NCBI GenBank assembly: GCA_028534125.1
Contig: CM052816.1
Coordinates: 31,436,001 to 31,500,000 of the forward strand
Direction: 5' to 3'
DNA length: 64,000 bases
Source of the DNA: Lama glama
Taxonomy: Eukaryota
Shown here: piece after piece, positions 1 through 64,000 of the stretch
How positions within the stretch are numbered: position 1 is the stretch's first letter
Layout: each line of letters starts with the position of its first letter
Translations under genes and position numbers: made by a program
Notes under the pieces: model-generated
Database searches by the model: none
Seen by the model: the letters and a program-made list of their open reading frames with translations, nothing else
What the model was told of the DNA's origin: nothing

Positions 1-1209
1 TTAAGAGCAGAGACTAGGTCATAAATGGTCTCGTCATTGGAATCTGTGAAGGCTTCCTTTAGGAAGTAATTTGAAGCTGAACTGTGAAGGGTGAGTTGTA
101 AATAGTTGGATAAGGGGGAAAAGGGAATAGCCTTTGCAGGGTCACTGTGGTAACGGTGACTGGGAATTTGAAGACCATAGACAGGTCCAATATAGTTGGA
201 AATAAAAAGACTGAAGAAGGGAGGTCAGCAGGGGCCAGACCGTGTAGTGCCCCACTGTCCGATTTAAGGACTTTAGTTTTTCCTGAGACTATGAGAAGCC
301 ATCAGGGTGTTGTAGGCAGTGCAGTGACAAGACCTAAATATTCTTGGTGGCTGTATGGATGAATATTAGCTATGCAGGTAGGGAAGATACTACAGAGAGT
401 TGCAGAATAGATACAGAAGACTGATTAGGAGGCCGTTGTATTGGTCCAGGCTGAGGCTAGGGTGGTAGCAGTGGGGAAGGAGAAAAGTGAAAGGATGGGA
501 GGTATGTAATCTGTACCATCAACAGGACTTGGTGTAGTGAATGAGGGAGAGGAGGCCAAGGATGACCCTTAGGTGGCTTAACTTCATGGGTTAGGACCAG
601 GAGACAGAAAAGGTGATAGCAGGAATTAAGTGTCAGTGAAATTTTTATTTATTTGAATTTAACAATTCTTAACTTCTTATATGTGCAGATGCTGGGCGTG
701 GTGCTGAGAGTACTATCCTACTACTGTTGAGGGCTAAAAAATTAGCATCTATTATGTGGCAGACAGTATACCAAGCATTTCGAGTGTTATTAAGTAACAG
801 GACAACTCAGGACAACTCAACGTGAGATGGGTATAGTTTTTATTCCTTTTTTAACTGATGAAGAAACTGAGGCTTCAATAAGTTAAGACCCAAGTCACAA
901 AACTTAGCAGGAAGCAAAATCAGTATGCAGTTCCAGGTTCTTAATTACTTTGTTATACTACCACCTAAAGACAAATGTGGCAGAACTTGACCTCAGGGGG
1001 CTTACATGGACACACAGTCATGTAATGTGATGTTCAATGCAATAATAAAAGTACTCAGTAGATATAGCGCTGACTGAAGATGGAGGATCATCAGGGGGAA
1101 TTTAATTTAGCTGAGGGGCTGGTGTGTGAGCTGAGTCTAGAAGGATAAATAGGAGTTACTCTTCAAAGTGGTAGAGGGGGAGGAACTTCCTTGGCAGATG
1201 TGTTATGTT

Positions 1210-1734
1210 TGTGAGACTTTATTCCAGTAGGCCTGAAAAGTAGCCTGAGTTGGCACTGAAATACACTGAGTAATAGTGTTGCTTTGTAGCTGTGGGTCTG
1301 AGGGCTTTAGGGGTAGTTTGTACCAGTTTTTCAGCATCGTTCATTGATAACGGAGATTGATCATTTGTACCTGTTCTCAGTGAGAACCCCGAGAGACTCT
1401 CCCATCGAGACTGGTTACACAGTAGAAATATGCTTATGTGACCAGCGAAATAGGAAAAACCCAGCCAAGACACTATTTTGGGCTTCCTGGTTCCAAGGTA
1501 TTCCTTGCACGCTTGGGTAGTTCCTGATCTGAGAGGGTGTATTTCTGGCCACATCCCTCACAGAGGGAGGACAAAGGAGACCACACCTGACGTCTCCTGA
1601 CTTCCTGCTGTGAGACAGCTTTTGGCTATGATGTTTTATATTGTATTGTCTTCCTATAATAAACTATAGATTTGTAACTTGTTGTTTTGAGTCTTGTGTT
1701 TCTTTAGCAAACAAACCCTGTGTAACTTGTCACA
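1210..1734 (+). mobile_element. Solo LTR, MER21/MER77-like, inserted in L2-like sequence
   Basis: TGTGA...TCACA termini, AATAAA at 1658, recalled similarity to the family; no clean TSD. Confidence 0.6.
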
Positions 1735-1959
1735 GTTAGTTCGGATGTAGGGCAGAGACTTACTCAGAGAATTTCTGGCATTCTGGTATCTTGGGAACAT
1801 AGAGTGAGAACGGATGTAAAAGAGGTGCTGAGGCTACCTTGAGAAGGTTGATAACAGGTCCGGATTTTTCTGGAGGCCACAGGAATTATCAAAAGGTTTT
1901 AAATGAAGGTTCAGTGGGGGATGGGGAAGGATGGGAAGTTGCCTCCTCAGTAGACATGT

Positions 1960-2078
1960 AGGGAGGGAGGTGCTGCTGTCAGCAGGTGGCTGCTAAATGT
2001 GCCACAAGGCACAGGACAGCACAGCCCCTACACCAAATTATCCAGCCCCTAATTATCGAACTGAGTTTAAAACCCTGG
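1960..2078 (+). mobile_element. MER20-like hAT DNA transposon fragment
   Basis: gctgctaaatgtgccacaaggcacaggacagc...attatccagccc...aaaccctg resembles the recalled MER20 3' half. Confidence 0.65.
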
Positions 2079-3947
2079 ATTAGTGGGAGGAGAGACTGGG
2101 TGATGGGAAGACCTTTTAGGGAGTTGTGGCAGTAGTCCTGTCTGGACTGTGGGTTGGGAATGGAAGAGGTGGGGTGAATCTGAGAGAGGCAGTAATATCA
2201 AGTGATACCTGTGACTAGTGGACAGGTAGGAACACATAATTTGAGATGATCCTCAGTTTTTCTCTTACAGGACTGGACAGGTTGTAAGGGGTTGCCTTTA
2301 TCTGATTACTTATTTTAAAGTTTTATAGAAGAAAAGTGGCGTGGTGATCAGTCCTGGTCCTTTTTAGTTTGTATGTACATTTTGATTATTTAGAGTACAG
2401 TGGTGAAGTATGAATAATTGGGTATATAAAATGAAGTCATTATTTCACCTAGAGGAGAGGTTGTTGACTTTTGGTGGGGAGGGGTAAATGCCCAATTGCT
2501 AAGACACCGTTTTTATGTCAAACGTTTTATCTGTATATTAACATTTGGCTATTTTACAGTTCCCTAAGTGCATAGTTACACTTCATTTAGTTGTCAAAAT
2601 GATCTTGTAACATAGTTCAGTTACTCTTCAGTGACAGAAGGACACGTAAGTAGCTAATCTAATTTGAAGTCCAAAGTTTGATCTCTCTGTTCTACAAGTC
2701 TAGAATGTCAATATTACGCTAACCCAGAGGATTCAAGCTTGAAAACAGAAGCTTGAAAATGCATCTCATGGTGGTTGGAACCCTCAAATCCAATGTCTCT
2801 TTCTCATTAAACTTTCTCAGGTTGATACATGCCACCTATGTTTCTTCTGTCTCCTCTCCCTCTTTCTTCCCAGTTTTTCTTACATAAGGAGTCCTTTCTC
2901 CTCTTTAATCCTTTTCCCCTCTCCTTTCTTACGCCTGTCCAGTTACCTCAGGAAAAAAACCTCTCCCTCCTCTGTTTATTTGTATAAGCCAAATGGCCCA
3001 AATTGTAACAGATTAAGCATAAACCCTTGAAAATAGCTCCAGAATCCTCTTCAGAAGTTTTCACCTACTCCTGGCTTTCCTTTCATATGCTTGCCCTTAA
3101 ATACTGGCTTTCAAATGAGCAGATTTGTTTGTTTTTGTGCTATTCTGCTTTGGTTTTGATTTAATCACAAGTGTTTAAACAATATAGCTTAATTGTTTGG
3201 AAACAAGTTTGTAAATGATGATACATTCTTAGAATAGCCCACATGTCTATTCTGTTCATAATGTAACTCAAAACAAAGTATGTATCAAATTCCATATAAG
3301 TGACCTATAAAAGAACTTAAGAACACAGCCTAGTTGTAATTGGGCAGTAAAATGAGTTTAAGCTCTATAATACAAGTATGCATGGGATGTTAGGCTAACG
3401 ACTGACCTACTTTACTGCTTCACTGTACTATCTGTGTGTGCTTGGATGATGGTAATAGGAAACTAGGTGAGAAAGTTTGGGGATGGAAAATATGTGGTAG
3501 TAAGCTTAAGAGTCAAAGTTGACTATGGCATTGAGCTTCTGCCTCTGCCTCTTACTAGATGAGTAAATCTTGGGTGGATTACTTATCTTTCCTAAATTTC
3601 TCAGTTTGTCAAAAAGAGGGGAAAAAAAACTCTCTTATAGGATTGTTGGGAGAATTAAGTGATATAAGAGACCTGCATTAACTAGAACAGTTGTCTGACT
3701 AGTTGGTCAGAACCCTCTTTCCCGTCAGGAGGGAATTTGTTCAGTTTATGTAAAGCTTTAGTTGAACTGAAATTTGCCTCTCAAGTTCCATCCACTGGTA
3801 GAAATCCAAAAATGTAAAATTGCCTGTGATGGTAAAAAAACAAAAAACGACAACAAAAATCTTAACAGCCATTTTAGCATGAAACCGGGTTAATTTCTCA
3901 AACTTGTTAGTTACAGTGATCTTTCCATTTTTTTTTCTCTTTTGTAG

Positions 3948-4193
3948 GTGATTACTGGTGGTCACTATGATGTAGATTGTCGAGTAGAAGATCCTGATGG
4001 TAATGTGTTATACAAAGAGATGAAGAAACAGTATGATAGTTTTACCTTCACAGCCTCCAAAAATGGGACATACAAATTTTGCTTCAGCAATGAATTTTCT
4101 ACTTTCACACATAAAACCGTGTATTTTGATCTTCAAGTTGGAGAAGACCCACCTTTGTTTCCTAGTGAGAACCGAGTCAGTGCTCTTACCCAG
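3948..4193 (+). CDS. TMED7: TMED7 (p24 family, GOLD domain) coding exon 2, phase 0/0, 82 codons
   Basis: Polypyrimidine tract and tttgtag acceptor ending 3947; CAG|gtaata donor after 4193; translation [18 protein letters not shown]...[24 protein letters not shown]...SALTQ matches recalled TMED7 GOLD domain, including an NGT sequon. Confidence 0.97.
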
Positions 4194-5439
4194 GTAATAA
4201 CAAGTCAGCAATATAATGTTTATATGTCCAAAGGGGGAAAAAAAGCATAATTTAACATGCATTAACCACTGATGAATCATGGAATTTTAACATAATCTCT
4301 AAGACCTGTCTTAACTCTTATAGTAGATAGGCATTTCACAGAGAACTTCAGGCTTTTTTGAACAGGACCTTTGTTAAGGAATTTTTGAACTTTTAAATAT
4401 GAAGAAAATAAACATCAAAACATCAGTACCAAAGGAAATTTAAAAGGCTAGACAGTACTCCAGCATTTTGAAGCATTTTCTATAATTCATGGAGGAACAT
4501 TGCTATCATAAATTAGCAAAATGATGCCTTAATGAATATATTTACTTTTATACCAGTATTTAGTGTTACTCATACTGCTATTACAATAACTTTTGTGTAA
4601 CTGAAGGTAAAATATTCAAGAGTTATAGTAAGTCAAGTAACAAAGATAGTTAAGGAAGCTAAATTGGGTTTTATTTTGAAGAAGAGCTTAATGAGGGAAA
4701 GAGCTAAAGAAATTTAAAGTCATTGAACAAATACTGCTCAGGTGTTAAGAAGGGCTGTTTTCTAGTTCAAATACAGTGTGAGCTTAAGAGTATATCTAAA
4801 AGATAATTCACTATCCAAAGGAATTATTTACCACCAACTGTTAAAACCTTAAATTGACACATATTGTTCCCAGGTTCCAGTTAGTCTCTTGGCCAAAGTC
4901 ATAGAGGCTGATAGAGGCATTTTGGCTGATAAAGGCATTTTGGTGATAGAGGCATTTTTAAGAATGTGTAACATTTACATTTTTTTACACATTTTTAAGA
5001 ATGTGTAAGAGCCTTAATTCATAAACCTATTGTAAGCATTAAGATGTATTCAAATGCTCTTAGTTTTAGACACGTTCTCTTTACTGTAGCATCCTGTGTG
5101 AATGGCACTGTGCTTTGTAAAAAGATTTTTCTTTGAGGCCATTGTTTATAAATTATTACTTAACCTTCATACATTTTAATTTGTGTAATGAGATAGCTTG
5201 CTTTAAAAACCTAAGTAGATAAATGTAAGAAATGAGTGGTAGCAAAGCATTTAGGACCACTTAGCCTCCTATATTTGTATCACATTTTTAATCTTTTCTT
5301 AGTTCTGTTTTTCTAGTTTCAAAAAGCTAGTAAATCTCTCTTACAATAGGGATACTTATAAAGCAGCTGTTCATACTTCAGAACTGAAATAATTACCAGC
5401 TAGTACATGTAGAATAAATGATAGAGTTTCATTAAATCA

Positions 5440-6240
5440 CCATTTTGGGACCATTAATCAATAAAATGATGAATCTAGAGTAGGCAGTGATCACCAGTCA
5501 CTGCAAAATCATTAGGTGAAAGGCTGATGGGGAACTTTGTAACAGATGAATCTGAAATCACCTAACTCTAATAATCATTCACAAATGGAGACATAACTAG
5601 ATATTATATGTCTTCTGATAATATGCAATAAGAACATAACATTGTCTGTAAGGTGTTCCCACCCAGACACTATGCCTGAATCTTATCAAGTCTCTGGCTC
5701 CAACCATTAGTTTATAAGAAATACAGAGGATAAAAGGTGCAGCATGGGAATAAAAATTAGCAAAATCTAGAAAGTGGGAAGTGCTGTAGGATAGAGGATT
5801 CAGTTTCTTCAACAAATAAATGGGAAGGAGAAAAAGAAGGAAGAGAACCTTAAGATTAAAGAAGACTTTAAAAGCATACCAGCTAAATGATTGTGACCTT
5901 GTTTGGATTCTGATTTGGAAACAACTTTTGAGACATTTGGGGGAAATTTGAACACTAACTGTATATTTGATAACTTTTAAGGAACTATTAATTACTTTGT
6001 GTTACAATACTATTAGAGGTATATTTTTTAAAGTGTTACATTTCAGAAATGTACAAAAGTATAACTGAAATGAGAAAATATGAGCTTTGCTTTAAAGTAA
6101 TTGGAGTGGGGAGGAAGTTAGATGAGTACAGACGAAACAAGATAGCTATGTTTAATAATTATTACATGGCAATTCATTGTATTGTTCTCTATACCTTTGA
6201 ATATGTATGAAATTTCTACTTTAGAAGTAGAATTTTTTAA
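5440..6240 (+). mobile_element. Old L1 (L1MC/ME-type) 3' region in TMED7 intron 2
   Basis: Typical old L1 3'UTR motifs (tttggattctgatttg, ggggaaatttgaacac, ttgaatatgtatgaaatttc). Confidence 0.6.
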
Positions 6241-7584
6241 AAAAGGATAACAACACCTTCTCAAAAATTGTATGAATCCATGGAAGTAGTTTTTTAATTT
6301 CTGTGATTCAGCAGTACATTGTAACCCATGCCCTGTTGTCAGGCTTCAGGAATTCCTTAAATGTCCTGAATTTGTATCAAATCCTTGTTTTTATGCATAC
6401 ATTTCAGGGGAACAATTCTTAGACCACATCCCATTTTGAAAATATATAGAATGCACAGAAATGCTAGAAGCATCTCTCTACCTCTTATTAAAACATAGAC
6501 ACCATTCATTTTAGCACAGTTTTGCCAGTTTTTCATTCCTAGGGGCCAAACAAAACAAGAAGCAAAAGTGTTTGCGTATTCTAATAGGTAAATTCAATTT
6601 GTAGACCTTATAATTGCTCATGCTTTTTAAAAGCACTTTAAAGAAATATTTTTATAACTACTCCTTTCACACTTATTTTGGTAGAACTTTATTAAGTGCT
6701 TAAATTATTTTCTGATGTCTGTATTCCTTAATTAAAATTACAACAAACTCATAAAAAATTTTTAATATGTGCTTTGTGATGTAAAATAAGTATAATATAA
6801 TACAGCATGTGTTTCATCACCAGGATTAGGTTTTTAGCAGCAGAAGGGTATTAAACTCTGGTCTACAACAAAAAATTACACTCTTAACCCTTCTCAAAGC
6901 AGATAGTGTAATGTATAAAAAGATCAGGTGTCATTTGATGAAGGCTCACAAACACATTACACAGTGAAAATGAAACTTACGTCCCATAGAGAACTTATAT
7001 ATTGGTGTAGTTGACAGACATGAGGGAGAAGTGGTAAATGTGAAAAAAAAAAGTCCTACTCTGTCCTATCACTTTAATATTCAACTGTTTTTAAAACAGT
7101 TGTAATTTTGACTGACTCGATTTTTTTATGCCATATTTGGTTAATTTTTGTATATTTGGACTTTGATTCATATTCTTGGTATTGGTCAAATTTACTGACC
7201 TGCTGTGCTCTTCCTCCTAATTCTTCCTCTTTGAGAAACCTGGCCTTGAAATTCTGTAGCTGCCAACCATAACTGGTTAGTTTCTCTTCTGCTGTTAGCT
7301 CTATGTTCCATTTACCAGCTTTCAGGTGCCACAGCTGAGATATTCCAGTTTGGAGCAAGCAGCTGCTTCGTGGGATGTCCAGCCTTCCCAGTTGTCCTAG
7401 TGGGAATGAGTAGAAGGGCTGCTTTGCCAGGACCACTGACATTAATGGGTGAATGAATGAATGCCATTTTAATAGAGAACATTAGTCAGATGAGGAATTG
7501 AGATCAGATTGAAAGAAAAGATGAATGTGCTGGATGGATTGGACAGAAAGTATTAACATACTAACCGAAAATATTTCCTTTCAG

Positions 7585-7821
7585 ATGGAGTCTGCCTGTG
7601 TTTCAATTCACGAAGCTCTGAAATCTGTCATCGACTATCAGACTCATTTCCGTTTGAGAGAAGCTCAAGGCCGAAGCCGAGCGGAGGATCTAAATACAAG
7701 AGTGGCCTATTGGTCAGTAGGAGAAGCCATCATTCTTCTGGTGGTTAGCATAGGGCAGGTATTTCTTCTGAAAAGCTTTTTCTCAGATAAAAGAACCACA
7801 ACAACTCGTGTTGGATCATAA
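7585..7821 (+). CDS. TMED7: TMED7 last coding exon (coiled coil, TM helix, cytosolic FF-containing tail)
   Basis: tttcctttcag acceptor ending 7584; [78 protein letters not shown] then TAA; in phase with exon 2. Confidence 0.97.
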
Positions 7822-10615
7822 CTACGTTTTGAGAATTGATGCACCATTGCCGCTGTAATATTGCTGTCCTCTAATTAATTTTAGGTACCGAAGGACTTAA
7901 TATTGGCAACATTTTTAAAACCTTACTCATACACTTGTTGGGGTGGATGTACAATGCATATCCCCAAGCTGTGGAAAGGACACCTTTTTTATTTGTAAAG
8001 GTAGAAACACTTTGGAACTTACTTTGGGCTCTTCATAAATATTCAACCTAATGATCTACTCTTTCCTTGGTTGTTTATATCTACTCTTCGCACACTAAAC
8101 TTTGGTATTTTGATTCCTTTTAGCCATTTAAAAGTACTTTTCTTGTAGGTAGTGGATATTTTAAAAACCTTTGATTTAATGTCTACCTGTGTTGTGGAGG
8201 AAGAAAATTGCCTTTTAGTTGTTTATAGCAAATAAAGTTTTGTTGTTAAGAAAACGAATTATGATTAACTGTAGCCCAAGCCCTATTCTGCACTGTTTAA
8301 TTTTGTGGGGAAAAAAATTGCCATAGAAATGTTAGTTAATATTGATATAATTTTAAATTGATCCATCATGGTTTAATTTATTTCTTTTGCTTAGAAAGTG
8401 TCATTTTTGTTGTTTGGGTTTATTCTATGATCTATAACCAGATATGTTACTTTTTTCATAAAGATACTCTTACCACATAGAATGTAGTATGTTTCAGTAA
8501 CATAATAGAGCTTATATAGGCCTTAAAAATCAGACTGTTGTAACAGGTAAAAATAAACGGAGAATAATTTAAGACACTAAGTGGGGGACAAGTGAAATGA
8601 GAAAACTTTTACTGAGTTATTGGCACATAACACATTTTTAGTGCTTTTACAAAAAAAAAGGTGATCTGTTTCGTTTTAAACATTTGGATTGGCTAGTTCT
8701 TGCTCTTATGTGGCTTTACCATCTTTGAGTTTTTCACATCTTAAATTGACAGTTGTAATATAGTACTGTAAAAGTGCCATACATTTTATCCTGATGGGTG
8801 TGATGCACTGAGAAGTTAGTTTCTTTGGTTTCTTCTTTTTTTATTTTTTCTTTTTTTGTTTTTTTTTTTGTCTTGCACATGTAATTTGTACAATCTCTGG
8901 TTAGCAGACCTAAGGTGATTTAAAGAATTAGAGTGTTGTGTGTGTGTTTCTTATTTGATAATCTTCATTGATTGTACTGCATTTAGTGAGTATTAAATAG
9001 TGCATTTTCTGTACACCGTAGGGTTTAGACTATATTTGTATTCTATAACTTGTATAGATTGAGCTGATTGAAGTAAGATTTTATTCTAGAATAGAATTCC
9101 ATATATTCTAGAATAGAATACAAGATGATACAAAATTATATGTGTTTAAAGCTTTTATGCTGTTAAAAAAAAAATGCAACGCTTTTTGCCATGCTTCTCT
9201 CCCCCACCTAAAAGTGATGAGTGCTGGGCAAGACTCATGTTGTTAGGACTTTGATATGTGGTACCATGGAATACTGATTGGATAGCAGTTCTAGTTGCTT
9301 AGCATCACTGACTAGAAGTTAGCTCTTACTTCCAAGCTATCTTAAAATGCATATATAAGAGCAAAATGAATTCAGGTAGTCCTGCTTACTAATTTCAGGT
9401 GCTACAGCGTAGCAAGGGATGAACATATTTTCAACCCTTTAATTCTAAAGTTTTTGAAGACCAAATAGCTACTCCTTCAAAAATATTTGTCACTGGATTA
9501 AGAACTGAAGTTTAAGATTTTGCAGATTTATCTATTGGGGTTCTTGTATAGGAGTTGTCCTGCAGTTTTGTAAGTGTCCCTCTGTGTTTAGATTTGCAAA
9601 TCTTAAACGCTAATGTTAGAGTGATTGATAAGCCTGGGTGTATGTTAAATGTCCTTTACTGGTTGCCTTTATGCTCTGTTGTGTTCAGATAGTTACACCG
9701 TAATTAAGTGAAGTCAGGTATCATCAGTGTGCCGAGTTTGGCATAGATAATGCAGTTATTTAATCTGTGCCTATCAAAACTTCATGATGTTAGACTATTA
9801 CCACAAATAAGTTGTGGTGAAACTATTGAGATGTATTAAAAGTTTTGAAATCACCACTGTTACCTGTTATAGAAAATAATACCGGCTTAGTTTAGTCTGT
9901 TTGTAGCTGGTTAAAGTTTGATGGCTGTCTATACTAAACTAGATATGTATATAAAAGTTAGAAAATACATATCTATCCAGACATGAATATTAAGTAAGAA
10001 CTTTATTTTCTTCCTTCTACCATATAGTTTGTAGCTCATCTCTTTTCTTTAAGCCTTTCATAACTTGTTGCAACAGTTTGAAATTTCCCAAGTATTTATG
10101 TTTGGACGTATGGCTCAGAATACATATTTAAACATCATTAACTGTATATATTTTTAAAGTAGAACAGATAATGGAAAGGGACTTGATATACAAGTTTGTA
10201 CTAAAATTTCAACTGTGTGAAGATACATTTTAAGATATTACTTTGCTAATAATCTAAACATTCTTTTTTTATTAAACAAATAGTTTGGGGTTCACAACTT
10301 TCATCCTGGCTTGATGATAATCAACTTTGAAAACAGTGAACTGAAAAGCAGTTTTATTCTTTGAAAGATTTCATTTAAATCTCTGTACTATCCACTTTTG
10401 CTTCAGTTTGTAAATGTGTAACGTTTATGGTTAAATATGACATAGCAGACCCTATGACTATTGTTTTCAGAAATTAAACAAATTGGTATATAAATAATTC
10501 AAAGGGGCTTTTCATTTACTTTTGAAAAGAAAAAGAAATTTCTCTAAACATGTTGGTTCTGCAGGATTGCACCAATCAATTCTTGTAGAATAAAAAAATC
10601 TTTCAACGAACTGAC
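7822..10615 (+). other. TMED7: TMED7 3'UTR (end approximate)
   Basis: AT-rich stretch with no recognisable interspersed repeats after the stop; candidate poly(A) signals AATAAA 8231, 8552, 10589 and ATTAAA 10271, 10473; repeats resume near 11000. Confidence 0.6.
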
Positions 10616-11004
10616 CTCACTTGTTTCTGTCAGGATTTAAATTTTTTTAAAGCTCCTTATCGACTTGCAGCTGGGAGTACAGTTTTGTAGCAAAAGAGTG
10701 ATAATTTATTTGATATTTCGTTGAAACATCTTAGGGACTGACCAAGAAAGTTAAAGAACAGAAGTAACAACCTCTAAACCACCTCACTTCTAACCTTCTT
10801 TTTGGATTTCATACTGAAAGTTTGGGTGAATGTGAGTTAAGCCTTCAGTTCCCTAAAAAGCTCTGAATTTTTAGGTAAATGAACCTTAGATTGTATAATG
10901 CCAAGTTTTCTCAGTTTTTCCCCCTTTATAAGATGTTATTCGGGGCATTCTGGTTCCTATACACAACCCTACAAAAGCAGCAAAGAAATAACAGTAATAT
11001 AGGT

Positions 11005-11360
11005 TAACATTTATTGAATGCTTTCCTCGTGCTAGGTGCTGTGCCTAGTATTTTATTTGTATTGTCACGTTTCAGCTTTGCAGTAATCCTATGAACTAAG
11101 GATATATATTCTTAAGATCTTTATTGTGGTTATGGTTCCTGTGCAGTAAACTACACATATTTTAGATCTACAGTTTGATGAGTTTTGATAGATGTATATG
11201 AACTAAGGATATTATTCCCATCTTACAGATGAGAAAACGGAGGTGTAGAGAGGTTGTTAAGAATCCTGCCTATATCACAATTAGTAATTAGCAAAGTGTG
11301 AACATGAACCATGCCAGTCTGGCTCCAGATCCCTCTTTCTCAACCACTATGCAATACTAC
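11005..11360. mobile_element. MIR interrupted by a 91-bp L1 3'-end fragment with a 16-bp TSD
   Basis: MIR core cccatcttacagatgagaaaacggaggt; TATGAACTAAGGATAT at 11090-11105 and 11197-11212 flanks a minus-strand L1 terminus. Confidence 0.8.
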
Positions 11361-12479
11361 CTTACAAACATTAATTAAGGATAGGTCTCTGAAGGGTTAG
11401 CAATCTTGATTTCAGTATAGCTCAATAGCTGTTCAGTGTTTGGTTTTGGAATCAGCCAAGTTCAGATCATGGTAGTGTGACCTCCCACAAATGATTTTAT
11501 TAACTCTGTACATTTCTGCTTCACTTATTACTAAGGTAATACCTACTATAATGAGAATATAATGAGATGTTTATAAACACTTAGGGTTAGTGCCTATCAT
11601 ATATAAGCCCTTAATAAATAATAGCTATATTTTTTATCATCAGCCCAGTTTTAGTCTCTTGATCTTTCTTTAGTTCCTCAAGTTCTTACTGTAGCCTCTA
11701 TATGGCTCTTAAATGATATGTAGCACGAATATGAAAGTCTATCATGTACATAATAGCCTGCCAGAAGTTTCAAAAATTAATAAGATAATCTGACCTCCAG
11801 GAACATAGTAGTTGTAGGATGGCTATAAATGCAACTAATGTTAAGTAAGTAATGAAGCAGAATGGACTTGAAGTTTCCAAGACCGAGTTCTAGAGGAGGA
11901 AAGACGTATGTAGATCAAAAGACTTACCCGTCAAGGAGTTTTCTTTGTCATCTCCTGGGTGGGGAGGGGTGCATTTTGTCTAGTTAGGCCAGCGGTTGAG
12001 TGGATTAATCTGATTCAGGGATGTGGACGTGAATTTTTTGTTACAGATCAAAAACCATTCTTTAACTGTTACTAGTAAAGGTGCTGTTTGATCTGCTGAA
12101 TAACTTCTCTATCTCAGTTGCTTCCAAATTGTGGAGGAAAATATGGGGATGTTATCCACCAAGTATGCTGTTTTTCAGTCTGCTTTCTCCATTTTATCCA
12201 CAAGGTAGCATCATTAGGAATGATTACAATCCTTGCTGAAGTCAACATTTATTAGAAGTAACACTGGTCTGGCTTAATTTGTTTTTAGTGCTGGTGATTA
12301 CTAGTGACTACCACTACCTTAAAAAGAAAAGGCAACACGAGAATTTGAGAAGTAATGGTTCAAAGAGTAAAATCTACCCGTAAGCCACTATCCATTTTGA
12401 TGTATTTCAGGTATTTTTTTATAGATAGAGATGTATATTTTTAAAGAATTGGTATTGTCTATAACAAATTTTTAAACTT

Positions 12480-15400
12480 TTAGAAATTGTGAAATTTGTC
12501 ATAATATAGAAGAGGGTATTAAACATGTACAATTTAAAAAGAAAATTATAAAGCACATACTCATAATAATTAATGCTCAGGTTAAGAAATGCAATATTGC
12601 CAGCACCATAAAAAGATCCTATGTATCTTTTCCAGATCACATTCCTGAATTTCCTCCCTAGAGATAACTAATGTTTTTCTTGTAATGAAAATATTGTTTT
12701 CTTTTTCTTTTTACCAGTTATGTATGCTAGTTCTTCTCAAACTACTTTTGAAAAAATTTCCAAGTTATCACAAACTCACAATACAAACGTATAAATACAA
12801 AATCATGCTTGAATGCTTTGGTAATACTGAATTGCTACCAGCCTTTCTAAATGCTTACTTTCTCTGCATGCTTCCTCTCACTTTAAGTGCTTCTCTCTTC
12901 ATCAGCCAAAAACAGTTCAGTATGGTCACTGGACCACACTCTGAATGGTACTGATGTCTCCTTTCCTGAAAAATGTCTAAAAAAATCAGGCAAAAGTAAA
13001 CTTTAATAAATAAAGTTTAATGGAGTATTAAATTCTGTTTAATAAATTAGATATTACATGTCTTCTTTCGTGACTTTGTTTTGCTACATCATCCGTGTTG
13101 ATGCATCTGGCTGTAATTTTCATTACCGTGTGGTAGTCCATCATATAAATACATCAGAGTTATGTGTCTGCTCTACTGTGATGGAGTTTTGCTGTTACAA
13201 ACAAAGCCACTATGAATATTTCTGTATATTATGTTCTGTTACACATGTGTATCATCCCTTGAGAATACATCTAGGAGTGGAATTGTTGGCTTACAGAGTA
13301 TGTGTGTTTTCATCTTTACTAGGTGCCACCTAGCTTTCCTAAAGCAATTGTCTGAATCAGTGCTTTCACCAGTAGCAATAGAAAGTTCCATATTTGATGT
13401 TGTGAGACTTTAAAACTTTTGAAAATCTCCTGGGTTTATAATGTTGTAAAGGCAGCACTTAAGAATTTCAGAAATAATGGTTCAGAGAATAAAATCCACC
13501 TGTAATTCCATTATCCATTTTGATATATCTCAGTTATTTTCATAGATATATGTGTATATTTTTTAAAGAAATGGGTATTATACCTCATTGTTGCTTAATT
13601 TGAATTTCTATGAAGTTAATTGTTTTTTCTCACAGGTTTAATTACCACTTGGATTTCCTCTTTGTGAAGTCCCTGTTCAGATGTTTTTCCCATTTTAAGA
13701 CATTGGATGTTTTGGTTAACAGGATTCCTTTACATATTCAGAAGACTGATCCTTTGGTTTTAAGTGTTTGGATATCTTCTCACAGTTTCTGTTTGTTTTC
13801 TGCCCCTAGTGAAGTATATCAGTCTTTTCCCATATTGTTGGCATTTTTATGTCTTATTTGAGAAATACCTCTCTATCCTGAGATCATAAATATCTTCTCC
13901 TGTACCATGTTCAAAAATATGTATAATTTTATTTTCTACTTGAATTGAGTTCTATGTATGGGATAAGGTAGGTAACCAGGTTTTTTGTTTTTTGTTTTTT
14001 TTTCTTGAACACATTTCTTTCTCTTTTGATTTGCCATGCCAATTCTGTGATCTATTAAATGCCCATATTTACCTGAGTCTTATTTCTGTTCTATTCCATT
14101 GATCAGTTTGTTTATACACCAGTAACAAACTATCTTAATTACTAAAGCTTTAAAAATTATTGATATTTAGTAAAACAGATGTTTATAATTTGTTCTTCAA
14201 GATTTTGTCTGCCATCTGTCCCTTGCATTTTATATAAAGTTTAGATTTAGTACAAGTTTCAACAAGACAAAATAAATCTGCTAGGATTTTGACTGGAGTA
14301 GTATTTAATGTGTCAAGACTTTCTTCTTTTATAATATTGCAATTTCCATTGAATGAACCTATCTTTTTCATTGCTAGGGCCTTCCTTAGATCTTTTGATA
14401 AAGTTTTATAATTTTATTCATAGAAGTATTCCATGTGTTTTTGTTATGTTAATCTTGTTTATATTTTTTGATGCTATTTAATTTTGTTGTTGTTGCTGGT
14501 GCATGGAAATACAACTTTTAAATTGATTTTTCTATTCAGCATCTTTGCTAAATTCTCTTGTCAATTCTCGTAATTTATCTGTAGATTCTTTGGACTTTTT
14601 GTGTGTACAGTTGTCTCATCTGCAAGTCAGGATACTTTTGTCTTTTTGTTCCTCACACCTTTTCTTTGTTTTTCTTGTCTAATTACAATTGACAGGGACC
14701 TCCAGTACAATGTTGAATAGAAGTCATAATAGGCATTCTTGTTTTGTTCTTGTTCTCTAGAAATGCTTTCAAGGTATCCTGTAAACAGTTTATGATTTTT
14801 TAATTAAATTTAGAAATTTCCCTTCTATTCTTAGTTTGCCAAGAGGTTTTTTTTTTAATAATCATAAGTGATGTCAGAGTTTATCAAAAGCTTTTTCTGT
14901 ATTTATTGAGAAAAATAATTGTTTTGCCATCTTTATTCTCTTAATGTGGTCAGTTATGAGGACTGATCTTCTGTTGTTAAACCAACCTTTTTCTGATTTG
15001 TTTGTTTTTAATGGCTAGATTTGGTTTGTTTCAAGATCTTTGCTCAATATCAAGATTATACATCCTTATAAAATGAGTTGGAGAGAGGCTTTCTTTCCCT
15101 AGTTTCAGGACGAGCTTCTACAAGATTTACATCTTCCTTAAATCTTTTATTACAAATCTTAGGTGAAGTATGTTTGGTTGGGATCTGGTGTGGTCTTTGT
15201 GAGATACTGATTCATTTTTTTTATTATTAATGAGAGTATTTCCTCTTATGGAATATTTCCGAGAATCTGTCCATGTCATCTACATTTTCAAATTTATTAG
15301 CACAGTGTTATTCCAATCCGTTTTTTTAATAATATGTCAGATTTGTACTGTCATCCTCTTCATTCCTGATACTGTTATTTATAGTTACAAATTTATACTA

Positions 15401-15480
15401 TTTATTATATAAGATATTTATATCTTCTTTTTTACTTGTCCGGTCTTAGCAGAGACTCATCACTTATACTGTTTTTTTCA
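12480..15480 (-). mobile_element. Degraded old L1 (3'UTR and ORF2 remnants)
   Basis: T-rich + strand with L1 antisense motifs (acctccagtacaatgttgaatagaag, ttcccttctattcttagtttg, ctcattgttgcttaatttgaatttc). Confidence 0.75.
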
Positions 15481-15494
15481 GAAAGTCAGTATTT

Positions 15495-16290
15495 TTTCCT
15501 TCCAGTTTTACTGAGATATAATTGACATATAGCACTGTGTAAGTTTAAGGTGTACAGTAGAACATTTGACTTACGTACATCATGAAGTGATTACTACAGT
15601 AATTTTAGTCATCATATAGATAATAAAAGAAAAACTTTTATCTATTTTTTCCTTGTGATGAGAACTCGAGTTCTTACAACAGTCTTAACAACTTTCATAT
15701 ATAACATATAGCAGTGTACATATAGCAGTGTCAGTTCTCCTAATCATTTTGTATATTACATTCCTAGTACTTATACAACTGAAAATTTGTACCTTTTGAC
15801 TACGTTCATCTAGGTCCCCCTTCCTCACCCCTACCTCTGGTAACTATAAATCTGATCTTTTTTTCTATGCGGTTGTTTGGTTGGTTGGTTTTTTAAGAGA
15901 ATTGACCTACGGCACTATGCTAGTTCCTGGTGTACAGCATAGTGATTCAGTATTTCCATACATTACAAAATGGTCACTATGGTAAGTCTTGATACCATCT
16001 GTCACCACACAGACTATATTCTTCATGTTGTACGTTTCATCCCTATGACATTTATTTTGTACAGAAGTTTGTACCTCCTAGTTTCCCTCACATATTTCAC
16101 TCATCCCCCACCTCTTTCCCCTCTGGCAACCACCTGTTTGTTCCCTGGATCTATGACTTTGTTTCTGTTTTGTTATGTATGTTCATTTGTTTTTTAGATT
16201 CCACATATAAGTGAAATCATATAGTATTTTCTTTCTCTTACTTATTTCACTTAGCATAATACCCTCTAGGTATTTCTATATTCTTGTAAT
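15495..16290 (-). mobile_element. L1 3'UTR of a younger subfamily
   Basis: ttttactgagatataattgacatatagcactgtgtaagtttaaggtgtacag ... agattccacatataagtgaaatcat. Confidence 0.75.
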
Positions 16291-16359
16291 GGATATTTAG
16301 CTCAGATCTGTTGTAACGTATATTTAAAACTACAGATTTCTCTCTTACTGTTCTTTAGA

Positions 16360-16950
16360 TCAATGTTAATTTTCTATGCTATGTAACAAATTACCACAAA
16401 TGTACCAGTTTAAAACGTATATATTATCTCACGATATCTACAGGTTAAGAGTCTTGGCACAGCTTAGCTGGGTCCTGTGTTCAGGGTCTCACAGGGCTGC
16501 AATCAAGTAGTCACTTGGACTGCCTTCTTACCTGGAACTTGGGGGGCCTCTTCCAAACTCATCAGGTTGTTAGCAAAATTCAGCTGCTTGCAGCTGTAGA
16601 ACTGAGGCCTTTAGCCACTTGAGGCTGCTCCTCTCCATAAGCGCTTCACATCATGACTGGTTCTTCAAGGCCAGCAGGAGAAAATAAGTTGCTTTGATTC
16701 TCTTCTTTCAGGGAAGGCTTGACAGGATTCACCCGATTATATCAGAGCTTCTTCCCACCCCTGGAATAATCTCCCTTTCAATAAACTCAGAGTCAACTGA
16801 ATAAGGACCTTAATAGCATCTTAAAAATCTTTTCACCTTTACCGTATTCTGTTGATAAGAAGTCAATTACAGGTTCTGCCTACACAAACGTATGGGGATG
16901 GGGATAGTGAGGTATTTTGGGGCCATCTTAGAATTCTGCCTACCAGGAAC
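16360..16950 (-). mobile_element. MLT1 (MaLR) LTR
   Basis: atgtaacaaattaccacaaa...ggcacagcttagctgggtcc...ggccatcttagaattctgcctacca. Confidence 0.7.
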
Positions 16951-17422
16951 CCCATTCTACAAGTCTTGATATCTATTTTAGTTACTCATCAATTTCAAAG
17001 AATTTTTTGATTTCATTACTACTTCTGATCTGACCCATAGATATTATTTGGAACTATAATTCTTAATTTCCAAACACATGTATTGAAGTTATCTTTTATT
17101 ATTGATTTCTAACATAATTGCTTTGTGATCAGATAATATATTTTCTATATAACTTAAATTCTTTGGAATTTTTTGACAATTGCTTTATGACTCTGTTTAC
17201 CTCCCTCCCTTTATATGTTGTCATATATTTTGTATCTAAAAGTCATTACTGTTGCTTTATATAGCCAGTATTCATTTCCATTTACCCATGTATTTGCCAC
17301 CTTTTTGCTCTCTGTTCCTTGCTGTGTCTTTGAGCTTCCATAATAATTTTCCTTCTGCCTGAAGAGTACATTTAGAATTTTTGGCTGCAAATTCACTTTG
17401 CCCTTTTTTTTTTTAATGTCTT

Positions 17423-17788
17423 TGTTACTGGGAAAAGGAAAGTAAGAATTACCTTAGTTTTTAGTCACCAGAAAAAAAGATTCTTGATGAGTGACAAAAA
17501 AGTGTGATAAGCAAAATTTTTATTAGTGAAATAAAAAAAATAGTGAAAGATAGTACACTCCCAAGAATTGGGAGCGGGCCAATCCAAGAGAGAAAAAATG
17601 GCGCCGTTCCTTTGTTTTTTCCTGTTTTTATATCCTGGTTTCATGATTGATTAATTGACTGATTGATTGACAACTCAGGTTCCCTGCATTCTGGTTGATT
17701 GACAGCTCAGGTTCCTTGTGTTCTGGATTGTTTCTTTCCCCTTCCTCTCCCCCTGCCCAGTGCTCATTTCTGCCTAAACTACCTAACA
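17423..17788 (-). mobile_element. Solo ERV1-type LTR, 366 bp
   Basis: TGTTA...TAACA terminal inverted repeat, 4-bp TSD TCTT (17419-17422, 17789-17792), minus-strand TATAAA (17627-17632) and AATAAA (17519-17524). Confidence 0.85.
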
Positions 17789-17864
17789 TCTTTATTTTAG
17801 CTTTATTCCTGCAGGAGATTTTTGCTAGGCATAGAATTCTCTTGAAGATACAGTTTTATGGTTT

Positions 17865-18040
17865 CTTTTTTTAAATTGAAGTACAGTCAGTTACAATGTG
17901 TTAATCTCTGGTGTACAGCACGATGTCCTGGTCATATATATACACATACATATATTTGTTTTCATATTCTTTTTCATTAAAGGCTACTACAAGATACTGA
18001 ATATAGATCCTTGTGCTATACAGAAGATATTTGTTTTTTA
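17865..18040 (-). mobile_element. Short L1 3' end of a family recurring in this window
   Basis: Similar to copies at ~37030, ~41790 (minus) and ~40165 (plus): attgaagtacagtcagttacaatgtgttaat...ctacaagatactgaatatag. Confidence 0.75.
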
Positions 18041-19575
18041 TTTATCTCATTGTCTTCTGGCTTCCCTTTTGTTACTATGAAGAAATCAGCTATCAATCTT
18101 TTGCTTCATTGAAACTAATCAGTCTTTATTCCTTTCTCTGGCTGCTTTCAAGTTTTTCCCTTTGTATTTGATTTTTGGCAGTTTAATTATGCTGTGTTAA
18201 GTGAGAATTTCATTGTATTTTCCTGCTTGGGTTTTATTAGGCATCTTGGATGAGTTGACATGTCAGCTCTGGGAAGTTCTCAACTATAATCTCTTTAAAT
18301 ATTGCCTCTGTCCAGTATTCTCTCTCCTTGCCTTCTGGGGCTCCGAGTAAACATTTGTTAGAACTTCTTGGTTTTCTTTCTTACATCTCTTCATGTTTCT
18401 TCTATATGTTCTGTATCTATTTCCTCTGATCATCCTAGATAGTTTCTTCTTAAATAGCTTGTAAAGCACAATCCGCTTTTCAGCTGTTTTTAATTTGCCG
18501 TAAGACTCATTCATTGAGTTCATAATTTGTTTTTATAGTTTTTAATTATGTTTTTCTGTTAGATTCTTTTTCTTATCTGCTCTATTGCTTTTTATGGTAT
18601 CCAGTTCCTTGCTGCAGTTTTAAGTGAGAATTTTATTTCCATGGAGTATCCTTTGTGTCTGATAATCCCAGTGTCTACTGTCTGCCCTGGTTCTGTTTCT
18701 ACTGTCTTTATTTCATGTTGCTTCTAGTTAATGTTGTCTTGGTTATTCTTGTATCTCAGTATCATTGCTTGTTAACTTGAAAACCCTGAAAAAAATTTGG
18801 AAATAATTTAAGATCTGGGATGATTTTCTCTTCCTTAAGAGGTTTTGTTCTTTCTGCCATGTACCTGAGGTCATTAGCAGTCTCAAACTTTGGCTTTAGA
18901 TTCTTGTCCCTGTCCAGATGGCCCACTGGACTGCAGTTTGTACCCTCACTCCAGGATAGAGCCCGTGGGCTTCAGTCTAGAGCAAGGGTTGTTTCTTCAC
19001 TTTTGGTGGATACCAAACACAACCCTTTCCAACTCTTGTTGCTGAAAATACAACTCTACTTCTCAACTAATTGCTCTAGGTTGGCAATCCACCCCAAGGG
19101 TAACAGTAATCCTACTATTCCCTGAACTCTAAAGCTCTCCCTGAATTTGACCAGGTAAATGCTATCTTATGTCTTCAAGATGTTTATTGTGTTTCCTCAT
19201 GTTTCATCTTAAGTGGGAGATCAAATATTTTATGATTTCTGTTGTGGTTAATTTATTGACCAATGGCTTATTTCAAAATGTGTCCTTTAATTTCCAAACA
19301 AATAGGGACTTTTCTAGTTTATCTCTGTTTTTGTTTTTCAGATTAGTGGTTAGTGAACATATTTGTATTATTTCAACCTTTTTAATTTGTTTTGATTTTG
19401 CCTTGTTGAGACTTGCTCTATGGTCAAAAATACTCTGGTTTTGTCAGTGTTCCACATGTATGTGAAGAAATGTGTATTCTGAAATTATATTGAGTGCCAT
19501 AATCTATACATGTCAGTGAGGCCAAGTTCATTAATCGTGTTTAAGTCATTTATATCCTTACTGATTGATGTGTGA
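18040..19575 (-). mobile_element. Old L1 fragments with ORF1- and endonuclease-like remnants
   Basis: Minus-strand translation KDINDLNTINELGLTDMYRLWH resembles L1 ORF2 endonuclease; ORF 18284-18523 resembles degraded ORF1. Confidence 0.6.
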
Positions 19576-20969
19576 GTCTGCTGGACATATGTAAGACATC
19601 TGGGGAAATGGGAGAGTGAGCTAAAAAAAAGACAGAGGATCGAGACCCTGAAAACAGCATTTAAAGTCAAGGGTTTCAGGGGTGTGAAGCTACAGGGAAA
19701 ACATTTTACATGTCAGAGAAGCCGTCTCTTTCCTGACTTAATTAGCACTCCTCTCCCCACTTTACTTGGCTTTCTTCATTCATTCATTATCAATGAATAG
19801 ATTTGAAATTGTAAAAACTGTTGTCTGTCTCCTCCTTGAGTAGACTGCAAAATCTCCATTTGGACTGGGGCTGTGTCTGTCTTGTTCACACTGTATCCCT
19901 GGTGCCTAGCACATAGAAGACACTAAATATTTGTGGCATAAGTGATATGCAAACTAGATAATTTGGGGAGAAAAAATTAAACTCGTAACCAATTTAAAAA
20001 AATTTTTAGCACAACATATGAATATTTATGAAGAACAATGCAAAATTTGTAGCTATTTAAAACAACTTGCCCTGGGCGTTAGTGACTTTGGATTCATTTA
20101 TGCATGTGATGTGGTAGTGAATGGGGAAGTAAATGTTTATTGTATTTGTCATTAGTGGTATTTCAATGAAAAGTTTCGAAAAGCAGCGATTTGAAGGGTT
20201 GCCAGAGGAAGACGAACAGGCAGAGACTGAAAGAGAAGAATTTTAACAAGTAGGATGAGTATAAGGCACAATGCCAAGGAATTTTCTATCCATTATCATC
20301 TCTGAGATTTGGAAATGGGTTTCCCTCCTTTGGCAGTAAGTAGGGATTGCCTGAAAATTAAGACTTAGGTGGGTGGGTGGAGGCACAGTTTCTGAACTGG
20401 CTTCCCTGGGAATGACTAGGATTGGGAGCCTGAGGTAGAGACGGTAGGATCACGTATTTGGCTTTTATCAGGCTTTCTGTGCTTCTTAGATTACTTGATT
20501 GCTTTTTTGTCCTTCCTTAATATTCAGCAGAGTTCCAGTCTGCTTCGGCTGTGAAAAAGACTCTTGAGAAAGAATCTCTCTCAAGGTGGCTTTTTTCGGA
20601 GGTGGGGGAAAGATTGGGGGTTCCTGATGCGCCGCCACCCCCATTCAGGGTGGTTTACCGCAGCAATAGTCAGTGAGAGAACCCCAAAGGGAAAGTTAAA
20701 GCTAAGAGGTCAACTTGGAGGACCTGGAGAGTCGCTGTACCTCGGGCAGGCTCTTAGAGGGCTTGTTTGGGCGAGACCGGCTGTTTTCTTCATTTACAGT
20801 CTAGAGGCTTCGTCTTTTGGGAGCCCAGGCTTGGCCGCAGGCTCAGCGTTGGATGTGCTAGGTAGGCGCGGGGGCAGTGGCTGCTGCTCCCACCCCAGCA
20901 CCCAGGTCTGTAAGGAACGGACACATTGGAGTCCTCTTCCCTCCCAGCCTCGAAGTCGGGCTTTACGGG

Positions 20970-21480
20970 GACATATAAATATATAATATATATGAATAAA
21001 AAAATAAAGGCAGCAGCGCCGGGAGAGTTTCCCGCGCGAATTCCCCTCCTCCGCCCTCCTGGGCCCGCTCCTCCCCGCCGCCCAGAAACTTCCAGGCTCG
21101 CTAACCCCGGACCCTCCCCGGTGGGGCGGCCCCGCGCCCGGCAGGCAGGCCGGCCTGCAAGGGTTAAGTGGCGGCGCGTCTCCGAGGGGAGGAGACTCGG
21201 CGGTCCCCAGACTTCCGCGCGTCCCGGCTCGAGCGGAGCCGGGCAGAGGGCGTGGGGACGCGAAGTGCGGCGCCGCGGGCCCGCAGCCGAGGGGAAGTCG
21301 CGCCACGCTCGGCGGGCGAGGAGGACGAGCCGCGGTGGGGCTGCCGCGCCGCCCGCCCGCTTCTCCGGCAAGTAGCGGGCGCCGGGGCTGGGGGGCTGGG
21401 GTGCGGGGCCGGGGCGCGCGCGGGGCGCTCCCGGCCGGCGGGGGCCTGGGGGGCGGGGGGCGGGGCGCAGCCCTCCTTTC
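20970..21480 (+). promoter_or_regulatory. TICAM2: CpG island / TICAM2 promoter
   Basis: Only CpG-dense region in the window; GC boxes (GGGGCGG ~21123, GGGCGTGGGG ~21248), kB-like sites 21021-21046, ETS core (ACTTCC) ~21088 and ~21211; lies upstream of the TICAM2 coding exon. Confidence 0.85.
21170..21367 (+). other. TICAM2: Probable non-coding TICAM2 exon 1 (start approximate), ending at a GC-type donor
   Basis: CCG|GCAAGT at 21365-21373 followed by G-runs; no ATG seen in the segment; human TICAM2 is recalled as a two-exon gene. Confidence 0.6.
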
Positions 21481-22179
21481 GGCCCTGCCTCTCTCTGAAG
21501 GAGAACCCACGCAACTCCCTGCCTCTCTCATAAGTTTCATGTTGACTAGAAAACCTACTTTTCAAAGAAACCTCGGAACTCTAAGCAAAGAGCCCAGCAT
21601 CTCAAACGGCTTAAAGGTTCTTTGGGAGCCTCTTCCAGGCCCCCCTGAATCAGTGCTGAAAGTTTTGGTTTTGGTTTTCTCTTTGAGATCTTGTCCAAAA
21701 GCTAATTTGGATAGAAGTAACTGGTGCTGGCAGCTGTGAGCTCGTTTTCAGTTGTGTGTTAGTTGGGACCTCCAGTTTTTTATGGCAGTAGAGTTTTTTT
21801 TTCTTCAAAAATATGATACATTTTAAATGATGCGTTGGTTATAAATGGAGTTAAGCAACTGCATTTTATATCTCATTGAAATCTGAGAGTAGATGAACAG
21901 GTATAGAATAATGAATGCCTTTCCTGCTGAAGCGAAGTCCAGCTGTATGGAACCTGAAATCTAAACCGCGTTTATACTGTTGCATCTTTTGCACCTCTTT
22001 TGTTGAGTCCTTTGCTACTTGTGGTATTTTAAAATTTATTCATTTAAACACTGATAAATTTCTTGTCTTTAAATACCACCCCCCTTGACCAAACATCTCC
22101 TTCTATGACCCACCCATTTCTTTGCTCCCTTTATTTAAAGAAAAGAAAGAGAGAAAGAAAAAAAGTCCTTTGAAAGACT

Positions 22180-23180
22180 TGCCTCCAAGCGTCTATTTAC
22201 ACTCCTGTTCCTCCTCCACCCTCTCATCTCAGGCATTTTGTCTCCCTCACCCCCAAGTCACCAGTGAGATCACTCACGTTGTCACTTGAGAAATCCAGTG
22301 ACTGTGCAAGTTTTCACCTCCTGTGACACAGCTGATCGCTCCCTTCTCCGTGGTATTTTTTCTTTGGCTTCCAGACCACCACGTTCTACATTTCCTTCCA
22401 TCTCACTGGTCACTTCTGCTGTGTTTCCAGGCTTTTCCTTTTCCCAACCGCCGCAGGGCTCAGTTCTTGGTCATATTCTCTTTCGAGCCATACTTTCTCC
22501 CAAGGCAATTTCTATTCCAAGTCATAAGTCTTGACAATAAATAACATCTATAAGCTGATGACTTCCAAATTTTTCTCCCTAGCCTTACTTCTCTCCTGAA
22601 CTCTAGGTACATATATCTAGCTATTTACTCAACATCTCCACTTGGAAGTCTGATCGGCATTTAAATTTAGTATGTCCAAACAGAATTACTGATACACACT
22701 CACTCAGTCCTCTCTTGTTTCCCACTCAGTTACCTTCCTTACCACAGGAGATCTTATGGCCAGTCAATGAGGCTGAAACTCTAGGATCACCATTGACTCC
22801 TCTTTTTAGTTCAGATCCCACATCCGAGCATCCAGCAAATTCTGTTACCTCTACTCGGAAAAAGGTATCTCAAATTTGACCACGTATTACTCTCTCCCTA
22901 ATACAAACCACAATTCCCTTTTACTTGGGTGACTGTGAGGTCTCTGATTTGTTCTTTCTGCTTCTACCCTTCCTCCTCCTCTACAGTGCTTCTCCAAACA
23001 GCAATGATTTTTAAAAATATATAATCAGAACTTTCACTTCCCTTCAAACCTTCTGGTGGCTTCTCATCAGAATCATAAAAACCAAATTCGTACGATGGCT
23101 CAAAGCCTTGTGTGGCTCATCTAACCCCTGACTGCTTCTCAGATCTCTCCTCCTTTCCCCCGGGCTCACTTCATAGTTGT
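22180..23180. mobile_element. L2 LINE fragment
   Basis: gctgatgacttccaaat...ctctcctgaactctag...actcaacatctccacttgga L2 core motifs. Confidence 0.75.
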
Positions 23181-25139
23181 GGCTCTGATCTTGCTGCTGT
23201 TCTCTTTGGCTGCAGTGGACCTCTGCTAGACCACCCCAGGCTGGACACTGTCACTTTCCTCACTTCCCTCCCTGTTAAGATGCTGATCAGGGGTGACTGC
23301 CATCGTCCTGCTAATATCCTTTTGTTACTGATAACTCTAGGTCGGTGGCTGCCAGCTACTGAACATTATTCTCTAATACTCCATGAAGCTCATGGCACCT
23401 TTGAATCATTGTTGGTTACTAGGGCTTTCTAATATTAAAAAGGCACCAGCATCTTACTCTTGAGTCTCATTTTGATAAGATATACAGTTTGCCCTTACAC
23501 TCTGTTTTTATAAAATGTTCTTCCTGGTTTGGAGATTTTTCCTTCTAAGGCCAGTTCTCATTTTTAAATACAGAAAATGAAAGGAAAATACTCAGTTTAC
23601 TGGAAAGAATATGCAATAATTTTTTTTTCAATTCCTTTGCTTCAGTGGGTAGCAGTAGTTTCTGATCTGGAACCTTGTTGAATGATACCAGTAACGTTTT
23701 AATGGGAAGAAGAATGAAGGAGCTTGTTCAGAGAATATTATACAAGTTTTTAACGTGTGTAGTGACTTAGCCAGTATCAGAATATTAAGATTTCATAGCA
23801 AAATTCAGTTCTCATTTAAAAATATGTGGGAATGGAAATGAAAAACAGTGTTTTCATCTTCATAAAAAGCTGTTAGAGGATAAAAGACTGTTTAATTTAT
23901 AATATTTATTTTTCATTTTAACTGCAAGGAACTAGTTCTGTGATGTTATCAGTAGCATACGTACTACCTTCCTCTCTTTTAGAAGAACAGAAACATTCGT
24001 TTTTCTCCTTTTCAAATTGGGATTTCAGATACATGAATAAATATGATAGAAGATGAAACAAAATTTTAAAGTAAAGAGATTTGGAATATGGAAGAATGGA
24101 AGAGTAGGATGGTTAAAGGGAGGCCATGAGTGAAGTCAGGATCCAGACTCCTGCACAAGCTTCTGTGTGTTGGTTAGAGAGCATTCATCCACTCGGAGCT
24201 CCCCAGCAGCTGAGAGAAGAGACAGGTGCCACAGGTCAAAAAGCAGGGGCCCAGTGGACGATCAGTTTGTGTATTTTTGTTTTTCTACCTGACAGAAGCT
24301 TTTTTTTTTTAAGTAATGAAACATTTACTTGCTCAAGGACCTGTTTTAGGTACTATGGGGATGAATACTCTGCCCTCTAGTGCTTGTAATTAAGTAAAAT
24401 ATTGGGGTACCCTTGTTTGGTTTAGTTAGAAAACCTAGACTATTGGAAAATTTGCATCTAGATTTAAAAAAAAACAAGAGCTGGAATAGAGTTAAACCTG
24501 GAAGTGAGCTAAATCCCCCCGGAATGTGCAGGTATGGCACATCGGGAACACTGTCTAGGGCATCAAGTTCACTTGATCTTTATTTAAAAATACAGAACCT
24601 GGAAAACAACTTATTTACTAAAAAATCTTTTCTCCCCCTAGATTGCATTATCATTGTAGAAAAAGAGGATATAGATATGGATGGATGTACATTCACGTGT
24701 CTGCCATCCACAGATAACCACCATTACCTTTTTGCTATACTTCTTTCCATCCTATTTTCTCTATAGTTTGTTTTCACCAAGTTGAGATCCTACTGTAAGT
24801 GCTCTTTTGTAGTCTGCTTTTTAACTTTTTCTTATGGAAGTATTTTCTCATGTCATTAAAATAATTCATAGTATTTGTAGACATTTTAATGATTTAATAG
24901 GATTCAATCATATGAATAATAGGACATAGTTTATGTTGCCATCCCCCCCTACTTTTTGAACATTTTGATTGCTTACCTCCAGTGGAATGTTGGCCAGCCT
25001 GTGATACAATGTACAAGTTCTCTAATAATAAGAAAATGTAGTCAGGTAACTCATACTTCAAAATTGCAATAAAATGTTTCCAAAGATCCTGTGACAGGAG
25101 AAAGCTGAGCAAGTTTGAGAAGCTGGAAAAGAAAAAAAA

Positions 25140-25620
25140 AAAAAGGCCCACATGCAGGGAACTGGAGGTGTAAAGGGGAGAAAAGCATGAGATGAGGTTG
25201 GAGCTGAAGGAGCCATATCATGCAGGGCATCCTTTGCTATGTTGAGAGCTCATGATTCTAAGAGCATTTGGAAGCTATTGCAGGGTTGTAAATGGAGTAA
25301 TCTAATCAGATGTATGTGCTTAGAAAGATCATTGTGGCTACTAAGTAGAGAATGGATTAGCCTGACCAAGAGTGGGTGTATGAGACAATTAGGAAGCAGC
25401 ATAGAGACCAGGAGAGAGATGTTGATCTAGAGCGAAAGCATGATGGGAAGGAAAGTGGAACATTTTGAGATGTGTTTTGCAGGTTGACTAGACAGGACTT
25501 CATGACAGCTTGGAAGTAAAAGTGTAGGAGTGGAGAGGGAGCGTGCCAGAGATGCCTGAGGTTTCTGTTTATTGTAACTGGGCAAATGACAGTGCCATTT
25601 ACCATGGTGGAGAAGTCTGG
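25140..25620. mobile_element. L2 LINE fragment, opposite orientation to the 22.2-kb copy
   Basis: Purine-rich L2 motifs (ttagaaagatcattgtggct, gtgccatttacc). Confidence 0.65.
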
Positions 25621-26589
25621 GGAAATGGGGTGGAAGCTACCTCCCAGGTGAGCAAGGAAGACAAGTTAGAAGTGCTATGTGATACATATTATAAGAGATA
25701 TGAACAGGATATTATGGGTGTCCGGAGCAGGAGTACTTAACATGGAGATAAAAGGAGATGTTTTCTGCCAAATATGATCAAGCTGTATCTTGAAATGACA
25801 GTACCATAACTATATCTACATAGTATTTTAAAAATGTAACATAATTGCTCATTAAAAAATCCAGTAAGATAAATACTTGGATTGGTTAGTCCCTATTCTA
25901 ATTGAGTCAAAAATTTATGTAATAGGGATGCTAAAGAGCTATCTCTTTAAACCTTAAAAACTGTGTTAGTCTTATTTGTAAAATTGCCTCATTCATTCAT
26001 TCATTCATTCAAAAGGTATTGTTGAATGCTGACTATGTGCAGGACTTTCAAGATACAGCGACAAGAAGGCAGATTTGGTGGTATTCTGGTAGAGTTTACA
26101 GTCTAATGGGAGAGATGAGAAATAAGCAGATATTCAAACATCTAATTAATCATAGTGTGATTATTGCCATAAAGGGAAGATCCAGGGTGATAGACTCCTC
26201 TAGATCCCATAACCCTAACCTTTCTAATGCAAGCTCTGGTACCTAAAGTGAAAATTATAGGCACTGGTTTACTTGGACTGTGAATAAATATCAATGGGTA
26301 ATAGTTGATAATTAATTATTTTACTTATACTGGGCCTTTGCCATCCTTATGAATTCTGTGCAACCCCGCAAAGAAAATAAGTAAATAACAGCTGATTCTC
26401 AGTAATGTTATTTTAGCAAAAGATCAGCTGGATTCAAATTCTGCCCATCCTATTCTTGAACATATTGATGACCCTCATTGGGATTTTAAAATACTTCCGA
26501 TGTGAAGAAGTCAGAAAGAAAAGCCTACATGCTCCCTGTCTGACTGGCATAGGTCTGTTACGTCCTGGCAATACATAAGGTGGACGTTA

Positions 26590-26730
26590 CAGGCCTTACA
26601 ACTCCTCCTGGAACTACCCAGCTCTGCCGCTGGAGCATGAAATTAGCTATAGACAACACATAAATGAACAGGCATGGCTGCCTTCTGGTAAAACTTCACT
26701 TACGAAGAACAGGTGGTAGGCCATGCTTTG
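26590..26730. mobile_element. MER58-like hAT DNA transposon fragment
   Basis: actacccagctctgccgctggagcatgaaa...gacaacacataaatgaacaggcatggctg...aaaacttcacttacgaagaacaggtggtaggcc. Confidence 0.65.
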
Positions 26731-28304
26731 CTGCTGCCCTCTGCTGTCGTTCCCTGTCCTGTATCTGGATGTTGTATCAATCTCGGTTGAACTGCTGAGA
26801 ATCTCCTCTAGCTAGTCTAAGCAGAAAGGTGTGCATTAGAGGATGCACAGTGTCATTGGGCAAGGTGAAGAGCTAGACTCTGGGTTGAGTTTCTGGGAGC
26901 TTTTGCCACAGCCATGAAACCTCCTGCCAGATTAGCAAGCTGCCAGCTCCCGAATCAACTGTGCTAGAGTCTTAACCAGCGAAGTAATTGCCTCATCCCC
27001 TGCCTCCCTTCATATTCAACTCAGACATGAAAGTACATCTGATTGGCAGAACTTAAATTACATCTGGAACTCTGGCTTAAAGAAAGTGTAGCAAATACAG
27101 CTTTTCGTACTTGGGGTCCAGGAAGTACAGGAAGGTTCACAAAAGGAAAGTGGAATCAGTTTTGGATGAGCAGATCTGCAGTATCTGCTACAGAACACCC
27201 ATCCATACCTTCCCTTTTTTCCATCCCTAGACTTCCAGACAACAATAGCAATAACAATTCTTAACAGAGCAATAACAACAGTATGCTGTCTCCCAGTACA
27301 GTGCAACCATCCCTCGTAAAAACCAAAGTGCACTCACCTTCTCCCAAGAAGGTAAAACCCGAAGTCCTATAGGTCACAACATCAGCTGCAGGATCCATCA
27401 CAGACCTGTCACCCTCAGGAGTTAGGTAGCCTCTCCTCTCCCCAGGAAAGGGGAAATGGGAGCGAGACCGAGCTGCCCAATGACCAAAAGGAAAGCAGCT
27501 CAGCTGTAAGAAGCTCCCACCATACTTTTCATACTCTTTATCTTAACTAGCAAACTCCTTCCATTTCTAAGCACTCTTGAGTTTCTCTTCTCTTAACGAA
27601 ATCCTTGCCTGACCTACATTCCTTTGTAGCTATTGGCTTCTCCTTTCCTTCTTTGCTGAGCTTTCCCCTCTCCCCATGCCCTCAATTCCTCTAGCCTCTT
27701 GAGCACCCTGCATTCTGGTTTGGGGGCTCCCACCGTTCCCCTCCCAACCTTACTGATGCAAGCCCCACCCCCCACCCCCCGTAGGTGTCCCTCCTGAATG
27801 ATTTTGTAGCACCTGTTTCCCTGAATGGAGCACCAGGGCAATGAGTCCTGATCGTCTACTTATCCTGGCTCCACATCCCTAAAACCCAGCAGGTCTTGGT
27901 GCAGAGTAAGATTTCAACAACACTTATACATGAATAACAACTTTTATTTATTAACTGAATTAACTGAAGAGACCATTCATTTTATACGTATTTGCCACAA
28001 GATGGTGCTATTCAGATAGGAGAGACAACTCAAAGGCCCTCTCGGGCTGAAGGAACCAAGTACTATATGCCTGAATGTTTGTTAAGTGTGTTAAATTTCA
28101 AAGGCAGTGATTTAAACACATAAGCTTTTCTGTGATAAACACATGAGCAGGTTGAAAATTGTTTATGAGTATGTGTTTTATTATCAAATTACTGCTGATC
28201 ACTATTTTACTACGGTTTGGGAGCCTCTCTTCCCAAGAGGTCAAAATGTTTTAAAAATGCAAATAATAACTCTTAATTTGAGTGCAATAAACTTTTGAGT
28301 AGGG

Positions 28305-28845
28305 CTGTATTTGGATTTTTCAGACAAATGGGAGAAATATAAATAAATAGACACATACATGCACACACACACACACACACACACACAGGTTCATTTTAAG
28401 GAATTGGCTCATGTGATTGGTGGGGCTGGCAGATCCCAGATCTGCAGGAAACTCAGAGTTGACTTTGCAGGTTTGAGTTGGAAGACTGGAAACTCAGATG
28501 GAATTTCTCTGTTGCCATCCAAGGCAGAGTTCCTTCTTTGGGAACCTCAGTATTGCTCTTAAGGCCTTCATTTATTGGGTAAGTTCCACGGACTATGGAA
28601 GATAATCTTCTTTACTCCAAGTCTACTGCTTTATTTATTTATTTATTTTAAATGGAAATATAGTTGATTTACAGTATTATATTAGTTTCAGGTGTACAGC
28701 ACAGTGATTCAGAATTATACAAAGTCTACGCTTTGAATGTCGATTCCATCTGAGAAATACCTTGAGAGCAACATCTGGACTGGTGTTTGACCAAACAACT
28801 AGGCACTGTAGCCCAGCCAAGCTGCCACATACAGTGAACTCTCAC
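28305..28845. mobile_element. MLT2 (ERVL) LTR carrying a small nested L1 3' end
   Basis: ttttaaggaattggctcatgtgatt...tttgaccaaacaactaggcactgtagcccagccaag; insert ~28633-28721 flanked by aagtctac(t)gcttt duplication. Confidence 0.7.
28362..28387. repeat. (CA)13 microsatellite
   Basis: Read directly; lies within an MLT2-like element. Confidence 0.95.
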
Positions 28846-29986
28846 AGAGGTCTAGGTGAGGCAAGTAAACTTAGTAGGCGAGAGAAAGTCACAGTGATGT
28901 TTCCGTTTTCAGTTAGGGACAGGGGTGAGAGGGCTGAGGGCTGTAACCACCCCGAGGAACCTCCCTGGAAATTTCTTCAGGGAGAGAGGCTGTCCCGAGA
29001 TAGGACCCACAGAAGTCTTCGGTTTAGGGCAGGAGTACACACAGGGACTGATCAGCATTGCATAGGGCTGAGGATGAATTAAACCTTGTGGACACAGTAA
29101 TTTCACCCCAACAGGCTCCATCCTGTAACATTTTTGTTTCAAAATGAGATTCAGGATTGGGGCAGTCCTTAGGATGAGGTTTTGCTTCCTCTTTTATTGA
29201 GAATAATGGAAGAGTGAAAGGGAACTTCTGCAGATGTCCAAGACCACATCCACCCACCCAGCCACCTGTGTCCACACTGTTTAGTTCTGCCTTCTCTTAT
29301 TTTTACTAAAGTAAAACTGTGTAAAGTTTTCTTTAACTTTTTGTTACATATTTAATCACAGTAATTCTGCTAGCATTTATGGAGCCATCTTCTAAGCCAT
29401 TTGATCTTTATAAAAGACCTTAAAAATAGGTACTGTAATTATCACTATTTTACATGTGATGAAATCAAAGCACAGAAATATAGGTAGAGTAACCTGTACA
29501 GTCTCGCAATTTTTTTTTATCGTAAGGCTGGAATTTACATTCAGGCAGTCTGAGTCCAGAGCTCATAGTCTTAATGAAAATGGAACTTTTAAATTTGCGT
29601 TTTGCATGCTCTGATTCTTCTTTATAGTCTTTTTTATTTCCTGTCATATTTGTGCATATTTGCCAAGTGTGCGTATATTCCCTGCTGTTCTTTTCATCTT
29701 ACTCTTGTTGAATGTGGGGGATTCTGTTGGGACCTTTTTTTGCCTAGACATAAAGTGACTACATTCTGGACTCTTCTCCTTCTCATCTTGGACCTGTTGA
29801 TCTTCCCTTCGGAACTTCAATTTAAGGACTACATTCTGGTGGGTTGTATTTTTCCACATTTCTGTTGCCCTAAGGGGATGTGATTAGCTCAGTTGGGCTG
29901 TGGTTAATAGTAATTGGTAGTTTTAGTCTTAGATTTTTTTTCTGGGGCAAGGGGTAGATGTGGGCATGTCATTCTGTCAAGTTAAA

Positions 29987-30055
29987 AGTAAAACAAAACA
30001 AAAAACAAAAAACAAACAAACAAAATATATATATATATTTATTTATTTATTTATC
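29987..30055. repeat. Compound simple repeat (AAAC)n-(AT)n-(ATTT)n
   Basis: Read directly. Confidence 0.85.
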
Positions 30056-30059
30056 AATC

Positions 30060-30600
30060 TTCAGGGAGCAATTTGGCCAGAGCTGTCACTAGCACATGCA
30101 TTTGTCCTCTGATACAGAAACCCCATTTGGGGGATTTATTCTACAGATGAACTTGCACACAGAAGAAATGACCTTTGTACCAAGTTGTTCACTACAGCAT
30201 TGTTCATAATAGTAGTAGACTGGAAACAACTCTCATGTTCAAGAACTGGGGATGATTCTGATGTATTCACGTGCTGGAAATGTCGTAAGTAAGAGCAGGG
30301 AAGCTCTCTGTATGCTGGTGCAGAAGGCTCTGAGGTTGTATTATTGGTGGAAAAAGCAATCTCTTTATCTGTGTATCTACTGCTGTTTGGTGGTGTGTAT
30401 GTATATATACAATGATACTTTTTTGACAAAGGAAAGAAAAAAGAACATACATGTTCATTAAGAAACAGTGGAAGGATATTGAAGAAACTAATAAAAGTGG
30501 TCACCAGTAGGAGGCCATTGGAATAACAGGATGGATGGAGAAGACAAGGAAGGGAGTGAGACCTTTCAATGTAAATATTTTCAAAGCTTGCCTTTTCTAA
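30060..30600 (+). mobile_element. Old L1 (L1ME-type) 3' fragment
   Basis: gggagcaatttggc...gttcactacagcattgttcataatag...ctggaaacaac. Confidence 0.6.
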
Positions 30601-32554
30601 AATAAATAAATAAATAAAAAACGTACACACACACGTTTTTATTCCTGTGACCAGTGATCCCATGTGCCTCTCCCCAGCGGCCACATTCTCCTTCCAACTA
30701 CTTAGCTGAGGGGAAGGAGGTGAAACTTTGAAAATGTTTTAACCCTGGTGCTGACTGTCCCTAATGGATAAGGAGGACTTTAAAGAGGCTTCGTAGGATT
30801 CTCTTTGCCAGGCTCTCCCCTCCCCTATTTCTTGCAGCGTCCTGCCTTTGGTCTGTTGTAGTGACACCTCTCTGTTGATGGAGTTAAATAGCTCAAGGTG
30901 AGCCTGGTGTGGTCCTCTCCCTTCCTTCTGTCCTTGATGAATACGGACCCTTTCCCCATCTCTGAGTCACGTGGTGGTGGGAAAGGCGGATCTCCAGCAC
31001 AGCGCATCCCACATCTTTTTCCCTTGGCTGTCTCCTTGCTCTCCCCCTCCAAGTTAGAAGGTTATGGTGAAGTTTTTCGAACACTGTCACCGAGTTTCTC
31101 CTCCCTGGTCTGCTTGGGGGTGGGGGGGGCAGGAGCGTTCGGAAGCTGGAATAGCATGTCATAGATTTCTGGACTATTGTTCTGTTTTGCTGACCAGTGT
31201 TTGAGGAAAATAAGACCTAAAAGTGTAATTATTTTTTATTGTTGTTTATTTTTATTTATTTCAAAGTATTTTGTTACCCTGGAAATTTTTGACACTTTTT
31301 ATGAAAAACTGTTAAACCTTCAGATGCACTCATCTGCAGTGGCTGGTGATTAGGATAAAGGGGTTGAGTTGGTTTAACAAACCTATCTCAATGAATAAAT
31401 GAAGATCATTTTAATTGACACTTTAAATGATTTCCCCGAATGGTTTCACAATTTTTTTTTTTATGCAGGTTAAGCCTCTTTCTGCAGCTTTGCATAGTAA
31501 AACTTCTCTTTATGCTGCAGTAACAAAATCGTCAGTTAATCCTAACCAATGAAGAGAATCTGAATTCATTTGGGTTTATTATTTGGGGTGTATGTATGTA
31601 GCATTTGAGGGTTGTCATGCCTTAGACTACCTCTGGGTGGCTGGCACAATGTGCTGTGGATCTGAACCTCAAGTACAGACAGAATAAATGAGAGGCAGTA
31701 GACACAAATTCTTAACGCTATTCAGAGACAGTAGCAAACCCTTTCGGTCTTTATATGCATTAGAAAGAAATTTTCTTTGGATTTTTCCTTATATTTTTTT
31801 CCCATAACAGTTTTTCACTATTTTTACTGAACGATTTCTTCTAAACCTGAATTATTTTGGCATGTGTAGCCATGTTACTTATGTTGTTATGAATATAATT
31901 CTAATTTCATCTTAAACTCTGGTCTTTGCCCATGAACATTAAAAAATGCTTTAGAATATAGCCTATGGGCCCATATTTGAAAATATGGAATTTATGTTTA
32001 CCTATTCCAAATTTTCTCTTTTGATAAAAGAATCCCCCTTGAAACTAACTATTTGAGGGTTATAGTAACAATATTGCCAACATTACCTGAAGATTTATTT
32101 AAATTAAATTCATACTGAGTGCCTTTCACAGCTGATCTAATTCTTCCACTCTGAATTTAGGATTTTTAAAATAAAAGAATGAGTATAGAGTATAAAGATT
32201 ATTTGTTGGTTTCACTGGAGAAAATCACAAGGCTTTGTTTCCAGCTTTCACTTCCAAACCAAGATGTTAATTTTTCCCTGGGTGAATAAATATGCTTTCT
32301 TAAGTATTACAAAGATTAGCTGAAAAAAAAGGCATTCCTTACTTTTCACAACCCTTATTACGATTTCTCCACTAGCCTCATTATAACAGTGCCTGACTCT
32401 AGGCAAACAGAAAAACTTTGACCCAATGAATCCTGGGCAACATTTCCTTTGACATTTCAGATCCTTATTCTGAGTCAGTAGAGCTACCTGTTAGCCATTG
32501 TAGGATATTTTTATTCTGTTTTGTGTTTGTGTTTGATGCCAAAATAAATTTTGT

Positions 32555-32725
32555 GTGGGGGTGGGGTGGGTATAGCTTAGTGGTAGAACACATGCTTAGC
32601 ATGCGTGAGGTCCTGGGTTCAAAAAAAAAAGAAGATTATAGCAGAAATAAATAGAAACCAAGAAAGCAGTAGGAAAGATCAATAAAACAAAGAGCTAGTC
32701 TTTGAAAAGATTAAAAAAACTGACA
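32555..32725 (+). mobile_element. Chimeric insertion: tRNA-derived SINE head + A10 + L1 ORF2 fragment, with a 14-bp TSD
   Basis: A box tagcttagtgg and B box ggttcaa; L1-like gcagaaataaatagaaaccaagaaagcagtaggaaagatcaataaaacaaagagctagtctttgaaaagatt; TSD AAAATAAATTTTGT at 32541-32554 and 32726-32739. Confidence 0.8.
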
Positions 32726-33171
32726 AAAATAAATTTTGTATTTGATATTTGAATATTCTGTTTCTTTAAGCTTTCCTTTTTCTAGTTTACACAATAATTT
32801 GGTTATGGAGAAGCTGGACTTAAACTCCATTTGAGTAGAGTGATATGGTACCTGATTTTCACTAAAATCCAAAGTAATTAATTTTAATCTGGAGGCTTAT
32901 AGTGCTAATATAACACCATTAAAGATTTCAAATGTCTCCTGTTGTATTAAACTGGACCCTCTGTTTAACTTACCCTTGACTACCTGTGGGAGCCCTTGTA
33001 AAGCTCAAAAAAGATTAGTGATTTTATTTCCCAGTCATTTGTTTGGCATTTCTTTCTTAGTGACCTTTATATTGTAACCTTTTTGAGGATTTCAGGTTGA
33101 ATGAAAGTTTCCAATTTTAATGTTTTGATCAGATTTATAATATCCTTCTGCTTTGTTATTTCTGCTTTTAG

Positions 33172-33230
33172 AATGAAAAGTAATGCTGAGAAATAAATGA
33201 AGCTTTCCTCTTCTGACTTGGATATTTATC
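33172..33230 (+). other. TICAM2: TICAM2 exon 2 5'UTR portion
   Basis: Acceptor ctttgttatttctgcttttag ending 33171, 59 nt before the start codon. Confidence 0.8.
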
Positions 33231-33923
33231 ATGGGTATCGGGAAGTCTAAAACGGATCCCTGCCCTCTTTCTCTCTCTTGGGGTAAAAGCCACAGTGTGG
33301 ATACAAGTCAAAGACATCACAAGTCAGATTCCGGGAAATCTGAAGAGCACTCCCTGCGTGATCATGTTGTGCAGAGCAGTGTAGCAGAGATGCCAGCAGA
33401 GGGACAGGAGGGAGCCGAGGCGGGGGAGGAGAGGCCTGAAGAGGAAGCAGAAGAAGAGGAGGTGTTCTTCAAATTTGTGATACTGCACGCCGAGGACGAC
33501 ACAGATGAAGCCCTCAGAGTACAGAATCTGCTGCAAAATGACTTCGGCATCAAACCTGGCATAATCTTTGCCGAGATGCCCTGTGGCAGACAGCATTTAC
33601 AGAATTTAGATGATGCCGTCAATGGGTCTGCCTGGACAATCTTACTGTTGACCGAGAACTTTTTAAGAGACACCTGGTGTAAGTTCCAGTTCTACACATC
33701 CCTCATGAACTCCGTGAACCGGCAGCACAAGTACAACTCTGTCATCCCCATGCGGCCCCTCAACAGCCCCCTGCCCCGGGAAAGGACTCCCTTTGCTCTG
33801 CGAACCATCAACGCCCTGGAGGAAGAAGGTCGTGGCTTTCCTACACAAGTGGAAAGGATTTTTCAGGAGTCTGTGTATAAGATACAACAAGCTATATGGA
33901 AAGAAACCAGAAATATGGTATGA
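33231..33923 (+). CDS. TICAM2: TICAM2/TRAM, TIR-domain adaptor of TLR4, 230 aa, single coding exon
   Basis: MGIGKS myristoylation start in strong Kozak context (atcATGg); Ser16 retained; acidic linker; TIR domain FVILHAEDDTDEA...EMPCGRQHLQNLDDAVNGSAWTILLLTENFLRDTWC; PRERTPF motif. Confidence 0.98.
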   Translation: MGIGKSKTDPCPLSLSWGKSHSVDTSQRHHKSDSGKSEEHSLRDHVVQSSVAEMPAEGQEGAEAGEERPEEEAEEEEVFFKFVILHAEDDTDEALRVQNLLQNDFGIKPGIIFAEMPCGRQHLQNLDDAVNGSAWTILLLTENFLRDTWCKFQFYTSLMNSVNRQHKYNSVIPMRPLNSPLPRERTPFALRTINALEEEGRGFPTQVERIFQESVYKIQQAIWKETRNMV

Positions 33924-34874
33924 AGGCGATTTACCGCCTGAGATGGACACACGACACATGGCTTGCTCTTATTTTGTAAAATGAGTGATTTGTCTTCATT
34001 TGAGAAAGCAAATTTCTAGGAAAAGTTTAAATGAAAGAGATCCTTGCTCTTATAGAAACTAAGAGCACAAGAAGGCTAAATTTCTGCAGGACAAGCTATA
34101 GAATTGCGGTACTTTTTCATGTGGCCATAAACTTGAAATTCTCAAGAGTTTCAAGAACTCTGTTTCCTCTCACAGTTTTCCTAGTTCGTGATTACGACAA
34201 AGAGTATTTTAAATTCGTATTCCTTGTATTGAATGTGAACAGAAACTTATGATGAATATTTTTAAAATCCAGTGTCACATTCGTTTTGTTCTCAAAGGAC
34301 ATGGAGAGAAAAATGGCCTCGAGAGATCTGCCCTCCTCCCTCTTAAGGCACCTCTCGTGAATGTTGCAGGGGAGTGTTGCCGCTACTGCCACCCAGCAAG
34401 AGGGACAGGCAGACTGGAACATTTACAATGGTTTTTTGAGGATTTGTTTTGTTTGTTTGGGTTTACCTTTGGAATGTTGAGTGCTGATAAATATGAAACC
34501 AAAAATAGATGTGAGAATGGTGGGGCTTTTTACAAGAATCCAATCAAATGTGTTTTCTGGAATTTCTGCTGGAATTTGCATCCCTGGAGGCAATTCCCAC
34601 CACTAATTAGTGGCACATTTGATAACAGTGTGGTTAGGGACTCCATGTCTGGTGTTGTGATGACCCCTGGAGTCAGAAATTCTCGACGGTAGTCACTTCT
34701 GTAACCAATGCTTTATGTGAAGAGCTTCTGAAAGGTGTAGATGTACTTGGCCAGATGTTCTCCTTTAGAAATCAGTAACCTCTCCTCTGGCAGCCTTTAA
34801 AAATTCTTCTGTCCTTTTTCCGCAATGCTCTATCCAGGAAATATTTCTCAGCGAGGTGATTAGAGTAGCCTGAT

Positions 34875-34876
<2 letters not shown>

Positions 34877-34916
<40 letters not shown>
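34877..34916. repeat. (GT)20 microsatellite in TICAM2 3'UTR
   Basis: Perfect dinucleotide run read directly. Confidence 0.97.
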
Positions 34917-34917
<1 letters not shown>

Positions 34918-35854
34918 GTAGATGATTTTCAGACTTGGGATAGGAGTAGGAGATGTGTTTTATGGCCTCCCCTTCTGTGTCCCACTCTCAGAGTGAGACC
35001 AGTTCCTTTCTCTCACAGCCTTTCTGCCCCAGCTGCGGTGGAGGGGAACCACCAAGTCCAGACCAGGGATAGGGTGGAGTGTGAATCCCGTCATGTCATG
35101 AGAAAGGCACCCAGTGGGGGGTCAGGACACCTGACCAGTCCAGTCTCTTTCACTGAGGATGAGTGTGACCATGGGCCAGCAACTCCCCCTCTTTTATCTG
35201 GGAAATGAAAGCACTGGATTGATGAATCTGAAGGTCTTTGTCTTCTCCCAGAATGTGAACAACTAGGAACCAGAGAAGGGAATAAGCAAAAAAAGAATTT
35301 TATAATGTGATATATAATATAGTAGATGCAGGAGGCTTCATATATATATGCTTACAATGAAAGGATATGCTTACATGTTTACAGCGTAACTGATTTCTAA
35401 TGCTGTGCATTACACTTTGATAGTCACAGAAAAGTATTGCGATACTTGCTTACAGAGCTTTTTTTAATACATTTTTTTTCTAGGGACTCTTGAGCAAAGA
35501 CATTCTGCCTAATTTTTCTTTCTCTTTATCCCCACTTCTCCATTTCCCCTACTAACACTGGGGTCTGCTCACATCCTTCTGCAGTCTGCCTTTTCCTGGT
35601 CATGAGCCAGCATGTTTCATAATCGTGTGAGTAAGTCAAGCCTCGCCTCTGTTAGTACATATCAAAGATGAACTTCTTCTTCTATCGTAGTAGCTTACTA
35701 CTCACTTTTCTTCTTCAGTTCTAATGATAAGGACTTTTTTTTTGCCATATTGCTTCCTGTATCTCCAAATTCACATAAAAGTAAAACATTCATTAATCGC
35801 CCACCCTTCCTGTCTGCCAAAGTTGGAGCAATTGATGCTGGATGGTGTTTTTAA

Positions 35855-35860
35855 AATAAA
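35855..35860 (+). terminator. TICAM2: Probable TICAM2 polyadenylation signal
   Basis: AATAAA with downstream tgtctttattctttgcctttg. Confidence 0.65.
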
Positions 35861-36424
35861 TGTCTTTATTCTTTGCCTTTGACTAAGTGTGATTCTTTCC
35901 AACTCCAGTTAAGATTGTGGAAAAGTGTTTTGAAAAGAGGCATCAATCTGTACTCCTCCACCAGGCACCAGGCTCAACGGCTCAGTCGATTTGGAGTTTA
36001 ATATTTTTTTATGATGAAGAAAAATGTTAAGTACTGAGTAACTGTCTATGTTGAAACGAGTGGTTGTAATAAGGGATTATCAAAATAGCTGAACTGAGTA
36101 TGAAAAGAGGTAAAGTTGTGGCCTTAATCATGTGTTTGTGTTCACATGTATAGATTCAAACTTCGACACACACACAGCAGGGGAATTCTGTAAAATTTCA
36201 CCACATGCTGAGAACATCCTTTTTGAGTGTCTGTGGGCCTCATTGCCTGCCCTGGAGCTTCACAGAGGAACCTGAGTTGTGCCTTGTGTGTTAGCTAAGA
36301 TTCAGCTGTAAGAAGAAAACCCAATGCCAGGTGACCTATGCTATAATATAAAGGTACTGTCTAACCTAACAGGAGGTGCCCTAAGGTGTGGTGCCTCAAA
36401 GGGGCCATTAAAACCCAAGTTCGT

Positions 36425-36790
36425 ATTTACAATGGAATGTTACGCCACCCTGAAAAGAAATAAAATTCTGATATATGCTACAACATAGGTGAACTTTGAA
36501 AACATGCTAAGTGAGAAAAGCCAGACGCAAAAGGACAGATAGTAAATGTCCCACTTATATGAGGTACCTAGAATAGGCAGATTCATAGAGACAGAAAGAA
36601 TAATTGTGACCAGAATTGCAGGGGAGCAAAGAATAGGGAGTCCTGTTTAGTGAGTACAGAGTTTCTGCTTCAGTTAATGGAAAAGTTCTGGAAATGGATA
36701 GCGGTGATGGTTGCACAACATTATGAATATACTCATAATGGTATGGTTAAAATGAGAAATTTTATGTATATTGTACCACAAATATTTTTT
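36425..36790 (+). mobile_element. L1MB-type 3' end
   Basis: acaatggaatgttac...gaactttgaaaacatgctaagtgag...ccacttatatgaggtacctagaataggcagattcatagagacagaaag. Confidence 0.75.
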
Positions 36791-37029
36791 AAAAATCCAG
36801 ATTCTTTCCTTCTTTTTGCTCTGCCAACTTCAGTGTTCCAGCTGAGCTGTGTTTAGAGTTGTGCTGTGGCTGCCGAGTGTCAGGCACCAGATATAGACAT
36901 CAGAGCATCCAGCCTAATGAGATGATGGCAGTGGTTCACCCAAGTGAGGAAAACTGTTTCTTCCCTGCATTGTTGAAAATTGCTTATCCATGGTGATAAT
37001 AAAATCCACCTGACTTCTGGTTGGTTTTA

Positions 37030-37908
37030 TTATTTTTTTTCAATTGGCATATAGTCAGTTTACAATGTGTCAATTTCTGATGTACAGCATGTTTCAATCA
37101 TACATATACATACATTTATTCATTTTCATGTTCTTTTTCATTATAGGTTACTACAAGATATTGAATATGGTTCCCTGTGCTATACAGTAAGACCTTGTTG
37201 TTTATCTATTTTATATGTAGTAGTTGGTATCGGCAAATCCCAAACTCCCAATTATCTCTTTTACCCCCTTACCCCCCAGTAACTATAAATTTGTTTTCTA
37301 TGTCTGTGAGCCTGTTTCTGTTTTGTAAATAAGTTCATTTGTGTCATTTTGTTTTGATTTCACACATAAATGATATATGGTATTTGTCTTTTTCTTTCTG
37401 ACTTACTTCACTTGGTATGATAATCTTTAGGTCCATGCACGTTGCTGCAAATGGCATTATTTCATTCTTTTTTATGGCAAGTAATTTTCCATTGTATGTA
37501 TATGTACCACAACTTCTTTATCCAATCATCTGGTGTTGGACACTTAGGTTGTTTCCATGTCTTGACTACTGTGAATAGTGCTGCTGTGAACACTGGGGTC
37601 CATGTGTCTTTGAATTACAGTTTTCTCCGGATACATGCCCAGGAGTGGGATTGCTGGATCTTATAGTAAGTCTGCTTTTGGTTTTAAGTAACCTCTATAC
37701 TGTCCTCTGTAGTGGCTGCATGAAATTACATTCCCACCAGCAATGTAGAAGGGTTCCCTTTTTCCCGCACCCTCTCCTGCATTTATCATTTGTGGACTTC
37801 TTGATGATGGCCATTCTGACTGGTGTGAAGTGATACTTGTAGTTTTGATTGGCATTTCTCTGATAATTGGTGATATTGAACATCTTTTCTTGTGCCTTTT
37901 GGCCATCC
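37030..37908 (-). mobile_element. 5'-truncated L1 (ORF2 C-terminus and 3'UTR)
   Basis: Frameshifted minus-strand MAKRHKKRCSISPIIREMPIKTT / [35 protein letters not shown], the L1 ORF2 Cys-rich domain. Confidence 0.9.
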
Positions 37909-40164
37909 TTTAGCCATGTTTTGTTGCTCCCAATGTTCTGAAGAGGTAGATAAATTTTGTATACACTTGAAGTTGAATGGGGTAACCCATTTAACTCAGC
38001 CCTCTTCTGGGGCTCAGGAACTGCCAGATATTTTTGCTTCATTTGGGAATATAGGCTGGATGAAGCTTGGTTAGACTGTGCCCCCTTGGGGTGGGTGGAG
38101 GAGTAGTGAGAGAAGCATTTGTCTACTTTGCTCCTTCCTGTCCTGACTAACTGGATTTCTACCCTGAATTTCAGGTTGCTTGCTGGGCTTAATCCCTTCT
38201 GGTGCAAGTCAGGGCTGTTTTCCACTTCAGTCCCACGTTCTTCACTTTTGCGGATCCTAGCACCTTAGTTGAGGCTTGGACTGGACCCAAAACCTCCTGT
38301 AAGGGCCACGGGCCTCCATGTGTAAGGATCAATGGAACTAGTTACAGAAACCACTTCCTTGGGTCCTCTCATCCCCTGCAGCTGATTCCTAAACCCCAGT
38401 CCCGGTTGTGGGTACAGCTCCAAAGCCTGGAAAAGCCCAATCACTTCATCTCCACGTAGTAAATACTAAATCCACATGTGGATGGGATTCTGCCACGCCA
38501 TGTCCCTGCTCAGAAGAGGACTCTGCAGGAGAGAGGTCAAAGTGATTCTCCCAGACTCATCATGGGGAGATCTGAGTTGAACTCCACACTGCGGAGGATG
38601 TGGGGTGGCTCAGTATAAACATCCAGTTAAGGAGAATCATCTCGGTGCAGGTAAGAAACCGTATGTCACACTTCACGGTTGAATCATGCTATTTCCGACT
38701 TGAGGGAAAGTTTGTTGATCCATGACTGGGAAGGCGCTAACCCAGGGCTTGTGAGAAGCTCTTGCCACAAATATGTTGCTGGTGAAGTGAGAGTTACTGT
38801 GTTTGCCCTGGGCATCAGCCCTGTGTCTCTGCCTTTTCGCCCCATCACAGCCTTACATTGCCCAGTCTTATGTTGCCTGATGAGCTGACATGGAATGTGA
38901 CTGTGCTCTCTGTTCTTGTGGGAAGGTCTGAAGAAAGTTGCCAAGCACCTGATGAAACAAAGCTAGAGTATCTGAAAATTGACATCCTTAAAGCAATGAC
39001 TAAAAGGAATGAACGAATACAGGAGAACCAATGTTGTTGTCTGTGAATCTGATGTTTCTTAGGAGGTTCCAAGTAGAATGTGTTAGGTTTTGAATATTTA
39101 GTGGCTGGATGAGAACAATATTCTGATATGTATTTGTATTCCAAATCCTCCTTGGCAACCTGCATTGTCAATTAACACATTAAGTGTGAATTGGCGTAAA
39201 TAATACTTGAAAGGGCCATTAATTAATAACTCAGAGCATGAAAATGATTTGATCAAAAGCTCAACAAGTGAACCTGTGAGGATAATAAAAAATGGTGGCT
39301 GTCCCCTCCCCTTCGCCAGTGCACTGGCTTCCACATCTGATTACTCCAACGTCTGCCCTCGTTCACACCTCCCTCCCTTTCTGGCATGAGCAACATTTGT
39401 TCTGCGGGAAAAGAGCGCCTTTATTTGATATAGTGTGCCTCCCATTCTCTTCAAATAAAGTTGGTTCTGAGTCATTTTACTCTGAGGTGAATAAATAGGA
39501 ACGACTTTTTTTAGAAGCAAATAGCAAGAACCTGCTTTTAAGCAGTTTTGTAATCTCATCAGGAATGTTCCTTCCAGCTACCTCCTCAAACCTCAGGCTT
39601 CAAACAAGGAAATCTCTACAGACTAGCTGCTCCTAGGGGATTTCCTGGGATGCGTTGGACAGGATGCATAACTGGCTTGGCAGATAATGCTTAAGTATGT
39701 TTATTAGTAAAAGCACTGTCATGTGACTCTAAAATTATCTGGTGATGATGGTTGCACAATTCTGCGAATATATTAAAAGCGGTTGAATTGTATACCTTAA
39801 ATGGATACATTTTATGGTATATGAAATAAAGCTCACTGAAGAAAGAACAGACAAAACCCCACAAGCTGCAACAACAAAATGTTGTAGTGATTTGGAATAC
39901 AATTTGGCAATAGCTAGTAATGTTGGGAAAGCAGGTATCTCTTGTGAACCTAATAACTCCCCCTCTGGATTTGTACCCTAGAGAAACTGTCTGCAGGTAC
40001 CCAAAGAAGCATGTGTGAGGAGGATGTCCACTGTAATATTGTTTGTAATAGTTTAAGAAAAAAAAGAGACTAGAAACAATCTAAATGCCCATCAATAGGA
40101 AAACAAAAACACTGATTGTAGGTTCATATGATTGAATACTATAGAGTATTTAAAGTAATTGACA

Positions 40165-40410
40165 GAAAGGGGGTGGAGGAGGGATAAGTTGGGAGTTTGA
40201 GATTTATAGATACTAACTACTGTATATAAAACAGATAAATAACAAGAACCTACTGTATAGTATAGGGAACTATATTTAATACCTTGTAATGGCTTACAAT
40301 GAAAAAGAATATATATGTATAAATGAACCACTATGCTGTGCAACAGAAATTAACATTGTAAATTGACTATACTTCAATTAAAAAAAAACAAAAAAAAGGA
40401 AAAAATAAAA
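40165..40410 (+). mobile_element. L1 3' end with poly(A), nested in an older L1
   Basis: gggataagttgggagtttgagat...aacattgtaaattgactatacttcaattaaaaaaa. Confidence 0.8.
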
Positions 40411-40461
40411 TAACAAAGCTACATATCTCAACATGGGTAAATCTCAAAAACATAATGCTGG

Positions 40462-40605
40462 ATGTTATGTTGTCGGTTTTTATGGCTGAATAATATTCCA
40501 TTATATAAATATACCACATCTTCTTCTACATTGTAAAATGATTATAAATCAATAAAAAAAAAGTTTAAAAAATAAAGTGTAAAAAAACAAAAACAAAAAC
40601 AAAAA
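40462..40605. mobile_element. 5'-inverted (twin-primed) short L1 insertion
   Basis: Antisense L1 piece joined to a sense L1-like 3' end and A-rich tail; TSD ATAATGCTGG at 40452-40461 and 40606-40615. Confidence 0.7.
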
Positions 40606-41784
40606 ATAATGCTGGGGAGGGTAGAGCAAGTTGCAGAATAACATGGACATTTTATTTGATACCATTTATATAAAGTGTTGAAATACAAAATGGCACTATT
40701 TTCTAATGGATACACACATAGGTGGTGGTATGTTTTTTCCTTGCTTTTCTGTGTATTTGAAATAGTTAATAATCATTTTTTAAGTTAGTGCACACTTACG
40801 ATCATGTTAAGTGCTAGAAAATTTCCTTACACATACAATGATGTGAGGAATGAAAAAAAGAAGACTCAACAGATAAATCAATTAGAGAAATATATGCTGG
40901 TACTAATAGGTTCATTTTTTTAAATCACCTACTTGTGTCAGGCAGTTAACTTACATTATCTCCAGTGTTCCCCAGTCTCTGTATGGTTAGTCTTATTATG
41001 TCCATTATGAGTCCCAGGAAACTGAAGCTGGAGACATAAATAATAAGCCAAGTTCAGGGGCTGGTAGATAATGGAGTCATTGGAATATAAAGGAGTCTGG
41101 CTCCAAAGCTTGGCTGTTCTTAGGCTCCATGATGCTTCTCAGTGGATCTATTTCTCCAGGTGGATAATCCTAGGAGAAGTCTGTAGTACAAAGAGAAATG
41201 CATGGCAATTTCTGAGTAAAAGCAAGAAATGGCATGGTGAGGTTGCCCTATTTTCAGTCTTCCTTGCCTAGTATGAATAACTCATGACTGGGAGTCAGAA
41301 GACACATGTACTAACTTCCTGTACTGCTGTCTAGCTGTTTCCAATCATTGTTTGGTCTGAAGTTTGTTTAGGACTGAAATTTTGTCCTAAGTTTTGCTTT
41401 GGACTTCAGTTTTGCTTTGTTTTATTTGCTTTCTTTGTTCATGCTGGATGTTTCATATGTTACATGAAACACTGCTTTTATTTAGAGGGAAGAATTAAAA
41501 ATAAGAGAAACTGGATAAGTGGGAATCATGTTTATTTTAGAGAAGTTAGTGTTGCAAAGCTCCTGGATACATATAACTTTGTGGCTTTTTTTGTGTCTTC
41601 AAAACAAAAAGGCTTTTGAGCAATGTATGAAACATTGACTTAAGGAAACAAATACAGACATTGACATACACTCTGGTCTGTGAGTTTCAGGAGGGGCTAA
41701 TTAGGCAAAACAACTATGGCATAGAATTCTGTATTTTGTTTCTTCCTTTTCCTTCCTTTTTTCATTCACCTAGTTTCTTTTTAA

Positions 41785-42300
41785 AAAGATTTTAATTGAA
41801 GTATAGTCAGTTTACAATGTGTTAATTTGTGGTGCACGGCATAGTGATTCAGTTATACATATATTCTTTTTCATTACAGGCTATTACAAGATACTGAATA
41901 TAGTTCCCTGTGCTCTACAGTAAGATCTTTTTGTTTATTTTGTATTTAGTAGTTTGTACCTGCAAATCCCAAATTCCCAATTTATCCCTCCCCATCTCTT
42001 TCACTCTCCTGCCCTGGGACCTCTAATTTTGTTTTCTATGTCTGTGGGTCTGTTTCTGTTTTGTAAATAAGTTCATTTGTGTTATTTTAAGTGATATCAT
42101 GTGGTATTTTTCTTTCCCTTGCTGACTTGCTTCTCTTAGTATGACAATCTCCAGGTCCATCCATGTTGCTGTAAATGGCATTATTTTATTCTTTTTATGG
42201 CTGAGTATATATATTACCCATTGTATAAATATACCACACCTTCTTCATCCAGTCATCTGTTGATGGACATTTAGGTTGCTTCCATGTCTTGGCTATTGTC
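41785..42300 (-). mobile_element. 5'-truncated L1 3'UTR
   Basis: Closely similar to 37030-37570. Confidence 0.85.
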
Positions 42301-43289
42301 CGTATGTTTTGTGATTATGCTGTGTGTGGAGCCACATTATCTGGGTTCAATCCTAGTTCTTTTTACTCCTTGGGTAACTTTGGGCGAATTAGTTAAGCTC
42401 TCCATGCTTCAGTTGCTTCATTGGTAAAAATGGGAATCATAGTAATGACTACCTCTTAGACTTGTTGTAAAAAGTAAGTGGGTTAAAATGGGTAAAGTGC
42501 TTAAGAAAGGGGGAGTAAGGCATAATGGGAAGTCACCTTCATCCTGACCTGGCCCATTATTCATGGCTGACTGCTAAGCTAATAGCCAAGCAGTTAGATT
42601 CAGATCCTGATAGTTGCTGTTTTTTCCCTTCCAGACCATATGGGTTCACCTTCCTTTCATAAGTTTTCCTAAAACCAAGGAACAACCCATCTGCCACTTA
42701 AACAAGGATAGATTTATTGCTTTTAACTTTAAAAAATAAAAGATGTCTGTAGAGATGAAGTCTGTTTTTGGAGCCTCATCTACACTGCCTCCTCCTTCTA
42801 GCTGTGTCTGGTGGCTGTCAGACCTCCGATCACTGGCGAGGAGAAAAGGGAGAGAACTCAGAGGCTGTGATCTAAAGGGGAGGTGACATAAGGCTCAGTA
42901 GTCACTGACCCCAGTGACTCCAATACTTTCTTTGTTTCACTGAGTTTCATACTGGCTAAAGAACTGGAGGGCTCCCAGCCATTCACTCATGGGCAGTCTA
43001 AGTGTGTGCTGTATGTAGTAGCATCTTCATTCCTCTCTTCTAGCAAAGAGAGGAAGATGAGGGCCACTCTATGCTTGACTCCAGCCGCTAGGGATATTCT
43101 GGCTTTGGTTAGTGCTCTGCTACGTGGTTGCTGTGAGGAGTAGACAATTCAGACTATGTGACAGTTGGGGACTTAGGGGGACAATAGATCCTAGTTACTA
43201 TCCTTTTGCTGAGATATTTCTTTTATTCCTCTTTCGACTGATACATTAGGACCCAGGCTATTTTCTGTGCTAATAAAGACCTGTTCAAC

Positions 43290-44820
43290 TTAAAAAATAA
43301 GGTAGTTCTACTTAATTTTTAAAATAGATAAGATGTTCAAAGACTTCAAAATTCAAAAGGTACAATGAAGCAATTCAGTTTCCATTTTCAAAGCCAATTA
43401 ATACTACCAGCTCCGTGTGTGCTCTTCCGAAGACACTCATGCATATACAATTAATAACACGTGTGCATATGTACATATATTTTATATCTATCCATACCTA
43501 CCAATCAGTCTATCTCGGTGCACATCTTCCTCATTTTGTTCTTCTTATTGACTGTCTAATATTTCATTTTTTCAATATATCATTTCTTTTAACCAGTCTC
43601 TATTGGTGGACTTTTAGGTTATTTTCAGTCTTTGTCATTACAATGTCCCTATAACGAATAACCTTGTATGTATGAAATTTTGTACTTGTGTGAATGAGTG
43701 TATCAGCAAGATAAAAGCCTAGTAGTGGACTTGCTGAGTTAATGAGCAAATGCACATGAAATTTTTGTACATTTTGTACTGTCAAAATGCTCTCCACAAA
43801 GGTTGCATCAATTTATACTGCTACCAACATTATATGAGATGGCTGGTTTCCCCAGATTCTTCCAAGAGTATGTCACCAAATGTTTTGGTCTTTCCCAATC
43901 TAATATATAAAAAAATAATAGCACCTCAAAAATAGTATCTCATCCAAGTTTGAACTGTCATTTTTCAAACAGTGAGATTGAACACCTTCTCATATGTTTA
44001 AGAGCCTTTGGTGGTCCCTTTTCTGTGAACTATCTGCATGTATCTTTTGCCCAAGGTTCTATTGAGCTGTCAGTCTTTTATTATGGATTTCATAGGAGCT
44101 CCTTATGTGTGGGATACATTAGCCCTTGTTTGTGGTTTTAGTTGTAAATATTTTTCTCCGTATAGGTTTTGACTTTGCTTATCTTTTCCCATGTAAACAT
44201 TTTTTATGTGTAAATAATAGAATTTATAATTTTTTTCTTTTATCTGGGCTTTTTTTCCCCTAGTTTTTTTCACGCTTAGGAGGGATTTCCTCATGTGAAG
44301 ATTATTGAAAATTATCCTCTGGTTTCTTCTAGTACCTTTACAGTTTTGTTGTTCACATTAAAGTCTTTGATCACTATAGAATTTATTTTGGTGTGAAGTG
44401 TAAGATGTTGGTCTAATTACTTTTTTGTCTCTGGTTGCTCTGACACCCTTTTGTGATAATCTCTGTTTCCCCAATAATTTAAAATGCCACCTTGATCATG
44501 TATGTATTTGGGGCCTATTCCTGGACTTTGTGTTTCCCATTAATCTATCAATCTGTTCATGCATCCTTATCATACTGTTTAAATTATTATCACCTTATAG
44601 TATGTTTTAGTTTCTGAGAAAGTTTATCTACCCTTATTACCCTTCATTTTCAGAATGTTCTTTTCCTACACTTGTTTGTTTACTATTTCATGAATGTGAG
44701 GTATTAATTTAAACATATTATCCTTAAAATATGCTTATATCACTTCAAAAATCCTTTTTTGTTACTTTAGTAGGACTGCCTTACATTATGGCTTAGTTTA
44801 AGAAGATTTGATATCTCGTG
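43290..44820 (-). mobile_element. Old L1 fragment
   Basis: L1 antisense motifs (ggttgcatcaatttatactgctaccaac, gagattgaacaccttctcatatgttta). Confidence 0.7.
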
Positions 44821-45876
44821 AGAAGGATATCAAATGTGTGTTTTCCTGTCTAGCATCTCTTATGCCAAAGAGCAGTGTGGATGTGCCATCTTGGGAACTT
44901 TTAACAAAAATGCAGAGCTCTCGCATGCATTATGTGCCAAGGGTTTAAAGCAGGCCTTGCACAGGTGCACCAATAATTTTTGCTTTGGGACTTGGACAGA
45001 ACATTTTGACTCTCTGTATCATGGTTATGTCTAAAATTAATAGTAAGCAGTTTAAATTTAAAAATACGTATTAAGAACCTTAACATCCATATTCTAATAA
45101 TTATATTCTTATGCAAGAAAATAATTAGAGATATGTAGAAAATGTTATGTATAAGAATGCTTACTCTGGTGTATTTTATAACAACAAAAATTGGAAATGA
45201 TGTAAATGCATATCAGTGGAGGCTTGAGTAAATTTAAAATGGTAATCCTTATCTTAAAATACCATTCAGTGATTCAAAATTTTTCTTTTCATAAATATTT
45301 ATTAACATAAAAATTCCAGTTATAATTGTAAAGAACAAGAAACCAAAGTATATTTAGTATGTTTCTAATTTGCTTTTAAAAGTTGAATGTTACGTATCCT
45401 TCAGAAAAAGACGAAAGGTGGTAAACCAAAATGTTAGCGTTAGCCATCTACAGGGTTGGATTGTGCCTACCTTTGGTTTTCCTTCTTTGTGTTTTGTTGT
45501 ATTTTCCAACTTTTCTATAAGGAGCAGTACTATTTTGTAATAATGTAATTCTTAGTGAAATCCTAAACAATTAGCTTTCATAACAAAGTTGTGGTTGAAA
45601 GGTGTATAAGTGTTTGAAAAATATTTTGTGAAATCAGAACAGCCTATAAATGCTGAATGTTCCTCTACTTAATTTATGACATAATTACCCTTTCTGAAAA
45701 AACTCTTACTGGAATCATGGTTCCATTATTGAATGACTTATATAAAAACATAGCTTTAAAAACATAGTGGCTTGTAGAAAAAACTTTTCTATGAAACACG
45801 GTAGTGGAGTTGGAGTTTTTTCCAAGCACAAGCCACTTGTCCTCTTTGCTTGCTTGGTCCTGCAATAAACATTTCG

Positions 45877-45942
45877 AAAGAAAGGAAGGAAGGAAAGAAG
45901 GAAGGAAGGAGAAGGAAAGGAGGGAAAGAAAAGAAAAGAAAC
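45877..45942. repeat. GGAA/GAAAA purine-rich simple repeat
   Basis: Read directly. Confidence 0.85.
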
Positions 45943-47404
45943 AACACAATAGTAAAATTAAATGTGCAAAATTAGAATAAAAAGGAATTGCTGGACAAAT
46001 TTATTATTTGCTGGTAGCTTGACTGCACACTTTTTGTAAAACAAAACAAAACAAAACGAAACAACAAAGATGGAGAAATCAACCATTGTTACAAATTTAC
46101 TGTCAAAAAATGTAATATCTATAAACTAGCAAGAAGAAAAAGAGGCTAATTGTGTGATTGTGATGTAGATCACGAGCAGGCTAGGACACCTATTTTTACT
46201 GCCACTGAAGTACCTAGTTCCTGTAGAGCAGCCCCTGCTCCCCACAGCGTGTTTACATGCTCTCAGGGGCGAGTGTTGCAAACTGTCTGCTACTAACCCC
46301 TTGCTGAGTTATGTTTACCACTCTCAGGCACAGGGAAACATGAACACAAACTTAAGAAATGAACATTTCTCTTAAGTTTGGTTTCATTGGAAATATTTAT
46401 AGAATGCATTTTCTCTAATCCCAAAAGTATTTTATTGCCAAGTTTTAAAACGTTATTTCTAAATTTTCCAAGAAGTTCAGTTTATAACACACATGGATTT
46501 TTTTCCCGGAGACTTGGATAATTAACTACTTTGAGCTGAAATTTTGTTGACACATTAGTGTAAATTTTGATCAATGAAATATATCAAGGTTTAAAATGAA
46601 AGAAGATTTATATAATAGTAACCCTTCATTTTGGGGGTGAGGGAGAATTTGAAAATATGTGGTTCTTAGTGCTGAGCCTGTCATTTAGACCCTCCCACAT
46701 AAGATATTTGTCGTCAAATGTTTTTCTAGAAAATGGTGATTTTTCTGAGGTTGAGAAATAAGACTCATAGTTCTCGATTGTTGCAGTAAAGCATTATTTC
46801 TACCTTCATTCAAAATCTTTTATTGAGCACATACTATGTATCACATATCGGGCAAAAGGCTGATAAGTAAGACATGGTTCCTGCTCCCAAGGAGGGTTCA
46901 GATGAGTCAAAGGCACAGCTAGGTAAGAGCCTGGCCATGGTAACAGAGTAAACTCCATGTACCAGGTATTGTAAAAGATGGAGCACTTGGGCTCTGAACA
47001 GCCACCTAGAAATTTCACCCAGTGGGTGGTATCCTCAGTGGAAGGGGGTGATAATGCTGTTGCTGATGGGTGACGAAGTCAGCAGTGACAACAGGGCCGG
47101 ACATTGTGCTCAACACTGTATATGTACATGATCTACTTAGTTTTTGCCATAATTCAGTGAAGTAGGTAGTAAATAATTTCTTTTTACAAATAAGAAACAA
47201 GGGGTGGAGCTGATATACAAACCTGGCTCCTTCTGATTTGGGGTTTAAGCCCTTAAGAATTGTGGCCTTGGAAATTCTGCAAAGCTGGATTTGAATTCCG
47301 CACTGTGCCTCCTCGCTGAGTGATTGTCGGTAAGTTACTTTGCCTCTCTAAGCTTCAGATTCCTCCTTTGTAAAACAGCGGTAGTAGTAACACCTGTGAA
47401 CAAT

Positions 47405-47820
47405 GCTGTTCGCTTCCTACCCGATAGCTGCCTCTCCTTCCTTCCTTCTTCCTTGCTGGTAGAGCTCACTTCCAGTTACTACGCCTGAAAATCCCAGATA
47501 CTCATGTTCTCAGTTGCCCTTGTAGCTGGGGCCTGGACGCATGACCAAGTCCTGGCCCGTGGGACCCGAGGGGGACAGCAGTGGGAGGAGCATTTCATCT
47601 CTCATAGAAACCAGTGCGAGGAATCTACTTTCATCTCATGCGGTGTGAAGCCTGATACTACCCTAGCCAACTTGCAGTCCAAAAAACGACACCATGGATA
47701 TGCAGGGGATGGCATCAGACAGAAGGGAAGCAGCGGAGTCTGGGTTAACATCCGGGAGCTCTGAGGACAGTACATTTTCTTCCTTATTTAAACATTTTTA
47801 ATTGGACATTCTCTGGCTCA
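47405..47820. mobile_element. MLT1-like LTR splitting a MIR
   Basis: gcccttgtagctgggg...catgaccaagtcctggcc; MIR halves at ~47280-47400 and ~47830-47910. Confidence 0.5.
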
Positions 47821-48414
47821 CAGATACTCAAAAGTTTTAGATGAGCTAAATTGTGTAAAGCACTTACACAGTGCAGTATAATAACTGCATATAGTAAATG
47901 TTCAATAATAGAGATTCTTATAATCTTCTTGGTCAAAGTTATCTAAGTATGATTTTTATTTTGCAGCTTTTGATCATTAGTAAGACACAGAGTTTTCTCT
48001 CTTTGTTAATAACCATTTCTAAATGGGCCAAATCTAAGCTTATAAGTATCATATAAACCAAATAGTTGATGCTGTTTAACTTCTCAGAGGATTAAGCAGA
48101 GTGCCAAGTAACAAGTAGGTGAGTTGGCACAGAGCTTTGAAATATTAGATGAGCTGCTGGATCAATCATTAATTGCTTTCTTGCGCCTGAAGGATTATAG
48201 GCAGCCTCATAGACAGAGGCTTTCTTTTTACAAATTAACATACAATTGACCACCAAGAATGCACCTGGAGCTCTGGTTGCCACCCTGTGAGGATACTAGG
48301 AGATGTCATCAGTCTGCGACTGGGAAGAGGCCGCTCACCTGAACTCGACCAGGCTGGCGGCCTGATCTCAGTCTTCCAGACTCCAGAACGGTGAGAAATA
48401 AATTCTGTTGTTTG

Positions 48415-48962
48415 TGAGCAAAAAAAGAATATGCACGTGAAGTTAGACAAGTTGGGTTTTATTACTCACTGCAGAGAGGGAGAACATACCTCATGCGGAA
48501 TAATGGAGCATCTCAGTAAAAGGATAGTAGAAAGAATGTGTTATAGGATTGGGACTTTGGTTAGGTAATTTAGGGGAGGCTCTAAGGAGGTGGGGATTTG
48601 TTCTAGATCAGATCCTGTAAGAAAAGAGGAACAATTCTGTGATTGGGCATCAGTAAATCTTATCTATAAAAAGTGGAGACTAGAATGAGGATAAAGTTGT
48701 AATTGGCTAATTTATAGCAGTGAGTCATCTTGGCCAAGTGAGGAGGTGTTTGGGATTTTGCAGGTGACATACTGCCTTTGTTTTCGTCTGTGCTTAGAAA
48801 TTGTGAAGGGGCCTCACCTTGTCTCATTTTGTTACGGTCTTAGAGGCACCTTGTCTGAGGTTGATGTTCTGTGAGATGATTCATGTCTAATAGGATAACA
48901 TGGTCTCATGAGTATAAGGCAAGCTTCTGGATGTAGGGGGGTCCTTTTGGGTTTTTTTCTCA
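48415..48962 (-). mobile_element. Solo LTR (ERV1, MER34/MER39-like) next to an MLT-type 3' end
   Basis: TGAGCAAAAAA...TTTTTTTCTCA imperfect terminal inverted repeat; minus-strand AATAAA near 48458; no TSD seen. Confidence 0.55.
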
Positions 48963-50061
48963 AAGCAAAGTGCAACAATATTAGACATGCACATGCTTTC
49001 ATATATGTAATGCTGTATTTTGAAATTTAGAATTAAAATCAATAAGGTAATGATACTTTAATATAAAGGGAGATGTTGTTTCTCTTAATGGTCTATGTTG
49101 GGGAAATTCTGTAATTCTCTTTGGCTGATGAAAGGAAGTTAGACTATGAATGCCCTAACAATTGTAGGGAAATACTTCCTCAGAAAGGTGTAGTCTCAGA
49201 CTAACTTCATCCTGGGCCAAAAGATTAAAAAAGGAATTTCTACTTTGTTTTATTCATCTTTATTTATTTTTTGGCACTCAAATCCCACTAATCATTCTTC
49301 GTTTTTAGAAAAATCTGGTGTTTACTTTTAAAAAAATCCTTTGGTTTCTTTTCACATCTACTCTTGTTTATATTTTTAACAAAAGATCATGATAGTAACT
49401 TGTAAGGCCACGTACAGGGAATGGGATTGTAAGATAAACTTTAGTTGATGTGTTTTAGTTTGAGAAATATTTAAATGCCATGTGTCCAGTTACAAACTGA
49501 TAATGAATCATGAAGACACAGGGGTAGGAATAATGATGAAGGCTGGATTAGAAGTTGGAAAATACTTTTCATAGGGAAAAGTCAAGCAGACAATGAATGG
49601 ATTTTAGTCAGTGTCATTTCTGAAAAAAAATACAAATAAATAGTGCTTGGAGAATGAAAGGAATAGGCGTTCAACTGTTGCCCCCAAATCAGCCCAGAAC
49701 TCTCTCACACAACACTGCTAACATATGTGGTTTCAACTTAGACAGGATTTTATTTCATTTATGTTGCAAAAAACATTTTCTTCAGAGAAACTACTCTAAA
49801 ATCTTCCTGTGAGAGTTCTCAAGGGTGAAGATTACCTTCAAGCTTTTTCATTGCTTTGTTCTCCTTCGTTTGTACCTGGTTGTAGTAAGTTACTGATTTT
49901 TTTTTTCCCTTCTCTTCTGGAACATATTCAACTTAGACTTGTTCCTGCAGTAATAACTTACAATCTGTTATAAACCTGTCTTGAATTAATATGCATACAT
50001 GCAGTGCAACAATAATGTGCTTTATGAAATACCCAAGATGGAAAGCAAAAGGAGCAGCATT

Positions 50062-50212
50062 AAAAATTTTTTTAATTAATTTTTTTGAGGGGGGTAGGTA
50101 GGTAGGTTTATTTGTTTATTTTTCGTGGAGGTACTGGGGGTTGGACCCAGGACCTCGTGCATGCTGAGTACACACTCTACCACTGGGCTACACCCTCCCC
50201 GCTCCACCCCTG
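50062..50212 (-). mobile_element. tRNA-derived SINE resembling camelid Vic-1
   Basis: Reverse strand reads ggggagggtgtagcccagtggtagagtgtgtactcagcatgcacgaggtcctgggtccaacccccagtacctcc plus A-rich tail; near-TSD GGA(G/A)CAGCATT at 50051-50061 and 50213-50223. Confidence 0.85.
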
Positions 50213-50379
50213 GGAACAGCATTTTGACTGTTGCTCCCCTTCTGTATGTACTGACAGAGAAGCTCTAGCATGAAAACAGAGGAAGCTGGCTAATGAGGAA
50301 AGAAGAAGCTAGGTTAGTGGCTTGGCCCTGTGGCTCTCAAGACGCTTGTCAGTGGAAGGTAAGGGGGAAGACACTGTTG

Positions 50380-50565
50380 CTGTGATTCTCAAACTTCATT
50401 GTGAGTCAAAATGACCCAGAGGGTGTGTTAAAATACTTGCTGAGCCTCACCCGCAGGAGCTTCTTACTCCTTAGGTCTCAGGTAGGACTGGAAAATTTGC
50501 GCTTCCAGTGAGTTCCCAGGTAATCCTCATACTGCTGATTTAGGAACCACACTGTAAAAACCTTT
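50380..50565. mobile_element. MER5A-like hAT DNA transposon
   Basis: gtgattctcaaactt...gagttcccaggtaatcctcatactgctg...accacactgtaaaaacc. Confidence 0.7.
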
Positions 50566-50754
50566 ACTCTTTTTGATGAATTTCCATCTGTTGAATCCCC
50601 AGCTGTGCGGGTCATAGGTTCCTCTAACATGCTGAGGTCAGTGGGAGGTGGCCTGATCCCAGGTCTCCTCTCGGTGCTAGTCTCTGTTTCCTGGACATCT
50701 TGTCTAGAGCCTGAAGCTTGGAGTCTCTCTGTTTTTACAGGGCTTGCTCTTGTA

Positions 50755-51400
50755 ATTGCGTGATTAGGACCAGCTGAATAATCTCCCTTTTGATATTTAA
50801 CGTAACATAATCATGGAAATGATGTCTCATCACATTCACAGGTTCCATACACACTCAGAAGGGGGATGATTTGATTATACAAGATTGAAGGACACTGGGG
50901 TAGAATTCGGACTGCTTCAGTCCACACTCTCGCCCCCAATGATCCACATCTGTTCTACATGCAAAATACACGCACCTCCTCCAAAGGTTCCCAAGGGCCT
51001 TCTCACTTTACGGCATCAGTTCAAAGTCCAAAATCTCATCTAAACATCATCAGCTCAAAAGTCCAAAATATCATCATCTAAATCAGGTGCTCATGAGACT
51101 CCTGGGTGTCATTAATTTGGGGCACAATTCCTCTCTATTTGTGGGCCTGTGAAACTACAGAGACAAGTTATCTGCCCCCACACTCCCAACAGGCAATGGT
51201 GAGACAGGCATGAGATAACAGTTACAGACATTTTAGTTCAAAAAGGGAGTCACTGGAAGGCACAAAGGAGTTATCAGTTCGAAGCAGTTTTTGACATCCA
51301 GTTGGGTCAACTTATTAGGTGTCAAGGCTTGAGAACAATTCTCCCATCTCACTCTTGGATCTTGGTTTTCCCCTCTGGGCTCTTGGTTCTGCCCTCTGAG
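50755..51400 (-). mobile_element. MLT1 LTR end and MaLR internal fragment
   Basis: ataatcatggaaatgatgtctcatcacattcacagg...gggcctgtgaaactacagagacaagttatctgcccc. Confidence 0.6.
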
Positions 51401-54294
51401 TGAGGGTCAGTGGGGGTCATTCTTAGATTAATGCTACTGCAGCAATGATTTGACTTTTTTGTGTATACTCCATATCAGATATCTTGAGGAATTCATGGCA
51501 GATAAGTAGGAATACATGCTATATTAATAAGCATAACCCAAATGTTTATAGAGCTGATAAAATGGCACCCCCAGTTTTCAAGCACAGTGATATTAATCGC
51601 CCTATGTCAGATCATGAGTCATTCCACAAGCAATGAGTTCATACTCAAAAGATGATGACTTCTGGGAGTGAGGAGCATCCACTGGGAATGGTCATCTGGT
51701 AGATGATTATCTCAGTAATGAGATATGAGGAAATCAAAGAAGTGAGAAACAAAGTTTACAATAAATGCTTTAAACGAAGATCACTAGCCCATTTCTTTGA
51801 GCCACGGCTTCTCTAATATAGTCAAATGTCATCAATAAGAAAAAGCCAACCAAATCTCATGTATTTGGATAGTCAAGTTCTTAATGTAAGAGATTCCCCA
51901 AGACCTGATCTAGGCCCGGTATCCAGCATGTAGGCAACCCTTTGGGGGAATTTTGGCAGTGGTATTTAAGTCATATAACCTTTGAGACCTCTTCCATGCA
52001 GGGCTGTCCTGAGTGTGACCCTTGGACAAAGTCATGAGAAGGCTGATACGGGCAAAAGAGAGAGAAGATCTTCAGTCTAATGATCTGGAGCAGACAGGGG
52101 CAAGGTGAGGACCACCTGGTAGGTGAAATCTAGAATGTAATTATGAGTCCAATTCTGGTTCAGAAGAAATCTTTGAGATTTCTTAATCGAGGGAATAGAG
52201 ACGTTAACATTGTTAGAACAGCAGGTCAGAGGTAGTGTTGGCAACAGAGTAGAAAATGGACCAGTGGACACAAGTGAGGAGAGGATGGGGAAGAAGTTAC
52301 AGTGATAATGACATTTCATTCTTCCCATATTAAAGCAATGGTCCAGGCCCACTGTGAGCACAGAATGTTCTCTGAGGCAACTTTTCAAGTTGCAATCATA
52401 GACTTGTGCTAAAATAGTCCTCATTTTTTGTCTAGTCTCTCTGTGAACACGGGCAAGTATTACAGTGGATTATTGTTGTAATTACTACAGTGATAGAGTT
52501 ATGTGAAACGTCTGTTTGTAGTGGGACAATCACACACACTTAGCCAGCACAGATAGAACCAGAACTCTGGGTTCTGGCCTTTGTAGATAACCTAATGGAC
52601 ACCATCTTTTTTTAGTGCCTCCTGTGTGTAAAACACTGTGTTATGTGTTTTACAGATGTTATCTCATTTAGTTCTCAAAGCAATCCATAGGCAGTAGGAG
52701 CTTTGGCCCTGTTTTATAGTTGTGGAAATCGGGGCTCTGAGAGAGCTTGCCTTTTGCCCAAGGACACACAATTAGTATGCAGTGGTTGCCTCTGTAGCAC
52801 TCAGCATACTTTCCTCATAGCTGGCCCATTAAACTGAAATGACCTGTTAGTGTGTCCCTTGCCCACACCAGAAGATGAGGTCACAAGGAGGGGGATTCTG
52901 TCTTATTTTGAACCTAGTGTGGGCAATACATTGAACTGAGTCGTCTGCCTCTAAAGCTGCGCTTTTATCATCAGCCATGATGTGCCAACCTCCTCAGCTT
53001 AGTAGCCATAAAACATGATGAAAATGTGGCAGGGACACCATGAGGGCCTGGGGGCAAGGAGAGTGCAGAGTTTTAGCATTAGAAGACCTTCTAGAAGTGA
53101 CCTCTGTCCTTCTCTTTAGAAGCATTCATTCTCAAAATGCTTCATTCATGCAAATTCTTGTTGATGATAAGAAACTGGGCTCTACAAACAACACATAGAA
53201 AACTGTGGTAGGAATTCTTTCTTCTTCTAACTGCCTCTCCCCCTCCCTAACCTCCCAGAGCGCACAGAATAACAACAGAAATTGGACACATAGTGTTTGG
53301 CATGTTTTCTATGTTCTTGCCACTGCTGCTCCGCACTGGGTAACAGAAAAGGACAGGGCACAGGACCACGGAACTCACAGGTTAGCGACCTTTAACTAAG
53401 GCATGACCATGGTGAGGGCCAAGGGCCTGTGGAAGCACATGCCAGGGGGACACAGCTTAGCCTGGAGGGTTGGAGAAGGTAAGAAGGGGACATTCACATG
53501 GAGGCCTGAAGGCAGCGTGGTTAAGTAGGGATTAGCTGGGAAAGGACTGTGTGTGACGCCTGAAGCCAAGTGAGGAGATAGAGGCAGCCCTGCAAGACCA
53601 AGATGGCATCGGAGAAGAGCAGAGTGGTAAGAACCAAGGATGTAGGTGGAGGAGGCCTTGTAAACCACGTTAACATCTGTAGACGTCGTCCTAAGAGCAT
53701 GAGAAGCCACTGAATTTAGAGGAGTAGCATGACATGGGTGCCTTTGTCTCTGGGTAGCTGCATGGGGAAGACCAGTTAGGAAGAATGCCTCTGTCTGGGT
53801 GGGTTAAAGGGACCGTCTTTAAACAATTTTGCCTCCTGGCAGCACCACTGCTACATTTGCCACCAAGTGACTTCCCTGCCAGGTGAAACCGACTTTTCAT
53901 CCATCATGAGTCTGGATGCCCATGAGAGCAGGGTGCAGTGGACTGCTGGTTCTGGCCTCTGCCTGCCTCTGTGGCTTGTGGTGTCCAGATGCCACTTATG
54001 TTGGCTTTCTTTTCCTTTCATGAGTGCATTGACTTGTTTTTTCTCCTCACCACAGGCCCTCAGTAAGTAGTGTTTCCTCCCCTCTGGACCACTCTCTCCG
54101 TGCTCTACTCATTTCCGCTAGTTAACTGCGCCTCCTCCAGCTTTCTCATCAAACGTCATTTCCTCGGAGCAGCCCACCCCAACCCCTAAGAACAGATCAG
54201 GCCCCCGGCCATACCCTCTCCCAAACATCCTGTGTTTCTCCTTCCTATACTTCCCTCGATTTGTACATGTCATGTTTATTTGTTATTATTTATC

Positions 54295-55650
54295 AGAAAT
54301 CTTTTGATAGTAAATGAATGAAACCCTCCTCATATTGGCTTAAGCTAAAAACAAAAGAGGGAGGAGAGATGTATCGACTCACACAACTGAGAGGCTGGGA
54401 CAGGGTTATCACGTTGTCTAACTCCAGGGAGCACCGCTCAACACTTCTGAAGGTGAGTGACACACTGGTACTGGCTAGGGGATGTCTGCCTTCTGAAACA
54501 GCAGGATCCACGGCCTCGAATAATGCCATCGAGCTAGCTTTGGTGTCTGTGACCCTCCATGTCCCCTTCACGTACGTAGATTTCCGTCTCTGGTAGGCTT
54601 CCTTCACGTGGCAGCACCCAGCGGCTTCAGGCTCCTGTTCTCCCAGCTTCAAATCCAGTGGGAAGACATCCTCTTCATGACCAGATCCACAGAAAGTCCC
54701 CAAATTGATTTACAAAACAAAAGTGGGGTATAGAAAGAAGTTATTTCTCTGACAGGTGAAAGAAATCCAGAATGAAGTAGTCTCTGTCTTGTACATTCCT
54801 CCTTAGTTTGAGACCCAGAGTCCTACCTCCTCCCTAGTTCATGATTTCTGCTTTGTGGCCCAAAATGCCTGCTCTAACTCTAGCCATTAGTCTGTTCTCT
54901 AGCCCAATATGAGAGGAAGAAGGATGCAATCTCCCCTGAAGGCATTTCCCTGAAATTGAACACAAGACTCTGCTTACATACCATTGGCTAAAATGTAATC
55001 ACATGGCCACATCTAACTGTAAGGGAGTCTGTGCCTAGCTAAAAGTGGGAGCTGTTACTAAGGAAGGGAAAATGTGATTGGATATTGGGTGACAACCAAC
55101 ATCTCCACCATGCAGGCCTGCTCCATGAGCTGGTAGAAAACTAGTGGACTGGAGAGAGGGGTGTCTTCCAAAAGAAAATGAATGCTGTTATCCAGAGGAG
55201 GGGGCATGGCCACTGAACCTTGAGATTTAAGCTCCATGCATCAGTTAGGTTTCAAGTTGGCAAGCAGTGGAAAACTCAAGTTTACTTAAAACTTAAAGGA
55301 GATTTATTGAATTATATAACAGAAAAGTCTAGAGGTAGAGTGAACTTTAGGAGCATTTGAGTTAGGCCCTGTGATCTGTTGCCAGGTTTAGCTTTCTATG
55401 GAAGCTCCAACCCCTTCTGGCTTCCTTCATCCTGGCAGTTGGTGGCAGCATTTCCAGACTCGACATCTGCACACCACGTCACACCAGAAGGACTGGGTCA
55501 TGAAGCTACCCTTACTGGCCTAGACCACTGGACCTTCACCATTCCCCTGCCTCCAGGAGGTGGGGGTGGTGTCTGCCCCACTGAAATTGCAAGGCTAATA
55601 GGAAATGAGAGAAGGAGCAGTCTCCACAGGGAAGTCTGGGTCTGTTAGGG
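54295..55650. mobile_element. Cluster of old MLT1-type LTR fragments
   Basis: Repeated MaLR motifs (ccattggctaaaatgtaatcacatggccacatctaactgtaaggga; ttggcaagcagtggaaaactcaag). Confidence 0.5.
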
Positions 55651-56479
55651 GGTGGGGGAGGGAAGAACAAGCACCGGGTGGGCAACCAGGGCATGCCCAT
55701 CACCCTCCAAGTGAGCGGAGGCTAAATCTCTAATGCCTAGCACTGTGCTTGGTGTACAAGTAGATGCTCGATACGGATTTGGTGAATGGGTAACAAAGCA
55801 CAGAACAGGTCAAGCACCTTTACCAGGACCTCTGCCATCTGGCCCCTTGGGCTCACTAATGCCACCCCTAAGCCCTTTTTACCTTAGGGGTAAAATAACC
55901 TGGGCACAAGAATGTTGCAGATTTACACTGATCACCAACCACAGCCTGACATCTAGGCTCCACATTAGCATGGACAGCCCATGGAGGCCTAACACAAGGG
56001 ACAAGCTTCACAGAGGGGAATTTTCTGCATGAGGTGTTTACTCAAAGCCAGAAACAGCATAATAAGATGGGTAAGTGCAAACCATAGTCAATATGTGCCA
56101 TCCACAGGTGTTCCGGTGGGACATGGTCACGTGTCAGATCTGAAAGGCCAGTCAGTCTACAGATAGGCAGTGAATCCGGAAGCAGGAGTCCAGGAGCCAG
56201 TAGTAGGGAGAAGGCAGGAGGGAAGCAATTGCTGGATACAGCTCGGGATACAAACCATGAGCAGGACCCAGATGGAGGCCTGGTCTCACCAGTCTTTCCC
56301 CAGCAGTGGAGGGACAGACCTGCTCGCTAAAGGCTGTCGGGCAGGTCCCAGAGAGGCAGAGCCTTCAAAGAGCCAACCATAAGCAGAATCTCAGCCCCAG
56401 GACCCGGAGGGGAGCCCGAAGAGTAGCAACTTGGAAAGCAAACAGCCATTACTGAGGAAGTACGTTGGGCAAGCACGTA

Positions 56480-56705
56480 GAACCATGGTTAAGAACTTGA
56501 GTTCTGCAGTCAGATTGTCTGGATACCAATTCCACTTGCCACCGATTGACCATGTGATTTTGCTCAAGTTGCTTAACCTCCCAATCCCTCTGTTTCTCCA
56601 TCTGTGTAATAGTACTTATAGTGTTTGTTATGAAAATTCAACAAAGCACACCTAAAGCTTTTCTGCACAGCCCCTTGTGCACAGAAGCACTAAATAAATG
56701 CTCAC
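56480..56705. mobile_element. MIR
   Basis: catggttaagaacttg...caagttgcttaacctc...tgtttctccatctgt...gcactaaataaatg. Confidence 0.7.
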
Positions 56706-57854
56706 TGTGTTGTAAGTAGCAGCAAATTACAGTATTAATTAGCAACAAAGGAAACTGATGAACAAATTGGAAAGCCAGGGTCTGCATTAGAGCCTTCAGT
56801 GCTAGCTGTCAGTGGCCACGCCCCTTTTCTCCTTCAGGGCTTTGCGTAAGATGCTCCAGATGCCTGGGATTACTTTTCCCTCTTCTGTATCTTCCATCTC
56901 CTTCAGGTCTCAGCTCATACATGCTTTCCTTGAGATCAAGGGCTCCTGCTGTTCTAATCAGTAGATTAAGAACGTTTGGATTTTCCTGCCGCCTGTCTGG
57001 TTTGGTCTGGGAACTAGGGCAGAGGCTGAGTCTTTCTATCCAAGGTCCAGCGTGCTAGCTGAAATAGGCATAAACTTAGAGTCAGAGATAAATTACATGA
57101 TTGTAACTAAGGGACCCGGCTGGTGATTGTATGGAAAAACGCACTGTGGATGTTACTGTGTATTCTGGGGTCAGATGAGGCAGAACTGTAACAAGAAGTG
57201 CTCTTGTGAGCAGGGAAAATACGGGATTCTAGGACAGAAACCTATTGGATTAGAGTTTGCATGCTTGTTTGTTTCTGTTGTTATTTTTTGAGAGGGAGGT
57301 GGTACGTGGACAAATTGCTATTTTTTACTCACTGATCTGGAAGGCAGACCTTGAAATCTAGGTGAAAGACTTGTACTGGGGGTAGTTCCTTGGCTGTGGA
57401 GCCAGTGACTTAACCAGACAGTTTTCAGCATCGTGTCCAGTTTGTGCTCGATAAAAGCAGAAGATGATTTTTACTTGGCACCCTTTATGCTGGTAGAAAC
57501 TAAACCTGGCCCTGAAGAACTAACTAGAACATGCCAGATTCAGCTAATGCGGTAGCTTGACAGAACAACTGGTGTTTCCTGTTTTTCCTGTTCTCCAGAA
57601 TTTTCAGTTCTGTAGTTTTAAGGACTATAATAGTATAGGAACAAAGTATAAGTAACACTTGAAAACCTGAGGCTTAATTCCCTAAGCACTGAAAGGTTTT
57701 GTATTTTAACTGTTTTGGAAAGAAATCCTTTAAAATATATATATAAAATAATCCCAGGTGGGGGAGAAAAGAAGCCAAATTTGTCCTTGCCCCATTTGCT
57801 TCAGTTTGGATTCTACCTGAGGAAAGTTGTATGGCTATAGCATCAAGCTCAAAT

Positions 57855-58290
57855 TATTTTATGTGGCTTCCTAGGATGTTCCATGACTTGACACCTCCAA
57901 AACTCTCTGCCTCCATCTCTCACCACTCCCCTGCTGCAGATTCCCAGCTGTACGGAACTTCTTCCAGCTCTTCAGCAGTCAGGCTCTCTATTGCCTCATA
58001 GTCTTCCACTCTGCCTGGAACTTACTTCATAGCACTTCTTTATCTCTGAAAACTCCGACTTGCCCTACAGACTTCTGCTTAATCATCACTGCCTCTGGAA
58101 AGCCCCCTTCCACTGCACCCTCCCACCCCCAGCCCAGATGAGGTGCTTCACGTGCTCCAGGAGGACAGTATAACGTGACCTTGCTCACACACTGTGTTCC
58201 CAGGCTCATCAAGGGGCATAGCACAGAGTCAACAAAAAACGGGTTGAAAGAATGAGCAACTGAATGAATCAGCGAATGAATGGATGGACA
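57855..58290. mobile_element. L2 3' end
   Basis: ccactctgcctggaac...atcactgcctctggaaagcc...gaatgaatcagcgaatgaatgga tail. Confidence 0.65.
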
Positions 58291-61200
58291 TTCCACAAAT
58301 GACCAATCAGAGGGCTATTCTGAATAGGGACCTGGAAGGTAAGGAATGCTTTTGGTATTCTTGGATTGGGTGCCTTAGACTGAGGAATTGAAACCTGTCC
58401 AAAGGCATGGGAAAAAACTCCAGTAAAATAATAACATAAATAAAATAAAATAAAATAGTAAACTGATTTAGCCAAAATAAATCATGGTAAACCAATTGAT
58501 TGTACTGAGCCTAAATAGGATGAGGGGCACAGCAGAACTCAGCTTCAAGAACACATCTGCCAGCCTGCTCCTAAGGAGTGCATCCATAATTTTCAAGGGG
58601 AAAACCTTACGTCTGTAACACACATCTCCTACCAAGGAAAGTCTTCAGACAGCTTCTCAAGGGTGCTCCCCAAGAGTACTGAGCTTACAAACTAACACTA
58701 AAGGGGTGTCCCCTTCTGACTAGGAATCATAACTCAAGATTGGATTGTAAGTATGGAGGGTTACTCTGGCCTTATGGGGCAGGAAGAGAGGCTGAGACTT
58801 AGCATGAGAACACCTATTAGCATGGGACAGGCTTTGAAAAACCAATTTAGCTGTCGAGAATAATGCCAGTAGAAGAACCAGACAGAAGCCACCATTACCA
58901 AGAAATACAGCAGCTCCAGTCACAACTGAGGCGACAATTGGCAAGGGGGGTTCCAATTAGAAGAACTGAAAGTTTGAAGTGTGTTTGTGAGTGGTTTCAG
59001 CAAGGGAGAGTCAAAGTGACAGGGTCCTCACCATCATGGTTGAGTTCAGGGCCAGGGTAGGCACAAAACCTGGTGGGACTGCCAGCTGGTGTCGGGAAAA
59101 AGAAGCTAGAAACAAGTAGGATTGGGGTCGGGGAAAGTGATCCTGCTGCGGCACTGGCCTCTTCAGAGAGGGCTGGCAGTAGAACAGGCTGGGCTGGTAT
59201 AGGAAGGACCTAAAGATGGAGTCGGGGGGCACAGAATCAGGGGACATAGTCACTAGATGCTCAAGGAGGAGGATAGGAAATGAGGTGGAGCTGAGTCTCG
59301 GGCAGAATCACCTTACAGAATTCTACACTCTAACGTAGCAGATTCCCCTGGGAAGACTGATGGCATGAGGGTTCCAGGGCTATGAGCACGTGGAAGGTGC
59401 TGAAGCAGCTCTGGAATTTGGGTTAGTCATCTTGGCAGAGATAGAATCATCAATAATGATTCATACCAGCTGATGGGGGGAAGAGGGCCTTCAAGCTGAG
59501 CATCCAAGGAGGTGGCTGGGAGCACCTGTGTGGGGATGTAAAGGTGATATGAGAGAAGGCAGCTTTGAAGCAAGAGTCTGGATCTGATGCAGGGTGAGGA
59601 AACACCAAAGGAGTGAGGGTTGTGAAAGCAAAATTCACTTCTTAGACTCTGCGAGAAGTCAGACACCAGCAGATTAGTTGGGTGTTTTGGGCCTGGCCCA
59701 CGGGGGAGTTTGGAGTGGTGTCTGAGGCATCATTCCCAGGGCTGGGAGGGAGGGTGGGAGTGCCTTAGACCCAGGTTGGGGTGGCAACAGGGGACCTAAA
59801 TGGACTACTGGGTTAGAGGGTATCTGATTCCTTCTTGTCCAGTAAAGTATGGCTCCTAAAACTTGGGTGGGGTCTCCTATGCTTATAACTGACAAGAACC
59901 TGGCCTGTCTGATACCAGTCTGGGTGGAGACAGAGAACTCAACATCAGGGTTCTTCACCTTGAGTGTGGCTCATCAGGCTGTAAACCAGGTTGGTAGTTT
60001 TTCCCATAAGTAATTCTTGAATCATTGGTGGCGTAATCCATCAACCATAAAGCCATATCCTTGGGCCTGGGCTAAAGAATCCTATTGCAATTTGGGGTTT
60101 CCTGCTCAACGTACCTACTGAGCAGATACTAATGTATTTAGAGGAAACATGGCTGGACCTCACACCTGTGATATCACCTTCTCTTTAGAAAGCTGGAGGA
60201 CAAGGACTTATAAGACCACAGTTCTCAAACTTTGTGGGCATAAGAATTATTTCTAGGATTTGCTAAAAAGGTCTGTGAACCATATTCTAAGAAACAATGT
60301 AGAGGCTCATTCTGCTACATCAAGTGGAAGTGGATTTTTCATCTTAAGGGGATTGGATGAAATCTGGCCTAATTCAGTTCATTCATGATGGCTTAGATGT
60401 GGTTGTAAAGAGTTTGGGGGAGATGTGGTCATTAGCCTGTGTAATAATTGATAAAAATGAGATAATATGGATAGAGGTTAATGCTGGATAATTTCCAGAC
60501 TCATCAGACCAACTGGGACTGAGTCCAAGGAATTACTGGTGAGGTTGCAGCTTTTCCTGGTTGATTGGATGGGCATTCACATAGGCATGGGCAGCCAGTC
60601 AGCGGCATGGACAGAGGTTAGGGCAGGAAGGAGGACTTGGACTGAAGCTGCAGCCAAAGTCATCATCACACAGGGGTCATTTCCAGCTGGCTCTTGATGT
60701 GCTGACAGGAGGATGCTGCTGACGGTGGCCTCGTATCCTGGGTAACTCTGGCTTCCTTCATCTGTCCCACACCTGGGAGACTCTTTTAAGCTCTAAATAA
60801 ATCCTTCAGATTCCCTGCTGTGAGGTACCAATTACATCCTCATCTCTCGAAGGAGCTTGGGCTTCTATGCCAGAATTCCTGAACAATATTTGGGTGGGAT
60901 GCTTTGGGATGTGAGGGGGAGGCTACCAGTGGGTGGAAGCTGATTCTTAATCTTCAGAGTCTTTCCCACCCATTGCTCCTGGAAAGCAAGAGTCAGGGCC
61001 CTGACAATTTCAGGAAACCAGATAACAAAGGAAGGAAACCAATTCTTTTACGACAACACAAGATCTCTAGCTTGTGATAATGTGATAGCACCATACCAAA
61101 GAGGGAGACTGTGCTAAGAGAAAACTCAGAATTTGGTGATCGAATTGAGGTCTCCTCATCTTATATTGTTTAGGGAAGTAAAGAGAGGCTAGACCAAAAT

Positions 61201-64000
61201 ACACAAGGAGATGCTGGAAACCTCTCGGCTAAAAGAATTCTGCCCTGAATACTTCTTCAATTTTAAGATTCACTTAGGTCACAGGTTTCCTTTTCAAAAT
61301 GCTAGTGCCCCAAGGATGTATTCTTGCTTAAGGTAGATGACTTTCACTAGACTGCACTCCTTCTAAAACCTCTAGAAGAACACCTGCACTGAGAGAAAAT
61401 AAATTTGGGTTGAGCTGCAGAAATAGGAAATGGTGAATTATGATGCACTTTGAGAGAGAGGAGTGGAGATTTTGTACATTGAGGTGGCCTAGGTTTCCAC
61501 CCTGTAGCTGGGAGATAAGCAGGGAAGAAAGAAAGGAGGGGCCATCTCTTGTGCTCTTTGAGCTCCCTGCTTTCTCCGCAGGGCTTCTGCTCTCTCCCAC
61601 TGTCTTTTGGCCTGGCCGCCTCCCACTAACGCTTTATGATCCAGTTGAACCATCACCTCCTTTCCAGACTCGCCCAAGGAGAGTTACTGGTTCTGTCCCT
61701 TGGGTTTTCACAGTTGTTTACATACTTATTTCACTCTGATCTGTTTATTGCTACATTTCTCCCACAGACCAGGAATTCCTCAAAAGTAGGGATCAAATTC
61801 ATTTAGCATCCAACCTAGTAGTACACAATAGGATTCAATAACCATTGATGTGATGAATGAATTTATGACAATTAAAATACTCTGACAAAACAAATTGTCA
61901 ATGTCAATAAAATAGACTCCTTTTAAAAGAAAGGCATTTCTAAATAGCTTGGGAAGCATACAGATTTCTATGGTATTTTTGTATAACTTTTATATCCATT
62001 AGAGTAGGTTCCTTTCACACTTTTTAAAATTAAAGTGGTGTTGAGAGGGTTTTTTCATTCATCATATCGTTTCCCCAAATTAGACCAAGTTAAGAATATT
62101 GACCAAAGGCTTGCAAGCAGACTCTTTCATTGAGGTTTCTGGTTTTAACAGAGACCAGCAAAAATAAAACATTTGAAAACCCCCCAGAAGGAAAACTGTA
62201 GAAGGAATACTTTACTAATTAGAGGAGATTACATGGAACCAGAAATTCACAAGGTGGCCAGGCAAATTTGGAAAATTTTGGTGTACTATTTTACGCATAT
62301 CAAGCTAGCAAGAATTTTAAAAATACAGTGTCCAGTGGGGACAAGTTTTGGCGAATTCAGCACACTCTCTTTTTTGCTGGTAATATAGCAGATTGGCCTA
62401 ACTCTCTGGGACAATATTGATGAGAAGCCAGAGAGATGTTCCATAATTCAGCTCCTAGAAATTTATCCCAAAACAATACATGAAAGGAAGAAAACAACTT
62501 AGACAACTTGAAAATGTTCATTGTTCTAGTAATAGGGTGCCCCCTCTCTGCTAGTCCAGTTCCTTCCCATCACCCTTTCAGGAGCAGGGTAGTGACCCCT
62601 CTGGGCTTACAGTGTCCGGCCAGCCTTGCAGGGGAGGTGATCTGTCTCACAGGCACTTGAAATGCCTTGAGTCTCAGGCAAGGCCGATGAGTCAGAGCTA
62701 TGGATGCAGTGACACAAGGCTTCCCCTCAGAGGTAGACTGGGTGTTTGTCTTGGCTCCTAGAGGTGGTTCCTCTTTTCTCTGCCATCCCCTAGGCACTTA
62801 CCAGAATGGGTATTCAGAGGCTCCTTCTGGTCCTTTCCCCCTTTTCTACTTCTCCAGTTCTCATCTGTACTGCTTGCAGACTCCTTGACCCAGAATCCAT
62901 GGTTCTTCTTGTTATATCCCCAAAGCATTCTGAGGCTTTCAGGAAGACAGTAATTGATGATTAAACCAGAATCCAAAGCCTTAGCAACCCAACCAATCCA
63001 AATCAAACCAAGCAAGCCAAACAAAAAACTTTGCCTTCCCAGTCATAGAAGGTACCCTAGGAGGTAGGTGTTTAGAAACACAATGTAAGATCTTTCAGGA
63101 AAAAAGAAAAAGGAATTTTAGTTGAGTCCCTATTTATGAAAACAAAGGTTGGAAGAACAAATACTGCCAAAATCTTTAGAAATGGAGATAACTTCCAATA
63201 GGAAGTTGATAAGGAAATCAGTAGGCTTCAAATATTTCTATGCACATACATGAAATATCATTTACCCTCCTACATATTTCCAGGTGAACATCTAAACTTT
63301 TTTGTCACAAAGTTAAGCAGTTGCAAAGGATGTAACATCCTGCATGCTGTAAAAATTGTCATTTTAAAACAGAATTTGTCACTCTTTTAAATGAATCCAA
63401 TGAAACCTAAAAACCGTAGCAATTATGCCTATTATCAACCATTTAAAGACTATATGAACCAACTCTTCTTTATCTTCAGTTTATTTTACATAATTATTTT
63501 TCTGTTCACACTTATAACTCCATTCCACATCCCCATCCCTCAGGAGTGTATCTTAATTTAATGTATTTTTATATTTGAATATGTTTTATTAATCATCCTA
63601 TTCTTTTTCTCTGCAATGAAAATGTAATATATTTAATTTTTAAATTTCCTGTGACTGAATGACCGTGTGTGCTGGAACATTTTCTTTCAGATTAAGGTAT
63701 TATTATATTTATTAGTAATGGTCAAGTATTCAAAACAATACAAAATATATTACACATTTTTAAATTATTAAACCTATAATTTTTTATAATTAGTGTATGC
63801 ATTTGTTGTTAAATAGTACATCTTAACAAGAATGAGACTGAGTTTAGAATCAATGTTTTCTCAATTTTTCATTTTTATAAATTCAAAGAAAATATTTTTA
63901 CATTAATAAGTATATGGGGCTATAAGAAGTGTTGTCATACAATGTCACTCAATTGTTTGAACTCCTTCCAATTTATTAACTCACTTAGTTATCTCAAGGT

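Follow-up and report, generated by a model that had tools for sequence, protein, structure and literature searches.

Human TAG joins a TMED7 GOLD domain to a TRAM TIR domain. It is encoded by a read-through transcript and is reported to be inhibitory (Palsson-McDermott 2009, as cited in the reviews PMC9755862 and PMC7904555), binding TRAM by TIR-TIR contact, displacing TRIF and lowering IRF3 activation. In the human transcript, an acceptor internal to the TICAM2 coding sequence is used and curated (NP_001157940). TMED7-TICAM2 is also listed among read-through (conjoined or cis-SAGe) transcripts of adjacent genes (PMC6862657). The distribution of TAG has been drawn narrowly, with one review assigning it to human and other primates (PMC9755862) and the other calling it human-only (PMC7904555). 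Literature searches for TICAM2 with alpaca, or for TICAM2 with camel and TMED7, yielded no report of a camelid TAG, and the titles and opening lines of abstracts held no evidence of the junction in a non-primate. TAG-type gene models from non-primates, on the other hand, are already published (PMC9440496).

The window analyzed here, a 64,000-nucleotide stretch of Lama glama DNA, carries TMED7 directly 5' of TICAM2 on the same (forward) strand. Judged from its sequence, the locus is the camelid orthologue of human TMED7-TICAM2 and has inherited the two TAG splice sites in intact form, as is expected for a mammal. It resembles the cis-SAGe arrangement outlined in PMC6862657 in that same-strand neighbors are involved and the upstream gene would be spliced to exon 2 of the gene that follows; it departs from that outline in that both sites lie inside coding exons and not at normal exon ends.

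On the TMED7 side, exon 2 (3948-4193, phase 0 at both ends) encodes part of the GOLD/EMP24 domain (PF01105, E 1.7e-21). No exon 1 motifs were found in the three forward frames of positions 1-3947, and exon 1, with the signal peptide, is located upstream of the window. The 5' portion of exon 3 (7585-7712), covering the coiled-coil region, is the part retained in a TAG-type transcript, while the remaining coding sequence (7713-7821), which specifies the transmembrane (TM) helix (around 7726-7782), the cytosolic tail and the stop codon (7819-7821), would be lost in the read-through. The two parts are divided by an internal 5' splice site (7710-7718; exon end 7712, phase 2, 6/9 consensus positions), 13 nt ahead of the best hydrophobic 19-mer, which starts at 7726 with a mean KD of 2.22. 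This donor ranks second among the 13 GT sites of the exon 3 coding sequence. It is, however, only weakly beyond chance, since 16-17% of synonymous recodings score equally well (p 0.16-0.17), and the invariant Trp-Ser-Val codons account for most of it, with GT present at the donor position in 62-67% of recodings. A second GT donor lies at 7714-7722 (exon end 7716, phase 0, 4/9 consensus positions); the equivalent position is used by ruminant and hare gene models, and here it is out of frame with both 33290 and 33296. Downstream, in the TMED7 3' UTR region (8231-11618), any read-through transcript must get past candidate poly(A) signals (AATAAA) at 8231, 8552, 10589 and 11613.

On the TICAM2 side, a CpG island at 21000-21499 (GC 0.78, CpG o/e 0.94) probably marks the promoter and a non-coding first exon, which the read-through would bypass. 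The TICAM2/TRAM coding sequence (33231-33923, 230 aa) contains a TIR_2 domain (PF13676) at residues 82-191 (around 33474-33803) and is preceded by a canonical-type acceptor (33150-33171) whose AG at 33170-33171, by its score and position, is probably the one in use. The internal acceptor is found 118 nt further downstream. Its polypyrimidine tract (33257-33279, 22 of 23 pyrimidines) overlies TRAM codons 9-17, and its AG (33288-33289) forms the first two bases of the Ser20 codon, in phase 2. This AG is the first after the tract, the preceding one being at 33244-33245, and a pattern match suggests a possible branch point at 33247-33251, whose A (33250) precedes the last base of the AG by 39 nt. 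Another in-frame AG, in a CAG at 33294-33295, follows 6 nt downstream; it would give a product of 333 aa, and one naked mole-rat model (P0148) uses the equivalent site.

Joining 7712 to 33290 yields 335 aa in frame to the TICAM2 stop, exon 1 excluded. The joined product contains the GOLD domain (PF01105) and an intact TIR_2 domain (PF13676) and has no TM helix, because its best KD window reaches just 0.65. Its TIR half carries a single sequon, at Asn131. Gly2, the myristoylation site, is missing, as is Ser16, which we take to be the PKC site of TRAM. The preliminary description had proposed the phase-2 donor ahead of the TM helix, the tract followed by its first AG, and this in-frame join without TM helix, Gly2 or Ser16, and on recomputation every coordinate and the length were reproduced. 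Other features had escaped it, namely the donor ending at 7716, the AG at 33294-33295 and a TGA that arises from donor 7712 with the canonical acceptor.

Compared with human TAG (isoform 1 of the read-through, NP_001157940; UniProt Q86XR7-2), gene order, donor and acceptor positions and phase are the same, and both proteins combine GOLD and TIR_2 without a TM helix. The TMED7 halves are identical at 122 of 125 positions and the TIR plus tail at 147 of 155, with the TRAM tail six residues shorter in Lama glama. The Lama glama join aligns to the human one (P0004), where the junction reads Tyr-Trp-His, in agreement with the VAYW-HSVD that the preliminary description had given. The junction residue itself differs, being Cys in Lama glama (from the Ser20 codon) and Trp in human (Arg20).

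The TGA follows at once when donor 7712 is joined to the canonical acceptor. A real read-through could run mainly to 33171, or to cryptic exons on the way, and produce a soluble TM-less TMED7 (GOLD plus coiled coil) in place of a GOLD-TIR protein. The site of action of this soluble TMED7 would be the ER lumen, and its target the export of TLR4. A Pipistrellus model (P0213) ends exactly at that stop, and pig, colugo and sheep models carry short unrelated tails 3' of this donor. In a rough position matrix, the canonical acceptor scores 5.3 against -2.7 for the internal one. Of the 1575 intervening AGs, 38 reach or exceed the score of the former and 587 that of the latter. A truncated TMED7 is moreover reported to activate TLR4 constitutively (PMC4186342), though that truncation may differ. 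Set against this are the use and curation of the internal acceptor in human and the content of its tract, which is at least equal to that of the canonical acceptor (22 against 19 pyrimidines per 23). We regard this outcome as quite improbable for the locus. In the same rough matrix, the 7712/33289 pair that would give the GOLD-TIR product ranks sixth among 162 in-frame donor-acceptor pairs. By tract content, its acceptor is the best among the 64 AGs of the TICAM2 coding sequence at all six window lengths; among the 1572 AGs between the two sites, 1 to 37 equal or exceed it.

Splice sites inside coding exons could also be passengers in conserved coding sequence that are little used in camelids, with a working TAG limited to primates. 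The proportion of synonymous recodings with GT at the donor agrees with this, as does the AG at the acceptor position, present in 33-38% of recodings. Among 55 aligned mammalian proteins, TRAM residue 20 is Ser in 44, which is not above the conservation of the adjacent residues (K19 50/55, H21 36/55, S22 43/55, V23 44/55). The reviews confining TAG to humans (PMC7904555) or primates (PMC9755862) point in the same direction, and so does a Peromyscus model with an X at the junction, which suggests that projection from human can give rise to models of this kind. What speaks against mere passengers is that the tract exceeds the pyrimidine need of the protein and ranks first in the coding sequence, and that some models link donor or acceptor to exons unlike those of human TAG. 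The tract codons form the most pyrimidine-biased windows (6, 8 and 10 codons) of the three visible coding pieces. A tract wholly dictated by the protein was rejected, with codons 9-16 showing a pyrimidine excess beyond the need of the protein at p 0.003-0.012; this is a single-species value that loses significance once corrected for some 46 windows without overlap, and the excess may be plain inheritance. Pattern searches for orthologous DNA returned 10, 88 and 344 matches in viral, prokaryote and metagenome contigs, respectively, none of which was confirmed. On balance, we find it rather unlikely that the sites are passengers.

Predicted proteins from other species bear on the same question. 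We examined 49 database proteins carrying both TMED7 and TICAM2 halves; every non-human fused protein seen was a predicted model. The TM helix is absent from 36 and kept by 13, and the latter look like merged gene models. On this ground, the GOLD plus TIR proteins of birds, crocodilians, cat, dog and hedgehog were rejected as TAG. For none of the 36 TM-less models was a Logan or ENA source listed. A 2022 survey gives 25 non-primate TAG models, none from a camelid (PMC9440496, Additional File 11; RefSeq X2-type isoforms), of which 11 retain the TM helix wholly or partly and are therefore not TAG-type junctions. Six of the 25 end their TMED7 part at the same Cys as Lama glama. The ruminant (nine models) and hare models, unlike Lama glama, combine the +4 donor and an acceptor in phase 0. 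Neither our protein searches nor the two-member cluster of this TICAM2, where representatives alone are listed, contained a camelid fused model. Cys-His stands at the junction in 13 of the 36 TM-less models (pikas, aardvark, mole-rats, zebra, warthog and bats). With Ser20 in most of the mammals aligned, Cys as a lineage novelty was rejected; the suggestion that it is peculiar to this species was overstated, Cys being the general non-primate state.

In pig, colugo, sheep and flying-fox models, the equivalent of donor 7712 is joined to unrelated exons, and in a sperm whale TICAM2 X2 model the internal acceptor is entered from another, non-TMED7 exon. Projection from human TAG cannot explain such joins, which suggests that species other than primates can use both sites, even if the models may be ab initio predictions. 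The sperm whale model also fits a role of the internal acceptor in TICAM2's own splicing, in which the first exon would be joined to 33290, the start codon skipped and TRAM begun at Met54, the first in-frame ATG past the acceptor (33390). The result would be a 177-aa, non-myristoylated, cytosolic dominant negative without GOLD. Myotis X2 models begin at a downstream Met, such a protein would avoid the signal-peptide problem of the fusion, and TRAM without myristoylation (Gly2Ala) is reported as dominant negative (PMC7904555). The case is nevertheless built on predicted models and a putative first exon, and the proteins with a downstream Met may be partial predictions; we hold it to be very unlikely.

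The reading we prefer remains a read-through of the human type. A small share of TMED7 transcripts would run beyond the TMED7 poly(A) signals, and donor 7712 in the last exon would be spliced over 25,577 nt to the TICAM2 coding exon. Choice of the acceptor at 33289 would then give a chain of signal peptide, GOLD, coiled coil and TRAM residues 21-230, with the TIR domain intact and both TM helix and myristoylation site absent. If it reached the cytosol, this fusion would act like human TAG, binding TRAM through TIR-TIR contact and displacing TRIF. The dominant-negative behavior reported for non-myristoylated TRAM (PMC7904555) also speaks for this reading. From the sequence features described, we put the chances that a minor 7712^33290 mRNA is made in this species as evenly balanced. 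That the mRNA would yield a working inhibitor is more doubtful, because the stronger canonical acceptor gives a stop and because the signal peptide may send the TIR domain to the ER lumen. The latter follows from the type I topology given in PMC4186342 and PMC10946956, by which a chain with a signal peptide and no TM helix may place its TIR domain there.

A broader reading, which we consider unlikely as a whole, would see TAG-type splicing as an ancient trait that selection has kept in placental mammals, and not as a primate peculiarity, and would give camelids a working GOLD-TIR brake on TLR4-TRIF signaling. TRAM codons 9-20 would double as a splice acceptor code. Murids would have lost it, with Lys20 and two missing tract codons in mouse and the X at the junction of the Peromyscus model, and ruminants, hare and chinchilla, in which the nearest AG has moved to phase 0, would have switched to the +4 donor and kept the frame.

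As far as orthologous sites and an open frame go, the TAG system is retained in a non-primate, as first proposed. Sequence alone makes this one further entry among the species already listed, which is a small gain. Reviews hold TAG to be human- or primate-only, yet databases contain many predicted non-primate models; if the camelid junction is real, the TLR4-TRAM-TRIF brake would be older than these accounts allow and would be open to study in livestock.

What the preliminary description picked out in the llama are the predicted splice sites of a known system, correctly observed in one more mammal: those joining TMED7 to TICAM2 (whose product is TRAM) in the human read-through protein TAG. TAG has been described from mammals and birds, and from one crocodilian and one lizard (PMC9440496), in human and other primates (PMC9755862), and as exclusive to humans (PMC7904555). 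The read-through or TAG is mentioned for human in PMC6862657 and PMC10620864, and the available text of PMC3584666 and PMC10543024 holds a reference line alone and a general remark on TRAM alone, respectively. Literature searches for TICAM2 with alpaca, and for TICAM2 with camel and TMED7, returned no report.

TMED7 exon 2 (3948-4193), exon 3 (from 7585; stop codon 7819-7821), a CpG island (about 21000-21500) and the single-exon TICAM2 coding sequence (33231-33923) all lie on the forward strand; TMED7 exon 1 was not found inside the window. Both TMED7 exons match EMP24_GP25L and TICAM2 residues 82-191 match TIR_2 (Pfam). The 230-residue TICAM2 protein shares a cluster with Camelus TICAM2, from which it differs at 4 positions, and this places the animal among the camelids. 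Its stop comes six codons early relative to most mammals, with a remnant of the old tail then in frame to a second stop (33921-33941), and the early end residue is common to Camelus TICAM2 and one armadillo protein. A marginal tRNA match on the reverse strand (50126-50197; 29.9 bits against a cut-off of 29) and its 75% inverted copy near 32.6 kb (32558-32622) are probably tRNA-derived SINE copies, and dispersed repeats of 66-85% identity in both orientations (17869-18050, 37038-37572, 40189-40355 and 41790-42299) are probably LINE fragments.

The donor after 7712 is in phase 2, just ahead of the transmembrane (TM) helix (best 19-mer from 7726, KD 2.22). The tract at 33257-33279 is pyrimidine at 22 of 23 positions, and the first AG downstream is at 33288-33289. 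Joining 7712 to 33290 removes an intron of 25,577 nt and leaves a frame of 335 amino acids ending at the stop codon, in which the junction residue is Cys and hydrophobic 19-mers do not exceed 0.65. The splice sites, phase, 335-residue frame and TM-less join first proposed were borne out, and so was the human junction, with Trp at the same place in human TAG (P0004 in our comparison set, NP_001157940) followed by TRAM residue 21. Eight donor-acceptor pairs were tried, and the frame stayed open in two others, 7712-33296 (333 amino acids) and 7716-33246 (351 amino acids, acceptor very weak). When the 7712 donor meets the canonical acceptor (first base 33172), a TGA follows immediately. Within the TM-coding part of exon 3, 7758 is followed by a GT donor of slightly greater strength (7756-7764), which would share its frame with an AG before 33375.

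Strength was scored with a splice position matrix of approximate frequencies, so that all matrix scores here are rough. The 7712 donor has 6 of 9 consensus bases (7 of 9 in the true exon 2 donor), is second best of the 13 GTs within exon 3 coding sequence, and is equalled or bettered by 12 of 197 GT sites up to 10600. Synonymous recoding of Tyr-Trp-Ser-Val yields a GT in 62-67% of draws; the donor is hardly more than chance. The internal acceptor scores -2.7 on the rough matrix against 5.3 for the canonical one, and is matched by 7 of 64 AGs in the coding sequence and 587 of 1575 in the intervening DNA; with its donor it stands sixth among 162 in-frame pairs. The matrix, however, marks down tracts set back from the AG, and tract content disagrees with it. 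By that measure (best tract content, no AG between) the internal acceptor is first of the 64 coding AGs at all six window lengths, with 1 to 37 of 1572 intervening AGs matching it depending on length; the 23-nt tract length, the preliminary description's choice, is the most favourable tried. Only 0.13-0.41% of synonymous recodings reach the observed score on the rough matrix. TRAM codons 9-16 show a pyrimidine bias (p 0.003 under uniform, 0.012 under local codon usage), and windows over them are top of 363-375 at 6, 8 and 10 codons; correction for about 46 non-overlapping windows brings p to 0.14 or more. The pyrimidine-rich state could also be inherited from an ancestor shared with human. The acceptor therefore looks real, and may or may not be under selection in camelids. 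Set against synonymous recoding, the donor shows no excess (16-17% of recodings score equally) and the tract shows one nominally, in this single species and before correction. No orthologous DNA for a codon-by-codon comparison turned up among viral, prokaryotic and metagenomic contigs.

Among 329 proteins compared, 49 have both the TMED7 coiled-coil end and the TIR core, all except the human one being predictions. Thirteen (cats, canids, panda, hedgehog, birds, alligator) keep the TM helix, resemble merged gene models and were not counted as TAG. The 36 TM-less proteins divide into 13 with a Cys-His junction (two pikas, aardvark, two mole-rats, zebra, warthog, six bats), five with Trp-His (human, three Old World monkey models, one bat), ten with Trp-Ser (nine ruminant models, hare) and eight others, among them models from hyena, panda and yak (an older one) and two from Pogona. 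In this lizard's models (P0156, P0208) the same donor is joined to the equivalent TRAM position. Of the 25 TAG models listed in PMC9440496 (Additional File 11), none camelid, six have a TMED7 portion ending at Cys and 11 retain the TM helix in whole or in part, so that the Mesozoic dating of TAG rests partly on models not of TAG type.

The junction is Cys because TRAM codon 20 encodes Ser, a residue that is Ser in 44, Arg in 7, Gly in 2, Thr in 1 and Lys in 1 of the 55 chosen mammalian proteins of our TRAM alignment (A1), where this column is conserved no more than its neighbours. The Lys of mouse TRAM would, from its inferred codon, remove the phase-2 AG, and in eight proteins of muroid rodents the tract region (residues 13-20 in A1) is two residues short. 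The ruminant and hare models (P0091, P0135-P0139, P0141, P0143, P0144, P0329) pair a donor four nucleotides downstream with an acceptor in phase 0 and so stay in frame, as does a chinchilla model in PMC9440496; this could be true junction turnover or an alignment preference retaining Trp. An X at the junction of a Peromyscus model suggests that models of this kind come from projection of the human protein, even when their frame is broken. Projection cannot explain several further models, though ab initio prediction could: those of pig, colugo, sheep and flying fox splice the 7712-type donor to unrelated exons, one of Pipistrellus terminates directly behind it, and in an isoform of sperm whale a different exon is spliced to the internal TICAM2 acceptor. 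Among the matches listed (120 of 189 in one protein search, and clusters that hide members) there was no camelid fused model, a weak negative. That TAG is old in mammals and under selection, its junction shifting in ways that keep the frame, seems to us improbable.

To make a fused mRNA, polymerase would run beyond the AATAAA poly(A) signals of TMED7 (8231, 8552, 10589 and 11613), and the donor within the last TMED7 exon would then be used, with the TICAM2 first exon skipped. Choice of the canonical AG at the coding exon would give a TM-less TMED7 stopping after the coiled coil, and choice of the internal AG would give TAG. There is perhaps an even chance that a minor TAG-type mRNA is made in this animal.

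According to reviews, TAG in human attaches to TRAM and so displaces TRIF from it (PMC9755862, PMC7904555), and TRAM without myristoylation is dominant negative (PMC7904555). TMED7 is described as a type I protein with a luminal GOLD domain (PMC4186342, PMC10946956), and elsewhere with a cytosolic one (PMC7045115). Given a luminal GOLD domain, the hydrophobic N-terminal stretch present in all five fused orthologues checked and the absence of the TM helix, the whole chain with its TIR domain could finish up inside the ER lumen, a difficulty for its reading as an inhibitor. With a TIR half identical to human at 147 of 155 positions, the camelid product could likewise bind TRAM and displace TRIF, and that it would be a working inhibitor is doubtful.
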